From: Candidatus Melainabacteria bacterium 17Bon1m
GTDB taxonomy: Bacteria; Cyanobacteriota; Vampirovibrionia; Obscuribacterales; Obscuribacteraceae
NCBI GenBank assembly: GCA_032128875.1
Contig: JAVLKG010000003.1
Span: 97,008-161,007, forward strand
DNA: 64,000 nt
Reading direction: 5' to 3'
The notes under the pieces were generated by a model. The model searched no databases, had not been told where the DNA came from, and worked only from the letters and a program-made list of their open reading frames with translations. Below are positions 1 to 64,000 of the stretch, piece after piece (positions within the stretch are counted from its first letter, which is position 1; the number at the start of each line of letters is the position of its first letter). The position numbers were made by a program, and so were the translations under genes.

Positions 1-2
1 GG

Positions 3-104
3 CGTTCGCGCGGCATAACCGGTACGACAGTTGGTCCGGTGGACAAACTGATCGCAACCATTGTCGATGAGCTTATCGAGCGGCTCGCGGCAATTCCAGC
101 TTAG
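3..104 (+). CDS. 3' end of a gene entering from the left edge (partial, unknown product)
   Basis: Frame 3 is open from the window start (RSRGITGTTVGPVDKLIATIVDELIERLAAIPA) to TAG at 102-104 and reads like an amphipathic C-terminal helix. Confidence 0.45.
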   Translation, partial: RSRGITGTTVGPVDKLIATIVDELIERLAAIPA

Positions 105-267
105 CTCGTTGAGGCGCTGCATCGCACCAAGCGTTGCTTGCGCTGATTGAATTACGAGCGACGCTGCGTTGCTCTGCTTCTTCTCTGAAATTCCCGACCG
201 GCAGCGCCGGTTGGGGTTTCGTTCTAACTGTAAGCGGGCGTTTCACAACGCTCAAAGGAGATCTCAT

Positions 268-1419
268 ATGGACGGAAATGATGGCGCTTTTGGCGACCAT
301 GACGGCCATGATGGCGGTATGGGTTCGCATTCTGGTCATGACGCGTACGGAAATCCGGACGCAGGTGGCGCCGGGCACAGTACCTTCGAGGCGCTGAGCA
401 TCGGCTTCAGTCACCAGGGGCATTCGCACGGACACTTCTCCGGCTTCGGTGTGATGGCTCACGGTCATCACTGCCAGAGCGGGCCGAGTGGCTCCGGGCA
501 TGCTTCGCACAGCCATGCGGGCAATCAGCAGGCGCGCTCCAAGCCGGAGCGTTGCGACGTGGCGCCGGAAGTTCCCAACTTCCACGGCGAGCGTCGGATG
601 TTCGTGGCACACGTCGTGGCTCACGGCGACGTCGACATCGCTGCCCACTTGCCCAGCATCGCCAAGAAGTATGACGTCATTCGTCTCGACCTCTTCCGCC
701 CGTCGATGAACGGCGAAGATCGTGTCGAGTATCAACTGGCTGACGATCAGCCGTGGCTGCCGCCTTACGATGTGGTCGATCAGCCTCCGGCTGGTTACTA
801 CCCGAATGCGACTGGCTCAACGCGCTTCGTCAAGCAGATCTGGCAGGTCGGCCGGCGTCCCTCTATCTGGGACAAGGGTTTGGCTGCCTCGCTGCGCATG
901 ATGCGCAAGCACGAGTGGGTGAGCGATCCGCAGTACGATCCGGATGCGAAGACCTTCTTCGAAGTCGGCATCGTGACGTGGAATTACAAAGAGACCGGTG
1001 ACCACGACACGCTCATCACCATCCGTATCGCCTCACAGCTCGTCTGGCAGCGGTACTTCAACCGGTACGGCTACAAGATCATCCCCTTCCAGAAGCATCA
1101 GGAAGCTGCCGCCAAGATTCTCCAGGACCTCCTGGGAGTCCTCAAGGCTGCCGTTCCCAACGAGATGCAGAAGCGAAATCGGGAGTTCTTCGCCGTCACT
1201 CTGCCCGGTCTCGAGAATGCCGAAGGTGACAAGACCACCCCGGCGCCGACCGAGCCGCAGCCTCCTCAGCCTCCGGTGGACAAGTGTCCTCCGGTTCCGG
1301 CTGGTGATGTGCCCGGCTCCGGTGCGGATCTCGGCAAGGTGATTGACGCCGGCACCGACGCAGAGCCCGACAAGTCGGGATTGCAGAAGGTGGACATCGT
1401 CGTCACGGTGCCTCGCTAA
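268..1419 (+). CDS. Hypothetical protein with His/Gly/Ser-rich N-terminus and Pro-rich C-terminus
   Basis: ORF 169..1419; AAGGAG at 255-260 places the start at ATG 268 (MDGNDG...). Strongly C/G-ending codons. Confidence 0.8.
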   Translation: MDGNDGAFGDHDGHDGGMGSHSGHDAYGNPDAGGAGHSTFEALSIGFSHQGHSHGHFSGFGVMAHGHHCQSGPSGSGHASHSHAGNQQARSKPERCDVAPEVPNFHGERRMFVAHVVAHGDVDIAAHLPSIAKKYDVIRLDLFRPSMNGEDRVEYQLADDQPWLPPYDVVDQPPAGYYPNATGSTRFVKQIWQVGRRPSIWDKGLAASLRMMRKHEWVSDPQYDPDAKTFFEVGIVTWNYKETGDHDTLITIRIASQLVWQRYFNRYGYKIIPFQKHQEAAAKILQDLLGVLKAAVPNEMQKRNREFFAVTLPGLENAEGDKTTPAPTEPQPPQPPVDKCPPVPAGDVPGSGADLGKVIDAGTDAEPDKSGLQKVDIVVTVPR

Positions 1420-1433
1420 GGTCGTGAATGTTT

Positions 1434-1486
1434 CATGGAGGGGCGCCGAACTTGTGCTTAGGTGCAGGTTCGGTTGTCCCTCCATG
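1434..1486 (+). terminator. Long stem-loop 3' of the 268..1419 gene
   Basis: catggaggggcgccgaacttgtgc-TTAG-gtgcaggttcggttgtccctccatg pairs over about 24 bp with G-U pairs and one bulge; no clean U-tract. Confidence 0.55.
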
Positions 1487-1598
1487 GACGCTCATGGCTT
1501 CCTTTGGCTCCCTGAATATGTTCTGGTGCGGGTAAACTAATGACCTTCACCAGGACATATTTTTTTGGTTGAAGTTGTCAAGAGGTGAGGGGTAGAGG

Positions 1599-3782
1599 GT
1601 GAAACCCTCGGCAGTTGAGGGGTTTGCGTTGTCCGGCTTTAGCCTAGAAAGCTTTCTCAAAAAACAAATCGGCGATGAAGAAAGCTCCTTTTCTGTGCTT
1701 GACTTCAAGGAATTGCAGCATACTGATTCACTCGCCGAGCGCAGTGATCTCGAATGGCTGAGCACCAACGGACTTGGTTCTTACGCCAGCCAAACCCTTG
1801 CGCTTGCAAATTCTCGCCGCTATCACGGTCTTTTCATTGCCTCTCTCGATCCGCCCGTGCGCCGTACTGTGCTGCTTTCTCGTCTTGATGAAGTGGCAAT
1901 CACAGCAGACGGGAAAGAGACAGAACTCGCTACTTCGTATTGGCAGGGCGATGCAGTCGCTCCGCATGGCTACGATCGTTTGAGTGCCTTCACGAATTTA
2001 CCGGTCCCGACCTGGCAATTCGATTTGCCTGGCGGTGTCCTCGTTAAGCAAGTGACGATGATTCATGGCGAGCAGCGAGTGGTGATCGGCTATACGTGGG
2101 TGCCCAATGAGGCAAACAGCGAGTCTTTGGTTTTAAAAACCGCTGTTTTGGCGAATTTTCGTGATTTTCATAGCGAAACCAAAGGAGATGCAAGCTGGAA
2201 ATTCTTGCAAAACCTGCGCTCTAAAGGCGTTTCCATCCGAGCCTATGATGAAGCAACTGAATGGTATCTCGATTTTTCTTCCGGCACCTACGCAGAAGAT
2301 GGCGACTGGTACTGGAATTACAGTTGGTCGGCTGAGTGGGAGCGCGGACTGGCCGACTCTGAAGATCTCTATCGGACAGGCTATATCACAGTTGATTTGC
2401 AACCGGGTGAATCGTTCACTATTACAGCGGGTTTAGAGAGTGCTCAAGGCTCGTTTGATATCGCAGAAGTTGTTCGCGATGAGTGGATGCGGCAGCAAGA
2501 GATCGTTGCTGCGTCGGGCGTCAGTGGACGAATTGCACAGCAATTGCTCATTGCCGGTGATCAATTTGTCGTGCATCGTGCCTCTACAAATGGTGCGTCG
2601 ATTTTGGCTGGCTACCACTGGTTTTCCGATTGGGGGCGGGACACGATGATCAGCCTCACAGGCTTGCTGATCGAAACTGGAAGGCATGCACTTGCACGCA
2701 GTGTTCTCTCCACTTTTGCAAAATATTTGAGCGAAGGAATGCTCCCCAACCACTTTCCTGATTCTGGGCAAGAGCCGCAATACAACACGATTGATGCCAC
2801 TCTCTGGTGGGCTTTCGCTTTAGATGAGTACTATCGAAACACAGGCGATGTTGCGTTTCTTCTAGAACAAGTGCCACTTCTCGATAAAGTAGTAATCGCT
2901 CACTTGCAAGGCACGCGGCACGGCATCAAAGTCGATCCGGTGGATGGTCTGTTGGAAGGTGGCGAGCCACATGTACAACTCACCTGGATGGATGCAAAAT
3001 GCGGAGATCTTGTAGTAACTCCGCGTCAAGGCAAAGCTGTCGAGGTTAATGCGCTCTGGTTCAACCTTTTGAAGACTCTCGAGTTGTTGCACACGACTCT
3101 TGCATCGGCTGTTCTGGGCTCTGAAGGTGCTGAATTTGACATGCATACGGGGCTTTCCCTTCGATATGCGGACATGGCAGAGAAGGCGCGTGTCGGGTTT
3201 TCGGCTTTCTGGAACGATTCAGAGGGCTGTCTTTTCGATGTAATTGGCAAAGACGGCTACGTAGATCCAAGCATTAGGCCCAACCAGATATTCGCTGTCA
3301 GCCTGCCTTTTAAGGTCATTAGTCCAGAACAGGCGGCTGGTGTTCTCGCCGTTGTGGAAAAGGAGCTCCTGACTGACTTCGGCTTGCGTACCTTGGCACC
3401 GCGTGACCCGGCTTATAAGGGGATATATGGCGAAACAATGGGGGCCGCCGATCAGTACCATCGAGACTTGACCTATCACCAGGGTACTGCCTGGCCGTTT
3501 TTGGCTGGTCATTGGGTCGATGCTAGAGTCGCTATTCATGGGCATCAGAAGAGCAATTTCGAATTCATTGCTGAGAGGCTTCTGCCTCTAATACAGCATA
3601 TGAATGAAGAGGCCTGTATCGGTTCTATATCTGAAATATTCGATGGCGATGAGCCGCACCGTCCCATGGGCTGTATTGCGCAAGCGTGGTCTGTAGCAGA
3701 AGTGACCAGAGTAGTTTTGAAATATCCGCAACTTAGAGAAATTTTGGAAGCGACCGTTGCACCGCCAGCGGTGGCAGTTTAG
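1599..3782 (+). CDS. Glycogen debranching enzyme (amylo-alpha-1,6-glucosidase; GDE_N + GDE_C)
   Basis: EWLSTNGLGSYAS, RRYHGL, AGYHWFSDWGRDTMISL, QLTWMDAK, RPNQIFA, YHQGTAWP, ISEIFDG, QAWSVAE motifs. Confidence 0.95.
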   Translation: MKPSAVEGFALSGFSLESFLKKQIGDEESSFSVLDFKELQHTDSLAERSDLEWLSTNGLGSYASQTLALANSRRYHGLFIASLDPPVRRTVLLSRLDEVAITADGKETELATSYWQGDAVAPHGYDRLSAFTNLPVPTWQFDLPGGVLVKQVTMIHGEQRVVIGYTWVPNEANSESLVLKTAVLANFRDFHSETKGDASWKFLQNLRSKGVSIRAYDEATEWYLDFSSGTYAEDGDWYWNYSWSAEWERGLADSEDLYRTGYITVDLQPGESFTITAGLESAQGSFDIAEVVRDEWMRQQEIVAASGVSGRIAQQLLIAGDQFVVHRASTNGASILAGYHWFSDWGRDTMISLTGLLIETGRHALARSVLSTFAKYLSEGMLPNHFPDSGQEPQYNTIDATLWWAFALDEYYRNTGDVAFLLEQVPLLDKVVIAHLQGTRHGIKVDPVDGLLEGGEPHVQLTWMDAKCGDLVVTPRQGKAVEVNALWFNLLKTLELLHTTLASAVLGSEGAEFDMHTGLSLRYADMAEKARVGFSAFWNDSEGCLFDVIGKDGYVDPSIRPNQIFAVSLPFKVISPEQAAGVLAVVEKELLTDFGLRTLAPRDPAYKGIYGETMGAADQYHRDLTYHQGTAWPFLAGHWVDARVAIHGHQKSNFEFIAERLLPLIQHMNEEACIGSISEIFDGDEPHRPMGCIAQAWSVAEVTRVVLKYPQLREILEATVAPPAVAV

Positions 3783-3819
3783 GTTCATTTACTGGTAGGA
3801 AACCTCAAAGGTACAAGGC

Positions 3820-4992
3820 ATGAAGATTCAACCGAAACACTGCGCAATCGTAGCCGGCTCACTGGCTGGTTTTCTTTCGCTTGGCTGGCAAGCGCAAGCT
3901 CAAAATAAACCAGCCGCAACGGGGTCCCCTGCGAAAGAAGCGGCTGCGCAGCCAGCCAGCAAAACAGCGCCGCCGGCTGGTGTAAAACCCGCTCCACAAG
4001 CAGCTCCCACTGGAGCTCCAAAAGTGATGGTTACGCCTGCGCAGCAAAAGGCACTAGTTTCTTCAGTGAAGAGCTTGCAAGAAGCGGTGAAGTTGAGCCG
4101 TGCTCGCAAATGGCCACAAGCACACGCCGCCTACACGAGTTTGATCAAATCCAATCCTGAGCTTGGTATCGCCTATGCCGACCGCGCTCTTACACTCCTT
4201 GCTATGAAGCGATACGGCGAAGCCGTCGCTGATTGCAACAAGGCTATTGCGCTCCGTAAGGACACTTTCGAGGTCTACAATCGGCGGGCTGTTGCATACA
4301 TGCAAATGAAAAAGTACGACCTGGCATTGGCTGATTTCACTAAGGTCATCAATTTGAACCCCAGCTCAGCCGCAGCCTACCGCGATCGCGCCGTCTGCTA
4401 TTTGCGCAAAGGCGACAAGAAAAATGCTAAGCGCGATATAGACATGGCGAAAAAAGCTATAGGCGGCAAGCTGACCGCTTCCAGCCAGCAGCAGAAAACC
4501 TCATTCCTGGCTGTTAAGGGCGGAAATCTTGTCGACTTGAGTTCTGTGCAGACAGAAAAATTTGATGAGATGATGCAGAAAGACCCTGCTCACAAGCCAA
4601 TGTTCATGCTCCAGCGCGCGACGGTCAATATGCTTCAGGCTAAGCCACAAAAGGCGCTGGAAGATGTAGATCAAGTGCTTAAGCTCAGTGACGCCGACTT
4701 GATCAAAGGTGGATGTCCACCCAGAGACAAAGTTCAACAGCTGCGTATGACCGCGCTGCACAAGCTTGGGCGCCATGGTGATGCAATTGCCGAGAGCAAT
4801 AGTCTATTGAAATTGCATCCAGATGATGAGCAAGCGCGCTTGATTCTAGCTATGTCCTACTATGAAACGGGCAAGTATAAAGAAGCGATGGATGAAGCCG
4901 GCAAGATCAAGAAGAATCCGAAATTGGCACAGGCTGCCAAAATCATTAGAGATAAAGCCGGTAAGGGTGCAAAGGCTAGACCTAAGAAGTAA
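3820..4992 (+). CDS. Secreted TPR-repeat protein
   Basis: Signal-like N-terminus ending AQA, Pro/Ala linker, TPR consensus (AYADRA...YGEAVADCNKAI; YDLALADFTKVINLNP). Confidence 0.85.
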   Translation: MKIQPKHCAIVAGSLAGFLSLGWQAQAQNKPAATGSPAKEAAAQPASKTAPPAGVKPAPQAAPTGAPKVMVTPAQQKALVSSVKSLQEAVKLSRARKWPQAHAAYTSLIKSNPELGIAYADRALTLLAMKRYGEAVADCNKAIALRKDTFEVYNRRAVAYMQMKKYDLALADFTKVINLNPSSAAAYRDRAVCYLRKGDKKNAKRDIDMAKKAIGGKLTASSQQQKTSFLAVKGGNLVDLSSVQTEKFDEMMQKDPAHKPMFMLQRATVNMLQAKPQKALEDVDQVLKLSDADLIKGGCPPRDKVQQLRMTALHKLGRHGDAIAESNSLLKLHPDDEQARLILAMSYYETGKYKEAMDEAGKIKKNPKLAQAAKIIRDKAGKGAKARPKK

Positions 4993-5001
4993 TGGTTGGA
5001 T

Positions 5002-5298
5002 ATGACCGCCGACTCTAATAGCGAAGACAATCCAAAGACCCAAACGGAGACTTCCAGATCATCGGGTGACGGTCGTTATCCACCCTCCCGCACTGCAGTA
5101 GGAGCTGCTGATGAAGGTTCTCCAAGTTATTTGCCGAACGAAGAATTACAGTGTGAGGTAATTGGGTTTCGAGAAGGTGGATTTGAAGTATTGATTCTCC
5201 GAGACGGCAATAAAGCGTTTCTCAAAACCGATCGATACTGCAAATTGGGTGAGATTGTCCTCGCAAGGTTTCAGAACTGGCGGGATCGCCAGCGTTAA
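5002..5298 (+). CDS. Small hypothetical protein (possible S1/OB-like beta domain)
   Basis: ORF directly follows the TPR gene; disordered N-half, then beta-rich CEVIGFREGGFEVLI...FLKT...GEIVLARF. Confidence 0.6.
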   Translation: MTADSNSEDNPKTQTETSRSSGDGRYPPSRTAVGAADEGSPSYLPNEELQCEVIGFREGGFEVLILRDGNKAFLKTDRYCKLGEIVLARFQNWRDRQR

Positions 5299-5662
5299 GT
5301 CCGGCTAAGCAAAAGCGTTTTGGCTATGGGTAGCGCAAGCTGCGCTTGCCGAGTGCTGCGCAAAATGCTTTGCATTACGACACAGAAAATCAATATGACA
5401 AAAGGTTGCATGCGGCTCCCTAAGCTAGTTCGCGTGTCCGAGATTCTTTTCGTTTTATTGCGCGTTTCGACCTTTTTGGTCTCCCTAGCCGGGCAATGCT
5501 AGGTTTCAACCTCAGTTTTTACTTCTGCCCACTGGAAACATACCGACCCCCGAATCAAATAGCCGCTTCGATTTCAGCCCATTTGCCTTGTCGCATTTGA
5601 GATGGAATAGAAGCCGCCGTTTGATTTCAGGGACGTCAAGAGACCTCAACCAGGAAAACCAC

Positions 5663-7519
5663 ATGACAGAAACACATTCCACGTCCACCACACTCGTCGA
5701 ACACAAAAGTTTGAACGAGTGGATCTCGCAGGTTGCCGCTCTCTGCAAGCCCGATCGCATTCATGTCTGCGACGGCTCTCAAGCTGAGGCGGACAAGCTC
5801 ACTGCCGAGATGGTGGTCAGCGGAACTCTCATCCCTCTTAATGCCGAAATTCGCCCGAACAGCTTTCTGGCGCGCTCGGATATCTCGGATGTCGCCCGCG
5901 TGGAGGAACGCACCTTCATCTGCACCAATCAGCCCGAAGAGGCTGGCCCAACCAACAATTGGATGCATCCCACTGAGGCCAAGGAGACTCTTGCAAGACT
6001 TTTCGACGGCTGCATGCGCGGTCGTGTCATGTACGTCATCCCGTTCAGCATGGGACCGCTCGGCTCGAAGATCTCACACATCGGCGTCGAAATCACCGAC
6101 TCGCCTTATGTCGTCGTCAGCATGCGGCTGATGACGCGCATGGGCAAAGCGGTGATGGACGCACTCGGCGCGGATGGGGAATATGTTCCCTGCTTGCATT
6201 CTGTCGGCAAGCCGCTCGCTGCTGGTGAGAAGGACGTCGCATGGCCTTGCAATGCGGAGACGAAGTATATCTGCCACTTCCCCCAGTCGCACGAGATCAT
6301 CTCCTACGGCTCGGGATACGGTGGCAACGCGCTGCTCGGCAAAAAGTGTTTTGCCTTGCGCATTGCTTCGGCGATGGCGCATCAGCAAGGCTGGCTGGCG
6401 GAGCACATGCTCATTCTCGGACTCGAGTCGCCTCAAGGTGTGAAGAAGTACATCGCATGCGCTTTCCCGAGCGCCTGTGGCAAGACCAATCTGGCCATGC
6501 TGGTTCCGCCTAAGGGACTGGAAGGCTGGAAGGTGACGACGGTAGGAGACGACATCGCCTGGATCAAACGCGGCGAGGACAATGTGTTGCGGGCGATCAA
6601 TCCCGAAGCCGGCTATTTTGGCGTGGCACCGGGCACTTCGGCGAAGACCAATCCCAATGCGATCGCTTCTCTTCGTAGCGATTGCATTTTCACGAACGTG
6701 GCGATAACGCCGGAAGGTGATGTCTGGTGGGAAGGTCTCACCGACACGCCTCCAGCTCGCCTCATCGACTGGCAGGGTAATGACTGGACGCCGGATTGTG
6801 GACGCAAAGCCGCTCATCCGAACGCCCGCTTCACGGTTGCTGCGACTAATTGCCCGTCTCTGGATGAGAACTGGGACAACCCCGCTGGTGTGCCGATCAG
6901 CGCTTTCGTCTTCGGTGGTCGTCGACAGACGACGGTACCGCTGGTGGTGCAGGCGTACAGCTGGCGCGACGGCGTGTACATGGGCGCTACGCTCGGCTCC
7001 GAGACCACTGCTGCGGCTGCTGGTGCGGTCGGACAGGTGCGCCGCGACCCGATGGCCATGCTCCCCTTTTGCGGCTACAACATCGGCGATTATTTCGCGC
7101 ACTGGCTGTCCGTTGGCGACAGCATCGAGAACAGCGTGGTGGACGGCGAAGAGAGCGCGCTGCCGCAGATCTTCTGCGTCAACTGGTTCCGCAAGGACCA
7201 GAACGGCGACTTCCTCTGGCCTGGCTACGGCGAAAACATGCGTGTCTTGAAGTGGATCTTCGAGCGCACATCGGGAGTCGGCGGTGCCGAATCTTCGGAA
7301 CTCGGATTCCGTCCGCGCTTCGACGACCTGGACTGGAGCGGTTTCCCTGCTCCGGATGAAGGGCGTTTTGCAGCGTCCATCAAAATCGATGCTGCCGAGT
7401 GGCTTCAGGAGCTGGAGCTGCAGCGGGAATTCTTCGCCAAGGTCGGCAAGCATCTTCCTGCCACTTTCACTTCCATCTTGGAGCGCCTGGAGATGCGCTT
7501 CCAGCCGAAAAAGACGTGA
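5663..7519 (+). CDS. pckG: Phosphoenolpyruvate carboxykinase (GTP)
   Basis: [66 protein letters not shown]; start at ATG 5663 after AGGA. Confidence 0.98.
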
Positions 7520-7564
7520 GCCTCGCTCGCGGCTATTCGTCGCATTGAGCTGAACGACTGAGTA

Positions 7565-7598
7565 GAGCTGGAGGGGGTGTTTTCGCCCTCTCCAGCTC
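7565..7598. terminator. 15-bp stem-loop between convergent pckG and 7740..8543
   Basis: gagctggagggggtg-TTTT-cgccctctccagctc. Confidence 0.6.
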
Positions 7599-7739
7599 GC
7601 CTCTTCTCGCGCTAGTTCAGAGCCACTCTGCGTTTTCGGCTTTTTACATCCGTGATACGACGACATATAATAGAAAGCGTTCGAAAAACGACTGCACCTG
7701 GTTGCGCTTGTAATTGCGCAGACCAAGGCAGTCGTAGGC

Positions 7740-8543
7740 TTAGAACCGAAGCGCAGGCAAGTCTCTGGTGAGGTCGAGAACGAGCACGCCGACAGCGCGG
7801 AAGCGCGGCAGCTGCTCGAACTCATCATCGACAAACTCTTCACGCTTCGGAGCGTCAGCACCCCAGAGAGACTGAACAATCGAGAGCTTGAGCTTCCACT
7901 CTTCTGCCGAAGCATCGATGCCGAAACGCTTTTGACGTTCGATTCCGTTGTCTTCGTCGAAGATGGGTCCAAGCTGTTCGTTGTCCAGACCTTCCGCATC
8001 CCAGACCAGGTCGATGTCGCTGGGCTTTGGCTTGCTGCTTACGAAGCTGCCGGCAATCGTCACCTTCTTGCACCCTGCCGCCTTCAGCATCGTCAGCGCC
8101 TCGTGGAGGAGCTTCAGCTGCGATTTGCGGTGAGTGTTGAAGGCGAGCTTGTCGACGAATTCTTCGAAGGTAACATGCCAGAATCCAGGCGGCAGCGTGC
8201 CCCATTCGGAAAGCGCCGGGAAACGCATTCCCTCAGGACGGGCAATTCCTTCCACGCGGCTGGGATCGAGTGTGCGGTGTACTTGCAGGTACTGCTTGAT
8301 CTCGAAAACCAGTGCTTCGCGAGCTTGCTTTCCCGCCTCCGTGTGGCGCATGTTGCGTGGCACCATGCGCGCAGCCAAGAACACCTTGCGAAGAATCGCA
8401 TCCGGCGCCTTGATTGCGATGAACATCGAACCAGCGACGCAGAGAAGGCGTCTGTAACTCAAGCGATCGAGCCAGGCATCCTGCGCTGGACGATCACTCA
8501 GTGGAACTAACTTCCGTGTTTTTTCCATATCGTAAACATCCAT
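7740..8543 (-). CDS. DUF6932-like predicted nucleotidyltransferase-fold protein with N-terminal extension
   Basis: LPPGFWHVTFEEF ... AGCKKVTIAGSFVSSKPKPSDIDLVWD (GS-x-DxD pol-beta signature). Confidence 0.7.
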   Translation of the reverse strand: MDVYDMEKTRKLVPLSDRPAQDAWLDRLSYRRLLCVAGSMFIAIKAPDAILRKVFLAARMVPRNMRHTEAGKQAREALVFEIKQYLQVHRTLDPSRVEGIARPEGMRFPALSEWGTLPPGFWHVTFEEFVDKLAFNTHRKSQLKLLHEALTMLKAAGCKKVTIAGSFVSSKPKPSDIDLVWDAEGLDNEQLGPIFDEDNGIERQKRFGIDASAEEWKLKLSIVQSLWGADAPKREEFVDDEFEQLPRFRAVGVLVLDLTRDLPALRF

Positions 8544-9033
8544 ATCTGAACGTCGTCTGACGTTCGGTCATGAGCGTGAGCTGCGCGACGATTCGCGAAG
8601 CAAGCGCTCGGTTGGTTTCCAATCCGCCTCAAGGTTCACCGAACGCAATTTCGAGTGCCGGTCTGCATCTGGCGCCGCAAAGGCGTTCAGAGCTGGTAGT
8701 GAAAGTGCGCTAAGGGTTGGCTTTGTTCAGCTTTGGTGAGTTTCGGTTTTGTGGAAAAGGGTGAAAAGAGATGTCATACACTAACAGCTTTGCCTGTGCA
8801 GAAAAAAGCTTCTCGAAAAGCAGTCGTTAATGCTTCGTGCGTGCGAAAGGTTCACAGACTCATGTTTCTGTATAGGCTTTTTGAAAAGAACTGAGGGCAT
8901 AGGCTTATAACTTATCCAAAAACAATTAAAGGGCGGTAATTTTTCTCTTCGCAAAGCTCGCGTTAGTCTTGGTTTTTCCAAGACTGTCTCAGCTATGACA
9001 CTAGTTCACTAACTGGTTTGCAAAATACAAATA

Positions 9034-9717
9034 CTAGTGCGTACGCTTCTTCGCGGGTTTGTGTTTCGTCGCGTGTGTCGCCTTGCCCTTCGATTCGAGC
9101 GCTGTTTTTATCGTCGGTCCAAAGTAATGCCAGACGCCGTATCCCATGCCGATAATGCACGCCCAGATAAGCGGTCCTTTCAAAATCATGTTGCGCATTT
9201 CCAGTCTGCGCATACGCTTCTTGCCGCGGGCAACTCTGTCGGGATCGGATTTCTCCATTTGCGGTCGGTTGCCGCTTCTCAATTCCTCGGCGTCAATCTC
9301 GAATCGTTGTTTCTGATTGGGTGGAATAGTTTGTTCTTGCTTGTACCGGTCAGGCGCCTCGGGCGGTAAATTTGGCAACTGTTCGATGATATCGCCGATA
9401 TCAACGTTCAAACCTTCGCTTTCCAGCGCCAGTGTGTGGTCTCCGCCGGTTTTGTAGACAAAATAAGCTTGTTTGAGGCCGAGTAACCGCCGCAAAGCCG
9501 CGTAGCCTTTCTCAGTTCGCCCCTGCTCGCAAGTTTCACGATAAATCGCGCCTTTTATGGCGCTTCCCTTGCTGATATAAATTGCGCCTTCTTCCGAGCG
9601 ATCGGTGCTGGCGACATGAATCGTTGAAGTTTCGAAAAATCCCATCGAGAGAATAGTCTGCAAAGCCTTGGCTGCAGAACTGTTGCTGTCGACATGCGTT
9701 TCCAGGATAGTGGTCAT
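9034..9717 (-). CDS. DUF4388 (PatA-N-like) domain protein with C-terminal TM helix
   Basis: EGAIYISKG..IKGA...GYAALRRLLGLKQAYFVY pattern; hydrophobic LIWACIIGMGYGVWHYF near the C-terminus. Confidence 0.65.
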   Translation of the reverse strand: MTTILETHVDSNSSAAKALQTILSMGFFETSTIHVASTDRSEEGAIYISKGSAIKGAIYRETCEQGRTEKGYAALRRLLGLKQAYFVYKTGGDHTLALESEGLNVDIGDIIEQLPNLPPEAPDRYKQEQTIPPNQKQRFEIDAEELRSGNRPQMEKSDPDRVARGKKRMRRLEMRNMILKGPLIWACIIGMGYGVWHYFGPTIKTALESKGKATHATKHKPAKKRTH

Positions 9718-9787
9718 TCCCGGGGGCTGCCTCGCCTTGTTTTAGATTGATCTAGGACACTCCACACCCTACTCATACCCACTTTTT

Positions 9788-10279
9788 TCAGTTTGGAAAG
9801 AAAAACCTATAATCGTTTTCATCATTTCCTGGACGAATCAGGACCAATTTCCCTTCCTCGCGGGTAGGGCGACCACCCCTACCGATGGTCGAATGCATTT
9901 TGGCAACGATGTCTTCAGGCACCATCCGCCCGCGGTTCTTGTTTCTTGTTATGCAAACTTGCAGAGGCGTTTCCATTACCCAAAGTTGAACATCGGCATA
10001 CTCAAACTTTTTGGCGCGGTCGAGAATTTCTTTTCGGTGCAGAGGGTTCGCGTTGGTGTTGTCGATTATCAGATCTGCGCCGTCCGCCATCAACTTTTCC
10101 ATGCACTCGAAAAAAACTTTGAACACTTCCGCCGGATCGCCTTGCTCAACTGCGTCTCCGTAGAGTTCTGCGCGGATGGCGTCGGCGCACAAGATGGTAA
10201 AACCCTTCTCTGCAATCTTGGCTGCCAGCGTAGATTTACCTGAGCCGGGCACTCCGATAAGAAGAATAATTCGCTTCAC
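9788..10279 (-). CDS. AAA_33 family P-loop kinase (polynucleotide-kinase-like)
   Basis: IILLIGVPGSGKST, DAIRAEL, IIDNTN, RNKNR..VPEDIV. Confidence 0.85.
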   Translation of the reverse strand: MKRIILLIGVPGSGKSTLAAKIAEKGFTILCADAIRAELYGDAVEQGDPAEVFKVFFECMEKLMADGADLIIDNTNANPLHRKEILDRAKKFEYADVQLWVMETPLQVCITRNKNRGRMVPEDIVAKMHSTIGRGGRPTREEGKLVLIRPGNDENDYRFFFPN

Positions 10280-10290
10280 TTGCTTGACCC

Positions 10291-10746
10291 CTACGAGACT
10301 TCCTGAGACGGTGGCGGGCTTTCCAGTTGCAGTTTTTTGCGCTTTTCCACTGCTTCGTCATAAGCGACCTTGAGCCAGACAATACCGAGCATGATGCTCA
10401 CACCCATGTATGCCACCAACATGCCCGTTCTCGCATTTGTTTGGTCTTCTCCGGCGACTGCCGCACGGTCAACGAGCCATGGGTTTTGGTAGAAAACCAG
10501 CGCAACCGAGAAGAAGAACAGACCAGTGGCAATGTAAGAAAAGCGAGCTAATTTGGACAATTCTCTCCACGAATACGCGGACTGAACAAAATAGCCGAAA
10601 GAGAAAAGGAAAATCGCCATCGCGTAATGTTGAAAGCGACCGATTGAAATGATGTGCTGCACTGGTGTCACCCAGAGGGCAACGGATAACAAGGCGAACA
10701 AAATCACCAGGTGATAGCGGCGAGTTTCTTTCAGGTACTGACTCAT
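10291..10746 (-). CDS. Hypothetical membrane protein (about 4 TM)
   Basis: Four hydrophobic segments; starts 3 bp downstream of pyrC. Confidence 0.8.
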   Translation of the reverse strand: MSQYLKETRRYHLVILFALLSVALWVTPVQHIISIGRFQHYAMAIFLFSFGYFVQSAYSWRELSKLARFSYIATGLFFFSVALVFYQNPWLVDRAAVAGEDQTNARTGMLVAYMGVSIMLGIVWLKVAYDEAVEKRKKLQLESPPPSQEVS

Positions 10747-10749
10747 TTT

Positions 10750-12108
10750 CTATTTTGAACTGGCGCAAACTTCTTGCACGCGCTTTGCGGCTCGTTCTTT
10801 GTCGAAGTAGACAATCTTGCCGTCGAAGATGGTGACGAGGTTTTTGCCCTTGAGAGAACGACCGGTGAATGGTGAATTTTTGCTCTTGGAAAAACTCTCG
10901 ACAATCTCGAAATTCCAACGCATTTCAGGATCGACTATGGCGATATTGGCGCGTGCGCCGACGGAAATTTGTGGAGCAGGGATGCCCAAGATTTTTGCAG
11001 GGTGTGTCGTTATCAGCGCAAGAAACTTGTTTGGAGCCATTTTGCCTGAGAGGACGAGCTTTTCAAAACATAATGAGAATGCCGTTTCCAGCCCGATTAT
11101 ACCGAAGGGTGCATGATCGAAAGGTTTGCTCTTGTCCAATTTTGAATGCGGCGCATGATCCGTCGCAATTGCGTCGATTACGCCTTCGACGAGCGCTTGT
11201 TCGATTGCTTCGACGTCCTTCTTCGAACGTAATGGAGGGTTCATCTTGAACGAAGTATCGTATGGAGTCATCTCGGCATCGCTCAAAACCAAGTGGTGTG
11301 GCGTTGCGTCAGCGGTGACTTGAAGTCCTTGAGCCTTCGCCTGACGAATCAAATCAATCGAAGCTTTCGCGGATGTGTGGGCAAAGTGCAGGCGCCCACC
11401 CGTATAACGCAGAACTTCAATTTCACGTGCTACGCATGCAGCTTCACTTGCAGAAGGAATTCCTTTCATGCCAAGGCAGGTAGACTGGCAGCCTTCGTTC
11501 ATCGAGCCGCCGTGCGAGAGATCTTTGTCTTCGGGGTGACTGATGATCGGTCTTCCGTGCAAACGTGCATATTCAAAAGCGCGACGCAGTACATCGAGGT
11601 TCGAAATAGGCATGCCGTCATCAGAAAAAGCGATGGCACCCATGTCGGACATCTCGACCATATTGGTCAGCTCAACACCCTTTAGCCCTTTGGTAACTGC
11701 AGCGACAGGCAGTACTTCAACAATGGCTCGCTCGTGAATGCGTTTTATCACTCGGTCGAGAATTTCCGCACAATCAGTGGGCGGGTCAGTGTTCGCCATG
11801 GCGACAACGGTTGTATAACCGCCTGCTGCCGCGGCTTTTGTGCCGGTGGAAATGTCTTCTCTGTCCGCTTGCCCGAGGTCACGCAGATGGGTGTGCATGT
11901 CGACGAATCCCGGCATCACCCAGCATCCTTGTGCATCTACCACTGATTCGTTGTCTTTCGGCTTGAGTTCGCTCTCCATCTCAGTAATCTTGCCGTCCCG
12001 AATGCGAATGTCGAGACTTTGATTACTGGCGACATTGCTGCTTGCTTTGCCGTTTGCATCAGTAGGATTAATTACTCGTCCGTTCTTAATGAGAATCGCG
12101 CTTTCCAT
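10750..12108 (-). CDS. pyrC: Dihydroorotase
   Basis: PGFVDMHTHLRD, AAAAGGYT, FSDDG, KMNPPLR, IATDHAPH, APFGIIGLET; adjacent to pyrB. Confidence 0.95.
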   Translation of the reverse strand: MESAILIKNGRVINPTDANGKASSNVASNQSLDIRIRDGKITEMESELKPKDNESVVDAQGCWVMPGFVDMHTHLRDLGQADREDISTGTKAAAAGGYTTVVAMANTDPPTDCAEILDRVIKRIHERAIVEVLPVAAVTKGLKGVELTNMVEMSDMGAIAFSDDGMPISNLDVLRRAFEYARLHGRPIISHPEDKDLSHGGSMNEGCQSTCLGMKGIPSASEAACVAREIEVLRYTGGRLHFAHTSAKASIDLIRQAKAQGLQVTADATPHHLVLSDAEMTPYDTSFKMNPPLRSKKDVEAIEQALVEGVIDAIATDHAPHSKLDKSKPFDHAPFGIIGLETAFSLCFEKLVLSGKMAPNKFLALITTHPAKILGIPAPQISVGARANIAIVDPEMRWNFEIVESFSKSKNSPFTGRSLKGKNLVTIFDGKIVYFDKERAAKRVQEVCASSK

Positions 12109-12119
12109 TAGTTTGTCCC

Positions 12120-13163
12120 CTATGCATCTTGGCCGTCATACATGAGCAAGTACAAAACCGCCATTCTTACGGCGATGCCGTTGGCAACCTGAAGGTTTAC
12201 GAGAGAAACTTTCGAATCGTCGACGAGGTCATCGGTGATTTCGATGCCTCTATTGACCGGTCCTGGGTGCAAAACCCGCACGTCCGGCTTGCAGCGTTTG
12301 ATGCGCTCGTGATCGAGCCTGTAAAGCCGTTTGTATTCGCCGATGCTTGGTATGAGTCCTTCGTCTTGACGCTCTAGCTGTAATCTCAGAGCAATGACAA
12401 AATCTGCATCCTTTATGGCAGGTTCTAACTTCTCATGCACGGTCACGCCGAAACTGTCGAGTTCAACAGGTACTAAAGTCGGCGGTCCGGCAACATGGAT
12501 ATCGGCGCCGAGTTTTTGCAGCAACCAGATGTTCGAGCGCGCCACGCGGCTATGCGTGATGTCGCCGATGATTGCCACTTTGCGGCCTTTGATGGTTTTA
12601 CCTGTCTCCTGCATACTGAAGAGGTCCAGCAATGCTTGCGTGGGGTGGGCATTCCATCCGTCCCCTGCATTGAGAACGTGAACTTCATCTCTCAAAAGTT
12701 CTGCCAGTTTGTGTGCGCTGCCGGAAGAGCTGTGGCGCTGTACAACAGCATCTACGCCCATTGACACCAGTGTTCGCGCAGTGTCTTCGATCGTCTCGCC
12801 TTTTGCAACCGACGACATCCGAATGTCCAGGTTTAAAACAGAGGCTCCCAACTTTCGTGCTGCAAGTTCAAAGCTGCTGCGGGTTCTCGTTGAATTTTCG
12901 TAGAACAAATTAGCCACTACTTTATGGCTGAGCACCGTCAGTGGTGGTCGCCCTTTTGAGTGGATGTCTTTGCAGAGCTTTGCGACAGCGATAAGCGCAT
13001 CGACTTCTTCGCCGCTCATGTCCTTGGTGTCGAGCAAGTGGCGGCGCGCTTTCCAGGCGTTTAGCCCAGGAAGGTTATCCGGCAATACTAAGTTTGAATC
13101 TTTTTCGTCCGCCATTTTTTTCTTTGTGCTTTTTTCCACTGCAAGTGAAGATGCGTCTGACAT
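12120..13163 (-). CDS. pyrB: Aspartate carbamoyltransferase catalytic subunit
   Basis: FYENSTRTRSSFE, NAGDG..HPTQALLD, GDITHSRVARS, LRLQLER, HPGPVNRG. Confidence 0.98.
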   Translation of the reverse strand: MSDASSLAVEKSTKKKMADEKDSNLVLPDNLPGLNAWKARRHLLDTKDMSGEEVDALIAVAKLCKDIHSKGRPPLTVLSHKVVANLFYENSTRTRSSFELAARKLGASVLNLDIRMSSVAKGETIEDTARTLVSMGVDAVVQRHSSSGSAHKLAELLRDEVHVLNAGDGWNAHPTQALLDLFSMQETGKTIKGRKVAIIGDITHSRVARSNIWLLQKLGADIHVAGPPTLVPVELDSFGVTVHEKLEPAIKDADFVIALRLQLERQDEGLIPSIGEYKRLYRLDHERIKRCKPDVRVLHPGPVNRGIEITDDLVDDSKVSLVNLQVANGIAVRMAVLYLLMYDGQDA

Positions 13164-13391
13164 TTAGCGAGTCCGCTCCTGTGAGAACCTGCGAAAGCGT
13201 TAGCAGGACTGTATTTTAAAGGTATTGAAGCCTCTGTTCTTTTGCAAAGAAGTAAATGTGCTGAGTTTGATTCGTTAATTCAAATTCACCTAGATGAAAT
13301 ATCGCTTGTCATCCGGCTTTTCCGGGTTACACTCATGTGACTGGTAACTCCGTTCTGGCGATTCTCTTACATGAGATGCGGAGGGCAATAC

Positions 13392-13595
13392 ATGGAAAAT
13401 GCGACCAAATCGCAAGTTTGCGACGATGTAAGTCGAGCGAATTACGCTAACAGACTTTTATCGCGCGCTATTCACGAAAGGCGCAAGCCTGAGACTGTGA
13501 CAGGTCGATTTTTCGGTATGTTTGCAAAAAGCGAGAAAGCAATCGCACAGGCAGAGGATGACAGCAAGGTTCTGGTTGGCGCGGGACAACGCTGA
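13392..13595 (+). CDS. Small hypothetical protein
   Basis: GGAGGG upstream of ATG 13392 (MENATKSQ...); no recognised motif. Confidence 0.5.
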   Translation: MENATKSQVCDDVSRANYANRLLSRAIHERRKPETVTGRFFGMFAKSEKAIAQAEDDSKVLVGAGQR

Positions 13596-13669
13596 GTAGT
13601 CGGGCATTTAAGCGACTGCATTTAGACAACTGGATCTAGACAACTGAAGGATTAGTGTTAAATGCGATC

Positions 13670-13686
13670 CACCCCACCGGGGGGAT
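13670..13686. promoter_or_regulatory. Putative CsoR operator upstream of csoR
   Basis: CACCCC-ACCGG-GGGGAT has the C-tract/N5/G-tract geometry of known CsoR operators (ATACCC-N5-GGGTAT) and lies about 70 bp before csoR. Confidence 0.7.
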
Positions 13687-13758
13687 TGGTTGAACTCGCC
13701 CGCGAGTTCTGCTTTTATTTGTTCATAGCAAACCCACATATGTTTAGGCGGTAAATGC

Positions 13759-14109
13759 GTGGCTATCACAGGCGACACAAAGCGTCAGCTCAGGTCCCGT
13801 TTGGTCAAAGCACAGGGACACCTGTCAGCGGTCATACGCATGATTGACGACGAAAAATATTGCATCGATGTTTTAACTCAGCTCAAAGCAGTTCAAGCTG
13901 CTCTCGATAAAACAGCGCATCTGATGCTGAAGCAGCATTTGGATACTTGCGTTGTCGAAGCCGTTAAGGCGGACGATTCTGCTCGTGTAATGAACGAACT
14001 CTGGCAACTCTTGCGTCGTGGTGAGTCCTCTTTCGAAGCCGAAGAAGAGGGCGAAGATCTGGAGGTAACAAAGTCCCAGCAGAAACCGCATACTCAGTGC
14101 TGTCATTGA
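13759..14109 (+). CDS. csoR: CsoR/RcnR family metal-sensing repressor (Cu(I)-type C-H-C fingerprint)
   Basis: RLVKAQGHLSAVIRMI, YCIDVLTQL, HLDTCV; acidic tail ending HTQCCH. Confidence 0.88.
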   Translation: MAITGDTKRQLRSRLVKAQGHLSAVIRMIDDEKYCIDVLTQLKAVQAALDKTAHLMLKQHLDTCVVEAVKADDSARVMNELWQLLRRGESSFEAEEEGEDLEVTKSQQKPHTQCCH

Positions 14110-14180
14110 GTTTGCAATCTTCAATTTCTCTTGTTTGGTGAGAATTTAGCAGGTCCCCTCGTCCTTTCTGGAGGATTTTT

Positions 14181-14348
14181 ATGCAACCATGTTGTTGTTG
14201 GACCGCATTTTTCAATTCTGTTGTACAAATGCTCCCGTTTTTAGCTGTTTTCGGTATTGTCGGCGAGAGATTTCTCAAAACGTTTTCGAGACCAAGTCCA
14301 AAACCTGTTGAGGAGGTCGTCACCCCGTGTTGTGGGGATGTCCACTAA
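14181..14348 (+). CDS. 55-aa Cys-rich peptide with central hydrophobic helix (absent from ORF track)
   Basis: GGAGGA at 14170-14175, ATG 14181; MQPCCCWTAFFNSVVQMLPFLAVFGIVGERFLKTFSRPSPKPVEEVVTPCCGDVH*; fills the gap between csoR and the next gene. Confidence 0.75.
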   Translation: MQPCCCWTAFFNSVVQMLPFLAVFGIVGERFLKTFSRPSPKPVEEVVTPCCGDVH

Positions 14349-14351
14349 GTT

Positions 14352-15302
14352 TTGAGATCGGTAAAACACAGAAATTTCGTAACTGCCGTCGCTGCTTTTT
14401 CATGCAGCATCATCCCACTGGCAATTTCACCCGCCCATGGCGAAACACCTCTATCCGGCAACGCTGGAGTTAAGAAGGTTTTGCCGGGCGGTTCTGTGTC
14501 TGGGCGTGGCGACAAATTTCAACTTGCTGTCGGCGAACGTGATCGTTGGACTCCGAAAATTCAAGCGAATCCCAAAGACCCCAAGAATTATGTTGGGCGC
14601 GCAAAAGATTACATGTTGCTTTGCGAGGATGAGAAGGCGCTTGCTGATTTTTCTACCGCGCTTTCTCTCGACCCGCGCAACAGAGAAGCGCTTCACGAGC
14701 GAATTCTTTTATTGGGCGACCTGGGGCGAAAAGAAGAAGCGCTGCGAGATTGCAACACTCTGATCAAGGCATATCCGAAGTCGACTTTTGGCTACGAGCA
14801 TAGGTGTATCGTTTATCAGAGCATGCAGAAGTTGAAAGAGGCGCTTGCTGACACTGACGCGGCGCTAAAGATAGAACCGAATGCCGTCACCGTTTGGCAA
14901 TACCGATGCTCGATTTTCATTAATCAAGGTGATTCGGCTGGCGCTCTAAAGTGTCTGACTCGGCTCACTGAGCTGTGTCCCGATAATTCAACGAATTTTT
15001 CAGTGCGTGCCAATTACTACGTGAAACGTAAGGAGTATTCGAAAGCCATTGCTGATTTGACTCAAACAATCAAACTGCGGCAAGGAGAGTTCGAGCCGTT
15101 TATCATGCGTGCTGAGGTGTTCAAAGAAATGAAGGAGTACAAGAAAGCCATTGCCGATTACACTCGAGCAATCGAGATGAACCGATTTCGTGCCGGCTAT
15201 GCGTACAAAGGCCGTGGCGAATGCTATAAGGCATTGGGTGATGGCGCTGCTGCGCAGCGAGATTTCGTGCAGAGCAAAAGTGGAGAGAAGGCATATCGCT
15301 GA
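14352..15302 (+). CDS. Secreted TPR-repeat protein
   Basis: Signal peptide ending SPAHG; repeated ALADFSTALSLDP / KAIADLTQTI / KAIADYTRAI. Confidence 0.85.
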   Translation: MRSVKHRNFVTAVAAFSCSIIPLAISPAHGETPLSGNAGVKKVLPGGSVSGRGDKFQLAVGERDRWTPKIQANPKDPKNYVGRAKDYMLLCEDEKALADFSTALSLDPRNREALHERILLLGDLGRKEEALRDCNTLIKAYPKSTFGYEHRCIVYQSMQKLKEALADTDAALKIEPNAVTVWQYRCSIFINQGDSAGALKCLTRLTELCPDNSTNFSVRANYYVKRKEYSKAIADLTQTIKLRQGEFEPFIMRAEVFKEMKEYKKAIADYTRAIEMNRFRAGYAYKGRGECYKALGDGAAAQRDFVQSKSGEKAYR

Positions 15303-15313
15303 GTTTGGTTTTT

Positions 15314-17131
15314 TTACCGAACAACCAATTTGGGAAGCCTTATCATAAAACTGAATCCGCTAGGCTTCTGGCTGTATGAGCTGATGTTGCCGTAATGCGC
15401 TTCAACGATTTGTTTGCAAATTGAATATTTAAGAAGAGACCGGTTGCTGTGCCCGCTTAGTTTGTGCGTGGGAACGCTCGATTCTATTTGAGCGATTTCC
15501 TCGTCGGTGAGCCCTTCTGCCTGGTCGACAATTCTTACTTGGACAATATCTGCAATTTCGGTAACTTCTATGCGAATGATTGTGTCGCTCGGCGCTGCCT
15601 TTATCGCATTCTCTAGTGATGCTGTAATCGCTTGTGTCATAAGGCGTTTGTCCACATTTACGGTGGCGTCGCCGGAAATATCGAATTTGATATTTTTTGC
15701 TTCGGCGCTTATTTCCGTATTTGAAACCGCCTTCTGCAAGAGTTCGTTCAGCATAGTGGAGGCAGGCTCTGTCTCGATGTTTCGCGCGCTAAGTTTTTGG
15801 AAATCCAACAGGTCACTTACCAATTCGATTAATTGCTCGACCATCTTTGCAGACTTTTCTACCTTGAGTTTTGCATCGGGCGGAAGCGCTCCCTTCGCTC
15901 CTCTCGAGAGAATTGCCAGTGAGATGTTGACAGATGTCAGAGGACTTCTCAGATCGTGGCTGATCATATCGACAAGATCTTGCTTCATCCTTTCTGCGTT
16001 TTTCGTTTCTGTAATGTCGTGTGCGACGCAGAAAAAGGCCTTCTGTGCATCAGACCAGAAGCATGACCAGCGTGTATCAACTACGTCCTTGGAATCACTC
16101 ACTAGTCGCAGATCGAAAACACTGATGTTGGTGGAAGTTCTCGACTCTCTCAGCTTTTCATCGCAGAAAAAGCTCTCGTCCGGGATCGTCAAATCATGTA
16201 AATTTCTTCCGATGAGTTCTTCGGGGCTATAGCCCAGTATGCGGGTCGCGTATGGGTTGGCACTGATGAAGGCGCCATCTTCAGTGAGTGAACAAATGAG
16301 ATCGGTGGCGTTTTCCACCAGTGTTTTTTCGTCTTGCTGAATCTTGTCGAGAGCCGCGGCCGTCGAGTGAAGCAGCCTGTCTAGCGTGGCCAACTCATCT
16401 GTGCCTGTCAGGGCTGGCGGCAGTGGTTGCCCTTTTGCCAACAACATACCGTTGCGACAAGTCAGCCGGAGCGGGCGTTTGACCAATACTATGTACATGT
16501 AGCCGAGTAGCGCAGCCAGCAAGGCGCTCAGAACAAGCGCAACAACCAGCGTAGCCCAGACCCTGCTAAGCAAATCGTGAATCAGTGCAGGTCTTCTGGC
16601 TTGCCGCTCTTCTTCCAGCTCGACTATCGCTGTTGTGGCGGCGGCATACTGGCGGGCGCAGTTGAGGAAGCGATGAAAGTACTTTTGGCGTGAAGTAATA
16701 CGATCTTCATTGTCTTTGAAAGAGAGGTGCTGTGCATCTTTGTACATCTCTTGCAGCTCTTTATGGCAACTGCGCAACTCTTGCATTCTTTGCTCGGATT
16801 CGCTGTCCGTGCGGGCGACATTGAAGAGTCCCTGCAGGTTTTCGTTGAGAGCCTGAATCGGGTTGCTTTCGGTAGGCATTTTGGGAAGTAGCTTATACAT
16901 CACAGTCGGCGCTTCGAACTTGAAATTCAAGTTGTAGATGGTCTCCATAGCATCTCGGTTGAGGACGAATGTTCGGGCGATGATTTCTTGAGACCGTGAT
17001 TCTGTAACGATTTCGTTCTTCAGTGCGAGTAAGTTGTAAGCCAGAAAGACGACTATGATGACCTGCAGCAGCAAGGGGATCATCGTAATGATGATGCCGC
17101 GCCAGAATAGGTTGGGAGTAGGAATATTCAA
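15314..17131 (-). CDS. Membrane PAS sensor histidine kinase; H-box intact, ATP-binding domain degenerate
   Basis: 2 TM, HAMP-like GTDELATL, PAS, SHDLRSPL; N-box ASLENAIKAA, G1 DQAEG, no F-box, G2 region reads NRSLLKY. TTG start overlaps the upstream TGA. Confidence 0.85.
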   Translation of the reverse strand: MNIPTPNLFWRGIIITMIPLLLQVIIVVFLAYNLLALKNEIVTESRSQEIIARTFVLNRDAMETIYNLNFKFEAPTVMYKLLPKMPTESNPIQALNENLQGLFNVARTDSESEQRMQELRSCHKELQEMYKDAQHLSFKDNEDRITSRQKYFHRFLNCARQYAAATTAIVELEEERQARRPALIHDLLSRVWATLVVALVLSALLAALLGYMYIVLVKRPLRLTCRNGMLLAKGQPLPPALTGTDELATLDRLLHSTAAALDKIQQDEKTLVENATDLICSLTEDGAFISANPYATRILGYSPEELIGRNLHDLTIPDESFFCDEKLRESRTSTNISVFDLRLVSDSKDVVDTRWSCFWSDAQKAFFCVAHDITETKNAERMKQDLVDMISHDLRSPLTSVNISLAILSRGAKGALPPDAKLKVEKSAKMVEQLIELVSDLLDFQKLSARNIETEPASTMLNELLQKAVSNTEISAEAKNIKFDISGDATVNVDKRLMTQAITASLENAIKAAPSDTIIRIEVTEIADIVQVRIVDQAEGLTDEEIAQIESSVPTHKLSGHSNRSLLKYSICKQIVEAHYGNISSYSQKPSGFSFMIRLPKLVVR

Positions 17132-18909
17132 TTCGCTGCGCTCCCTTTGAATTTCGGCAAGTCGATGTAAAAACAGCTGCCCCCAATCTGCATCGGCTTG
17201 TATCCGGCTGTTCCACCGTGCGCTTCTGCGATTGATTTCACGAGCGCCAGACCCAATCCGCTGCCCTTTATCTTTGTTTTGTTGACGGATTCGCTTTGGT
17301 TAAACTTCGTGAAAATGAGTTCTCTGTCCTTCTCAGGAATGCCTGGTCCCTGGTCGATAACGCTGATGGTGACAGTGTTAGTGCCTTCTTTGATGTCGAG
17401 AGTAACCGTTGAATTTTTGGGTGAAAACTTAATTGCGTTCGAAAGCAAATTGATCAGAGCTTGTATTAAGCGTCCTTGGTCACCAATAGCGGTGGCATCG
17501 TTTGTGGATTGAACTATCTCAATCGCGTTAGAAGTCGCCAGGGCTTCAAGCGTGAGGCGCGCTTGTCGGCATAGTTCTGATGCGCTTATTGGAAGTTTTT
17601 CAATGTCTCGATCGGCTGTTTCTACATCTTCTAAATCAAGCAGTTCCGATACAAGATCCGATAGGCGCATGAGGTTGTAATTCGCCTTGGCCAGCTCTTC
17701 TTGCGCTGCTTGTGGGATGTTTGCGTGGTTTTCGTTGACGATTGAACCAATGAGCGAGTTGACTTCTTTGAGCGGTGAGCGAAGCTCTTCACTTGCCGTG
17801 TTGAGGAACTGTTGTTTCAAGCGTTGTGCGGCTTTCATCTCGGAGATGTTGTGGGCAACACAGAAATAACTTGCTTGTTCTTTCGAGTAAGAAACCTTCC
17901 AGAGAAATGGTTGTACCGTTCCATCTTTTCGTTTTACATCGTTCTCAAATTCGCATTCACCTGCTGTTTCAGCCAGCTTGCTCAGATTTTGCCGAGCTGC
18001 TTCTTGCGTGTCCTCGGTGATTATGGAAATCAACGAAAGTCCCAAAAGTTCATCCGGAGAGTAAAGCCAGACCTTACTGGCTGCATCTCCCACTGTGATG
18101 AAGCGCAGGCGAGCATCCAAGGTGCAAAGAACATCGCGTGCATTGTCTAAGATCGCGAACTGTTTTTGCCGTGCTTGCTTTATCTCTGTGTGTGCTTGCA
18201 GGAGAACTTTATCTAGCTCGGCAAGCTCGTCGTTGCCGTCAATGGGCGGCGGCAAATCGCGCCCGCCAGCCAAAAGAAGCGCCTTGTTAGCGACATTGCT
18301 CAGCCTGTTGAGAAAACCGGCAGTGAAGTCGCGAACCAGCCAGAGTGAGATGAGAAAGCCGATTGCTGCGCCGCTTGCAAGGATGATGCCTAGCTTCCAG
18401 GTCAGACTTTCAATCTGCCCCGTGTCGGAATTGAGCATGTCGGTTTCGACTTCGATTATGCGCTTGCTGAGCGGTCTTACTTCCATAAACATCGTTATTG
18501 TTGATGCTTTCGGCAGCAGCTTGCCGGCTGGCAAAGTTCGTCCCATGTGCTGGTACAGGCGCAGGCGCACTTGTTTTAACACAGCAATCAAATTGACTCT
18601 AGCGGACTCCGAGTCTCTAATAATGGCGTTCAGCTCTGGGTGTTCGATGGAATTTGCCGTAGTCCACGGAATTTCCAGAGCGCGTATGAGCATGTCTATA
18701 TCGGCGATTTTCTTCTCTGCGTGCGAGTCTTCTTCCTGCGCCAGAGCAAGCAGAGCATCTTCTGCGACCTTTTCGAAATGATGTAACTGAATAAGCGCAT
18801 GCCTGGATCTCTCGAGGCGTTCGTACTCTTTGGTCGCCTCGTATAGCCTGTTTCCCACAATGCCAAGAAAGACAAGCTCAATTACGACTGGTACCAATAC
18901 CAGTATCAT
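17128..18909 (-). CDS. Membrane PAS sensor histidine kinase; ATPase domain intact, phospho-His replaced by Glu
   Basis: 2 TM, GNDELAEL, PAS, H-box reads ASEELRSPL; NLLSNAIKFS, DQGPGIP, IFTKF and GSGLGLAL intact. Confidence 0.85.
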   Translation of the reverse strand: MILVLVPVVIELVFLGIVGNRLYEATKEYERLERSRHALIQLHHFEKVAEDALLALAQEEDSHAEKKIADIDMLIRALEIPWTTANSIEHPELNAIIRDSESARVNLIAVLKQVRLRLYQHMGRTLPAGKLLPKASTITMFMEVRPLSKRIIEVETDMLNSDTGQIESLTWKLGIILASGAAIGFLISLWLVRDFTAGFLNRLSNVANKALLLAGGRDLPPPIDGNDELAELDKVLLQAHTEIKQARQKQFAILDNARDVLCTLDARLRFITVGDAASKVWLYSPDELLGLSLISIITEDTQEAARQNLSKLAETAGECEFENDVKRKDGTVQPFLWKVSYSKEQASYFCVAHNISEMKAAQRLKQQFLNTASEELRSPLKEVNSLIGSIVNENHANIPQAAQEELAKANYNLMRLSDLVSELLDLEDVETADRDIEKLPISASELCRQARLTLEALATSNAIEIVQSTNDATAIGDQGRLIQALINLLSNAIKFSPKNSTVTLDIKEGTNTVTISVIDQGPGIPEKDRELIFTKFNQSESVNKTKIKGSGLGLALVKSIAEAHGGTAGYKPMQIGGSCFYIDLPKFKGSAAN

Positions 18910-19046
18910 TCCTCGGGCTGTCGAATTGAATTGCAGGAGTATCGATCCCGTCTAAGGTTGCCGTTCGGAAACGCTGGAAAGCCAAGAGCCGACCGCGCCT
19001 CGATTCTATGATACAGGCAACTGGGCGAAGATTCGGATGTTGCAGA

Positions 19047-19787
19047 TTAATAGCCGACGACCGAGCCGCGAATGTGGCGAGTATTATCCATGCCTGCTGC
19101 GCGCATCATGCCGCCCACTCCGCCATTTCCGACGAAGAGTCCAAACAATGCCGCTGCGCCTGCTACGCCGACCGCGCGTTGCATCATTTGTGGATCGTTC
19201 ATAAGCGTATTGCCGATGGTCTGGGCGATTCCACCGTTGTTGCTGTTTGTGCCATTGTTTTGCATCATGCCGCCAGCCATGTTGTTCATGCCGTTTTGCT
19301 GCATCATGCCGCTGGACATGTTATTCATTCCACTGTTGGAACCGCTGAACATGCCGCTGTTCATATTATTCATGCCGTTCATGACGTTCATCTGTGCAGA
19401 ACCGTTCATGCTGTTCATACTGTTTGTGCCATTCATAGAACTCGTCGCATTGCTGCTTCCATTGTTCATGGCTCCGTTGCCGAATGCATTACCTTGACCG
19501 AGTTGTGTATTTTGGCTGTTGAGGTTGGTATACAGCCCGTTTTGGGATAGGCTGTTGTTGAATGCGCCATTGGCGTTTGAGTTAAAACCCTGTCCAGGCG
19601 CGCCATTGGGGCTAGGGGCGGTTGGCGAGCCAAATGAATCCCCGCAAATGTCGATACCGTTGAAGTTCTGCGCGGCAACTTGCTCTTCGGCGGTTAGTTG
19701 ACCATTGACTCCTTGAGCTAATGCAGGCGTGTTCATCGCCAGCGAGGCGAGAAGCATTGCTGCGGCTGTTCGAGTGCGGACTGACAT
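19047..19787 (-). CDS. Secreted Asn/Met/Gly-rich low-complexity protein
   Basis: GGAG upstream of ATG 19787; signal peptide ending PALA; (N/G)-M-N-N-M-type repeats; hydrophobic C-terminal segment. Confidence 0.8.
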   Translation of the reverse strand: MSVRTRTAAAMLLASLAMNTPALAQGVNGQLTAEEQVAAQNFNGIDICGDSFGSPTAPSPNGAPGQGFNSNANGAFNNSLSQNGLYTNLNSQNTQLGQGNAFGNGAMNNGSSNATSSMNGTNSMNSMNGSAQMNVMNGMNNMNSGMFSGSNSGMNNMSSGMMQQNGMNNMAGGMMQNNGTNSNNGGIAQTIGNTLMNDPQMMQRAVGVAGAAALFGLFVGNGGVGGMMRAAGMDNTRHIRGSVVGY

Positions 19788-19951
19788 GGTAATTCTCCGG
19801 AGGTGCCAGGAGATCGTATTACTCGCGCGCGCGTCCGTCACTGGTGGAAGTACGTACTTGCGAGCTGGCTTGTACGGGAGTCGCATCCGGCCCCATGGCA
19901 GGGAAGCGCGGACCGCCGGCACGAGCGCTTCCCGTACACAACGGAAGTGAA

Positions 19952-20686
19952 CTATTTCTTCTCTTGCAAATGCGAAAGATACTCGACGATTGAGTCGACT
20001 TGTTCTTTCGCCAACGGACCACCGGCGTCTCCTATAAAACCAGGCATGGTGATTTTTCTGGGGCTGCCGTAGGCCGTTACGTGCCACACGTGCTTCTTGA
20101 TGGCTGGGTCGTTGTAGTCGCGCACGAGGCAAGGGCCGACTCCTCCTTGTGCATCTTGTCCATGACACATGGCGCAATCTGCCTTGTAGAGCTCTTCTCC
20201 GAAAAGTCCAACTCCTTGTGCGACGTGGCAACTGGTGCACTTTTCGTCAGTGAGAAACTTTGCTTTGCTGCGCTCTGAGAGCGCCTTGTGACGGTTTTCC
20301 ACGACCATTGACATAGAGAGAATCACAAGTGGTCGCTCAGGATCGTCTGATGAAATATCTACTGTTTTGGTGATCTCGTCTTGTTTCATCGAGGTGTCCA
20401 ACTGCACTGTCAGAGTTGTTGATTCACCCGGGTTCAAAAGCGTCTTTGGCAGTTTTGGAACGGTGCAGCCACATGTTGAGTAGGCTTTGATTATTTGAAG
20501 GGGCTCAGTACCCTTGTTGAATATCTTGAATTTGTGCTCCAGCTCTATGCCTTCTGCCACGTGACCGAAGTCGAACTCTTCATGGTCGAACGTAATTTGC
20601 GCGCCATTCGCGGGCGGTTTTGGCTTCTCTTCTGCGCATGCGGAGAGAAGAGCAAAAGTGCATATCGCGATCAGAAACTTCCTCAT
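19952..20686 (-). CDS. Lipoprotein: DUF1573 (Ig-like) domain fused to a di-heme cytochrome c region
   Basis: Lipobox LLSA-C; FDFG..FKIFNKG.EPL.I..STCGCT; CTSCH and CAMCH heme motifs; distal MPGF. Confidence 0.85.
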   Translation of the reverse strand: MRKFLIAICTFALLSACAEEKPKPPANGAQITFDHEEFDFGHVAEGIELEHKFKIFNKGTEPLQIIKAYSTCGCTVPKLPKTLLNPGESTTLTVQLDTSMKQDEITKTVDISSDDPERPLVILSMSMVVENRHKALSERSKAKFLTDEKCTSCHVAQGVGLFGEELYKADCAMCHGQDAQGGVGPCLVRDYNDPAIKKHVWHVTAYGSPRKITMPGFIGDAGGPLAKEQVDSIVEYLSHLQEKK

Positions 20687-20817
20687 TCACCGATGATATG
20701 TGCAAGCGGGGCGCCCCGCAACCCTGGGTCGGGGAGGCAAGACAGCGTGCTTGTGCTGGGAGTATCCTTTGGTTTAATTCGAGGATACTAAACGGACTAA
20801 TAGAATTTAGGCTTAAA

Positions 20818-20847
20818 GGAAACTGGCTCAGGGGGGAGCCAGTTTCC
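20818..20847. terminator. Perfect 12-bp inverted repeat downstream of the DUF5134 gene
   Basis: ggaaactggctc-AGGGGG-gagccagtttcc. Confidence 0.55.
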
Positions 20848-20904
20848 GATGGTTTCACTCAAAGCAGCACAAGAAGCGGTGCTTCCTGCGTTGTCTGTAT
20901 CGAG

Positions 20905-21612
20905 TTACTTCCCGCAGAGCGGATCCGGGGTTTCGCCGTGATGCTCATGATGCGGCATGGGGTGCGACATCGGCGAGCATGGCTGAGACTGGACCGGAGC
21001 CACGGTGCTGCCGTGATGTGCATGACCCGGCATCAGTAATGCGGGGAAAAGCGACATCAGGAGCATGACGACGCCCATCGAAAGATGCGCGAGGTCGGAA
21101 GTGAACGAGAGGCTCTTGCCGGCGCGTGCGTCGAGGACGGCGTCCTTGACGTAATAGCCGGAGAACCAGGTCCAGAAGAGCAGCATGGCGCCGTTGAAGA
21201 GCGTGAGCAGGAGCGGGCTGAGCGCAAGCGGCTGGAACATGGTGAACATGCCCAGAAACATCGCCGAGTGCGTCCAGTCCCACCACTGCTTGTTGTACGA
21301 CAGGCGCTTGCCCCAGGTCATGGCGCGCGCGGCGTAGTACACAGTACCGAAGCCGAGAATCCACGACCACGCAAGAGCGGGGACGGGAATCAGCCAGGCA
21401 GCCAGATGGCTAGCCATCGCCAGCATGCAAACGAAGTGCCCCGCTTCGCCTTCCCAGTCGAAGAAGCCGATGGCGTTCTTGACCATGGAGGGGCGGAAGA
21501 GGCGATAGAGATAGAAACCGGCGAACCCGAGGAAGAGTAAGCCGACGGAAGTGATCAACCATTCGGGCGAGGTGAAAGCACCAGCGTCCGGCATGTGATG
21601 CGTATGGTCCAT
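20905..21612 (-). CDS. DUF5134-like His/Met-rich integral membrane protein
   Basis: AAGGAG before ATG 21612; TM helices carry HFVCMLAM, HSAMFLGMFTM and HLSMGVVM; His-rich termini. Confidence 0.75.
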   Translation of the reverse strand: MDHTHHMPDAGAFTSPEWLITSVGLLFLGFAGFYLYRLFRPSMVKNAIGFFDWEGEAGHFVCMLAMASHLAAWLIPVPALAWSWILGFGTVYYAARAMTWGKRLSYNKQWWDWTHSAMFLGMFTMFQPLALSPLLLTLFNGAMLLFWTWFSGYYVKDAVLDARAGKSLSFTSDLAHLSMGVVMLLMSLFPALLMPGHAHHGSTVAPVQSQPCSPMSHPMPHHEHHGETPDPLCGK

Positions 21613-21983
21613 TTGAGTCTCCTTGGTCACGTAGTTGTGCGCACTTGCAAGAGCGAGTGCACAGCAGGAGTTCGATAGCTAATTCAGGGACACACTCAGA
21701 TGCACGTGCTACGGGCGCGTGACAAAGTCTCTAAAGTCGAATGAGGAGAAACCTCTGAGTGTTTTTGATTCCTGAGTGATGAAAAAGAAAGATGAGGACT
21801 AAAACTGGCAGATACGGCAGACGTTTCGCTACTTGGCAGGGTTGTTGTTAAGAGGTTGTCGCCCTGGCTGGAGTGCAGTGTATGCGGCAACTGATGGCAG
21901 TCTTGCGTAAGTTGACTAACTGATTAAGTGACGGGAATTTCGTCTAAACTGCGCACAACCGGCTCGCAGAGCTGTATGAGCCT

Positions 21984-22000
21984 ATCCCCGGGAGGGGGTT
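21984..22000. promoter_or_regulatory. Second putative CsoR operator, upstream of the DUF5134 gene
   Basis: ATCCCC-GGGAG-GGGGTT; same consensus (ATCCCC-N5-GGGGAT) as the site before csoR. Confidence 0.65.
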
Positions 22001-22222
22001 GTTATCACCAATTGCTTGCCGCTATTTGTTATTCCATAACTTGCCAAGCTTGAGCCGTTTGTGCCTGTCGAAAGTCGTCAGTTAATTTGGTTTGGAGGGC
22101 CACCGCATGTGGTGCTAGCACGTCTTGCGATTATGGCCCGTCCTGCAATGCAAATGGGTGTCGGCGCGACCTTCTGACCTTCTGTTACCTGGTGCTAGAA
22201 GAGATAGTAGCGTGAGTGCTTA

Positions 22223-22274
22223 GAAGAAAAGACCGAAGAGGGTTGGCGCGTTTTTCATCGCCAACCCCCTCGGT
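22223..22274 (-). terminator. Intrinsic terminator after the nicotianamine synthase gene
   Basis: accgaagagggttggcg / cgccaaccccctcggt stem followed on the minus strand by CTTTTCTT. Confidence 0.7.
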
Positions 22275-22331
22275 AATTTCGTTCTCTCGCGTGCGCGTTA
22301 ACGATACGAGACTCTGCGAACTCAGTGCAAG

Positions 22332-23306
22332 TTACGCAGCAGCCTCCGTCTCGCTTTCCAGCGGACGGCGGTACTTGTAGACGTGCACGGAGTTGATCAG
22401 CTGCGAGCCATTCTCGGGCAGGAAGGTATCCACCCAGGTCAAGCCGGGGATGCATGCTTCCATGTCCTCGAGGAGGTCATCAGCCGGTTCGTAGAGCAAA
22501 GCGCGCATGTTGACGGGGTCAACGCTGCGCACCAGGAAGGTCACTTCGTTGCCCGGAGCGACTTGCGACATGATGTTGAGCATCACGCGCTCCTTCTCCG
22601 TCACCATGCTGGCGATGAAGAAGGTGTCGAAGCCGGGCGGAACCACCAGATGGGCACCATCGACCTGGGTGACCTGCACGTGGTCCTGCATGCCGAGCTT
22701 GGTGAGTGCCTTCACCGCCTGAGCAGCCGCTTCCGGCTCCTTCTCGACGGAGAGAATCTGGAACGCGCTCGGCCAGTCGCGCCAGAATTCACGGTGGATG
22801 ACCTTCGTCAGCTGAGCTTCGGCCTGAGGATCGTTGTCGACAAGACAACGAGTCAGCTCGCCGAGCATGCCCTGCGCGCGCGCAGCCTGGACGATCGTCA
22901 GCACCAGCGGCGTCCACGGAAGCGGACCACCACCGACGAAAACGACGCGGCTGTTCGAGTTCAGGTTGGCCAGCTCGCTCTCCTTGAGCGCCAGCTTCAG
23001 ATAGTGGTCGATGTACGGGAAGTCCAGAACTCGGCCGGGGTCGCTGTAAAACAGCTCCAGCTGAAACTCGGCGCGCTGGCAAAGCGTGCGGAGGTCAGCG
23101 GTCACACCCGACTCGCTCAGGGCCTGTAGAGCGCGCCGCGCAGCCGCCTGATTGTGCGGCAGCGTGACGTATCGAACGAGTTCGGTCAGCTTCTGGTTGA
23201 CGATTGCGTTGCGCGGCGACAGGTCGGTCTGTCGTGCAAGCACATCGCGCGTTTCGGTAACGTGCGACACCAACTCGCAGAAGCGACGGTTTTGCCATCG
23301 TTTCAT
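22332..23306 (-). CDS. Nicotianamine synthase (NAS/CntL-like) family protein
   Basis: LSPRNAIVNQKLTELV, LRTLCQRAEFQLE, FPYIDHYLKL, VVFVGGGPLPWT, LVRS...RALLYEP, INSV; AAGGAG before ATG 23306. Confidence 0.85.
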   Translation of the reverse strand: MKRWQNRRFCELVSHVTETRDVLARQTDLSPRNAIVNQKLTELVRYVTLPHNQAAARRALQALSESGVTADLRTLCQRAEFQLELFYSDPGRVLDFPYIDHYLKLALKESELANLNSNSRVVFVGGGPLPWTPLVLTIVQAARAQGMLGELTRCLVDNDPQAEAQLTKVIHREFWRDWPSAFQILSVEKEPEAAAQAVKALTKLGMQDHVQVTQVDGAHLVVPPGFDTFFIASMVTEKERVMLNIMSQVAPGNEVTFLVRSVDPVNMRALLYEPADDLLEDMEACIPGLTWVDTFLPENGSQLINSVHVYKYRRPLESETEAAA

Positions 23307-23467
23307 GACTGTTCTCCTTATCATGAGTATTCCGATCGGGCACAGCTGTCGCCCAATGCGGTGAGTTACGTAAACGACATTTCACGCCCGATCGCGCGGC
23401 TTGCTTGCCACCTGCGACTCGTGCGTGAGATTCAGAGTTGGATTCAAATTTGCGATATCGAGAACTC

Positions 23468-23546
23468 GTAGGGGAGCCGCATGCGGCTCCGTGTCAGGGA
23501 AGCGCATGCGCTTCGCCTGCTTGAAGAGCGAATGCGCTTCCCCTAC
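23468..23546. repeat. GTAG-type REP/REPIN-like palindrome cluster
   Basis: GTAGGGGAGCCGCATGCGGCTCC, internal GGGAAGCGCATGCGCTTC, and an inverted copy ending ATGCGCTTCCCCTAC. Confidence 0.65.
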
Positions 23547-23561
23547 TCGAAGAAGTGAAGA

Positions 23562-23861
23562 CTATTTCTTCTTTTTCTTCTTCTCGATGACCAGCCGTTG
23601 GACGGGACCTGAGCCTTCGCTGTGAGCTTTGATGATCTCAGCGGCGTCTTCAGGTTCCACGCGCCCATATCGAACTTTGTCCGGCGTCACGACGATGCTC
23701 GGACCCTTCTTGCACAAATCAAGGCATCCACAGCCTTTGACTTCCAGCGAGCTTGCTTGTGCGGTGACTTCAGCTTGCAGCTGCTCCAACACCTTCTTGC
23801 TGCCGCGCTTCGGGCATTTCTTGCCCTGGGTGCAAACATAGATTTTTGTGGGTTTCCCCAT
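23562..23861 (-). CDS. Thioredoxin-like [2Fe-2S] ferredoxin
   Basis: IYVCTQGKKCPKRGS, GCLDLCKKGP, VRYGRVEPED; GGGAGG RBS. Confidence 0.9.
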   Translation of the reverse strand: MGKPTKIYVCTQGKKCPKRGSKKVLEQLQAEVTAQASSLEVKGCGCLDLCKKGPSIVVTPDKVRYGRVEPEDAAEIIKAHSEGSGPVQRLVIEKKKKKK

Positions 23862-24434
23862 GTAGTGCCTCCCTTGCGACAGTGATGCCGCACGTTAGGA
23901 GAAGGTCATGTCAGTGACTGCGTGACCTCACACAGCGGTGCAAGGTAGCGCAGCACATCCATTTCGGGAAGAAAACACAGCCTTACGTCTCTTCGTGAAT
24001 GACCGTTCTCCGGAGGAGAAGTTTCAAGACACAAGTTTGACGAGGTTGCTTAGGTTTCCTGAAAAGGGAGAAGACTTCTCCGAGAAGAAATGAAGTACTG
24101 AAAATTACAAGTGCAGTCTAAGAAGCTCATGACCCTAGTATCAACCTTCAAAACTAAAGATATTCCTGAGCTTCGAGGTGTATCTGGACCCATTTTTCGG
24201 AACTGTTGGGGTGCTCCGCTAGTTTGACCTTATTGCGAATTAGTATCAACAATCCCTGCGCTAACTACGTCACCTTTACAACTATTTGCGAATCATTCCG
24301 CAATTTTAGAGACCAAAAAGGGCACTAACTTCGTATTTGCACCCTGGTCAGAGTGCCCACTAGGTGCGATTATCGAGCATGCGGTCATGTATTTTTGGAC
24401 CGCTCTCAGGCAGCTTTGACCATGAAATAGACCA

Positions 24435-24644
24435 ATGGACGTCTGGACAGTCTTACTTTTAGTTGCGTTAATGACCGGCATCATGGGCTGGTTCGTTACG
24501 CCGTTTACCAGCGCCATAATCTACATTTGCATGATGTGCGACGGTGACCCTATCGACTGGGGGCTGGAAGTGGCGTTCTCCCTTGCCGTTCCATTTGCGT
24601 GGGTCTTTGCAATCATGGAAATCATCCTTTTATATCGTCTCTAA
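24435..24644 (+). CDS. Small 2-TM hypothetical membrane protein
   Basis: 69 aa, two hydrophobic helices with a CMMCD loop; weak RBS. Confidence 0.55.
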   Translation: MDVWTVLLLVALMTGIMGWFVTPFTSAIIYICMMCDGDPIDWGLEVAFSLAVPFAWVFAIMEIILLYRL

Positions 24645-24755
24645 AAGCTTGTTGCGAACGTGAAAGGCTTATTGCGAATATTGTCAAATTAGCAAGAGCG
24701 TACCGCCAGGGTTTTTAAGCGAGTATGCTTACGTACAACCGCCGCTGGCTGGACC

Positions 24756-25670
24756 ATGGTCGCCACATTTACCGCAGAAGAAATACTCGAAATAACGACT
24801 GGGCGCCTGGCTCAGGGCATGATGCCGGACGAAAACGAAGCCGCGGAAATTTGCATCGATACGAGAGAAATCAAGGAAGGCGCATGGTTTGTGGCTTTGC
24901 GCGGTGATCGCTTCGACGGACACGATTTTTTGGGTGATGCATTTGCTTCGGGGGCGCTCGGCTGCATCGTAAGCGAAAGAGGCAGCTACCCGATAGCCAG
25001 CTCGTCTTTTCCGCTGATTGCCGTCGACGATACGATGATTGCCTTGAAGAACCTCGCGCGCAACTGGCGTCGGCGTCTCAGCCCAACTGTAGTGGCAGTC
25101 ACAGGCTCAAAGAGTCAGCCCTTCGGAATCGTTACTCAACTGATGGCAAGGGTAATGGGCTCGTGCTTTGACGAACAATTTCATTTTTTGCCACCAACTG
25201 CGGTGCTGCCCGCGGGAGAGGCATTGACTTGTTTATTGTCGATGGATGAGATGGCTCGTTATTGTTTGTTCGAGTTGACACCACGCTCCGTCGACGAGCT
25301 GTCACTGTTCTGCGGCGCACTGGCTCCTAACATTCTCATCGTCACCAATGACGGCTATCGTGATTTGAAGGCGGGAGCTGCCGGAGGTGATGCGATCGAG
25401 GCGCTAGCTGAGGTTCTTGCCAATATGGACCCACGCAAGAAGATGGTTATTTCTGAAGATCCGCCCGGTACTGAAATGCAGAAATTTGCGGCAGTTTTTC
25501 CCGGACGCTTTGAGGTTTATTCTGAAACGGCCGAAAACCCGCTTGTCGGTGGGGATTTCTCCGAGAATAGAGAACTTGCGCAGCATCTCTGGTGTGTATT
25601 CACCGCTGCACGTGAGATGGGTGTGGACGAAGCCGAAGTATTATCTCTGCTGTCTATGGAAAATGCTTAG
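24756..25670 (+). CDS. MurF-like protein with degenerate P-loop, lacking the C-terminal domain
   Basis: IDTREI...FVALRGDRFDGHDF, IAVDDTMIAL..LA; P-loop reads VAVTGSKSQPF rather than VTGSxGKTT; only 304 aa. Confidence 0.8.
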   Translation: MVATFTAEEILEITTGRLAQGMMPDENEAAEICIDTREIKEGAWFVALRGDRFDGHDFLGDAFASGALGCIVSERGSYPIASSSFPLIAVDDTMIALKNLARNWRRRLSPTVVAVTGSKSQPFGIVTQLMARVMGSCFDEQFHFLPPTAVLPAGEALTCLLSMDEMARYCLFELTPRSVDELSLFCGALAPNILIVTNDGYRDLKAGAAGGDAIEALAEVLANMDPRKKMVISEDPPGTEMQKFAAVFPGRFEVYSETAENPLVGGDFSENRELAQHLWCVFTAAREMGVDEAEVLSLLSMENA

Positions 25671-25680
25671 AGGTTGAAGC

Positions 25681-25708
25681 AAAAGAAAAGGAGCCGCGAA
25701 CGGCTCCT
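25681..25708 (-). terminator. Intrinsic terminator with UUCG tetraloop
   Basis: Minus strand aggagccg-TTCG-cggctcct followed by TTTCTTTT. Confidence 0.8.
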
Positions 25709-25732
25709 GGAAAGGATTTTGCTTGGCTGAAG

Positions 25733-26122
25733 CTATGCGTTCTGCTGGGTTAGCAAACGCCGATTGCGCGATGCAAACAAATAGCATTGCTTGGTGATCC
25801 ACATCGTGCCTGGCAATATGTAGAAAACAGCTGCCAATTTGCCGAGCGGCAAATGCTTGAGAATGAGCGGGATGGCTTCTGGTCCTTGCCAGCGACTGCC
25901 TTCTTCGTCGATGAGCATCAAGCTCCAGCGTGAGCTGTCCAGCTCGGTAATTAACCGCTGCGCAGCAGGATTTCTCGAGTCTCTATCTACGAAAGTGAAG
26001 ATGGCTTCTCGATCCCACCATTTCACCAGCGAGCTGAAATTGCGGACCATGCCGCATCTTTCGTCGCAGACGATAGTAAAAGACGACAAGTTTATTGGGC
26101 TTTGAATGGCTGCAGTTTCCAT
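25733..26122 (-). CDS. DCC1-like thiol-disulfide oxidoreductase family (DUF393) protein
   Basis: IVCDERCGMV, WD....F.F, LIDEEG..WQGPEA..LIL..LP, Y...SRNR; start set at METAAI. Confidence 0.75.
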   Translation of the reverse strand: METAAIQSPINLSSFTIVCDERCGMVRNFSSLVKWWDREAIFTFVDRDSRNPAAQRLITELDSSRWSLMLIDEEGSRWQGPEAIPLILKHLPLGKLAAVFYILPGTMWITKQCYLFASRNRRLLTQQNA

Positions 26123-26507
26123 TGCTTGCTCGCCTTTTCTTGAGGTGGGTCTTTTACGGAATTCCTGGTCTTGACTCTTAATCTTTAGATTTGAGTTGCT
26201 TAATTTTAGCAGAGCATAGTGCATATTTGATACCAATATTCGAGAAATATTTTTCCGCTTCTACTATTGAAGGGCTCACGAAAACGCCGTTGCCACGCGG
26301 GATTTCAAGTAGTGCCCCAAAATATTTCGTTGTTCATTTCTTGACTTCTGTCGACGATCAGCCACAAATCTTGAAGTTTGCAAAGCGATACTGTATTAGC
26401 GTTTTCTATTTGATGTTTTTCCAACGCGTGATACCTTGATGTCAGGGAACTTCTTGGCGCAAGACGCGCCTTATACATCAGAGTTCCCGAGCGTGGAGCG
26501 AAACCCC

Positions 26508-26726
26508 ATGAAGCCTGGCAATATCAGACTAAGCAGATTTATAAGCTCCGAAGCCGGAGATGGAACCGTTGAGTACGGGACCATCATGACCTATTCAGTA
26601 ATCGCGGTTGCATTGATCATCACTATCTTCAACGCAGCTCAATCCGGATTGATTGCCACTTTGACGGATGATGCAGTTTCACGCGTCAATTGGGTCGCCG
26701 CAAAACAAGCCGGAACCTGGAACTAG
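26508..26726 (+). CDS. Flp/Fap-type (type IVc) pilin-like protein
   Basis: RFISSEAG|DGTVEYG followed by a hydrophobic helix; 72 aa; GGAG upstream. Confidence 0.65.
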   Translation: MKPGNIRLSRFISSEAGDGTVEYGTIMTYSVIAVALIITIFNAAQSGLIATLTDDAVSRVNWVAAKQAGTWN

Positions 26727-26816
26727 AATTTGCTTTTCAAAATTTGGTGAGTGCATGGAGATGCGCTTGTTTCCTGGTTTTTTGCTTATATTATAAAGAG
26801 TAGTAAAAATGCGCTG

Positions 26817-26877
26817 AAAAAAAGAGGTTCTGCAGTCAGGATGCATCTTTCGATACAGCCTGAAAGCAGAACCCCTC
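26817..26877 (-). terminator. Long GAAA-capped stem-loop plus U-tract after htpX
   Basis: Minus strand gaggggttctgc..tcaggctgtatc-GAAA-gatgcatcctgactgcagaacctc followed by a T run. Confidence 0.75.
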
Positions 26878-26910
26878 AAAGCTAAGTCGTGCCGTTGGCG
26901 CTCTCGTCGC

Positions 26911-27981
26911 TTAGTCGAGGTCGCGAACGCGCGGGCACTGGTCGCCGGCCATTGCATCCAGCTCAGCCATGCGCTTTTCGACAGACGGGTGATGTTCACC
27001 CAGTCCGCGCCACCAACGACCAAGTCGAGCGCCCAGGCTGTTGTCGACGCCAGTCTCGTCGTCCTCGTCAAACGCGTTGACGATGAAGAGAGGCTTCATG
27101 CCGCGAGTCAGAGTGATGAGGCGAATGTCACGACGCTGACGCATCATGAAATTGCGGATCTTCTGCAGCGCGCTGGAAAGGGCGCACGGATCCTGCGTCC
27201 ACTCAGCGGCAAGCACGTCGGCAGCGCTTTCGCGGCAACGGCTGACGAAGAGCGCCAGGAATTTCGTGAGCATGCTGACCAGGTAGAAAATGACCAGCAT
27301 CATGATGAAACCAGCGACGCCGCCATCTGGCGTGAAGAATCGCTTCTTGTCCTTATTCACCTTGTCCGACAGTTTGTCGAGCAGAGGCGCTTCGCCGCCG
27401 GAGAACACACCGCGGAAGAGTCCGGGAATGCCGGCAGACAGGACGATGGCGAACAGCGAGCCCATCACAGCCATGAACGACCCAATCGAAACGTCACGGC
27501 ACTTCACGTGCGCAAGTTCGTGGGCAAGCACAGCTTTGAGCTCTGCGTCGGTGAGGCCGAGATGCAGCAACCCTTCGGTTGCGGCGATGAAGCTGTTGGC
27601 CGGATTCCGACCCGTCGCAAAAGCGTTCGGCATCGGAATCGGCGAGATGTACACCGGCGGCTTGACCTTGAGACCGGTCACCGGATACAGCTCATTGACC
27701 AGGCGCACAAGGCGCTGGTGATCGGGATTGTGCGCGTTTGGCTCGCGGCACTTCATCAGCTTCAGAACAAGCGTGCCGCTGTGATACCAGCTGAAAACCG
27801 GCACCAGCGACCACGCACCAAGAAGCACGACTCCCCATGTGAAGCTGAGCCCGAAATACATCAGGGCTGCAACTGCAAGCACGGAAATGAGAGACATGCC
27901 AAAGATAGTCTTAAACCAGGTCGACGCGAGGCGGCGCTTCGTTGCGGCTGCGTCAAACCCGTGAGAATGTTTGTGTGGCAT
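26911..27981 (-). CDS. htpX: M48 family membrane zinc metalloprotease HtpX
   Basis: PNAFATGRNP, ELKAVLAHELAHV, SRCRESAAD, HPSVEKR. Confidence 0.88.
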   Translation of the reverse strand: MPHKHSHGFDAAATKRRLASTWFKTIFGMSLISVLAVAALMYFGLSFTWGVVLLGAWSLVPVFSWYHSGTLVLKLMKCREPNAHNPDHQRLVRLVNELYPVTGLKVKPPVYISPIPMPNAFATGRNPANSFIAATEGLLHLGLTDAELKAVLAHELAHVKCRDVSIGSFMAVMGSLFAIVLSAGIPGLFRGVFSGGEAPLLDKLSDKVNKDKKRFFTPDGGVAGFIMMLVIFYLVSMLTKFLALFVSRCRESAADVLAAEWTQDPCALSSALQKIRNFMMRQRRDIRLITLTRGMKPLFIVNAFDEDDETGVDNSLGARLGRWWRGLGEHHPSVEKRMAELDAMAGDQCPRVRDLD

Positions 27982-28374
27982 CTCACGACTCCTTCAGATT
28001 TGCATTTAGAACCGCGCCGCTCTTCGTAGAACAAGCAGCAGCGGTGCGGGAAAGGCGAGGTAGGTAGGTATTTCCAGTCGTAGAAAAGCCGGCCTACAAC
28101 TCCCGCATGCTGCTAGGCACGAGGTTGAAGAGAACTAAGCCGGAAAACGGGAGATTTAGCCTGAGGGCTAGATACCTGTAAGAGCAGAAAAAAGCGGGTG
28201 AAACGGAAGAACTCTAATCAAGTCATGACAGCTGTTTCTAGAAGACTAATAAAACAGTGCTTTAGAAACGGCGGATTACAGTTCGCATCGCTTATGTAGC
28301 CAAGGGTTCGCAGCTAGCGACGTCTTTGCGAGCAAGACGTCAAGCGCTTTGCCGCTTTGTAGTTCTCGCGGGTT

Positions 28375-29184
28375 TTACTGCTTTGCAGCTTCGACTGCTT
28401 TGTCTTTCTTGCCGCAGCAGTCTTCGGATTTGCTCATGGGCGCGCTGTTTTTGTCCATGGTGCCAGTAAACGGATCGTAGAGGGGAGTTTCGTCGTTGTG
28501 TTTTTCAGCTGGCGTTGGGCCTACACCGGGCGCCCATAGGCGAGTTTTCCAGTATTTCTTAATCGCTGGGCTAGGTTGCTCGAAAAATGGATATTTGGGA
28601 CCCCAGTTGAGATCCACAGCCTTCTGAATATCGGCTACTGATGAGCCTTTCTTGCTCATTTTGTAGGCCATTACAACCTCACCTTTGCAGTAGTTGCAAT
28701 CGACTCCGTGATCAGACGTGAAGCAGTCGAGCAAGGACACATGCTCATCTGTGTAGTCGCAGCCGCAATAGCAAAAAACCTTTTCTGCTATTTCAGGAAC
28801 GCGTTGAGCGGCAATATAAGCCATTTTTGTTTGTCCTATCCACTTTTCTGAGGTTAGGACTTTTTTGCCCAATGCCGAAAGCTTTTCGCCATTCTCTGTC
28901 GTTTCTAATGATTTTGTCGATGCTGTTTCCGCTGGCTTCTCATCGGAATCTGAAGCAACATCGGTAGTGGTCGAGGTCGTGCTTGTCTCTTTTGTTGTGT
29001 TTGTTGCAGTGGTGGTAGTCGTTGTGGTCGTTGTAGTGTTCGCTGTCGAAGTCGCAGCCGTCGTTGAGTCGCTGGTTTTCGTTTTACCGCATCCGGTCAG
29101 CGCAACGCATGAAAGCAGCAAAAGCAATGTGCCAGCTGTCAGTGACACAGCGGCACGCGATGAAATCTTTTCCGAAAAACTCAA
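28375..29184 (-). CDS. PCYCGC-motif lipoprotein with Thr-rich linker
   Basis: Lipobox LTG-C; poly-Thr tract; FCYCGC, SLLDCF, HGVDCNYC. Confidence 0.85.
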   Translation of the reverse strand: MSFSEKISSRAAVSLTAGTLLLLLSCVALTGCGKTKTSDSTTAATSTANTTTTTTTTTTATNTTKETSTTSTTTDVASDSDEKPAETASTKSLETTENGEKLSALGKKVLTSEKWIGQTKMAYIAAQRVPEIAEKVFCYCGCDYTDEHVSLLDCFTSDHGVDCNYCKGEVVMAYKMSKKGSSVADIQKAVDLNWGPKYPFFEQPSPAIKKYWKTRLWAPGVGPTPAEKHNDETPLYDPFTGTMDKNSAPMSKSEDCCGKKDKAVEAAKQ

Positions 29185-29382
29185 CTTAGACCCCCAAGAG
29201 GTTCTGAAATCTAGACTACATAAGACTTAGTTGTAACACACCGATTGTTTCCGGCATTCGGTGTATGTGCCTGTGCAATTTGCTCTGTGACAAAATGCTC
29301 GTTTTCTCTAGCTGCTGGGGCTAAAGGGGTTGTAATTTGGTAAGATCACCCTTCCTGGGTCCGCTCGCCCGAGTAATTCATC

Positions 29383-31281
29383 ATGCTGGAATTTGATGTC
29401 GTAGTAATCGGTGGAGGTCATGCTGGCGTTGAGGCTGCTAATGCGGCGTCTCGCCTGGGTCTCAACACGCTTATGTTGGCGGTAAATCTCGACACCATCG
29501 GCGCCATGCCCTGCAATCCGGCTGTTGGTGGTCCTGGCAAGTCGCACCTGGTGAAAGAAATTGATGCGTTGGGTGGCGTCATGGGCATTGCTGCCGACGC
29601 CACTTATTTGCAAATGCGAGTTTTGAATTCCAGTCGAGGTCCTGCCGTGCAGTCCTTGCGCGCACAGAGCGACAAGCGCGAGTATTCCGTGTGGATGAAG
29701 ACATACATGGAATCACTGCCCAATGTGACTCTGCGTCAGGGCATGGTCAAGTCCTTGATTTTAGAAAACGGCAAGATTGCCGGTGTTGAGCTAGCCTTTG
29801 GCGATCGCATCAAAGCAAAAGCTGTTGTTCTTTGTGCCGGCACGTTCCTTGAAGGAACGATTTGGATTGGTAAGGAAACAACTCCTGCCGGTCGGGCTGG
29901 AGAATTTCCCGCAGTTGGCCTTTCCTCGATGCTCAAGTCGATGGGTTTCCGCATGCCGCGTTTTAAGACTGGCACACCGCCTCGCCTTGATGGACGCACG
30001 ATCAACTATGCGGAATTGCCTGTCGTTCCTGGTGATGATTCGCCGCAGTTTTTCTCATTCCTCGACAATCGCCCCGTGCTTCCGCAAATTCCGTGCCATC
30101 AAACTCGGACTACCGAGCGCACGCATGAACTGATCAACGCAAACTTGCACGAATCGCCGATGTATTCAGGTTTGATCGATGCGAAAGGTCCGCGCTATTG
30201 CCCGTCTATTGAAGACAAAATTGTTCGTTTCGCCGATAAAGACAGCCATTCGTTGTTTTTGGAACCGGAAGGTCGCTCTACCTATGAAGTCTATCTCCAG
30301 GGTTGTTCGACAAGCTTGCCGGTTCACATCCAGCATGAGATCGTTCATTCGTTGCCAGGACTCGAAAACGCAGTCATGGTGCGCCCGGCCTATGCCGTTG
30401 AATATGACTATCTGCCTGCAGTGCAGTTTAACCACACATTGATGATGAAGGATTTGCCCGGATTTTTTGCTGCCGGACAAATGCTTGGAACGAGTGGATA
30501 CGAAGAAGCCGCTGCGCAAGGGCTTGTCGCCGGTATCAACGCAGCGCAGTACGTCAAGAATGAAGAACAGTTTGTTCTCTCACGCTCATCGAGTTATACC
30601 GGAACACTCATCGACGACCTTGTCTCCAAGGAAATCGGCGAGCCTTATCGCATGATGACTTCGCGTTCTGAGTATAGATTGTTGCTGCGCCAAGACAACG
30701 CAGATCAGCGTCTCACCCCGCTTGGTCGCGAGTTGGGCATGGTGGACGATCATCGCTGGGAACTGTTCGAGCGCAAGCAAAACGGCATGAAAGCTGAGCG
30801 CAAGCGCTTGAAAGAAACGCGCGTCCATCCATCGCCTGAGTGGGAAGCGGCTCTAGCACCGCTTGATGAGAAATTGAAGCAGGCGATGACCCTGGAAGAA
30901 ATTTTGCGCCGACCGAAAGTCCCTTACACGCTGATTGAACAGCTGGTGCCGGCCGATGCTGAGAAAACTTTTGAATGGTCGTTGGAAGTAGAAACCGACG
31001 TCAAATACGAAGGGTATATCGCGCGTCAAAAACATCAAGTCGAACAAGCTGAAAAACTCGACGGCGTGAAAATGCCAGCCGACATTGATTACATGGCAGT
31101 TGAGAATTTATCCAAAGAAGCGCGCGAAAAACTCAGCCGCATTCGCCCCGAAACTCTCGGTCAAGCCTCGCGTATGGGCGGTGTTTCGCCAGCCGATATT
31201 TCTGTTCTTCTGATCATTTTGGAATCGCGCCGCCGCTCTCGCCGTGGCGGAAAGCACAACGCATCCCCAGTTCAAGCGTAG
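29383..31281 (+). CDS. mnmG: tRNA uridine 5-carboxymethylaminomethyl modification enzyme MnmG (GidA)
   Basis: [65 protein letters not shown]. Confidence 0.99.
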
Positions 31282-31286
31282 GGGCG

Positions 31287-31757
31287 ATGACTTCACGTCC
31301 TCCAGTTCCACCGTTTACGCTGGAAACAGCAGTGCAAAAAGTTCGCATGGCTGAGGATTCTTGGAACACTCGCGATGCTCACAAGGTTTCACTTGCGTAC
31401 ACAGAGGACAGTCAGTGGAGAAATCGCGCGGAATTCATCACCGGCCGTGAGCAGATCGTCGCGTTTCTCACCAGGAAATGGAATAAAGAACTCGATTACA
31501 GGCTAATCAAAGAGCTTTGGTCGTTTGAAGGTAATCGCATAGCCGTTCGTTTTGCCTATGAATGGCATGATGACTCGGGCAACTGGTTTCGCTCATACGG
31601 AAACGAAAATTGGGAGTTCAACGAAGACGGATTGATGGAAAGGCGTTTCGCATCGATCAACGACCTTCCAATTTTAAGCGAGGAACGAAAGTTCCACTGG
31701 GACTCATCTAATCCGCGACCTGCAGACCACCCCGGATTGAGCGAGCTTGGTCTTTAG
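31287..31757 (+). CDS. DUF1348 / NTF2 (SnoaL-like) family protein
   Basis: [49 protein letters not shown]. Confidence 0.92.
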
Positions 31758-31879
31758 AGTTCTTGTTGGCGCTGTTGTTCTAAATCAAGACGCAAGTCAT
31801 TTTTCTGTTGGTAAAAGCCCTTTTTCTGTTGGAAGGGTTTATACTGAAAGTGTTGTAATTTCTGTGGACGACAATTGCA

Positions 31880-31970
31880 ATGCCAGCACCGATGCCCGAA
31901 AAGCAATTTTTAAAGATAGTGAAAGGCGCGGGCTGCACCAGCGTACATACTGTTCTGGAGCAAGTTGTAA
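31880..31970 (+). pseudogene. Possible internally deleted hicA-like toxin remnant
   Basis: MPAPMPEKQFLKIVKGAGCT resembles HicA N-termini; an out-of-frame TAA (31968-70) overlaps the hicB ATG. Confidence 0.4.
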
Positions 31971-32548
31971 TGATCAAAAAAGAAGCAATTCAACGAACGG
32001 CTGTGTGTTTTTTTAGCTCGGAAGATGATGGGTATGTCGTTGCTTCTCCCCTGTTTGAAAATGTGATTGGGGTTGGTGATACTCCGGAGGACGCAAGGAA
32101 AACATACAACGAACTTTTAGACATAGGTTATAGGGAGCTTGAACGAGACAATGTTGTGGGCTACAAGCGGGGACGACCAGCAAAGGGCAATGTGAATTTG
32201 CATTGCCAGGTGAAGCCAGACACCCACAGCGAAATAGCAAGGTTGACTGAAAAGCTAGGCGGCATTAGTCAAGGCGAAGTGATCGAGTTTTTGCTCTTCT
32301 TCTACAACAACATTTCTGGTGAGGTTGTGGAGAAAGCGCTATCTACAAAGGTCGCAGTTCTGGGAGACAGAGTTGATCTTTTAGAGTCAGTAGTCAGCGA
32401 GTTGAAAGCCACTTATAGCAGTGTGACTAATGGCAAAACTGGAGTTGTGGGTGACCGTAATCTTATTAGTGAAGAGAACAACAGAAAAGTGAAGGCGAAA
32501 GGAGCTCAGGTTCGTGTTACAAAAAAACGACCTGCAATTCAGAAGTGA
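31970..32548 (+). CDS. hicB: HicB-like antitoxin with RHH-like DNA-binding region
   Basis: SEDDGYVVASPLFENVIGVGDTPEDA, GRP, VNLHCQVKPDTHSEIARL...SQGEVIEFL; GGAG before ATG 31970. Confidence 0.7.
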   Translation: MIKKEAIQRTAVCFFSSEDDGYVVASPLFENVIGVGDTPEDARKTYNELLDIGYRELERDNVVGYKRGRPAKGNVNLHCQVKPDTHSEIARLTEKLGGISQGEVIEFLLFFYNNISGEVVEKALSTKVAVLGDRVDLLESVVSELKATYSSVTNGKTGVVGDRNLISEENNRKVKAKGAQVRVTKKRPAIQK

Positions 32549-32583
32549 CGTTCAGCTTCGTATGGTGTGTGCCTGTACCGCGA

Positions 32584-34014
32584 TCACATAAGTATGCCCT
32601 GGAACGGAGCAGCAGCCATTCTCAAAAGCACGTTTGTTGTTGACGCTTGCAGCGATTCACGTGCGTGCTCAGGGTGTTCTGCTCGATAGGATGCGAATCC
32701 GCGATCCATGAAGCGCACGTCTTCCGGATCATCACCTTGCGTTCCTGTGCCGCCGTAGCCCAAGAAGCCAGGGTGACCCCAGCGCGGATCGGGACTGTAT
32801 TGGAAACGACCGGCTTGCTCGCGCAGGTATTGTTCGCTAAATCCTGATGCACGTCCGAGATAGCCGTATTGCCAGTTCCCGTAGGCTTCGTATTCCATAT
32901 TGGTCACATTGTTGCCTTGTCCGGTGGTCTTCGGATCCCAGTCTCCACCATCGAATAGGCTTCTCATCTGTAGAGAAACAGCGGCGCTGCCGGCAACTGG
33001 GGCGAATTCCGTTTGGGTTCTAAAGCTCGCTGCGCGATCCAGATTTCTCTGCATGTCCAGGTTCGCTGGAACTTCGCTAATCATTTGCGTTCTCAAAGCC
33101 GCTCTGACTTGGTCAGAACTTGCATCAAGTCGATTGCCGGCTGCGTCGGTTACAACGCGCGAGTCTGCTGTTTTTCCTGATGTCACTGTCATACCGTTGT
33201 TAAGCTCGCGTCGAGCGAATTGGGGTGAGTCCGGCTGGTCATAATTGTTGACGAGGACATTGCCACTTCTGTCCGCATTGACCGTATAATTGCGACCAAG
33301 CTCTCGGCCATTGCGATCTACAGCGGAGTAAAGGGGCTTGCCGTCGCTGTTGCGTTGATTGTTGAAGGAGTAGGTAACGCCGGAGCCATCGGTGTAACTG
33401 CGCACCATTGCACCGTTCTCATTGCGTTCCAATATTAGGTTCCGGCTTCGGCCTCCGCGATCTTCGATGGAAATGTTTTCTAAGTTTCCCTCAATTCGGC
33501 GAGTAGTCTTGCCGCCATTAACTGCTGCATAATCAGTGGTTTCAGTGCCATCTGCAGTTGTGGTTCGCACTATGCCGGTCTCACGATCCTTCATGCGGAC
33601 AGCGCCATTTTGGTCGAATCGAAGCATTACCCCTTCAGTCTGTGCGGGGTTTCTCGCATTGGAATAGTGGTCGCCACGGCGAGTGTATTCATTTCCATTG
33701 ATGTCGACAAAGCGAGTTATGTCATTGCCGCTGCGCTCTATCGTCGGTCTCGCTATTCTGTCATGAGACTGAAATCTTTCAAGAAGAAATGTTTGGGCGA
33801 TTCGACTTTCTTGTAAGAGCGAGTCGAAAAGCTCAAAACGAGGCAAATGTTGCGCGCTTAGGTTTGCCTCGCGTATTTCGGTGTTCCGCAGCAAGCTGTT
33901 GTGCGAGCTCGTCGCCTGGGCAAGCTCCTGCCACCAGGCATTGGTGTTGTCGTCGCGGGAATTATCGGGACGAACACTTTCGTGCCGCTCGCGTTGGGAG
34001 TCTCTTTCAACCAT
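32584..34014 (-). CDS. Protein with C-terminal polymorphic toxin type 44 (Ntox44) domain
   Basis: GGDWDPK ... YEAYGNWQYGYLGRASGF..L...AG..Q ... GDDPED...MDRG; beta-rich repeat-like middle region. Confidence 0.85.
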   Translation of the reverse strand: MVERDSQRERHESVRPDNSRDDNTNAWWQELAQATSSHNSLLRNTEIREANLSAQHLPRFELFDSLLQESRIAQTFLLERFQSHDRIARPTIERSGNDITRFVDINGNEYTRRGDHYSNARNPAQTEGVMLRFDQNGAVRMKDRETGIVRTTTADGTETTDYAAVNGGKTTRRIEGNLENISIEDRGGRSRNLILERNENGAMVRSYTDGSGVTYSFNNQRNSDGKPLYSAVDRNGRELGRNYTVNADRSGNVLVNNYDQPDSPQFARRELNNGMTVTSGKTADSRVVTDAAGNRLDASSDQVRAALRTQMISEVPANLDMQRNLDRAASFRTQTEFAPVAGSAAVSLQMRSLFDGGDWDPKTTGQGNNVTNMEYEAYGNWQYGYLGRASGFSEQYLREQAGRFQYSPDPRWGHPGFLGYGGTGTQGDDPEDVRFMDRGFASYRAEHPEHARESLQASTTNVLLRMAAAPFQGILM

Positions 34015-34153
34015 TTTGGTAAGTTTCGAACGAGTAGGAGCGATGGAAATTGCCTACATCGTATGGAACAAGTTGGAAATATTGCGGGAGAACGTCTTCA
34101 CAGCGGTCGACGCCATGCGTCGACCCTACAGGAGCTTAGCGGCAGAACAGTAC

Positions 34154-35026
34154 TTAGCGTTTAATTACTTCGACCGAGCACTCGGAGCGTTCGGCAATTG
34201 CTTCGGATACGCTGCCGATGAGCATTCTGTCCACCCAGCCTTTGCCTTTGCAGCCGCTTACGATAAGGTCTGCGTTGAATTTCTTTGCGCCGTCAACGAC
34301 AACATCACGCGGATCGCCTTGCAAGATTTCAAACTCAACCGAGGCTTTAGGTAGTTTCGTCCGGAGCAGCTCGCAGACTTGCTTTAAGTGCACTTCGGCG
34401 TCGGCGATTTGCTTGTTTCTGAACGTCTCCAGCGCCTGTATTTCGTGCGTGTCTTGCGCTTCGTTCATGTATTCTGCAAGGCTGGGAATGGCTGTTGTGC
34501 ACTTAATGTGCGTCCCTTCTTTCCATGGACGCGAGCCGATTCTCTCGACGACGTGGTCGGAAAATGGGGAATCGTCGAGGGCGAGATAAACCCTTGTTTC
34601 TCCTTCCTTTGCTTGCTTGTTATTTCTCACGACTCTGACCGAGCAAGTTGCTGTGACAACCAGTGAATGTGAAACTGAGCCCATCATCACCTTCTTGATG
34701 CCTCTCAGTCCACGGGAGCCGACGATGAGCAAGTCTGCCGGCCAGCGTTCGGCATATTGCAGAATTTCTGATTTCGGGTTGCCCTGGCTTACTGTGCCGA
34801 TGATGTGCGCGCCTTGCGGCATTTTTTCTTTTAAAATTCCCACTGCATGGTCGACTACTGTTTGCGCCGAAGCAAGCATTCTTTGCACCGTAGGCGGTGG
34901 CGAAAACGAAGTGTCTACTACGCTGAGAATCTGAAAGGACGCATTGTCAGGCCAGGGTGAGCGAAGTGTTTCATTTATCGCGGCTTCGGAATGTTCGGAC
35001 CCATCACAGGCGAGCAGGATTTTCAT
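34154..35026 (-). CDS. Tandem-domain universal stress protein
   Basis: MKILLACDGSEHS, DLLIVGSRGLRG..MGSVS, second domain DLIVSGCKG..IGSVS...CSVEVI. Confidence 0.95.
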   Translation of the reverse strand: MKILLACDGSEHSEAAINETLRSPWPDNASFQILSVVDTSFSPPPTVQRMLASAQTVVDHAVGILKEKMPQGAHIIGTVSQGNPKSEILQYAERWPADLLIVGSRGLRGIKKVMMGSVSHSLVVTATCSVRVVRNNKQAKEGETRVYLALDDSPFSDHVVERIGSRPWKEGTHIKCTTAIPSLAEYMNEAQDTHEIQALETFRNKQIADAEVHLKQVCELLRTKLPKASVEFEILQGDPRDVVVDGAKKFNADLIVSGCKGKGWVDRMLIGSVSEAIAERSECSVEVIKR

Positions 35027-35112
35027 TTCAAACCTCGATGAAGTTGCGGATCAGAACCATTAGGTCGGCGAAAATGGAAGTTGTAAGGGCGTTTTCGAAC
35101 TGCGGTGCGCAG

Positions 35113-36768
35113 CTATGTGGTTTGCGGCTGTGGTGCTGGTGTCATTCTGTACATCAGCGCTGTCGCGTCCGGACCGCAGCTCTTGAATTGTTCCAGCCCC
35201 TCAATCTCGAAAACCTTACCTGCGCGCTGCATGTCATCTCTGATTGTTGCCAGGTAGAGCCTGGTGGAGTGGTCTATTAATCCCAGCGAGGGCATGCAAT
35301 GCACAACGACCCTTTTCACGTGCTCTGGAATTGTATCGAGAATGGTGCGGGCTTTTAAAGAGTTGAAACAATGAAAAGTGTCTCCGACGTAGACGTCCAT
35401 GACATCGCCTTCGATTTCGGTTTTTTGAATCGGAGAACGCGCCAGCGCGCCCATACTTAAGCCTGCCTTTTTGGCGTAATACAGAAGGACAAATGCTTCG
35501 AGGAGCATTCCTGCGCTAATGCCGAGCATGAGGTCTGAGATTAGCGTCACGAAGATGGTGACTGAGAAAATCGCCAGGTCGGCTCCGCCCAGCTTGATCA
35601 TGCTGCGCCATTTGTGGACGCCTGCCAGTTTGTAGCCAATATGCATGAGAACGGCGGCGAGTGCAGCAACCGGAATCATGCGGATAATGTTGCCTGCAAA
35701 CAGGAGAAAACCGATGAGAAATAGAGCGTTGTAGAAGTTGACCCAAGCGGTTCTGCCGCCGGAAACAATGCAGGTAGTGCTTTTGATTATGCCGGGGATG
35801 ATAGTGAGGCCCCCGACCAGGCTGGAGCAAATGTTGGAGACGCCCATGGCAAATAGGGTTCTGTCCGGATCGGACTTTCGGTGAAAAGGATCGATTCGAT
35901 CTACAGCTTGCACGGTCGCCAACGATTCTGTGCCGTCGACAAATGTGAGCATGAAAATGAAGAGGATGACTTGAGGCAGCATGGGCAGCGCTTTTAATAA
36001 GTCCTGAAAGTCGGGGAAGGCAAAACCATGCTCGATCAAATTGTCAGGGATCTTGACGAGAAATTGCGGCTCCAAGTGATAGAGATGCCCTAAAACTGCA
36101 CCTACTGCTACAACCGTGAGCTGCGGCGGAATGTACTTGAGTGGTCCGCGCCTTAATGAAGTTAGTTGGAAAAGCAAGAGTAGGCAAATTACGCCAATTG
36201 AGAATACGCTCGGATTGAGGTGATTGGCGATTTCAGCTGGTGTTTCGAAAATTACTGGAAAGAAGTCGTGTGCGAGGAATTTGCTGCCGACGAAGTTTGG
36301 GATTTGTTTGGAAAACAATAGAAAGCCGATCGCGGCGAGCATTCCGTGAATCGCAGCCATTGGGAACATGCGGCTGAACTTGGCTGCTTTTAGCCAGGTC
36401 AAAATTATCTGAGTAACGCCAGCAAGCATGATTACACAAAGCACGACATGGTAGCCGCGCTCCATGTCACCTTTGCCAAGGTCAGTGATCGCTGTGAAAA
36501 GGACAGGCGCAAGACCTGCGGCGGGACCGCAGATAGAGACGTAGGAGCCGCCCAGGAATGGAAAGATGAGCCCGGCGATGATTTCTGAGGTAAGCCCGCA
36601 AATTGGCGGTGCTCCGGAGGCGAGGGCGATGCCGAGTGAGAGCGGCACGCTGACGAGGGCGACGACGAGCGCGGCCAGAACGTCATGCCGCCAATGCTTC
36701 AAGCCCGCCAAGCCGTTTTGTGGTGGCGCCTGATAAAGCGGCGGCCGCACTTTACTTGCTGTTTCCAT
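35113..36768 (-). CDS. SulP/SLC26 family anion transporter
   Basis: VALVSVPLSLGIALASGAPP, GPAAGL, ESLAT..AVD, STAS-like C-terminus (IDHS). Confidence 0.93.
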   Translation of the reverse strand: METASKVRPPLYQAPPQNGLAGLKHWRHDVLAALVVALVSVPLSLGIALASGAPPICGLTSEIIAGLIFPFLGGSYVSICGPAAGLAPVLFTAITDLGKGDMERGYHVVLCVIMLAGVTQIILTWLKAAKFSRMFPMAAIHGMLAAIGFLLFSKQIPNFVGSKFLAHDFFPVIFETPAEIANHLNPSVFSIGVICLLLLFQLTSLRRGPLKYIPPQLTVVAVGAVLGHLYHLEPQFLVKIPDNLIEHGFAFPDFQDLLKALPMLPQVILFIFMLTFVDGTESLATVQAVDRIDPFHRKSDPDRTLFAMGVSNICSSLVGGLTIIPGIIKSTTCIVSGGRTAWVNFYNALFLIGFLLFAGNIIRMIPVAALAAVLMHIGYKLAGVHKWRSMIKLGGADLAIFSVTIFVTLISDLMLGISAGMLLEAFVLLYYAKKAGLSMGALARSPIQKTEIEGDVMDVYVGDTFHCFNSLKARTILDTIPEHVKRVVVHCMPSLGLIDHSTRLYLATIRDDMQRAGKVFEIEGLEQFKSCGPDATALMYRMTPAPQPQTT

Positions 36769-36974
36769 GAATAGTCTTCCCGGGGTGCTTTAGAACGTGC
36801 ATTAATTTGTGCCAGACGTGCATTGGTACGGACGAATGAGGCTAATGTCCTCGTCCAATCTTGGCGGCTATGAAGTTCGTTTCGGAGATTCGGTCTATCC
36901 TGAAACCAGCCAGGGCCTAAGGAGATGCTAGCAATCAGATGTGATCGCCCGGTGATCGGTTCATCAAGACGATA

Positions 36975-37658
36975 TCAATTTTCCGGGCTTGTGTTGAGTC
37001 GATAGCCTTGTCCATGGACATTGACTATGATTTCCGGCTCGTTTTCGTCGTGCAACTTCTTCCTGAGCGTTTTAATATGAGCGCGAACAGTATCCTCCGA
37101 GGCATCCGGGGAGTCCGTCCACAGAGTGCGTAGTTGATCGAGAGAGAAAATGCGTTCGGGGTTCTTCAAAAACATCGTAAGCAAGCCGATTTCCTTTTTG
37201 CTTAGCTTCACTTCGCTGCCGGATTTCTTCACAGTGAGAGTGGCAGGATCAAACTCGATATTCGCGCAACGGAGTACTTTCTCTGTCGTCGGCTTGGCTG
37301 CTCGGCGCAGTAGAGCTCGGACTCGCGCCAATAGTTCGCGTGTGAAAAATGGCTTGCCTAGATAGTCGTCGGCTCCGGCATCCAGTCCGGTGTGAATGTC
37401 CTCTGATTTTGTTTTCCCTGTGAGCATTAGCACTAGTGCTGTCCCGCCCGCTTTTCGATATTCTTTGCAGATTTCCACTCCAGGCATGGATGGCAACATC
37501 CAGTCGCAAATGATCAAATCGTATGAGTAGGAAAGCATGCGGTGCAGCCCGTCTTTCCCGTCGTGCGCCTCTTCCGTCGTATGATTTTCGGAACGCAGCG
37601 CTTGTGAGACCAGTTTGCAATGGTCTTCATCGTCTTCAATGATTAGAATCTTTGCCAT
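36975..37658 (-). CDS. OmpR-family response regulator
   Basis: ILIIEDD, DWMLP, GLDAGADDYLGKPF, winged helix ending VHGQGYR. Confidence 0.95.
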   Translation of the reverse strand: MAKILIIEDDEDHCKLVSQALRSENHTTEEAHDGKDGLHRMLSYSYDLIICDWMLPSMPGVEICKEYRKAGGTALVLMLTGKTKSEDIHTGLDAGADDYLGKPFFTRELLARVRALLRRAAKPTTEKVLRCANIEFDPATLTVKKSGSEVKLSKKEIGLLTMFLKNPERIFSLDQLRTLWTDSPDASEDTVRAHIKTLRKKLHDENEPEIIVNVHGQGYRLNTSPEN

Positions 37659-37676
37659 GGGATTAGTTCGCTACAA

Positions 37677-38351
37677 TCAGCCTGTAAACCTGTATCCGAA
37701 GCCATGCACATTTTGAATCAGTGACTCTTCCTCGGGACTGTCGAGTTTTCTGCGCAGGTTTTTTATGTGAGTTCGAACGGTGTCCGGCGCAGCTTCTTCT
37801 TCTGCTACCCATACGTGATTCAGCAAATCATCGAGGCTGAAGACGCGATCTTTGTTGCGCATGAAAAATTCCAGCAGGGCAAATTCTTTTACTGTTAGTT
37901 CAATTGCTGCACCATATTTGGTGACCGAACGTTTTCCTTCGTCGAGTACAAGACCCTTGGTTTTCATAACCTGAGCTTGCAAAGGTCTTTGTGCTCGCCC
38001 GACAAGCGATCGGACTCTCAATGTTAGCTCTTTCAAGTGAAAGGGTTTCGTCAAATAGTCGTCTGCCCCGGAATCAAGCCCCTGGACTTTCTCTGCGGGC
38101 AATGAGCGGCCCGTCAACATGAGGATGGCGGCATTTTCGCCTGATTGTCTTAGCTCTGTGCAAAAGTCGACACCAGTGCCGTCGGGAAGGCCCCAATCCA
38201 GTACGATAAGGTCGAATTTTCTATCTTTCAGAGACCGACGCGCGTCGGCGATAGTTGAGCAACTTGTGACTTCGTGTCCCTCGTGCTCAATGGCTCGCTG
38301 AATCTCGGATAGTAACGTTTCGTCGTCTTCTACAAGCAATATGTTAGGCAT
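37677..38351 (-). CDS. OmpR-family response regulator
   Basis: ILLVEDD, DWGLPDG, GLDSGADDYLTKPF, VRTHIKNLRRKL, VHGFGYR. Confidence 0.95.
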   Translation of the reverse strand: MPNILLVEDDETLLSEIQRAIEHEGHEVTSCSTIADARRSLKDRKFDLIVLDWGLPDGTGVDFCTELRQSGENAAILMLTGRSLPAEKVQGLDSGADDYLTKPFHLKELTLRVRSLVGRAQRPLQAQVMKTKGLVLDEGKRSVTKYGAAIELTVKEFALLEFFMRNKDRVFSLDDLLNHVWVAEEEAAPDTVRTHIKNLRRKLDSPEEESLIQNVHGFGYRFTG

Positions 38352-38428
38352 GGCTCGGTGTTTAAGATTTCGGCAATTTGCCTATTCTCGCACACCTGCC
38401 ATGCCCTCCATTTTCTCCCCAAAGCTTG

Positions 38429-38920
38429 TTAATAATTGAAAGTCTTCGCCAGCGAGTTCCAGGCGCGGTCGTACCAGTGTTCTTCTTGTTCTTGCTGGGC
38501 TACGTACGCGGCTTTCTTCTGGGCGACTTTGTCCTCAAATGCCTCATCTTGCTGGACTCCGAAATCCAGTACTCCATCTTCCTTGTCATGGGCTTTGGCT
38601 GCAGCTAGTTTCGCATCGATAACTGCTTGCTCTTCCTTCTTTTGAATGATTGCCTGTTCTTCCTTTTTCGCGATTATCGCTTGTTCTTCCTTTTGTTGAA
38701 CTATGGCAGCGGCCTGTTTTTCTTTGACTGCTGACCCGGCAAGAAGGTGACCTTCTTCATCGGTGAGCTGCATGGTGCCGAGTTGTTGACTTGCTGTATC
38801 AGTCGCATTCATTTTTTTCAGGTAGACGGCTCTAGACTCTTCCGGAGTCATTGCGCTGAAATTTGCAGAATCTTCTTTTGCTAGAACATTTTTCTTTTCA
38901 ATAATTTCGAGATTGTTCAT
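38429..38920 (-). CDS. Hypothetical protein with KEEQAII repeats
   Basis: AGGAG before ATG 38920; KEEQAII/KEEQAVI repeated three times. Confidence 0.75.
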   Translation of the reverse strand: MNNLEIIEKKNVLAKEDSANFSAMTPEESRAVYLKKMNATDTASQQLGTMQLTDEEGHLLAGSAVKEKQAAAIVQQKEEQAIIAKKEEQAIIQKKEEQAVIDAKLAAAKAHDKEDGVLDFGVQQDEAFEDKVAQKKAAYVAQQEQEEHWYDRAWNSLAKTFNY

Positions 38921-39026
38921 GAAGGCTCCTTCTGCCAAGCAACGCAATAAGCAGGCTGAATGCTCATTGCATTGCCGACAGTTAGTAAATTGGAAGGGGG
39001 CGGGTGGGTTGCCTTGTGCTTACAAA

Positions 39027-40571
39027 TTACGCAGAGTTTGGGAAATTTTCCGGGAGTGTCTCTGGGTTGGTTGTCTGTGTATTTTTCTCGCCTTGCCTGG
39101 GAATCCAAAACCAAAACTTGCTGCCCTTTCCGGTTTCGCTTTCGACTCCAATTCGTCCACCGTGCGCCTCTACAAAGACCTTGGCGATGGAGAGCCCGAG
39201 CCCTGAACCTTTCTTCTTTCGGGAGTCATCCTTTTCCACCTGGTGAAAGCGATCGAAGATTTTCTTTCTTTGTTCTTTCGGCACGCCGCGCCCTTCATCT
39301 ATTACTTCAAAATCGACTTTATGTCCTTCGGGTTTTGCAACTATAGTTATCGTGCTGTCTGCCGGTGAAAATTTGATGGCGTTAGTCACCAGGTTGGTGA
39401 TCACCCGCAAAATCCTGATGCGGTCCCCGTACACCTTATCTGCCGAACACTCGATCTTGATTTCGATTCCGGCTCGATCTGCCATTGCTTCCACGACATC
39501 GGCGACCTCGTCCAGCATGTCACGAATGTCAAACTCTTCCATTTGCAGCTTGATGCCCTGACTTTCTGCTGTTTCAAGATCGAGCAAATCAGTAATTAGA
39601 TTCATCAACATATTAATGCTGCGTTCTGCACTGTTTAGCGTGGGCATTGCTTCGTCCGGAAGTTCGCATACGATGCCGGATGCTAATGAATCGATGGCCA
39701 GCACGAGTGAGGAAAGAGGTGTGCGCATGTCGTGCGTAATCATATGGAAAAAATCTTGCTTCAACTGTTGCAGCTTTTCCTTTTCGACTTCTGCACCTTC
39801 GACGTACTCAGCCATTTCGTGGAAGATTCGGTCGAGCTGCGCGAGTTCGTCATTGCGCGACGTTGGAGGCAGGAGCGGTTCTTTGCGTGCGAAACGCAAA
39901 GTGTTTTCCATTAGATGGCTGATGCCGCTGTGTATGCCGCGAATGAAGTAGGTAAAAAGCAATGCGGCCAAGAGAATGCTGATGATGACGCCTGATATGG
40001 TCACGATCATGATCATATTGCGCGCTTCGCTAATTGCTTGTTTTTCTTGCTCTGCGCGCCGTTGCCAGGGTTCTCTGAATGCAACCATGTCGTCGCCCAG
40101 ATATTTGATCATCATTTGTAAGTGGTGAAACTGCACAAGATTGCCGCGCAGACCAGCGATGCCACCTTCAGATAGCGTGGGGTTTTCAAAGTTTTGGCAG
40201 AGGTTGAGTAGAGCATTGGCGCGTGTGCGCATGCGAAGCAGTTTTGGAAGATGCGAGGGATCGTCTTTCTCTAGAAGCTTGGCTAGCGCGTGGTGTTCTA
40301 CGTCTATTTTGCTGATGTGAAATCTGGTGTGCAGATCTTTGTTAGGAAAAACTCTCGTTCCGAAATAACCAACGGTTAGATCCATCACTGCAAGCCACAT
40401 TTCATTGGTGTGCATGATGATTTCATTGGTGTGAATTTGCGTTTGCAGCTTCTTTTCGTAGTCTTGTTGCAAGACGAAAAGAGTGCCTGCGAAGGCGAGT
40501 TCAAACAAGAGCGGCACAGAAATCAGAATGAGACCGCTAGAAAAAATTGTTGGTCTCAAGCTCAATTTCAT
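39027..40571 (-). CDS. Membrane sensor histidine kinase (intact)
   Basis: 2 TM, NDELAQL, THDMRTPL, NLVTNAIKFS, DEGRG, IFDRF, GSGLGL. Confidence 0.95.
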   Translation of the reverse strand: MKLSLRPTIFSSGLILISVPLLFELAFAGTLFVLQQDYEKKLQTQIHTNEIIMHTNEMWLAVMDLTVGYFGTRVFPNKDLHTRFHISKIDVEHHALAKLLEKDDPSHLPKLLRMRTRANALLNLCQNFENPTLSEGGIAGLRGNLVQFHHLQMMIKYLGDDMVAFREPWQRRAEQEKQAISEARNMIMIVTISGVIISILLAALLFTYFIRGIHSGISHLMENTLRFARKEPLLPPTSRNDELAQLDRIFHEMAEYVEGAEVEKEKLQQLKQDFFHMITHDMRTPLSSLVLAIDSLASGIVCELPDEAMPTLNSAERSINMLMNLITDLLDLETAESQGIKLQMEEFDIRDMLDEVADVVEAMADRAGIEIKIECSADKVYGDRIRILRVITNLVTNAIKFSPADSTITIVAKPEGHKVDFEVIDEGRGVPKEQRKKIFDRFHQVEKDDSRKKKGSGLGLSIAKVFVEAHGGRIGVESETGKGSKFWFWIPRQGEKNTQTTNPETLPENFPNSA

Positions 40572-40827
40572 GTTGAGTAAAAATCCGGTGGTTGCCGCGT
40601 TGGGAATTCTTTTGAATTTTGTTGAATTGGTCTGAATTCGTTAGAGCTTGTTTCGATGCTTTTGGTTTTGCTACTGTCGAACTGTTTCTAATCCTTTTGT
40701 CCTTTTGCGATTTTAGCTCAGCTTGCTAATGCTTTCGGCTCTGAGCAATTGAACTTTTTTTCCGCGGTTAACGTCTAAAAATAATGGATATAAGTTTTGG
40801 TAGGACGTTTTCCCTCGAGGGCAGTTT

Positions 40828-41256
40828 ATGAAGGCACAAAAGTTGTCCGTGCTATGTGCGGTCTCGTCTGCACTTTTGATTCTGGTAGAGGCGATGGCGT
40901 TTGGCGGAGCCGGAGCGGCATATGCGCAGAACGCGCCGCAGCCGATGGCTGGCAATGCAGCTGGTAATTCATCTGCCTATGGAGACCTGGGCACTAGAAG
41001 AGGTGGGCGCAAGAGGCACCGCAAACATCGCAGAGGGCATCACCGCGGGCGGCATCAAGGGCGGGGGCACCGTAGAGGCGCACAGGACGGCGCTTGGCAG
41101 AATCACAACCCGTGGGGCAATTCTCAGGGCGGTATGGGCGCAGGGCAAGGACAGGGAAGACGTCATCGTCGGCACCGCGGCGGCCGCAGGCGGCAAGCGA
41201 TGCAGATGAATGGCGGGGGGCAAAACATTCAGCCTGGAGGACAGTTTGGCCGGTAA
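40828..41256 (+). CDS. Secreted Arg/His/Gly-rich basic protein
   Basis: Signal peptide ending AYA; RRGGRKRHRKHRRGHHRGRH tracts. Confidence 0.7.
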   Translation: MKAQKLSVLCAVSSALLILVEAMAFGGAGAAYAQNAPQPMAGNAAGNSSAYGDLGTRRGGRKRHRKHRRGHHRGRHQGRGHRRGAQDGAWQNHNPWGNSQGGMGAGQGQGRRHRRHRGGRRRQAMQMNGGGQNIQPGGQFGR

Positions 41257-41289
41257 GTTTGCTGGCGAAGCGCTAAACTCTTGCGTCAT

Positions 41290-42201
41290 ATGGGCATCTC
41301 AAAAATCGATTTAAAGATACGACCGGTGCGTTCTGGCTTCAGTCTTGCCATGGCAGTCTGCGTGTTGCTGCCTGCGCTAGTGCAATCGCAGCCTGTTTCG
41401 TGGCCGAAAAAAGACTCTCCATTTGCCCCCAGGCAGATGCCTGGCGCGCCATATGGCACACCTAGAGAGGAAGAGGATGTAGCGGAGCCTTCTTTGGATA
41501 CGCCGGCTCCCGGCAAGCCCTTTTTCGAGAAGCCTGCGCGTGCACCTTCTTCGACTATAAAGCTTCAGGCGGGCATTTCCCACAGTGAAGCGCTTGCTCC
41601 TGTCCCTCGCGCTCAGCGCCCAGGTAAAGTCTTCCGGGCAGAGGCGTCCCATGCTCCTGCGATGCAGCGAGTCAAACGCTTCAAAATACCCGATTGGATG
41701 GCAGGTGTCTGGCAGCGGTCTGATGCAAGAGAACTTTCCAGAATTGAGCTTCCCAGCGGCAAGAAGCTGCCACCTGTAGGCACTCAAGTCGCTCGCGTGA
41801 GAGATGTTTTTGGTAGCTATCGTGATGCAAACGGTCAGGTGTGGCAAATCTTCAATCCGTTGAAAGCTGCCGGGCAGGTCGACCGTGGTGTTTCGATGGA
41901 TTATCATCGAGTCCATGGTTACGACCTGGTAATCACCGGGCCAAGAAGTGTAGTCGTTGAAGTCCAGGCGACTCACACCATGGTGAGCAAGGCAAATCGC
42001 CGCATTGCAAAGGTTTATCAGGACGAAGAACTGAATAAGTACACGCTTCTTCCTGATGGCAGGCTGTTGACTGATAGTTCTGTCAAAGCTTTTGACATGA
42101 ATGGAAAGCCCTTTTTGCTTACTAGAACCACATCTTCGGAAATTCGAGTGCCGCCAAAGAATTGGCCGCCGCGCCTAAATAGCGCGTCGCCAAGCCATTA
42201 G
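41290..42201 (+). CDS. Hypothetical exported protein
   Basis: Hydrophobic N-terminal segment, Pro-rich linker, globular C-domain starting FKIPDWMAGVW. Confidence 0.75.
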   Translation: MGISKIDLKIRPVRSGFSLAMAVCVLLPALVQSQPVSWPKKDSPFAPRQMPGAPYGTPREEEDVAEPSLDTPAPGKPFFEKPARAPSSTIKLQAGISHSEALAPVPRAQRPGKVFRAEASHAPAMQRVKRFKIPDWMAGVWQRSDARELSRIELPSGKKLPPVGTQVARVRDVFGSYRDANGQVWQIFNPLKAAGQVDRGVSMDYHRVHGYDLVITGPRSVVVEVQATHTMVSKANRRIAKVYQDEELNKYTLLPDGRLLTDSSVKAFDMNGKPFLLTRTTSSEIRVPPKNWPPRLNSASPSH

Positions 42202-42396
42202 CACTTAACAAAACTGCCCAAAAGCCAAATTTGTTTGCCCTTAAAGAATAAGGATCACCCGTAAGGGGTAATAATAGAAATGAAGCTGCTCGTCCCTCGA
42301 GTGTCTGTTCACGCGCCTGCCATCCCGGAACGTGATGAAACCAAGACCGCAAACTGTGCAGACTGACCGGAATCTCTTATAGGAAAGATCCTGACC

Positions 42397-45300
42397 GTGG
42401 ACTTTTTCAAATCCAAACAAACCCTTCACCGTTATCCGACAGACTTCCTCATTGGCGATTTGCTAGTGAAGGCTGGAGTTATCAGCCAGAGCAAGCTCGA
42501 TGAAGCGATAAAGCTCTCAGGTGCCAAGCACTTGCAACTCGGTCAGATGTTGATTATGAGCGGTGCCATCAATGCCGCGCAGCTGCAGGCTGCTGTCGAT
42601 GCACAATCGCTGGTCAGAGATCGCACTATCGACCTCAATGAAGCACTCAAGGTTTTAAAACAAGCTTGCAAATCTGGGCAATCGATCGCTGATGTAATTT
42701 CCTCTGGGTCCACCAGAGCGGCATCCGGACCCACTAACAAGCTTGGCGAAGTGCTGCTGGAAGCCGGACTGATTAACTCCGATCAATTCTCGAAAGCAAT
42801 GCAGCGCAGCCTGGCAACGGGCTTACCGCTCGGTCGTATTCTGGTTCTCAATAATACTTTGGCAGATGCGATCCTCAGCATGGCACTTGATTTGCAAGTG
42901 CGCGTGCGCGACGACATGCTTACTCGCGAGGAGGCGCTCGACGCTTTACGCAGTGCCGCTGGTATCGAAGGCGATGAAATGCCCGATCCCAATCGTGTTG
43001 CCCAGGCTCAAGCAGCTTTGAAGGCTCCTCGCAAACACGGGGTGCGCATCGGTGAAATGTTTGTTCGCGCTGGATTGCTCACCGAAACAGACGTTATGAA
43101 TGCCTTGGAAACAGGTCTGGCTACCGATCAACTTATTGGACAAGTTTTGGTCGGGCAAGGATTTATTACTGACCAAATTCTCGAAGCCGCCCTCGGGCTG
43201 CAGAAGATGGTCGATGGCAACCATGTGGACGTGGATAAAGCAATTGATACGCTTTCTATGATCCAAAGCCAGGGGATTACGTACGACGAAGCAGTCGAGT
43301 CCTTGCAAATTGAGGAAACACCGACCACAGAAACGATCAGTTTCGATCACATGCTGGTGCTTGCTCGTGTGATGACTGAAAACGAGATCCATGAAGCCGT
43401 TGCGCATGCCATGGAAGATCCGAAGATTGTCGGTCAGATTTTGCTTATGACGGGTCACCTCGAAAAGAGCACTGTTAAAGCTGCACTGAGAGCACATTTC
43501 CTATTGCAGAAAGGCGTAATTTCGCAGGACGACGCCGTCGTTGGATTGGACTACACAATGCATAGCTCCAACAAGCTGTCTTTTGATGGTGCGCTTCAGG
43601 AGCTGGGTTGGGACATCTCGACCCTGCCGAAGGATGAGGTCGATCCAGAAACTCGCGCGATGGAAGAAGCGCGTAAAGATTTTGGTGTCTCTAGTGATGA
43701 TGAACTTACCAAATTCGTCGATAGAGCCAAGCCGGATTCTTCATCAGATACCGGGGAGTCCGAACCCGTTGTAGCCCCGGAAAAGGTAGAAGAGAAAGAA
43801 GAATTTTCGCATGCGACCGCAGACGAGCTACAGGTAATTTCCGGGACATACCAGAAAGTGGAAGGTTCGGCGGAAGTCACCGGCCAAGCCGAAGAAGACA
43901 GTTGGGATGTGCCGGACGATGAAGCTATCAATAAGACAGAACAGACTGAGGAAGCACCCAAACGTTCGCTTTCCGGATTGCTGTCTCATGAGGATCTAAA
44001 ACCGTTAGATGCTGATGAAGTGATTAAGGCTCAAACCAAATCTGATTCCGCTCCACCCAAGCTAGGTGGTAAGTTTGCTAATTTGCTGGGAGGGGACGAA
44101 CCTCCAGCGAAAAAACCTGGTTCTGCTGCCGATAAGGAAAAGGCTGAAGCCGAAAAAGCGAAGGCTGAGAAGGAAGTGTCCGATAAAGCCGCTTCTGACC
44201 GTGCTGCAGCAGAAGCGCTTGCAGAAGAAATTCGCGCTGCTGAAAAGGCGGCTTCCGATAAGAGAGCGGCGGAAAAAGCTGCTGCCGATAAGGCTGCGGA
44301 AGAGAAAGCTGCTGCTGAGGAAAAAGCAGCAGCCGAAAAGGCTGCTGCAGAGAAGCTCGCTGCCGAGAAAGCCGCAGAGGAAAAGGCTGCGGCAGAGAAG
44401 CTCGCTGCCGAGAAAGCCGCAGAGGAAAAGGCTGCGGCAGAGAAGCTTGCTGCCGAGAAAGCTGCAGAAGAAAAGGCAGCCGCCGAAAAGGCTGCGGCGG
44501 AGAAGGCAGCCGCAGAAAAAGCTGCTGCCGAAAAAGCTGCCGCGGAAAAAGCTGCCGCAGAAAAAGCAGCTGCATCAACTCCTACCCCCGTGTCAGCTCC
44601 GGCAGCCGGCGGACTTAAGAAGGTGGGGGCGTTCCAAAGTCTTTTGTCCGAAGAACCTGCAAAGAAAGCAGATTCGCCTGCCGCTGCACCCGCCACTCCA
44701 GTTGCATCACCTGCGCCCTCACCGGCTGCGACCACAGGTGCTCCCGTCGCTGCTCCTATAGCAGCGTCCGCCGCACCCTCTGCGATACCTTCAGGAGCCG
44801 CAACCCCGGCAACGCCGAATGTCGCAGCAGCACTATCTGCTTTGACAAGAGCGCATCCACCCACTTCGGGTGCACATCCTCAACAAACCATTGCGCCTGC
44901 AGCAGCTGCATCACCTGCGGTGGCGCGCCCGGCAGCTCCGGCTGGCGCTCCAGCATCAGGCGCCACCCTTGCTCAACCCCCAGCTCGTCCGGGAATTCCT
45001 GCACCGGTTGCAGCTCCAGGTCTCGCCAAAACTCCAGCCCCAATAGCAGCACCTGGTGCTGTACGTCCTCCGGCGCAACCGGCTCCCGGCGTAGCTACCG
45101 CACCCGCAGCACATTCCGGTGGAGCAAATGGTAGCGGGCAACCGCCTGCGACACCTCGTGTGACACCACCCAACGGGGCGTCACAAACTGCGGCTCCGGC
45201 TGCAGCGATAGCACCACCGCCCGCCGCAGCTACGGGGCAAACCACCGCAGTTAAATCGGAAGATGATGTGAAAGGCGCGCTAAGTGGAGCTTATGCAAGA

Positions 45301-45783
45301 CTTGCCGAGAGCTATTACGACCAGGGCAACTATGCAGAAGCTCTTGGTTTGTACGAGAAAATTCTCGCCGTGCGCGAGCAGGAATTGGGTGAGAGCGATC
45401 CGGAATTGATTTCCGATCTCGCCAATGTCGTGCGTGTGCTGTGCGTGCAAAACCGCTTCGACAGTGCCGAAAGCTACGTTCGACGCATTATCGGGATTCT
45501 CGAGATGACTCAACCGGACGACGTGCAAAAACTTGCGGATGCTCTGAACACACTGGCTCAAATCTACTTCCAGCAAGACAAGTTTGATCAATGTCTGCCG
45601 GTTTTGGATCGTTCAGTCAAGCTCAAGCAGCAAGTTCTTGGCGAAGATCACGTCGACATGGCTGATTGCTACCGCGACTACTCACGTTTGTTGAGAAAAC
45701 TCAATCGTAAGGAAGAAGCAGAGCAGTATTACAGCAAAGCCAAAACGATCTTGGGCAAGGCTCCAAAGCAAGCTGTGGTGTAG
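42397..45783 (+). CDS. Multidomain protein: four MshEN-like units, acidic/AAEKA/Pro-Ala linker, C-terminal TPRs
   Basis: Repeated xGxxLxxxGxI motifs (e.g. [24 protein letters not shown]); kinesin-light-chain-type TPRs ([19 protein letters not shown]). Confidence 0.88.
44341..44475 (+). repeat. Three tandem 45-bp units encoding [15 protein letters not shown]
   Basis: Near-identical units start at 44341, 44386 and 44431, within a longer 15-bp AAAEK array. Confidence 0.9.
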
Positions 45784-45790
45784 CTTTTGC

Positions 45791-46369
45791 TTAGAAGTTG
45801 CCGTTAGCGAGCATTCGTGCAATTTGCTTGGGGTTCATCTTCTTCGGTTTTTTGCCGAAATTTTGGCCATAAAAATAGTTGGGATTATTTCCCCAACCAT
45901 TGTTAAAGCCTGAATTTAGAGCTGCATTCAAATTGCGATTCCAATTATTGCCATTCCAATTGCAATTTTGATTGTTGTTCCAACCATTGTTCCAACCGTT
46001 ATTCCAGTTGGCATTCCAATTGTTGTTGCAGCCATTATTCCAGCCAGCGTTCAAATTGTTGTTCCAGTTATTGTTCCAATTGTTTCCCCAGTTATTTCCG
46101 GGCCCACAATTGTTCCAGCCACTATTCCAACGGTTGTTGCGGCGGTGGTTCCAGTTTTGGTTGCCGTTTCGGCCGCAGTTATTGTTCCAATTCCAGTTTC
46201 CGTTCCGGCGACCGTTATACCAACCACGGTGGTTTCCGTTATTGCCTCGGTTTCCATTGCATCCTGAGTTTCCATGGCCACCCCATCCGTGATGACCCTT
46301 AGCTTCAGCGGCTTGTCCAGCAAATGCCAGTGAGATTACTGCCGCGAGCAAGATTGAAGAAACCTTCAT
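45791..46369 (-). CDS. Secreted Asn/Trp/Gly-rich repeat protein
   Basis: AGGAG before ATG 46369; signal peptide ending AGQAAEA; WNNN / GWNN repeats. Confidence 0.85.
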   Translation of the reverse strand: MKVSSILLAAVISLAFAGQAAEAKGHHGWGGHGNSGCNGNRGNNGNHRGWYNGRRNGNWNWNNNCGRNGNQNWNHRRNNRWNSGWNNCGPGNNWGNNWNNNWNNNLNAGWNNGCNNNWNANWNNGWNNGWNNNQNCNWNGNNWNRNLNAALNSGFNNGWGNNPNYFYGQNFGKKPKKMNPKQIARMLANGNF

Positions 46370-46468
46370 AATGAGCTCCTCATATTTCGCGTGACAAAAC
46401 CAAGCGACGACTATCCAAAAATTATGTTCCGGCCACAAGATCACTTGAGGACCATCGCTGAAAACGTA

Positions 46469-46508
46469 AGGCTGCAGACAGTTCCAGCCCCCTGGAAGTC
46501 TGCAGCCT
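46469..46508. terminator. Stem-loop between the two Asn/Trp-rich paralogues
   Basis: aggctgcagac(ag)ttccag-CCCC-ctggaagtctgcagcct. Confidence 0.55.
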
Positions 46509-46551
46509 ATTATCAGCTGATTGATTTGATTGACTTGATTTTGATGGCTGA

Positions 46552-46839
46552 TTAATACCAGCGCGAATTCATCTGCCTATTTATTCTCTTACGGTCTTGT
46601 CTGTCAAAACGACCGTTACCGTTCGTATCCCAACGATTGTTCCAGGCGTGATATCTATGGTTGTTACGCCAGCCGTAGTGATTACCCCTGTTCCAGCGAT
46701 TCCAGTTGTTGTTGTTGTTATGCCAGCCATAATGTCCATGGTGGTGTCGCCAACCATCGTGATCTCGCGCTTCTGCAGCTTGTCCAGCCAAGGCGAAAGT
46801 CATGACAGCAGCGAGAAAAATTGATGCAATTTTCATCAT
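46552..46839 (-). CDS. Secreted Asn/Trp/His-rich small protein, paralogue of 45791..46369
   Basis: Near-identical signal peptide MKIASIFLAAVMTFALAGQAAEA; HYGW/NNW repeats; EF-loop-like DTNGNGRFD. Confidence 0.85.
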   Translation of the reverse strand: MMKIASIFLAAVMTFALAGQAAEARDHDGWRHHHGHYGWHNNNNNWNRWNRGNHYGWRNNHRYHAWNNRWDTNGNGRFDRQDRKRINRQMNSRWY

Positions 46840-47234
46840 CTAACCCTCGTATTTCTGTCTGCATGTTCAGACCGCGCGACGTCTTCTGAGTTCCCAGAAT
46901 GCTTTTGTTATCGAACATTTAGCGGAAACAGAGTTCTTTACATAAGTGCTGTTCGCGTTTGCGATCGATTTTTCTAGTGCTCGGTATTATTGTTTGGAGT
47001 TGTGGTTGAAGTTGTTTTGAGCGTTGCTATATCTTCCGATCATTTTGATTGAACAAATTCAAACGAGCGACGGATAATAAAATTTGTGGTTTTGGATTTT
47101 TTAGCCGCCACTGGCTGTGGTGGCATGATTTTCTGCGATCATATGATTGACGAAACGTCGGGAACATAGGTTAATGCCTTTGTGTCGTAGGGTTCATACG
47201 TTTTTTGTGCGGTTTGAGATTGAGGGAGGTTGTC

Positions 47235-47723
47235 ATGATAAATTTGGTGTCGCAAAAGAAGGCACTGTCTGTGGTGGCGTTGACCGGCATAGTATTTGCA
47301 ATCGTCCCTGTGGCTCCTGCGCTGGCGGATACGACTCTGCAAGGCAGTACTTCGAAGAGTAAGTATCAACAAACGACCGGCTTGAAGGGCTACTTTCAAC
47401 GCCATCCCAAGGTGAAGAGTGCAACAGTAGGTGCGGGTGTAGGAGCCGGTGTAGGTGCAGTCACTGGGCTTATCTCCGGTAAAGGTACTATGCGCGGCGC
47501 AGCAATCGGTGCTGGCACCGGTGTTGGTGTCGGATTGGTGAGAAGCACGCGTTCACTCGACAACCATCCTGTTGTTAAAGACACGGCTACGGGCACATTG
47601 CTTGGGGCAGGATTAGGACTGGCAGCCAGTCGCGGACATGGCAAAGGCAAGAAGATTGCCGCTGCCACCGCAGTTGGTGCCGCGCTTGGTTTGGGCACAG
47701 GGCTGCTCAAAGATAAGTTCTAA
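47235..47723 (+). CDS. Secreted glycine-zipper protein
   Basis: GGAGG RBS; signal peptide ending PALA; GAGVGAGVGAVTG, GAAIGAGTGVGVG, GAALGLGTG. Confidence 0.85.
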   Translation: MINLVSQKKALSVVALTGIVFAIVPVAPALADTTLQGSTSKSKYQQTTGLKGYFQRHPKVKSATVGAGVGAGVGAVTGLISGKGTMRGAAIGAGTGVGVGLVRSTRSLDNHPVVKDTATGTLLGAGLGLAASRGHGKGKKIAAATAVGAALGLGTGLLKDKF

Positions 47724-47751
47724 ATTGCAACTGCAAAGAGAACAATCGTTG

Positions 47752-47779
47752 AAGGGCGGGTAACACCGCCCTTTTATTT
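47752..47779 (+). terminator. Intrinsic terminator between convergent genes
   Basis: aagggcgg-GTAACA-ccgccctt followed by TTATTT. Confidence 0.75.
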
Positions 47780-49625
47780 ATTCAGTTATCTTCAAATCTT
47801 TGAGCGAACCCATGCCCTGGGTGGCTTTGAGACCTTGCTCAGCACCGCCCTGAGGCGTTTGGGCGATTTGTTGAGGTACTTGATGCGATGAGGCTTCGAC
47901 TGCTTCAGGCGTTTGTGGTGCAGTTGGTTTCGCGTGAGCCATCTTGTCACCAGCGGGCTGACTGTGGTGTTGAGGACTGTGGTGAGCGGTTTGAGCGTGA
48001 TGCGCAGGTCCGTGATGTGCCGGACTATGATGAGTCGGACTGTGATGCGCCGTGGTGTGATTTCCGCCAGCATGATGCGCAGCTGGATTTGCGCCATTCG
48101 CATGTGAGGCATCAGCAAGAGTAGAGTGACTTTCGCCGCCAGGCATGCTGAATTTCTGCCCGGGGTGAATCATGCTGGGATTGTCGCCGATCACACTGGC
48201 ATTGCGATCATATAAATGATGCCAATTTTGACCACCGCCCAAATGATCTTTGGAAATGTTCCAGAGGTTGTCGCCTGGCTTGACTGTGTAATCGGCATTA
48301 GCGGTGATCTGACTGTGATCACCAAGGTTGAGTTGATCGCCAGGATGAATAAGGTTAGGATTCGAGCCAACAACGTCGTGATTCATTTTATAGATGTCAG
48401 GCCATTTCGTGCCGTCGCCCATATGGCTCTTAGCGATGTCCCACAGGTTGTCGCCCGGTTTGACAGTATAGGGAGCAGCTTCAGCAGGGTTTTGAGCAAC
48501 TTGCTGACCAGCCGCCGCGTCACCTTGCTGTTGGAGTACTGACTGCTGATCTCCTGCTTGTGGTTGTACGGTTGTTTCTGTGCGCGGCAATTCCATCTGC
48601 TGACCGACCGAGGGCTGTTGTTGATAAGCAGGTTGCTGTGGCATCTGAGCCTGTGGAATATTTTGTCCGCCACCTTGCATGGTGCCTAGTTGAGGTCTGA
48701 ATGCGCCACCGCCGTTGTCGAACGCAATTTGCTGACCTTGAACAAAATTATCGCCACCGCCGATCATCTCGTGCGGATTGCTGAGTCTAGGATCCATGGA
48801 TTGGTACATTGGCTGACCGAAATCGGCATGACCACCGACGTTCAGGTCTGTTTGTGCCATGTCACCGAAGTCCGGGAATTGCGACATAGTATTGTTGCTG
48901 GTTGAAGCCAGCGTGTCGAAACCTGTGAACTGACCGGTCATCTGCCCAGCCATATTCGTGCCCATGGTGTTCAATCCCATTGCGCCGAATTGCTGCCCAA
49001 GAGTGGCGAAAATCGGTGCGTTGGAAGGAAGCATTGAAAGACTCATCGGCATGTGCTCGCCGATGCGACCCAGTGATGAAGCCAATCCAGCGTTGGCATG
49101 ATTCAACCAATCGGCGAAATTGAAAGCACCGATGAAGTCCTGCAATGGCATGAATAGCGCGCCCAGAGCTTCGAAGAAGGAGTTAAGCAGACCAATATGA
49201 CCTGGCATCCGCATGATCAGCTGGATAATCGGCGATATTGGTTCGGCCCCAGGTGTAAGTGCCGCAAGCGCTGCATCGGCACCAGGAGCAAATGCTGCAG
49301 CTTCGGCTCCCGTAGGCACAATTTGCAGTTGAGCCATAGGAGCTGCATCAAAAGACAAACTCTGCGCACTATTGAAGGCGAGTTCGCCACCGGTATTAAA
49401 GTTGATAGCTTGGTTGGAAAAACTCAGAGAATCGCCGCCGAAAGTCTGAAGATCAGGCAAGCCGGCATTACCATTGGGCGCGAAAAACTGATGCGCCGCT
49501 CGGACATCGAGAGGTTGGGAAAGACTTTGGTTGACGTTTTGGAAAACTTCACGGCCGGAAAATTGTCCGGCTTTCATGCCTTCACTAAGTCCGTCTCCAA
49601 AATTTGGAATATCAGGTGCAGCCAC
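47778..49625 (-). CDS. LysM peptidoglycan-binding protein (two LysM domains, His-rich tail)
   Basis: YTVKPGDNLWDIA..W..IY..N...IHPGD and YTVKPGDNLWNIS...IHPGQ; HHSP/HHGP repeats; no signal peptide. Confidence 0.9.
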   Translation of the reverse strand: MAAPDIPNFGDGLSEGMKAGQFSGREVFQNVNQSLSQPLDVRAAHQFFAPNGNAGLPDLQTFGGDSLSFSNQAINFNTGGELAFNSAQSLSFDAAPMAQLQIVPTGAEAAAFAPGADAALAALTPGAEPISPIIQLIMRMPGHIGLLNSFFEALGALFMPLQDFIGAFNFADWLNHANAGLASSLGRIGEHMPMSLSMLPSNAPIFATLGQQFGAMGLNTMGTNMAGQMTGQFTGFDTLASTSNNTMSQFPDFGDMAQTDLNVGGHADFGQPMYQSMDPRLSNPHEMIGGGDNFVQGQQIAFDNGGGAFRPQLGTMQGGGQNIPQAQMPQQPAYQQQPSVGQQMELPRTETTVQPQAGDQQSVLQQQGDAAAGQQVAQNPAEAAPYTVKPGDNLWDIAKSHMGDGTKWPDIYKMNHDVVGSNPNLIHPGDQLNLGDHSQITANADYTVKPGDNLWNISKDHLGGGQNWHHLYDRNASVIGDNPSMIHPGQKFSMPGGESHSTLADASHANGANPAAHHAGGNHTTAHHSPTHHSPAHHGPAHHAQTAHHSPQHHSQPAGDKMAHAKPTAPQTPEAVEASSHQVPQQIAQTPQGGAEQGLKATQGMGSLKDLKITE

Positions 49626-49854
49626 TAGTAAATATTTCTCTGACCCAGCCTAATATTTGTACTTTAGGTACCAGGGGATGTCAAGTTAACAATTTTGTGC
49701 ACTGGCGGGCGTTAGCGGGCACGAAAGTGGCAGTTTTTCGGTGTTTTCCGGAGCGATTTAGGGGGTAGCCCGGAGTAACACCTCGTGACGGGCGTCGCTA
49801 TGGGGACTTTGGCTCGGACTCTAATGCGAGGCAATCCTCAAGTGTCGCCAGGAT

Positions 49855-51333
49855 TCAGATTGCTAGATTATTGGAGAGTGATTTGCTTAAAATTTTAGCC
49901 AAAAAGCCGGCCGCTTCCAATTCCCAGGGTTGCCACGGCAGGGAGATGCCTTTGGCTGTTTCCTTCCACAGTTCAAATGAAGTCCTTGGATAGAGCCGCT
50001 CCCCGTAGGGGCTTTTATTTGACGGCTTAAATGGGTCGCCTGCCCAATTAACAGACTTGGACATTTCTGGCCGGAGCCACATAAGCCAGGACTTATGGTG
50101 ATTTGGAATTTTTGCTGCCAGCAAACCACAAGCATAAGCACCTATGTCGTGACCATAGCGAGCGGGCAAGTCATCGCAAGCAAAGACTTCTTCATTGGGT
50201 CCGCATTCCAGCCATTCAATCAGTGATTGCAATGTTGGATTATCCGGCGTCGCATTTTTCCTCAGAATAGTTCCGTCGGTAATAAATACGTTGCCTGTAC
50301 TCTGAATCAACTCGTCCAGTGAAGGGTGGCTCTGTACCATTGATTTCAGGTCGTGAGAATCAAGGAGATTTGCCGCAATATCTTGAATCGTCGAAAGATA
50401 GCGCAGCTTGATTTCGCTTTCGGCAAGTTTGTGCAGATCGGAAAGTCGATTAGAGCATAACTGCGAAAGAGTTTGATAGAAGCTAAACTCCTGCAATGTA
50501 AAAGTGCGTGCTGACTCATGGTGACACGCAATTAGTCCCCAGAATTTCCCCTTCTCGAAAAGAGAAATCGACATCGATGCACGCACATTCATGTTGCGAA
50601 GATACTGCAAATGAATTGGAGAGACACTGCGCACAAACGAGAAACTCAAGTCGAGCGGCATCATGCCTGGCTCTTCGACAATGCGTGATTGAGTGCCGTC
50701 GACATCTGAAATTACGCGAAATCGATTTCTGATATAAAGCTCGCGCGCTTGCTTTGGAATATCCGTATGAGGAAAGTGCAGTCCTTTATATGAAGGCATA
50801 CTCTCCTTGCGGGATTCGGCGATTACTGCTCCATTCCAATCGCGATCGAATTTATACACTTTTACGCGATCAAACTTCGAAATGTCTCGAACAGTGTCGG
50901 CGATGAGCTGTGCAAGCTGCTGTTCGGAAGTCGTTGCAGAAAGTTTGATTCCAAGGCTGGACAAAGTAGATGTTAGGTCACCGTTTTCGGCGGTACTCGC
51001 TAAAAGATCCAGGTATTGTTCGTCCACACTAGAGTGCCAGAGCGCGTTCACCTTCTTGCCGGATTTTAGTGTCAGAACGATGCTGGGTCGCAAGAGTTCT
51101 GAGCTAGATTTGTCCACCTTGTTTAACTCGTTCACGTTAAAGAAGGTCGAAATTTTTTGTCCGATTATCTCTTGTGCGCCGACGTCGAGGATTTCTCGCA
51201 CGTTCTCGCTAGCGCGAGTAATCTGCCCGTCTTTGCGGTATGCAATCAGTGCGCCGAATTCCTGCACGGAGCCAGGAATATGTATCTGCTCTTGATCGCA
51301 GTTGGTGATGTCTACTTCCGGTTTCTTGGTCAA
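49855..51333 (-). CDS. bphP: Bacteriophytochrome photosensory module (PAS-GAF-PHY) with no output domain
   Basis: TNCDQEQIHIPGSVQ (biliverdin Cys), FDRVKVYKF, HFPHTDIPKQAR, SPIHLQYLRNM, WGLIACHH, WAGDP, PRTSFELW. Confidence 0.93.
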   Translation of the reverse strand: MTKKPEVDITNCDQEQIHIPGSVQEFGALIAYRKDGQITRASENVREILDVGAQEIIGQKISTFFNVNELNKVDKSSSELLRPSIVLTLKSGKKVNALWHSSVDEQYLDLLASTAENGDLTSTLSSLGIKLSATTSEQQLAQLIADTVRDISKFDRVKVYKFDRDWNGAVIAESRKESMPSYKGLHFPHTDIPKQARELYIRNRFRVISDVDGTQSRIVEEPGMMPLDLSFSFVRSVSPIHLQYLRNMNVRASMSISLFEKGKFWGLIACHHESARTFTLQEFSFYQTLSQLCSNRLSDLHKLAESEIKLRYLSTIQDIAANLLDSHDLKSMVQSHPSLDELIQSTGNVFITDGTILRKNATPDNPTLQSLIEWLECGPNEEVFACDDLPARYGHDIGAYACGLLAAKIPNHHKSWLMWLRPEMSKSVNWAGDPFKPSNKSPYGERLYPRTSFELWKETAKGISLPWQPWELEAAGFLAKILSKSLSNNLAI

Positions 51334-51398
51334 TGGGATTCCCTCAGTTTAAAGTGAGGATTCGATCTTAGTCTCCGAGGATAGACAAGCCAACACAG

Positions 51399-51449
51399 AC
51401 CAAAAGTTCCTCAGAACCAAAAGTTCCTCAAAACTAAGAGTTTTCCAAA
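51399..51449. repeat. Three tandem 17-bp direct repeats upstream of bphP
   Basis: accaaaagttcctcaga / accaaaagttcctcaaa / actaagagttttccaaa. Confidence 0.8.
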
Positions 51450-51471
51450 ACTTAAACTTGCTTTGGTGAAG

Positions 51472-52575
51472 TTACGCTGTAACTGTGTCCCGGACTACAG
51501 GCAAACCGCATTGATTCCATGCAGTCATTCCACCAGAAAGCACAATTACTTTTGAAAAACCTGCTTCAGACATGACTTGGGCTGCGGTTTTTGCGCGACC
51601 ACCCATCTTGCAGATTGAAACGATCTCTTCGTTTTTGTGTTGTGCAATCTCATCAAGTCGATGGGCGATTTCTTTAACGGAAATGTGTTTGATGCCTGGA
51701 AGATGCCCCAACTCTGCGTAGAGCTCTGGTGTTTCTCTAACATCGAGCAAAAATGGTTTCCATCCGGAATCCATTTTCTTCTTCATTTCTTCTGCATCGA
51801 TGTAATGAATTTCCTGACTGGCTGCGCAATCACTCAGCGTACCCATAGCTTCACATGCGGAAACTCCTTGCGGAATGTCTACAGACTTTGGATCGCGAGT
51901 GCAATCGAAATTGGCTTGTAGCACAAGTTTCATCCAGTCAGCAGGCCCGAGATGGAGTTCTTGCAAGAAGTGGACATACTCGTCCTTGGTCTTGGGTTTG
52001 AAAAACGGATTACGCTGCTTTTGCTCACCAAGAGTGGATGGACGCCTGCCGCGATAGTCGTGTCCAGGATAAATAATCAAGCTGTCCGGCATCTTTGAAA
52101 GCTTCATCAGGCTTTCGAAGTGATCCGCCGGATCTCCTCCAGGAAGGTCTGTGCGTCCCGCTCCGCCATCGTCGAGGAAGAGCGTATCGCCAGTCAGGAG
52201 CTTGTCATCCAGCAATATGCAAAGCGAGTCTTCTGTATGACCTGGGGTATGAACAAACTTGAGTTTTACTCCGCCCAGCGAGAGCTCTGAGCCATCTTCT
52301 ACTCGGTCTGTAACATCTTTTGGTTTCGCACTCGTGTGCATAACATAATGGCAGCCGGTTAAATCCATGAGCTTTGGACCGCCCGAAAGGTGGTCGGCGT
52401 GAGCGTGTGTATCGATGACAGCGCTGAGCTTTAGCCCTCGATTTTTCAAGAGAGCTTCGTACCGCTCAGCTTCTTTGAGTGACGGATCGATAATCCAGGC
52501 TTGCTTTTCCGATGCAGAACCGATCAAGTAGGTCATGCAGCCGGTTTGAGTAAGCGGTTCGAAGATAAGATCCAC
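51472..52575 (-). CDS. MBL-fold persulfide dioxygenase (ETHE1-like) fused to rhodanese
   Basis: DTHAHADHLSG, HTPGHT, LTGDTLF, GRTD, YPGHDY; rhodanese LLDVRE...ICKMGGRA...LSGGM..W; AAGGAG before GTG 52575. Confidence 0.88.
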   Translation of the reverse strand: MDLIFEPLTQTGCMTYLIGSASEKQAWIIDPSLKEAERYEALLKNRGLKLSAVIDTHAHADHLSGGPKLMDLTGCHYVMHTSAKPKDVTDRVEDGSELSLGGVKLKFVHTPGHTEDSLCILLDDKLLTGDTLFLDDGGAGRTDLPGGDPADHFESLMKLSKMPDSLIIYPGHDYRGRRPSTLGEQKQRNPFFKPKTKDEYVHFLQELHLGPADWMKLVLQANFDCTRDPKSVDIPQGVSACEAMGTLSDCAASQEIHYIDAEEMKKKMDSGWKPFLLDVRETPELYAELGHLPGIKHISVKEIAHRLDEIAQHKNEEIVSICKMGGRAKTAAQVMSEAGFSKVIVLSGGMTAWNQCGLPVVRDTVTA

Positions 52576-52850
52576 TGTCTTGCTCCTTATTAGTCTAAGA
52601 ACATTATTCAATAAAAACCCCCTTTAATTGTGAGTTTTAGTTGATGAATAGGCGTTCCCGCTAAAACCCCGATTAAATTTCAGGCTTTTCCCTGGGATCC
52701 GTTCAGCGCCTTTCATGTTACGCCGGCGCGCACTTCTCAGTACTTTGTTAGCAGGTGCTCCAGCATCGACGCGCAATTCCCGAAGCGTCGAGCGGCGGCT
52801 GCGGTATACGTTCGGAGCGCGACAGCGCCCTAAGAGATAGGAACGGAATT

Positions 52851-54533
52851 ATGAAAACATTCAACTTTGCCAGCGCGAACAAAGGTGAGTTGGAGCCCTC
52901 GGTAGCCGGTGCGCTGTCGTTGGTTCCTGGTCTCGGCCAGTTCTACAATGGCGACCGCCTGAAAGGATGGCTATTCTTGGAAGTCGGTGCCATCAACTTT
53001 GTAATTCTTCTGGGCATTTTGTGCGCCGATTCCATAAGTAATGGGATTGTGCAGTTTGCCAACTCTCATCATTTCATTGCAAATGTTTCGCTGGTAAAGC
53101 AGCTTGGGAGTTTCAAATTGGGACATCCTGGAGCGACTCTACTTTTCGCTCTCTGTCTTGCTTTCATCGCTTACTCTGTTCGTGACGCCTATGACAGAGC
53201 GTTGAACATCAAAAATCGAGAGATTTATCAAGGACATTTTTTGGAGCTTTCGGAAGCTACAAGCGGATCATATTTGGCTCACTTTGCGCTGATGGGCGCT
53301 TTGCTGCTTCTCTCGGTTTTTCTTTTGATTCCAGCCCCGACCCGTCAACAGGTGACAGAAATAGAGTTCGTTTCACAACCGCAGAAGGAGCGCATCAAGC
53401 CACCTCAGACCAATAGAGTGGATGTGCACAGCAGTCGAGCTGAAGGCGTGCACAAGCCGAAAGAACAAGTTCGTACCAGTCAAGCTCAGCGAGCACCATC
53501 AAAACCGGCGGCGTCGCAGTCGCAACAACAGCAGACGCAAGCAGCAAAGCCGCAACCGAAGCCAGAACTTAAAACTCAATCGCAGGATGCTCCGAAACCA
53601 CAGCCGGTGAAATCACATGAAGCACCGAAGCCACCTGCGCCAACAACAGCGCCACTGCCAACGGTGCGTCCGCCAGCTCCTGTAGCAGCGCAACCGGCGC
53701 CGACCCCACCGATGCCGGCGCGTCCGATGCCCCTTGCGCCTGCTCCGCCTGCGCCAGCACCGTTGGCTGCGAATCCAAAGCCGATTGGAGCTAGCGCGCC
53801 TGCTCCGTTGTTAGCGTTCAACAAAACCGGCATTGCGAACGCGCAAATACCATCGATTGCAACGTCACCAATTGGTTTGGGTAGCTTTGGCAAGCCCAAC
53901 AGTCAGGGTTGGATGAGCGGTAAGAGTCCTAACGTAGTCAAAGCAGGCGGCGCACCATCCGCACCGGCAGTCGACTCGAGCAGTTTCGTCGGTACTGGTG
54001 ATGGACATAGCAAGCCGACACTTGCTGATACTTCCTCAAACAGAACAGGAAATGGAAAGGCGCATTCGATAGGAGATGCTCCTAAGCCGATTGCAGCAAG
54101 AACTGGTCCCGCTCCCGGAGACAGGTTGGTAGTGTCGCCTACAATAACCAGCCCAATAGGTGAGCCTAGAAGAGGAAATCCAGATCCAGGCACCACCGGA
54201 AAAGGTGATCCACGAGTAGCGACAACCGAACACCCAAATCCAGATTTCACCGAATACATGCTTTCACTGCAACGCCGCATCCGCAAAGCCTGGGCACCTC
54301 CGCGGCAACCCAGATCGAAGAGTACTGTCGCCGTGTTCACGATCGGAACTAATGGAGAACTTCTAGGTTTGCGATTACAGCGTTCTTCCGGAGACAGCAC
54401 CATGGACCAAGCTGCCCTGCAGTCGATTCGAAACTCTGCGCCATTTAGGCACCTTCCGCAGTATTCACCGGACTCGATTGATGTTCAGTTTACGTTTGAC
54501 TATAACGTGTTTAACAGTGGAAGTTCGTTCTAG
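52851..54533 (+). CDS. TonB/TolA C-terminal-domain protein with multi-TM N-terminus and Pro-rich linker
   Basis: SLVPGLGQFYNG TM module; C-terminal YMLSLQRRIRKAW.PP...FTI...G...SSG...MDQAALQSI..APF..LP. Confidence 0.85.
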   Translation: MKTFNFASANKGELEPSVAGALSLVPGLGQFYNGDRLKGWLFLEVGAINFVILLGILCADSISNGIVQFANSHHFIANVSLVKQLGSFKLGHPGATLLFALCLAFIAYSVRDAYDRALNIKNREIYQGHFLELSEATSGSYLAHFALMGALLLLSVFLLIPAPTRQQVTEIEFVSQPQKERIKPPQTNRVDVHSSRAEGVHKPKEQVRTSQAQRAPSKPAASQSQQQQTQAAKPQPKPELKTQSQDAPKPQPVKSHEAPKPPAPTTAPLPTVRPPAPVAAQPAPTPPMPARPMPLAPAPPAPAPLAANPKPIGASAPAPLLAFNKTGIANAQIPSIATSPIGLGSFGKPNSQGWMSGKSPNVVKAGGAPSAPAVDSSSFVGTGDGHSKPTLADTSSNRTGNGKAHSIGDAPKPIAARTGPAPGDRLVVSPTITSPIGEPRRGNPDPGTTGKGDPRVATTEHPNPDFTEYMLSLQRRIRKAWAPPRQPRSKSTVAVFTIGTNGELLGLRLQRSSGDSTMDQAALQSIRNSAPFRHLPQYSPDSIDVQFTFDYNVFNSGSSF

Positions 54534-54557
54534 GCACCATATGTAGTGCTTTAAGTT

Positions 54558-54593
54558 CAATGGCGGCAGATTTCTGTCGCCATTGTCATTTTT
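54558..54593 (+). terminator. Intrinsic terminator
   Basis: caatggcggcag / ctgtcgccattg stem followed by TCATTTTT. Confidence 0.65.
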
Positions 54594-55092
54594 GAAAGGT
54601 TGTGGACATCATCTTCTTGCTGAATAGCAATGTTTGAAAGCTTTCACGCGCTGATTTCTGTTTCATTTGCCAGGTATCACGCGGCATTCCAAGAGATGTT
54701 TTGAAGAAATTGCACTTTCGTATATGCGTTGATACATAAAATCAGCAAAAAAAATCATTTGAGAAGTTAAGCGTCTGGAAAGTCTTACTGGCTGGCGCAT
54801 TGTGGATTCTTGACTTGATGTATTTTAGTTCCAGTTAACGAAACATTCTCCCGCGGGCGGGTGTCGATGAGTGTGTTAGCCCTGAAGTCGATATCCAGTA
54901 TATGTATTCGAGAGATGGTCATGACAAATCGAGATTGTGTCTCCTACTGAATTAGTGCATAATCTTGCCATCGCCGTAATCGGATTTTTACTTTCATGAG
55001 TCATTAAGGCTTCTGCCAGGCTACTTAGAACAGCGCGGCCCTGCTGAGGAATTTCGAAATTGATGACATTAAAGACTAGAGCCAGACCAAGC

Positions 55093-55452
55093 ATGGAGCT
55101 CGGCGTCCGGTATTACGATAACTCTCCGACTTCAGGCACCATTGCTGGTGGCGATAAGAGCATGCTCAGTGAGCACGGTATCCGTGAGCGTCATCGTACC
55201 TATAAGGACAACATGATGTATTCGCATCCCGAATACACCGGTGTGCGCTTTATGCGAAAGGCGCCGCTAATGCTCGAAGCCAAGGTTTCTGGTCGCACGA
55301 CAATTACAAAGCTGCGTAAGAAACAAACACGCTTCCACTTCTGGAAAAACTTTTTCTCGATCTTCAATCTGTTGAACGGTTTCAATGCAATGGTTTTGCG
55401 CATCAATCCGTTTGCCACATACCATGCGGCTGTCCGTTGGAGCCCGCGCTAA
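55093..55452 (+). CDS. Hypothetical basic protein
   Basis: ORF 55060..55452; start uncertain; no recognised motif. Confidence 0.5.
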   Translation: MELGVRYYDNSPTSGTIAGGDKSMLSEHGIRERHRTYKDNMMYSHPEYTGVRFMRKAPLMLEAKVSGRTTITKLRKKQTRFHFWKNFFSIFNLLNGFNAMVLRINPFATYHAAVRWSPR

Positions 55453-55533
55453 TTTAGCCGGTAATTCATAAGTTCTGTTATCGAAGCATCTATATTCGAT
55501 TAGTTTTTTACTGAAACAGTTACGGTTTCAAGA

Positions 55534-56151
55534 ATGCGCACTCGAAATTACATAGTCTGTTTTGTGGCTGCGGCAATTGCCTCCGGTGGCGCATCTCTGT
55601 TGTACTGCGCTATCGGTCAACCAAGTGTTGAGAAATCCTCAAATGTTGCAGAGGTTGAAACCACGACTCCGAGTGTATTTGCTCGCGGCGGAAACGAGAA
55701 AATTCTGTCCGCTGCGAATTCTGCAGTTGGGAAAAGGATGTGGTCAGGGTTTGGACTTCCGAACGGCAAACTCGGTTGTGCTGCGGCTCTCAGTAATGTC
55801 TTGAAGAACGCTGGGTATCCAGTGGCGAAGTCTGCTGCCGTGGTAGTGGTTAGACGGCAGCTTCTGAAGAGTCCGCTCAAAGTTAGTGAAGTAGCGCTGA
55901 AACACTCGAAAGAGCTTGGTGTTGACCCCAAGATATTCAGCGGGGTTTCTCAACCAGGCGATTTGATTTTTGGGTACATGTCGTTGCCGAATAAGCCGAA
56001 CATGGGTGCGGATGCTCACTGTGGTGTAGTTGGCGAAAACGGATATGTGTATGCCAATGACTGGAATGATGGAATATGGAAACGCGCCAAGCCTGATCAA
56101 TTCTTTGGTTTTTATCCACACATCTATGTGATTCGAATTGCAGACAAATGA
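55534..56151 (+). CDS. Exported NlpC/P60-fold-like (Cys-His) putative peptidoglycan hydrolase
   Basis: N-terminal TM; LGCAAALSNVL..AG, QPGDLIFG, AHCGVV. Confidence 0.65.
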   Translation: MRTRNYIVCFVAAAIASGGASLLYCAIGQPSVEKSSNVAEVETTTPSVFARGGNEKILSAANSAVGKRMWSGFGLPNGKLGCAAALSNVLKNAGYPVAKSAAVVVVRRQLLKSPLKVSEVALKHSKELGVDPKIFSGVSQPGDLIFGYMSLPNKPNMGADAHCGVVGENGYVYANDWNDGIWKRAKPDQFFGFYPHIYVIRIADK

Positions 56152-56273
56152 GGTTGAGTTAGCTAAGAACCTCCGTCAGCGCATGAAAGCGCCAGCGCAT
56201 AAGATGTTTTGGAAGAAAGGACCCCGAATCACTTCGGAGCCCTTTCTCTTTCGTCTCAAGCAAGGTAGTAGGC

Positions 56274-56612
56274 TTATAGGAGCCTGATGTTGACGTCTCT
56301 GATGTCCAATCTAACTTGTTGTAATTCCCAAGCTTTGGCATCGATTTTGCGGCAAACTTCATTCATTTGCGCTGGAGCATCAGAATCGTTTCTGCGTCTG
56401 ATGTCTTCTTTCTTTCTCAAGAGATCGTCAGTGTCTCTCATCAAGTAAAACTCACGTGTTTGCAGAGCTGATCTGCGTTTTTGCAGTTGGTCGATAACTC
56501 CCGGATCAGAGATCATCGCTTGAGCGGGTTGGCAATTGAGCGCAACCATGGGGAGTGTGAGGAATGCAACCAGTGCAAGAAGAATCTGTTTCTTTGTGTT
56601 TTTGTTTTTCAT
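56274..56612 (-). CDS. Small secreted coiled-coil protein
   Basis: Basic N-terminus, signal peptide ending PAQA, helical charged body; AGGT RBS. Confidence 0.75.
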   Translation of the reverse strand: MKNKNTKKQILLALVAFLTLPMVALNCQPAQAMISDPGVIDQLQKRRSALQTREFYLMRDTDDLLRKKEDIRRRNDSDAPAQMNEVCRKIDAKAWELQQVRLDIRDVNIRLL

Positions 56613-56844
56613 AACTACCTGCCTCCTTCCAGGATGACCACAGAATACCGGCTGGAATGGACTTGTAGAAGAGCCACTTTTATGATTTGATACTAGTCCA
56701 CTTGGAATGATTCTAAGCTGGAGAGCGATCGTCCAATAAATCTGAAACGCGGCATCGGTGTGCGATGAGGGATTTGTGCTGAAGCATTGCAAGCTGCCTG
56801 AAAGTGATCAATTACTCAGAATTTAGGTTGAAAAGAGGCCGGTT

Positions 56845-58449
56845 GTGGACTTCCTTATACATGTAGATCAATCGTCAGGGGTTGCACTCCATCGTCAGAT
56901 TTATGACTCGATAAGGGGTGCGATTCTCTCCGGTCGTTTGCGTTCTGGCGAAAAGCTGCCGTCCACACGCGCACTATCACAAACATTGGGCATCGCCAGA
57001 GCGACCGTCACAATGAGTTTCGACAGCCTTTTGAGTGAGGGCTACATAGAAGCCAGCGTCGGGGCTGGAACATTCGTGTCGCGTGCGCTGCCGGAAGAAT
57101 TGATGCGCCCTGCGGCTCCTCTAGTCGATCCCGCGACATTGGAGGCGTCCACGCCCAAAGTGAAGGCACGCGTTCGCGGCAGGAAGCGCAAAGATGGAGG
57201 CGAATCAGGTTCTACAGGTTCTTCCTCCTCTTCTTCTGAGTCTCAGAGCGCGGCAGACGCAGACAAAGTGCAGGGTTATAGATTGTCCTGGTATGCGACT
57301 GCGTTGCGATCGAGGCAGTGGTTGAACTTCTCTGCGGAAGAACCAGAGGTGCAGCTTTCCTTCGGAAGGCCTGCTATGACGGAGTTTCCGATGCGTGTGT
57401 GGAACCAATTGTTGTTACAACATGCGCGCAAACGCAATCTAGGTTTGCTCGATTCACCTGCCAATGCTGCTGGTTTTATGCCATTGAGAGAACAGCTTGC
57501 TGCATATCTTTCTCGAGTGCGAGCGGTTGCATGTACTCCCGAACAAGTGATCATCGTCAACGGTTCGCAGCAGGGGATCGACCTTGTCGCACGTGTTTTG
57601 ATAGATCGCGGCGACGATGTTTGTATCGAAGATCCTGGATACATCGGCGCGCAGAAGTCGTTTGAGGCGATGGGTGCAAACGTTTTGCCTATCCCTGTCG
57701 ATAAGCAAGGTATCTCGGTTGATGTCCTGAAAGAACACGAAAAAGCGAAGCCTGGTTTTAGTCCGCAGTTGGTGTATGTGACGCCCTCGCACCAGTCACC
57801 GACGGGCGTTGTATTGTCGGTACCGCGTCGCCTTGAGTTGATTTCTTGGGCTCGGCGTGTCGGCGCATATATTGTCGAAGACGATTATGACAGTGAATAC
57901 CGCTACAAGGGGCGCCCCATTCCAGCGCTCGCAGGGCTCGATCATGCGGGCACTGTTATCTATATAGGAACATTGTCCAAAGTTCTCTTTCCATCTTTGC
58001 GGCTTGGATATTTGGTTGTTCCGCTCGACCTGGCGGAAGTTTTCACTCGTGCAAAATGGCTTACTGACCGCCATTCTCCTTTGTTGGAACAGCAAGTGTT
58101 GGCGGACTTTATTCGTCTTGGCCATTTGGAAAGACACGTTCGAAAAATGCGAAACCTCTATGAGCAGAAGCGCAAGCTCGTCATTGAGGCGCTCAAGACT
58201 CATTTCAAGGGTTCTGCAACTGTTCTCGGCGATGCCGCTGGCATCAATGTTGTGGTGCGTATTCCTTCCGAATTGAATGACGAGGAAATCGTTTCGCGCG
58301 CCAAAGCAGCTGGCATTGGTATTTCAAGCACGGCGCACTGTTATTTGGGAGAGCTGACGCGCGGCGAGTTTCAGATCAACTATGCTCATTTGAATGAGGA
58401 AGCAATAGAGGACATTGTCGAAGCACTCGCCCGCATTGCTGCCCGATAA
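56845..58449 (+). CDS. MocR/GabR family regulator (GntR wHTH + PLP aminotransferase domain)
   Basis: GEKLPSTRALS..LGIARATV, GSQQG, YVTPSHQSP, EDDYDSEYR, GTLSKVLFPSLRLGY. Confidence 0.95.
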   Translation: MDFLIHVDQSSGVALHRQIYDSIRGAILSGRLRSGEKLPSTRALSQTLGIARATVTMSFDSLLSEGYIEASVGAGTFVSRALPEELMRPAAPLVDPATLEASTPKVKARVRGRKRKDGGESGSTGSSSSSSESQSAADADKVQGYRLSWYATALRSRQWLNFSAEEPEVQLSFGRPAMTEFPMRVWNQLLLQHARKRNLGLLDSPANAAGFMPLREQLAAYLSRVRAVACTPEQVIIVNGSQQGIDLVARVLIDRGDDVCIEDPGYIGAQKSFEAMGANVLPIPVDKQGISVDVLKEHEKAKPGFSPQLVYVTPSHQSPTGVVLSVPRRLELISWARRVGAYIVEDDYDSEYRYKGRPIPALAGLDHAGTVIYIGTLSKVLFPSLRLGYLVVPLDLAEVFTRAKWLTDRHSPLLEQQVLADFIRLGHLERHVRKMRNLYEQKRKLVIEALKTHFKGSATVLGDAAGINVVVRIPSELNDEEIVSRAKAAGIGISSTAHCYLGELTRGEFQINYAHLNEEAIEDIVEALARIAAR

Positions 58450-58510
58450 TTAAAATGTCCATGTCCGAAAATGGCGAGTCATTGGAGTTGGGATCCGTTA
58501 AGATTCAGGC

Positions 58511-59998
58511 ATGACATTGAATCGAGACAGCTGCTATGAGGTTCTTCGCGCGCGAGATCCGCGGTTTGACGGGGTTTTCTTTGTAGCGGTGAAGTCTACC
58601 AAGATTTATTGCAGAACCGTATGTACGGCAAAAACGCCGATGCTGAAGAATGTCACGTTCTATTCAACCGCTGCTGCTGCGGAAGATGGCGGGTATCGTC
58701 CGTGCTTGCGCTGCCGCCCCGAATTGGCTCCGGGCAATGCGTCGGTTGACGCGGTCAGTCGATTGGCTGCAATTGCACTTAACAGAATCGAAGACGGTGC
58801 GCTGTCGGAGTTTGGTGTGGATGAGTTGGCGCTTGAGATGGGCATTAGCGGACGTCATTTGCGCAGAGTCATCGAATCGGAATTCGGGGTTTCTCCGATT
58901 CAATTGGCGCAGACGCAAAGGCTGTTGCTCGCCAAACGATTGTTGACCGACACAAACTTGCCAGTAACGGAAATTGCGTTCGCGAGTGGTTTTTCCAGCG
59001 TTCGACGGTTCAATTCGCTGTTTCAAGAACGCTACAAGCTAAACCCAACGCAACTGAGAAAGCGTAGAAGTGCGCAAGATGCGCCGTTCTTGACGTGTGA
59101 AGTGAGCTACCGACCACCATTTGATTTTGAGGGATTGTTGGCGTTTCTTTCTTATCGTGCCTGTCCTGGAGTTGAGCTCGTGCAGGATGGCGCGTACATT
59201 CGCACTGCCTCATTCGGGAAGCATTCCGGGTGGTTGGCCGTACGGCAAAATGCGCAGAAAAACACTTTATCGATTCAACTCGCCAACTCGCTCGCACCAG
59301 TTTTGCTGAGCGTCGTTGCACGATGTAAGCGTTTGATGGACACTCAAGCAGACCCCTCAATCATTGCAGCGACGCTGGGCGAGCTTTCAAAGGGGCGTGA
59401 GGGAGTTCGCGTGCCTGGTGCGTTTTATGGCTTTGAGGTTGCACTCAGAGCCATTCTGGGGCAACAGGTGAGCGTGAAAGCGGCAAGTACTCTGCATGGA
59501 CGGATTGTCCAAAAGTTCGGCGTTGCAATTGAAACACCTTTCCCTGAATTAAACAGACTCGCTCCATCGGCTGAAACGCTGGCAGCGCTGGAGCCCGAGG
59601 ATTTAAGCGGCATGGGGATTACAGGCGCGCGCATTAATTCGATAATCGCGATTTCTCAGGCTGTTGCAAGTGGTGCTCTTTCACTAGAACCGGGGCAAGA
59701 TGTGGAACAGACGTCAAACAAGATCAAGGCTTTGCCTGGCTTCGGCGAGTGGACGGCTCAATATATAGCGATGCGCGCACTCGCATGGCCGGATGCTTTC
59801 CTTCATTCTGATCTCGGAATCAAGAAAGCGCTCAATATGACTAAGGATAAGGAAATTTTGCAGCATGCGGAGCGTTGGTCTCCGTGGCGTTCATACGCGG
59901 GTATGCATCTGTGGCGCTCGTTGGAAGCCAAGGCATTGGATGCGAAACCGTCAATTTTGAGTTCTCCGAAAAGGAAAGTGGCGAGGGCAAAGGCATGA
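58511..59998 (+). CDS. alkA: Ada-AlkA fusion (Ada Zn domain, AraC HTH, 3-methyladenine glycosylase II)
   Basis: ARDPRFDG.FF, IYCRTVC, YRPCLRCRP, FASGFSSVRRFN, RAILGQQVS, LPGFGEWTA, WSPWRSYA. Confidence 0.95.
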   Translation: MTLNRDSCYEVLRARDPRFDGVFFVAVKSTKIYCRTVCTAKTPMLKNVTFYSTAAAAEDGGYRPCLRCRPELAPGNASVDAVSRLAAIALNRIEDGALSEFGVDELALEMGISGRHLRRVIESEFGVSPIQLAQTQRLLLAKRLLTDTNLPVTEIAFASGFSSVRRFNSLFQERYKLNPTQLRKRRSAQDAPFLTCEVSYRPPFDFEGLLAFLSYRACPGVELVQDGAYIRTASFGKHSGWLAVRQNAQKNTLSIQLANSLAPVLLSVVARCKRLMDTQADPSIIAATLGELSKGREGVRVPGAFYGFEVALRAILGQQVSVKAASTLHGRIVQKFGVAIETPFPELNRLAPSAETLAALEPEDLSGMGITGARINSIIAISQAVASGALSLEPGQDVEQTSNKIKALPGFGEWTAQYIAMRALAWPDAFLHSDLGIKKALNMTKDKEILQHAERWSPWRSYAGMHLWRSLEAKALDAKPSILSSPKRKVARAKA

Positions 59999-60501
59999 CA
60001 GTTTTCTACACAGTTATCGACAGCCCTATCGGGCAGATTACGCTAACTTCAGTTGGAGTTTCGCTCGCAGGTCTGTACATGGAATCGCATAAGGGCATGC
60101 CAACCGTTGACGAATCCTGGGTTCGCGATGATAGTGTGAAACCGTTCGCACTTGTCAGAGAAGAGTTGGCTGCGTACTTTGATGGCAAGCTTGAGCGTTT
60201 CACTATTCCGTTGAAACCGATTGGCACAGAGTTTCAACTCAAAGTTTGGAACGAATTGGTGAACATTCCCTTTGGTCAAACAATTTCTTATGGAGAACTC
60301 GCACGACGTGTCGGCAATCCCAAAGCGAGTCGTGCTGTGGGTTTGGCAAATGGACAAAATCCGATTTCAATTATTGTTCCTTGCCACCGAGTCATTGGCG
60401 TGAATGGCAAGCTCACCGGATATGGTGGCGGGCTTCCACGGAAAGAGTTTTTGCTTCAACATGAAGGCGCAGCGCCAGCCAAGCAGCTGACGTTCGTATA
60501 G
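59995..60501 (+). CDS. ogt: Methylated-DNA--protein-cysteine S-methyltransferase
   Basis: GTEFQLKVW, IPFGQTISYGELA, RAVG.AN..NP, PCHRV; ATGA overlap with alkA. Confidence 0.97.
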   Translation: MTVFYTVIDSPIGQITLTSVGVSLAGLYMESHKGMPTVDESWVRDDSVKPFALVREELAAYFDGKLERFTIPLKPIGTEFQLKVWNELVNIPFGQTISYGELARRVGNPKASRAVGLANGQNPISIIVPCHRVIGVNGKLTGYGGGLPRKEFLLQHEGAAPAKQLTFV

Positions 60502-60558
60502 CGCTGGAAGTGAGCTTCCTTTTACAGGTCTAAGGATGGCATATCTAGTGCTATGAAA

Positions 60559-60581
60559 GGGCGCGTGCAACGCGCCCCCAC
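60559..60581 (-). repeat. REP-like palindrome / stem-loop after the calpain-like gene
   Basis: Minus strand GTGG-GGGCGCGTTGCACGCGCCC. Confidence 0.45.
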
Positions 60582-60583
60582 GC

Positions 60584-62200
60584 TTATTGAGCCAGGACTT
60601 CGAAAGTCACGTCGCTGAAATTGTTTTGGAACTGTTGCAGCGATATTCTCGTTGTGCCGCTTGTTGAGTCGTTGTTTGCGCCCCAGGGGTTGCGCACAGT
60701 GACCATGCCGCCGCCTTGTCCGTCAGGCTCGAAGTTTGTGATGCTGTATGCGTGGCGCGTTGGATAGCCGTCAGTCGACGTGCTCGAGAATAATCTAGGG
60801 TTGATGCCGGTTGTTACTGTTGCGCGTGAATCCGAGTTTAGCGCGCGCTCTAGACGGCTTGCTAATTCGCTATCCGAAGAGCTTACTGTCTCAGTGCTTC
60901 TGCCTGTCAGAAGTTCTGTCGCCCATGATGTTTGACCGCCTGCTCCTGCGTATTCTGTGGGTGTGTTTCCGCCACTTTCCATCGCGACTCTCGCCCGACG
61001 GAACATATTGGCGTGTTCACTCTGATACTGTCCAAACGCTCTTTCAAGTATTCCAGCCCATGTACCGTATTTGTGTCCGCCGTTGTATAGTCCGCGCTCG
61101 GCGTCAGTTGGTGCATTGATAGTAACTGGGTTGGCTGTATCGCCCGGGAAAGTGACGGTGTAAGTGCCGTTGCCGTTGTCGTGAATCATGTCACGAATGG
61201 CTTGTGGATTCGATGCTGCAAGTGATGAAACAGCAGCCAGATAGTAGCAATCACCAATCGTTCCTTGCACAACTGCATCTGGTGTGATGCTGAGAAGTGG
61301 ATCGTCAGGAGTGGCGAAGAGATTTGAATTCAGTTGATTTAGCTGACCTTCTCTCGTCCGGCTCGTGGTGTTTGACACCATAGTCTCTGTCTGTCCTGGG
61401 ATAGATTGGTAAGTTTGATTCAAATACTCTGCAACGTCGGTGGTGCTGATGCTGCTTTCGAAACCCCACTCATCGTTGCTCGCGCCGATTATATTGTCGA
61501 AGCTGTCGCTCACGCGCTGCAGGTGTGCGCGGTCGGTCTCGGAAATACTAGTACTTTGACGAGCGGCATCGAGCTCAGTGCGGGCGATATAGCCGTCATG
61601 GTCGGTGTCAAATCTATTGAAATTGGCTTCGCCTCTAAGTACTTCCATGGCGGGTGTAAGCGTGTCGCGCGCTGCAGTTTGCCGACCGAAGGCCTGTATA
61701 TCTCCGCGTGTTACACCGTCATCGTCGAGGGTGGAATATTCGTCGCGAGACAGTAACTGCATTGTGTTTCGACTGCTATACAGCGCTGCTACTGTTTGTG
61801 CGTCTTGATCTCTGAAGTCTCTATTTTGCACGGCAGCAGAGAGTTCGTCGGCACCCAACCACTGATCGTGATTAGTATCGATCCTGTCGAAAAGCGCCTC
61901 AGCGCGTTGCGCAAATTGGGCGTTGGTGAGCGTTGCGCTGGGTACCGGAGTGTTGGTTTGCTCGGCGCGCATTGCATTTCTTTCAGCAGCATCTTCGTCG
62001 AACAGCTCGAGACCGCCCAGCAGTGCCGTTGTGCCAGCGTCTTCGCGACTGTTCTTGTTGCGCGTGCGAGTGAGATTTGTCATCTCCTCGCTGCTGACGT
62101 CATTGCTCATTGCCGAGCTGGCGTCGTTCTTTCTCTCGCTTTTTTCGGCTGATCTTTCTGCGTTTTCGGTACGTGTTTGATTATTTCTATCGGAAGGCAT
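60584..62200 (-). CDS. C2 (calpain-like) cysteine protease with N-terminal EF-hands
   Basis: QGTIGDCYYLAAVSSLA, WAGILERA, HAYSI, VRNPWG; EF loops DTNHDQWLGADE and DTDHDGYIARTE; AAGGAG RBS. Confidence 0.9.
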   Translation of the reverse strand: MPSDRNNQTRTENAERSAEKSERKNDASSAMSNDVSSEEMTNLTRTRNKNSREDAGTTALLGGLELFDEDAAERNAMRAEQTNTPVPSATLTNAQFAQRAEALFDRIDTNHDQWLGADELSAAVQNRDFRDQDAQTVAALYSSRNTMQLLSRDEYSTLDDDGVTRGDIQAFGRQTAARDTLTPAMEVLRGEANFNRFDTDHDGYIARTELDAARQSTSISETDRAHLQRVSDSFDNIIGASNDEWGFESSISTTDVAEYLNQTYQSIPGQTETMVSNTTSRTREGQLNQLNSNLFATPDDPLLSITPDAVVQGTIGDCYYLAAVSSLAASNPQAIRDMIHDNGNGTYTVTFPGDTANPVTINAPTDAERGLYNGGHKYGTWAGILERAFGQYQSEHANMFRRARVAMESGGNTPTEYAGAGGQTSWATELLTGRSTETVSSSDSELASRLERALNSDSRATVTTGINPRLFSSTSTDGYPTRHAYSITNFEPDGQGGGMVTVRNPWGANNDSTSGTTRISLQQFQNNFSDVTFEVLAQ

Positions 62201-62281
62201 GGGAGCACTCCTTGCCGACGCAACGCTATGCCGATTGCACTGTGTGCATGGACAAACTGCGCTGATGTCTGGCTAGTAACT

Positions 62282-62328
62282 GGGGTGGGTTCGAGGGGAA
62301 AAGGGTAAGGGGGACCGGGGAATCCGGG
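62282..62328 (+). other. Putative G-quadruplex-forming sequence
   Basis: Seven runs of at least 3 G with loops of 1-5 nt. Confidence 0.6.
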
Positions 62329-62711
62329 AAACCTGGAAAGGTGGGTGCTAACAATATAGGTGCGCATTGGGAAAATTTTCGGGAGCCGGCCCAGTTGGGC
62401 TCCGGCATTGCGTTGCAGGCAAGAGAGCATGCACACTCACCGACTAATGCTTACAGATTGGCTGAGAAAGCGGAATCTGCGGCTGCTCCCGTACTCTTGG
62501 TTAGCCGCTTAGCGAAATCAGAGGGTAATTGATCAAACGCCACCAAGAAATCAATTGCGCTTCGCAATCGATGAATTTTGGACGCCTTTGGTAAATTTAC
62601 GAAGGGTGTTGCAACAAAATTGCAAACAAAGAGCCGGAACATCTAGGTACGGCTTTTGTGCCGTCACATATTTCGAAATACCAGAGCAGAGGAAACATCA
62701 TCATGGGTTGA

Positions 62712-64000
62712 GGCGTCCCGTCACCAGGCCGCAGGCGGCCTGATTGTCTACCGGAGGTAGACAACGGCAATCGTAGAGACAATAGTCACATCATTCCTGG
62801 TCAGGGAGATCGTTACCCGCAGCCAGGGCGTGATCCAAACAACCCTTATGTCAATCCAGGTTTTGAGATTGTCGACAGCGGCCGCACGATTACTCCCAAA
62901 GATAATCAATGGCAGAAAGGCGGTGAGAAAGCAGACTTCGACGCGGCGGTTAAGCGCGTCACTAATTGGGATGCAGACAACTTCCAAGGCGCCTATGATG
63001 CTGCGGCTAAGAACGGCACGGGTGTGACTTTTGTTGTCGGTTCGCTGACCAAAAAGGACACGCAAGATACGCTTAAAAACCTAGAAGCGCTCAAAGCGAA
63101 AAATCCCGATATGCAGATCGTTTTCTTTGATACGGACAAGATCAAAGACGATCCTAAGTATCAAGGTCTGCGCGACTGGGTTCAGAAGAACACAAACAAT
63201 GACGACCTCGCCTTCATGGCGCAATACAGCGTGCGCCCGGGCGAGGGCGGTAAGCCTGTGGGAGACAAGCTCATCAGCACGCACTGGGGCAGTGATACAA
63301 CCACCCTGGACGAACAACAGAAGTACGGCAAGATGTACACGGAGAAGTTTAAAGGGCAGTTCAAAATTCCAGAGGGGCAGCCTGAAGTTACGCCGCAAGT
63401 AAAGCCGTCTGATAAACCGGCGGTTCCGCAAAACCCGCAGCAAGCAGCGATTGCCGAAGCCGATAAGATAAATCAGCAGGCAGTTTCCACTGATCTGGAT
63501 AAGGTCAACGCTGCGATTGCAGAGGCTCAGAAGGCTGGAGAGGCTGGTGCAAAACAGCTTCCAGAGCTGTTTGCGCAACAGAAGAAACTGCAGGCAATGC
63601 GTGAAGCACCGGCACGAACGAGAAAAGAGTATGCACAAAAACTGTATGCAGATGCGGTTGCACTGAACGGAAAAACTGATAAACAGTCGCTAGAACAGCA
63701 AGAAACGAATGTGCTGGAGGCCCACAGGCAGATCAACGACGCCAATGCGAAAGTGCCTGGTTATTTCGCTACAGATGCAGCGAAGCAAGAGCTGAAGGCA
63801 ATGGGGTACAGCGATAAGGCGATTGAAAACCTAGGCAAGGCGCCTGCCACTGGTGACAAGAGCAAGTATTGGCTTAGCGATAATCAGTATGGAGTTCCTG
63901 AGGCCGAGAAGCAAAAGATGTACGATGCCGGTGATAGCGCTGCATTGGAAGCTGCGACGAGAGAAGCGATTGAAGCTGCGATTGCTGATGCCAAAGCCAA
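62712..64000 (+). CDS. Large hypothetical protein running off the right edge; 5' end ambiguous
   Basis: Frame is stop-free from 62712 to the window end (...NPGFEIVDSG...FQGAYDAAAKNGTGVTFVVGS...). It is preceded in frame by ATG-GGT-TGA at 62703-62711. Confidence 0.8.

Follow-up and report, generated by a model that had tools for sequence, protein, structure and literature searches.

The DNA analysed here (the window) is a stretch of 64,000 nucleotides from Candidatus Melainabacteria bacterium 17Bon1m (GenBank assembly GCA_032128875.1, contig JAVLKG010000003.1, positions 97,008 to 161,007). It carries two overlapping genes for paralogous sensor kinases, which we named alpha (upstream) and beta (downstream), and whose features are listed in Table 1. 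Pairwise alignment gave 30% identity across the C-terminal 384 residues, and the two proteins share one layout: two hydrophobic segments around a helical sensor region (some 150 residues in alpha), a PAS domain detected by Pfam in both (residues 252-352 of alpha and 270-373 of beta), a DHp region, which lacks its histidine in alpha and carries His392 in beta, and a C-terminal CA domain, which in beta is a pseudo-CA. The initial annotation had also placed a HAMP domain before the PAS domain. The other parts of that layout were recovered but HAMP lies below Pfam detection, as neither protein gives a match at E<=0.1, and it is only presumed in both because Pfam finds HAMP at the corresponding position in relatives. 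The start codon of beta lies over the stop codon of alpha, exactly as first described, which suggests that the two genes may be translationally coupled, and a Shine-Dalgarno-like sequence within the 3' end of alpha is a candidate ribosome-binding site for beta. The ORF neighbourhood held no receiver-domain ORF within 8 kb of the pair, which bears out the original remark that no response regulator is adjacent.

Table 1. Features of the alpha/beta kinase locus, in window coordinates.
Feature	Position	Strand	Remarks
alpha, upstream sensor kinase paralogue	17128..18909	-	593 aa, ATG start; from the ORF list
alpha E374 codon GAA, phospho-acceptor His position	17788..17790	-	aligned with beta H392
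alpha N box NLLSNAIKFS, residues 487-496	17422..17451	-	identical in 10/10 orthologues
alpha G1 box DQGPG, residues 519-523	17341..17355	-	D-x-GPG in 10/10 orthologues
alpha G2 box GSGLGL, residues 549-554	17248..17265	-	G[ST]GLGL in 10/10 orthologues
GGGAG, Shine-Dalgarno-like, for beta	17141..17145	-	within alpha 3' end, 9 nt upstream of TTG
alpha/beta overlap TTGA, 4 nt	17128..17131	-	beta TTG start over alpha TGA stop
beta, downstream sensor kinase paralogue	15314..17131	-	605 aa, TTG start; from the ORF list
beta His392 codon, SHDLRSPL	15956..15958	-	MISHDLRSPLTSV in 9/9 orthologues
beta degenerate G1 DQAEG, residues 536-540	15512..15526	-	varies among orthologues
beta NRSLLKY, residues 563-569, at the G2 GxGxGL site	15425..15445	-	[NGS]RSLLK[YFL] in 9/9 orthologues

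The ATP-binding domain of alpha is complete. It scored 94.6 bits against the Pfam HATPase_c profile, and motif reading found all four ATP boxes (N, G1, F and G2, the F box being IFTKF) as they had been reported. The DHp region, on the other hand, scored 20.2 bits against HisKA, under the Pfam gathering cut-off of 26.9, and in place of the H-box His that defines a HisKA-class kinase it has Glu374. The codon of this residue is indeed two substitutions away from CAY, on which ground the initial annotation had considered a miscall unlikely; the lesions are not miscalls, since orthologues from 9 other genomes show them too. At the site of E374 ten alpha orthologues carry E (8), D (1) or Q (1), and His was restored in none of them.

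Beta presents the reverse situation. Its HisKA score of 47.2 bits is over the same cut-off, the H box reads ISHDLRSPL, and S391, H392 and D393 are almost invariant in the alignment, while HATPase_c scored 47.3 bits, below the value obtained for alpha. Motif reading confirmed the earlier description of its ATP-binding domain, with DQAEG at G1, NRSLLKY at G2 and, by motif and alignment reading, no F box. The orthologues show further variants of G1 (DQGEG, DEGEG, DDGEG, DWGAP, DSGER and DQGEW). Since beta retains the Asn of the N box (ENAIK) and the Asp of G1, the lesion consists of the lid (F and G2) plus the first glycine of G1, and because both residues are also kept in 7/9 beta orthologues, some residual nucleotide binding by beta is possible. 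An AlphaFold2 model of beta (mean pLDDT 80.1) keeps the CA fold, with pLDDT below 50 in lid residues 552-563. Each protein thus lacks one defining feature of the HisKA class, and the pair jointly has all of them, with the ATP domain and the acceptor His, by their sequence motifs, on different polypeptides. The kinase at 39027-40571, which had been taken as an internal control, does carry all motifs but belongs to a different family of ~500-aa proteins without PAS.

The pair, with the same lesions, is conserved in 9 related genomes, one of which has a tandem duplication (alpha-beta-alpha-beta) where both copies show the same lesion pattern, and both reading frames are open in all fetched copies. 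The dN/dS values lay between 0.04 and 0.21 across every domain of the two proteins. Taken from two unsaturated comparisons, omega was 0.11 and 0.09 for the His-less DHp of alpha, 0.13 and 0.21 for its CA, 0.05 and 0.04 for the DHp of beta, and 0.12 in both comparisons for the beta pseudo-CA. Adjacency, the reciprocal pattern and a dN/dS below 1, which the initial annotation had proposed to look for among orthologues, are therefore all kept. Judging from these ratios, every domain is under purifying selection and the lesions are not decay.

The pair had been described as a single case. It belongs instead to a paired-kinase family, most pairs of which are intact on both sides. In phylogenetic trees the proteins fall into two sister clades, one made only of upstream members (alpha) and the other only of downstream members (beta), with SH-aLRT supports of 100 and 98, respectively, in a first tree and of 100 and 100 in a second tree (55 and 60 rows). 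The sub-groups of the two clades mirror one another, an alpha gene was found directly upstream in 49/49 testable beta genes, and the six alpha-to-beta junctions of this genome overlap by 4 nt (four junctions) or 1 nt (two junctions). According to the trees and the gene order, the pairing is ancient and strict.

We then surveyed 64 distinct readable kinase-kinase junctions, calling CA domains degenerate by our own motif criteria on an HMM alignment. Both members were intact at 41 junctions and a CA lesion alone occurred at one. At the remaining 22, one member was His-less, and in 22/22 its partner kept the His and had an ATP domain that was degenerate or missing. At 15 junctions the upstream protein lacked the His but had an intact CA, and the CA of the downstream one was degenerate or absent while its His was kept; the mirror-image polarity, with the His upstream and the His-less member downstream, was found at 7. 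Among the 64 junctions, a His-less member was never beside a partner with intact CA and the two lesions never fell within one member. These rows are not independent, since the survey was seeded with beta as query and many of them are orthologues, leaving only 5 to 6 independent contrasts. The His state requires at least 6 changes on the tree, and the phylogenetically independent contrasts, 5 on supported branches (6 on all branches), were all concordant (sign test p ~0.06, which is the floor for 5 pairs). As far as the tree and these counts can tell, the complementary lesion pattern arose repeatedly in this bacterial lineage.

One opposite-polarity pair, in which alpha has the His but lacks the CA and beta has an intact CA with Ser or Ala in place of the His, maintains this arrangement in 5/5 full orthologous pairs, and a divergently transcribed response-regulator gene lies 76 bp upstream of it. 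Fused forms were also found. In another genus, a 1233-aa protein contains two consecutive HAMP-PAS-HisKA-HATPase_c units with reciprocal lesions, and a 1239-aa two-unit protein of the same genus is intact. Four fused proteins of the ~500-aa family in this genome consist of two complete units, and each unit has a DHp of its own.

HisKA kinases are dimers and many of them autophosphorylate in trans. With a trans mechanism, lesions are expected on opposite subunits, as seen; with a cis mechanism both would be expected in one subunit, which was the case in 0/22. We consider it probable from these patterns that alpha and beta form a hetero-complex, probably a DHp heterodimer, where the ATP domain of alpha would phosphorylate His392 of beta in trans, and most likely the two proteins would signal only as a team. 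Both would go back to an ancient pairing of two paralogous transmembrane sensor histidine kinases, always arranged as a translationally coupled upstream/downstream unit, whose complex would have had two composite active sites, of which the alpha/beta pair would keep one. Alpha would bring a working ATP-binding domain, with Glu for the acceptor His, and beta, its ATP lid lost, would bring His392, which we propose as the sole phospho-acceptor of the pair. The two would assemble via their DHp helices, which would most likely form a heterodimeric four-helix bundle; the ATP domain of alpha would then phosphorylate His392 across the subunit interface, and phosphorylated beta would transfer the phosphoryl group to a response regulator encoded away from the pair. 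The binding of alpha to beta, the heterodimer geometry, the trans-phosphorylation and the downstream regulator are what we infer from the lesions and their conservation.

Complex prediction with residues 352-593 of alpha and 369-605 of beta gave a score of 0.53 (best of 3 controls, 0.00) without distinguishing a heterodimer from homodimers. The mark that it passed was reached by 58/80 solved complexes and by 2/110 mismatched pairs; of those that reached it, only 7 of the 80 solved complexes, but both mismatched pairs, scored 0.60 or less. At least 79% of contacts were shared between runs, and the pLDDT of the partner was at least 79. Since histidine-kinase dimers have already been solved, the pass may reflect memory, and the prediction would lend weak support to an alpha-beta complex. 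The complementation of ATP binding and His put forward in the initial annotation is supported on comparative grounds by the conserved reciprocal lesions, paired at all 22 junctions, while its heterodimer would be the likelier geometry than homodimers in contact. The inactivity of each protein alone and the two-sensor AND gate, also put forward there, would be conjectures.

Several known systems can be compared with this proposal. His-site and ATP-site mutants of EnvZ, NtrB and CheA are each inactive by themselves, but since phosphorylation runs in trans, dimers that mix the two autophosphorylate again. The alpha/beta pair resembles a natural, fixed version of this complementation, but those are engineered alleles of one gene combined in mixed homodimers, whereas alpha and beta are two diverged genes with different sensors, maintained by selection. 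In Mycobacterium tuberculosis, Rv0600c/Rv0601c (HK1/HK2) divide ATP binding and the acceptor His over two adjacent genes, as alpha and beta appear to do. That system, however, is one kinase gene cut into domain-sized parts, and ours consists of full-length paralogues with point-type lesions. In Rhodobacter sphaeroides, according to PMC3591291, neither CheA3 nor CheA4 autophosphorylates alone and their mixture yields phosphorylated CheA3; the same text puts at 3.66% the share of HisKA proteins in SMART that have no ATPase domain and may represent split kinases. CheA3/CheA4 are like alpha/beta in having the ATP-dependent activity and the phospho-acceptor on separate polypeptides (for alpha/beta, as read from motifs), but they are soluble, of the CheA class and have lost whole domains. 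Alpha and beta, in contrast, are full-length transmembrane HisKA-class sensors and mutual paralogues that keep both domains in degenerate form, within a pair family that is mostly intact.

A split kinase may also operate with no heterodimer, if alpha and beta form homodimers that associate within the membrane or meet transiently and alpha phosphorylates His392 of a separate beta dimer, akin to CheA4 phosphorylating CheA3 or LadS feeding GacS. Reciprocal lesions and their conservation require phosphorylation between chains and leave the geometry free, and in the fused ~500-aa proteins the ATP domain on one DHp must serve the His of another DHp. We nevertheless find this arrangement unlikely: DHps of close paralogues made together from overlapping genes are expected to co-assemble, and the 1:1 pairing in 49/49 cases and the two-unit fusions fit a stoichiometric heteromer. 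Split kinases between different proteins are documented (PMC3591291). Contact between two different sensor kinases also has a precedent in Pseudomonas aeruginosa, where RetS and GacS, as described in PMC12189002, join via their transmitter regions, one controlling the phosphorylation of the other. That account is similar to ours in the two different sensor kinases, the proposed association and the control of phosphorylation, but the effect of RetS on GacS is inhibitory and the two are hybrid kinases that are not linked, whereas the contact between alpha and beta is proposed to be activating and obligatory and their genes are coupled.

Alternatively, no phosphoryl group might flow from alpha to beta, beta being a phosphotransferase or phosphatase supplied from a receiver domain or a further kinase, and alpha a regulatory pseudokinase that binds beta, a regulator or nucleotide. 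ChpT and Spo0B are kinase-like phosphotransferases, soluble and sensor-less, which take phosphate from a receiver domain. As in these proteins, beta has a His on a DHp-like hairpin and, from Pfam and the AlphaFold2 model, an ATP-domain fold without a working lid; unlike them, it also comprises PAS and a helical sensor region flanked by two hydrophobic segments, together with an obligatory kinase-competent neighbour. With an omega of 0.12, its pseudo-CA is under as much constraint as a genuine CA, which points to a separate role, and no regulator gene accompanies the pair. Further, the DivL structure 4q20 is among the PDB sequence matches of beta (E 8.3e-08), and regulatory pseudo-histidine kinases have been published, as DivL of Caulobacter, which is reported to sense a regulator's phosphorylation state (PMC4211667), and PsmA (PMC12963549). 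Alpha resembles DivL, a kinase-like protein working through another kinase, in that its acceptor His is replaced; DivL, however, is reported with no reciprocal lesion in a partner, and alpha retains all the ATP-binding motifs. The invariance of these motifs in 10/10 orthologues argues against a purely non-catalytic alpha and is hard to explain in the absence of phosphotransfer. The coupling of His loss to loss of the partner CA in 22/22 junctions, in both polarities, would be a coincidence, and a third kinase would be required, so we regard the absence of flow between the two proteins as quite improbable. Finally, although alpha and beta each lack a textbook-essential feature, it is extremely improbable that they are decaying relics of a duplicated kinase with no joint function, or sequencing errors, given the same lesions in 9 other genomes, the frames open in every fetched copy, a whole-gene dN/dS of 0.06-0.09 and the conservation of the degenerate lid RSLLK itself in 9/9 orthologues.

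If alpha and beta do work as a trans-phosphorylating heterodimer, its subunits would carry different sensor domains within one dimer, permanently fixed in an asymmetric state that is transient in ordinary kinase homodimers. One ATP domain would be parked as a structural pseudo-domain against the His-less helix, and the other would do all the catalysis. More tentatively, and with somewhat less confidence than we give to the pair itself, the lineage may hold a large family of natural heterodimeric transmembrane sensor kinases, in which heterodimerisation is ancestral, extends to the intact pairs and has been followed by reciprocal site loss; two composite trans-acting sites per dimer would then allow one site to be lost repeatedly and in either direction. 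The recurrent reciprocal lesions would in that case amount to a natural genetic proof of trans-autophosphorylation, and the pairs to a ready-made system for studies of kinase asymmetry and two-input sensing.

The prevailing view takes sensor histidine kinases to be homodimers and holds that insulation keeps paralogues from mixing. Conserved, coupled alpha/beta pairs would challenge this picture, because the loss pattern makes sense only if alpha and beta share active sites. Their significance, which rests on comparative inference, would be threefold. They would provide heteromeric sensor kinases from nature that combine two distinct input domains, an evolutionary rather than laboratory record on trans versus cis phosphorylation, and simple test objects in which asymmetry, signal integration and partner specificity can be studied with a single active site per complex. 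For annotation, a kinase-like gene without the His or the G2 box may encode one half of a functional enzyme and should therefore be neither dismissed as dead nor annotated as an ordinary kinase. His loss is not tied to a partner in every case: this genome has three solitary kinase-like ORFs, from another subfamily, that lack the His and have no kinase neighbour.

The sensor kinase genes alpha (upstream) and beta (downstream) carry complementary lesions, are strictly paired with coupled translation signals, and are under purifying selection, and the same strictly reciprocal loss has recurred elsewhere. Besides the gene overlap, a GGGAG site can be read in the sequence 9 nt upstream of the TTG of beta. 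The two proteins are 30% identical across their C-terminal 384 residues, and the alignment places S373-E374-E375-L-R-S-P-L of alpha on S391-H392-D393-L-R-S-P-L of beta, within the His-bearing dimerisation domain (DHp). Against Pfam, alpha scores 20.2 bits for HisKA, below the cut-off of 26.9 bits, and 94.6 bits for HATPase_c, and beta scores 47.2 and 47.3 bits, respectively. Alpha contains NLLSNAIKFS, DQGPG, IFTKF and GSGLGL; beta reads ENAIK and DQAEG, has no F box, and carries NRSLLKY at the position of the G2 box. The overlap, the GAA codon, the motif set of alpha and the lesions of beta had been described in the initial annotation, and they are borne out by the ORFs, the Pfam searches and the alignment. 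The damage it attributed to the ATP site of beta stands for the G1, F and G2 boxes, but beta retains Asn in the N box and Asp in the G1 box. Likewise, the layout it proposed for both proteins holds for PAS, found in each, but HAMP was detected by Pfam in neither, although it was detected at the same position in relatives. When linker lengths between TM2 and the DHp were compared as a gauge of heterodimer compatibility, the offset between alpha and beta held at 18 residues from position 210 up to the H box, with an indistinct boundary at TM2.

Location of the kinase genes, related loci and neighbouring features
Feature	Location	Strand	Remarks
Alpha ORF	17128..18909	-	593 aa, head to tail with beta
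Beta ORF	15314..17131	-	605 aa
Overlap TTGA	17131-17128	-	4 bases; beta TTG start over alpha TGA stop
Alpha E374 codon GAA	17790-17788	-	Sequence read
Opposite-polarity pair (L025)	Same genome, C5 96654-100318		Outside the window; Pfam, census
Fused two-unit protein (L021)	Same genome, C1 32680-35691		L021-L024: 887-1003 aa
Fused two-unit protein (L022)	Same genome, C1 524832-527495		
Fused two-unit protein (L023)	Same genome, C18 14568-17552		
Fused two-unit protein (L024)	Same genome, C12 35723-38725		
~500-aa family locus (L026)	Same genome, C16 10151-12636		
~500-aa family locus (L027)	Same genome, C1 471151-474077		
Kinase-like ORF, another subfamily	Same genome, C2 1098728-1100602		
Kinase-like ORF, another subfamily	Same genome, C11 4452-5648		
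Kinase-like ORF, another subfamily	Same genome, C12 133347-134897		
Fused protein (L248)	G024, C12		1233 aa; (HAMP-PAS-HisKA-HATPase_c) x2; another genus of the family
Fused protein (L249)	G024, C11		1239 aa; alpha/beta-architecture units, both intact; another genus of the family
DUF1573 + cytochrome c fusion protein	19952-20686	-	Just upstream of alpha
Low-complexity ORF	Within 19047-20240	-	Asn/Gly/Met-rich, no Pfam match
Conventional kinase	39027-40571	-	Every motif present
Glu/Lys/Gln-rich ORF	38429-38947	-	172 aa
OmpR-type response regulator	37677-38351	-	
CsoR-type metal-sensitive repressor	13759-14109	+	Trns_repr_metal 84.5 bits

In a structure model the fold of the degenerate ATP-binding domain of beta (pseudo-CA) is kept, with lid residues 552-563 modelled at low confidence, and this domain probably retains a structural or regulatory role. 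By sequence, the solved structures closest to beta belong to ordinary kinases (VicK-like 4i5s, E 4e-16; HK853); the matches also include DivL.

We searched 40 related genomes, found close alpha orthologues in the same genus, and aligned the genes from longer stretches of these loci. At the His site the ten alpha orthologues carry Glu (eight), Asp (one) or Gln (one), and His in no case, while the N box, D-x-GPG and G[ST]GLGL are retained in all ten. In the beta orthologues, MISHDLRSPLTSV is retained in 9/9 and the degenerate lid, [NGS]RSLLK[YFL], is common to the same nine; the N-box Asn is also gone from both beta copies of one genome, in which the unit is present twice, as alpha-beta-alpha-beta. 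We calculated dN/dS (Nei-Gojobori) for the two comparisons with unsaturated dS. Whole-gene values were 0.08 and 0.09 for alpha and 0.06 and 0.09 for beta; by domain they were 0.11 and 0.09 (the His-less DHp of alpha), 0.13 and 0.21 (alpha ATP-binding domain, CA), 0.05 and 0.04 (beta DHp), and 0.12 and 0.12 (pseudo-CA). Purifying selection therefore acts on both genes, including the two domains that appear broken, and the check suggested in the initial annotation, whether orthologous pairs keep the reciprocal pattern at dN/dS below 1, has a positive outcome (range 0.04-0.21). A substitute acceptor His in the alpha DHp (NENHAN) could be discarded, because among the ten orthologues it is found in the genome of the window alone. 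The His site is acidic in nine of the ten alpha orthologues, and within this group Glu374 may be a selected phosphomimic; as a general rule this reading is rejected, because the residue in His-less members elsewhere can be N, D, S, A, Q, G, F or R.

We carried out a kinase census of the genome with a custom DHp-CA profile, which recovered 128 kinase-like ORFs with 133 modules. In a first tree, of 42 kinases of 570-660 aa plus orthologues, one clade (SH-aLRT 100) consisted solely of upstream members of coupled pairs, alpha among them, and another (SH-aLRT 98) solely of downstream members, beta among them. This genome has six such alpha-beta pairs, each overlapping by 4 nt or 1 nt, with both members intact in four. 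An example of an intact pair is located on C11 at 180398-184035. When the sampling was extended to 115 sequences, taken from 13 genomes within the genus and from a single relative in its family, the tree likewise resolved alpha (55 rows) and beta (60 rows), each with support of 100 and with mirrored sub-groups. An alpha-class gene lies directly upstream of every testable beta-class gene (49/49), testable meaning that 600 nt or more could be read upstream, which holds for 49 of the 59 distinct beta-class genes; the other 10 are at contig edges. Many intact members of the alpha clade read ASHDLRAPL, and beta-type members ISHDLRSPL. Where the alpha type has Ala, HisKA kinases usually carry Thr or Asn, which is tied to phosphatase activity. 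Judging from these sequences, alpha and beta subunits may already have been functionally distinct when the first lesions arose.

Reciprocal lesions are a family-wide pattern of which alpha and beta are one instance, and not the lone odd pair of the initial annotation. After pooling the fetched loci and removing duplicates we obtained 74 same-strand kinase-kinase junctions; all four states were readable in 66, and two beta-to-alpha joints in gene clusters were dropped, leaving 64. Both members were intact in 41. In 15, the upstream member was His-less with an intact CA and the downstream member kept His with the CA degenerate or absent; in seven, the upstream member kept His with a degenerate CA and the downstream member was His-less with an intact CA; one junction had a CA lesion only. 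None of the 64 placed a His-less member next to a partner with intact CA, and none had both lesions within one member. Many of these rows are orthologues, and they are not independent. On a tree of the upstream members, a minimum of six changes is required for the His state and of seven for the CA state, counts to be read in the light of the H-box columns (9/210) included in that tree. Five independent contrasts on supported branches (six on all branches) were all concordant, with a sign test p of about 0.06, the floor for five pairs.

Further cases come from the genus itself and from four more genera of its family. A pair of opposite polarity elsewhere in the genome (L025) has His but no detectable HATPase_c in its alpha member; in its beta member Ser replaces the His, HisKA is not matched and the ATP domain is intact. 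The polarity is kept in 5/5 full orthologous pairs. A divergently transcribed response-regulator gene (C5 95874-96578) is found 76 bp upstream of L025, on the opposite strand; the genome contains 129 ORFs with a receiver domain in all. In the 1233-aa fusion from another genus, Phe occupies the first of the two His sites and the second of the ATP domains is degenerate. A different family of kinases in the genome, of about 500 aa, follows the same reciprocal theme. In its four fused two-unit proteins, His is combined with a degenerate or missing ATP domain in one unit, and E, R, A or Q with an intact ATP domain in the other, and a response-regulator gene adjoins three of the four. In one gene pair of this family the first member bears His but lacks a CA and the second has Arg in place of His together with a CA; another pair has a CA lesion only. 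The three kinase-like ORFs of another subfamily carry Asn at the His column, have no kinase neighbour and stand outside the paired pattern; in two of the three, the G1 and G2 boxes are degenerate as well.

In HisKA kinases the DHp mediates dimerisation, and in many of them phosphorylation runs in trans; a dimer therefore contains two composite sites, in each of which the ATP domain of one chain is combined with the His of the other. In a heterodimer, loss of one His would leave the ATP domain of the partner useless and free to decay. Because both lesions fell in one chain, as expected in cis, in none of 22 cases, we read alpha and beta as forming one complex, within which the ATP domain of alpha would phosphorylate His392 of beta. 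The geometry of such a heterodimer, its output regulator and any AND-gate logic, as put forward in the initial annotation, are features that we infer. Separate alpha and beta homodimers, with phosphorylation between dimers, fit the comparative data equally well in all respects but one, namely that paralogous DHp helices made together are expected to co-assemble. A ChpT-like beta acting with a DivL-like alpha would leave unexplained both the invariant ATP motifs of alpha and the reciprocal pattern of lesions. Decay of both genes is contradicted by the orthologues with the same lesions and by the low dN/dS, which also rule out a sequencing error or a pseudogene.

For the alpha-beta complex, structure prediction gave a score of 0.53, against 0.00 for the best of three controls; the mark is passed by 58 of 80 solved complexes and 2 of 110 mismatches, and passes at or below 0.60 comprise just seven of those solved complexes and both mismatches. 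The runs share at least 79% of contacts, with partner pLDDT of at least 79. The prediction weakly favours contact between alpha and beta, and solved kinase dimers could explain the pass.

The literature found on this topic concerns split CheA kinases, RetS-GacS, DivL, PsmA and plant ethylene receptors. CheA3/CheA4 is a documented split kinase, and HisKA-only proteins were predicted to include others (PMC3591291); RetS-GacS is a known kinase-kinase heteromer (PMC12189002), and DivL (PMC4211667) and PsmA (PMC12963549) are known pseudo-histidine kinases. In the largely open-access articles covered, we found no naturally occurring pair in which full-length, paralogous HisKA sensors carry reciprocal lesions. 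The split kinase concept is already known; on comparative sequence grounds, the alpha/beta finding is better supported than the initial annotation could know.

When the alpha alignment was used to scan contigs of public genomes, with generic patterns and with close relatives excluded, it returned 80 ordinary-kinase loci from many phyla and only one full-length relative, at 31% identity, and was uninformative about the pairing. Three runs labelled RNA-Seq cover 14000-20800 as single contigs of 13-23 kb and share their sample with a possible source of the window's DNA. Since these contigs span the whole 6.8 kb and come from the same sample, they were ruled out as evidence of transcription or co-transcription, and they look like DNA carried into RNA libraries. 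A scan of 14900-19400 returned no promoter-like sites and five terminator-like sites, uninformative against a shuffle mean of 6.2. The two genes upstream of alpha are syntenic in orthologous loci. The conventional kinase of the window, cited in the initial annotation as a related gene with all motifs, does have them when read in the sequence; downstream of it come the Glu/Lys/Gln-rich ORF and then the response regulator. The metal-sensitive repressor gene lies between pyrB and a gene for a TPR protein.

Follow-up and report, generated by a model that had tools for sequence, protein, structure and literature searches.

The window analysed here is a 64,000-nucleotide stretch of contig JAVLKG010000003.1 from Candidatus Melainabacteria bacterium 17Bon1m, an uncultured, non-photosynthetic relative of cyanobacteria whose genome is assigned to the Obscuribacterales. 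Five of its genes encode the proteins listed in Table 1. The gene following the Ntox44 gene lies on the opposite strand, so the Ntox44 gene has no co-transcribed immunity gene. The 163-residue protein is evolving fast, being 39% identical to its orthologue in genome G007, compared with 85–94% for the flanking genes. The EF-hand and calpain-like family is expanded throughout the order. An earlier note had pointed to a similar 8-residue peptide near the N-terminus of all five products, and each peptide translates exactly at the position and strand given in Table 1. The consensus it offered, L-[PG]-x-hydrophobic-[EQ]-[LI]-x-D, fits only three of its own five peptides; LPDLQTFG and NPGFEIVD fall outside it.

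Table 1. Genes, motif copies and RNA element in the window.
Feature	Position	Strand	Evidence or remark
476-aa leaderless protein, C-terminal Ntox44 domain	32584..34014	-	Pfam PF15607, E 7.5e-10
Motif copy 1, LPRFELFD, residues 57–64	33823..33846	-	17.1 bits held-out; best-supported copy
163-aa leaderless protein, no known family	38429..38920	-	family scan
Motif copy 2, LGTMQLTD, residues 47–54	38759..38782	-	10.9 bits held-out
615-aa leaderless protein, two LysM domains	47778..49625	-	domain scan
Motif copy 3, LPDLQTFG, residues 56–63	49437..49460	-	10.1 bits held-out
538-aa leaderless EF-hand and calpain-like (Peptidase_C2) protein	60584..62200	-	domain scan
Motif copy 4, LGGLELFD, residues 61–68, degenerate	61997..62020	-	5.0 bits held-out
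Right-edge gene, starts ATG-GGT-TGA	62703..64000 (ends 64511, beyond the window)	+	UGA at codon 3
Hairpin, SECIS-like by position, from 13 nt 3' of the UGA	62725..62742	+	folding z
Motif copy 5, NPGFEIVD, residues 51–58, degenerate, weakest membership	62853..62876	+	5.2 bits held-out

The copies were scored with a matrix trained without the window's contig, using downstream decoy windows as background. The share of decoy windows reaching the respective score is 0 for the Ntox44 protein, 0.002 for the 163-residue protein, 0.004 for the LysM protein, 0.042 for the calpain-like protein and 0.038 for the right-edge protein. Three copies are well supported, and the last two are weak on score alone. 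The LPRFELFD site is retained in five of five other homologues (49–80% identity), and the counterpart of copy 2 in the G007 orthologue is LGNLELMD. Of the LysM protein's homologues, 25 of 26 close ones retain the motif, but only 1 of 45 distant ones reaches 6 bits. The calpain copy is better supported than its score suggests because homologues from five other genera, fetched by their protease domain, have a canonical LP motif lying within residues 49–80. At the site of copy 5, the right-edge protein's orthologue in G002 carries another peptide.

The right-edge gene has an in-frame start only if the UGA at codon 3 (62709–62711) is read through. An SD-preceded ATG with UGA as the third codon is seen in G000 (this genome), G011, G007 and G002, and the sequence is the same in independent contigs. 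The genome encodes tRNA-Sec, and start patterns like this one occur only six times genome-wide. The folding z of the 60-nucleotide hairpin stretch is -2.4 in this genome, -2.0 in G011 and -0.4 in G002, where it is weak. With a conserved in-frame UGA, a downstream hairpin and tRNA-Sec, the gene product is probably a selenoprotein whose third residue is Sec.

Beyond the window, the pattern of the earlier note is commoner than shuffling would give. Among 6392 genes, called by our own script, it has 10 occurrences, of which 7 lie at residues 41–80, where position-preserving shuffles give 0.4. Three of these seven carriers are window proteins, and one (g1597) resembles an ordinary enzyme. The motif was refined from this seed, since unseeded enrichment of gapped 4-mers returned kinase and response-regulator motifs and did not place it in the top 60. 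The resulting form, L-P-x-[LMV]-x-[LI]-x-[DG], is present at residues 46–95 of some 56 proteins that fall into 37 unrelated BLAST groups, a set in which 17 sites were added or dropped by eye. On held-out contigs, 34 motif proteins were found at 12 bits among 4995 genes, versus 5.8 expected, and an excess at 12–14 bits is seen in all four held-out contig sets. A blind 800-kb sample from another genus contains 5 carriers among 611 proteins (0.84 expected), four of them leaderless and hydrophilic; at 8 bits there is no such excess in this sample (10 vs 8.65). In a search of 1.84 billion proteins, 70 of 78 profile matches begin in the first 31 residues. No second shared protein motif was detected upstream of the LP (Gibbs score 316, no better than shuffles at 323 and 309), and no Pfam or NCBIfam model matches the 8-residue motif. 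A long profile, A3, was rejected as a motif test: it matched 24 genomes outside the order, best in its C-terminal LysM-like part and with few, weak matches mid-model. In the accessible literature, which takes in few subscription papers, neither the motif nor secretion in Obscuribacterales was found described.

The motif is carried by unrelated cargo. The 56 curated proteins range from 118 to 1797 residues, and no Pfam family was found in 42 of the 54 scanned; the recognisable cargo comprises EF-hand arrays, calpain-like proteases, LysM, DPBB, an ATLF-like metalloprotease, an alpha/beta hydrolase and Ntox44. Signal peptides are predicted in none of the 56, versus 1846 of 5568 proteins, a comparison that is partly circular as hydrophilic N-termini were used in curation. 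Within fast-changing N-termini the motif is conserved above its flanks, at 0.57 vs 0.33/0.38 in the Ntox44 family and 0.86 vs 0.59/0.56 in the LysM family. It fades in distant LysM paralogues and in several family 1 calpain homologues. Because many proteins similar to the carriers have a degenerate copy or none, the motif probably contributes to a signal without being all of it.

Part of the set is co-regulated. A TGTCA-N6-TGTCA box, presumably read by an OmpR-family regulator, lies upstream of 10 of 54 motif genes, compared with 41 among 4112 genes outside the set; a matrix trained solely on genes outside the set gives 12 of 54 (about a fifth) and 70 of 4103. The five window genes have no strong box, the type IV operons described below have none, and no ECF promoter was found at the 56 genes of the set. 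Co-transcribed partners are few (5 of 56 motif genes vs 1385 of 5568). Four RNA sequencing runs, X1–X4, were set aside as expression evidence because their flat cover and contigs of 137–156 kb are DNA-like.

The earlier note had likened the peptide to the chaperone-binding region of type III effectors, and the motif is indeed spaced like the beta-motif bound by type III chaperones. In the accessible text of PMC6114900, the class I beta-motif is given as hydrophobic-(x1-4)-hydrophobic-x-hydrophobic within the first 100 residues, and the hydrophobic-x2-hydrophobic-x-hydrophobic arrangement found here fits this spacing in 55 of 56 set proteins. The bare spacing is trivial, being present at residues 40–85 of 3754 of 5568 proteins. 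As in the Tir-CesT, SipA-InvB and SptP-SicP pairs treated there, an unstructured N-terminus precedes the beta-motif, the cargo is unrelated, and the genome codes for a chaperone that shares the fold. The tag differs from the class I motif in its fixed Leu-Pro start and its acidic or Gly end.

A helical subtype behaves differently in predicted structures: there the motif forms the beginning of a helix, not of a strand, within the cargo domain (residues 65–76). The subtype may be one expanded family, since 51 of its 66 profile matches with cargo fall into one BLAST group. Its profile is found in both families of the order examined, with 16 of 24 genomes in one and all 3 in the other, and in none of 13 genomes outside. 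Fold searches with its model found nothing similar (E 1.0 and Z 6.5 at best), which speaks neither for novelty nor for difference. ESM Atlas matches to type III effector and PopF/NolX clusters (0.83–0.88) are leads below the reliability line, and the same search with the calpain N-terminus returned nothing.

Two proteins of CesT/YbjN fold, g3375 and g4231, qualify at fold level as class I chaperones. Foldseek matches their fold to ExsC, SicP and VecA at E about 1e-4, and also to CesT, and the TY-Chap1 score is 43.8 bits against a cut-off of 27. The CesT Pfam search found no match anywhere, controls included. The presence of this fold is not specific, because it also occurs in 6 of 14 control genomes and the nearest structure is a cyanobacterial protein. 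Only one gene of the motif set lies within 30 kb of the chaperone genes, unlike the class I type III arrangement of chaperone beside cargo.

Known secretion routes were sought by their hallmark genes. The earlier note's proposal of an export signal stands in so far as a lineage-specific, position-biased motif marks leaderless, effector-like proteins; a type III route does not, as no export-gate genes were found. FHIPEP gave no match in G000 (93% complete), FliP was found in none of 61 Obscuribacterales genomes while positive controls were detected, and the only two matches to the type III ATPase belong to the ATP-synthase family. The order differs from class I type III systems in that neither a type III nor a flagellar gate was found in these 61 genomes. 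VipB was found in none of 41 genomes and Phage_base_V not in G000 (type VI and contractile injection); WXG100 gave no match and the sole FtsK-family match is VirB4 (type VII); no type I MFP above cut-off was found in G000; and no C39 transporter was found, nor a GG in the motif matrix, for a double-glycine or PCAT leader. Leader motifs bound by an RRE, of the lasso or PqqA type, resemble the tag. Of the two PqqD matches above cut-off, one sits in a PQQ-like operon and the other in an unrelated one, and no dedicated partner was found.

The order keeps two paralogous chromosomal type IV loci, only one with VirD4 and each with a DUF2225 gene, in a gene order conserved in both families. The genome encodes VirB4, inner-membrane components and a coupling protein (VirD4, g0692). 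VirB4 is present in 27 of 28 Obscuribacterales genomes and 0 of 13 others, and VirD4 in 34 of 35 and 0 of 116; the co-distribution with the motif represents one lineage, not independent events. The VirB6, VirB8, VirB3 and VirB2 labels come from size, topology and gene order, with no family matches; for the outer-membrane core (VirB7/9/10), the search gave one weak TrbI/VirB10 match adjoining locus B (E 4e-4, under cut-off). DUF2225-B is found in 20 of 24 family-1 genomes and 0 of 3 family-2 genomes, which agrees with the LP peptide missing in the family-2 proteins seen. Outside the order, the VirB4 query finds nothing at E 1e-30.

According to the accessible parts of PMC10025392 and PMC10100965, Legionella Dot/Icm (IcmSW) and Xanthomonas VirD4-XVIPCD offer a close likeness in organisation: a large, scattered, leaderless repertoire together with chromosomal VirB4, VirB6- and VirB8-like genes, a candidate VirB10-like gene and a coupling protein. 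Their signals, in the same texts, are mainly C-terminal or internal, the one N-terminal case being a heterologous luciferase, and neither has the two paralogous loci, with VirD4 in one and DUF2225 in each, of Obscuribacterales. For Vampirovibrio chlorellavorus, of the same class, the accessible part of PMC4451040 proposes enzyme delivery into another cell by a largely plasmid-borne T-type T4SS and describes no substrate signal. MIX, FIX, LXG and TANFOR are N-terminal trafficking domains of polymorphic toxins. Like them, the tag labels proteins at the N-terminus while the C-terminal cargo varies, with Ntox44 and RHS among the cargo types; unlike them, it is 8 residues long, not a domain of 100–200, and has no adjacent immunity genes.

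We tentatively favour the reading that the motif is a chaperone-binding export tag feeding the order's type IV system. Across a large repertoire of leaderless, effector-like proteins, it would be the common site of recognition within the N-terminal export region. The peptide may bind a cytoplasmic chaperone or an adaptor by beta-strand addition, in the style of the type III beta-motif; candidate partners are g3375, g4231 and the DUF2225 protein from inside type IV locus B. Elimination of other routes and the distribution of the two loci suggest that carriers would leave in one step through them, to the medium or a neighbouring cell. That known type IV signals are mostly C-terminal, in the accessible text of PMC10025392, counts against this reading, as do the helix in one subtype, the many paralogues that have lost the motif and the missing promoter box at the type IV operons. 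Chance selection of a hand-picked degenerate motif is very improbable for the class, being largely refuted by the held-out excess, the blind genome, the N-terminal placement of profile matches and a promoter-box enrichment independent of the motif; it may hold for copies 4 and 5, which score near background, and both the flat 8-bit result and curation by eye speak in its favour.

Alternatively, the conserved peptide could open an ancestral N-terminal domain, as a helix cap or strand, and have travelled with it through duplication and domain shuffling; or it could be where an intracellular partner docks, for instance a protease adaptor or a scaffold. This non-export reading is doubtful; it is favoured by the modelled helix packing into the cargo domain, the largely single connected family of that subtype, the loss of the motif in many paralogues and the scarcity of co-transcribed partners. 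It accords less well with persistence in disordered N-termini of 37 groups with no common domain, with conservation above the flanks, and with recognisable cargo that targets peptidoglycan, RNA and other cells' proteins. An export label read by Tad, type IVa pilus or unrecognised machinery is rather improbable: PilB, PilT and CpaF ATPases and three secretins are present, and the Tad ATPase is over 80% identical throughout the order, but Tad ATPases also occur in three families without any motif profile match. Pilus-type systems normally take Sec/Tat-exported substrates from the periplasm, while motif proteins lack signal peptides. Colicin translocation regions, with a disordered N-terminus and a short alternating strand, are similar to the tag region, and the genome has TonB_C proteins, so that release by lysis, with a TonB-box-like import strand read by target cells, was considered. 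It is highly improbable given the missing immunity gene after the Ntox44 gene, cargo that includes LysM and EF-hand arrays and reaches 1797 residues, and a matrix that did not select signal-bearing receptors.

The Obscuribacterales are widespread, large-genome cyanobacterial relatives with many orphan proteins. With the tag, these orphans yield a defined set of candidate effectors, and a direct test becomes available of how a type IV system chooses its substrates. In its fullest and unlikely form, the proposal is that an order lacking type III marks 50 to several hundred effectors with type III-style N-terminal signals, which CesT-fold chaperones or an adaptor of the DUF2225 type bind, and exports them through a duplicated type IV machine inherited vertically; its members would then inject prey or host cells, a habit so far unrecognised, and one substrate would be a Sec-3 selenoprotein. 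If type III-fold chaperones serve a type IV machine, the recognition module would be older than the injectisome and separable from it. If true, this would also suggest that the order's way of life is predatory or directed at hosts.

Five similar 8-mers had been reported in the earlier note near the N-termini of leaderless, effector-like proteins of the window, and all five were found where it placed them. Its pattern is also commoner than chance, occurring 10 times in the proteome, 7 of them at residues 41–80, compared with 0.4 in block shuffles. The window corresponds to G000:C3:97008-161007, G000 being the 17Bon1m genome (7.55 Mb, 93% complete). Genes of G000 were called with our own script (hexamer and SD), which gave 6392 genes with approximate start codons. 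An iterated matrix then brought the number of proteins to 59, with an in-sample false rate of 10%; 10 resembling ordinary enzymes or chance were removed and 7 were added by eye, leaving a set of 56 proteins in 37 BLAST groups. The consensus of this set is L(54)-P(44)-x-[LMV]-[SEQ]-[IL]-x-[DG]. The motif, or LP peptide, lies at residues 46–95 (median 59) and is often preceded by a short helix whose last residue is G or N.

Because the set was curated, the motif was checked by tests that curation could not shape. Among 4995 genes on held-out contigs, a matrix trained without these contigs found 34 at 12 bits, where downstream windows predict 5.8, and 25 at 14 bits, where they predict 1.6. A closed genome of another genus was sampled blind as 40 evenly spaced pieces of 20 kb. 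At 12 bits, 5 of 611 in these pieces matched versus 0.84 expected; four of the five are leaderless hydrophilic proteins, and two lack a G000 homologue. The same sample showed no excess at 8 bits (10 versus 8.65). The motif is real. It is also undescribed as far as we searched: literature searches yielded no account of it or of secretion in Obscuribacterales, and NCBIfam contains no matching model. We also surveyed homologues in 223 ORFs from 28 loci picked by protease or other C-terminal matches. Calpain-like proteins from five other genera (n = 5) carry the motif at 11.7–15.8 bits (residues 49–80). Six further proteins of this type from family 1, one of two families of the order, score at most 5 bits and one more 7.3; none from family 2 exceeds 2 bits. 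Named relatives of the calpain-like protein of the window are Obscuribacterales or Melainabacteria records.

Copy 1 is retained in all five other Ntox44 homologues, where identity within the motif is 0.57, versus 0.33 and 0.38 in the upstream and downstream flanks; the remainder of the protein is at 0.66. Copy 2 is retained in an orthologue despite 39% overall identity, and copy 3 in 25 of 26 close LysM homologues, with 1 of 45 distant ones reaching 6 bits.

Motif copies, candidate loci and neighbouring features (motif scores are held-out values)
Feature	Location	Strand	Remarks
Copy 1, Ntox44 protein (LPRFELFD)			17.1 bits
Copy 2, 163-aa protein (LGTMQLTD)			10.9 bits
Copy 3, LysM protein (LPDLQTFG)			10.1 bits
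Copy 4, calpain-like protein (LGGLELFD)			5.0 bits; degenerate
Copy 5, right-edge gene (NPGFEIVD)	gene at window 62703-64000	+	5.2 bits; degenerate
Palindrome TGCAAC-AAAA-TTGCAA	window 62560-62620	+	
Flp-like pilin gene	window 26508-26726	+	by eye
1128-aa protein	window 42397-45783	+	
Low-complexity protein	window 45791-46444	-	
Low-complexity protein	window ~46550-46840		
Bacteriophytochrome module	window 49855-51333	-	
ATLF-like protein	G000:C16:19408 (L054:2828-3901)		motif-bearing
Two CesT/YbjN-fold chaperone-like genes (L249)	G000:C4:597169-597648; C6:239720-240187		genome without type III secretion
Type IV locus A (L095, L096, L072 cover A and B)	G000:C1:791000-814000 (approximate)		has VirD4
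Type IV locus B	G000:C3:865000-889000 (approximate)		weak VirB10-like gene, no VirD4

The right-edge gene opens ATG-GGT-TGA after an SD, letters confirmed by independent contigs. The UGA at codon 3 is conserved in four genomes including G000, paralogues have Cys-containing starts, a hairpin starts 13 bases past the UGA, and G000 has a tRNA-Sec. From these sequence features, the product is probably a leaderless selenoprotein with Sec at residue 3, whose start gene callers probably place 107 codons late; Pfam and NCBIfam hold no family for it. The palindrome lies upstream of this gene and of its paralogues (L066, L067); of 4092 other upstream regions, only 2 contain it. Elsewhere in the window, the pilin gene stands alone, distant from the Tad locus. 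The 1128-aa protein combines MshEN-like repeats, recognised by eye, with long linkers of Ala/Glu/Lys and of Ala/Pro and with TPRs at its C-terminus; similar proteins are common in G000. The two low-complexity proteins are rich in Asn/Trp/Gly with signal-like N-termini, and the bacteriophytochrome sensory module (PAS-GAF-PHY) lacks an output domain; the organism is not photosynthetic.

The motif occurs in two subtypes. Most proteins have it after a disordered acidic-polar stretch, with D or G as its last residue; in approximately 19 a helical hairpin precedes the motif, whose last residue is then often W, F or Y. Searched against 1.84 billion proteins, a helical-subtype profile has 78 matches, near copies of the training set included; 70 begin within the first 31 residues, and 51 of the 66 with cargo fall in one BLAST group. 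Three intermediates (P0075, P0078 and g4548) combine the hairpin with a strand-type ending, so the two subtypes look related. AlphaFold places the helical-subtype motif at the start of a helix in the cargo domain (pLDDT 81), a model that argues against a single binding mode for all; fold searches with it gave no match. The 890-aa protein P0037 contains about six internal repeats of the N-terminal hairpin that lack the LP peptide.

A Pfam scan of 54 G000 proteins gave matches for 12 and none for 42. The cargo includes EF-hands, calpain-like C2 protease, LysM, DPBB, ATLF-like, alpha/beta hydrolase and Tcp10_C domains; a transposase HTH protein among the 12 was later removed from the set. The ATLF-like zinc metalloprotease match, C-terminal in its protein, is barely above the cut-off. 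Among the 56 set proteins, none has a signal-like stretch, a partly circular figure, and two have a membrane-like stretch; five of the genes have a tight downstream partner.

A direct repeat, TGTCA-N6-TGTCA, precedes 10 of 54 set genes versus 41 of 4112 others; in the opposite orientation it precedes 2 of the 54 set genes. With its 11-base period, we take it to be of OmpR/PhoB type. A box matrix trained on non-set genes alone finds 12 of 54 set genes versus 70 of 4103 others. Boxed non-set genes are mildly richer in the protein motif (4/70 versus 52/4033 at 8 bits, p 0.015). Among boxed genes, many have products of a similar kind, leaderless orphans in which the motif is faint, indicating that the class exceeds 56 members. 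No strong box precedes any of the five motif genes in the window, and the type IV operons likewise lack one. Genome-wide, the regulon comprises about 50 genes (e.g. g0238, g0265, g1737, g2280, g5355) and is rich in leaderless orphans.

A leaderless protein requires a one-step export route. The earlier note had likened the disordered N-terminus with its motif to type III chaperone-binding regions, and by analogy of position and spacing it may work like a type III chaperone-binding site. Its spacing agrees with that of the beta-motif bound by class I chaperones, hydrophobic-(x1-4)-hydrophobic-x-hydrophobic (PMC6114900). A type III route was not borne out: type III or flagellar export gates were found neither in G000 nor in any of 61 genomes of the order, and with the machine absent the motif is not a type III signal. 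Type VI genes, type VII genes and C39 transporters were likewise not found, nor, in G000, a type I fusion protein above cut-off. Pili of the Tad and type IVa kinds are present, but families without motif matches have Tad ATPases too. Two paralogous, order-wide chromosomal type IV loci each contain a very large VirB6-like gene, a DUF2225 gene, VirB3-like, VirB4 and VirB8-like genes. VirB4 is 73–76% identical between the two families and gene order is maintained in both; Searches for VirB4 were positive in 27 of 28 genomes of the order and 0 of 13 others, and those for VirD4 in 34 of 35 versus 0 of 116. This type IV range matches that of the motif profile, but within one lineage only.

G000 encodes two candidate motif-binding chaperones, g3375 and g4231, both of them small, acidic and of TY-Chap1/YbjN type. 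In a fold search with the g3375 model, a cyanobacterial protein was best, followed by ExsC, VecA, SicP and CesT, and the family has been predicted, in another context, to be peptide-binding chaperones (PMC9503650). Proteins of this type occur broadly (6 of 14 control genomes), and g3375 and g4231 are therefore candidate readers only. Another candidate reader is the DUF2225 protein encoded within locus B, which is cytoplasmic; the query used found it in 20 of 24 family-1 and 0 of 3 family-2 genomes. It is missing from the family-2 type IV locus, and the LP peptide was also not seen in the family-2 proteins examined. Calpain-like and helical-hairpin proteins of family-2 genomes G025-G027 (L075-L084, L128-L130) are leaderless without the LP peptide; several of them share an L..E[VL][YF]-like helix near residues 20–35, perhaps a different signal. 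In the predicted scheme, a chaperone would bind the motif and hand the protein to the type IV machine. In this specific form we consider the scheme unlikely. Export by a putative type IV route has a chance slightly below even, and a putative role of some kind in export is somewhat probable.
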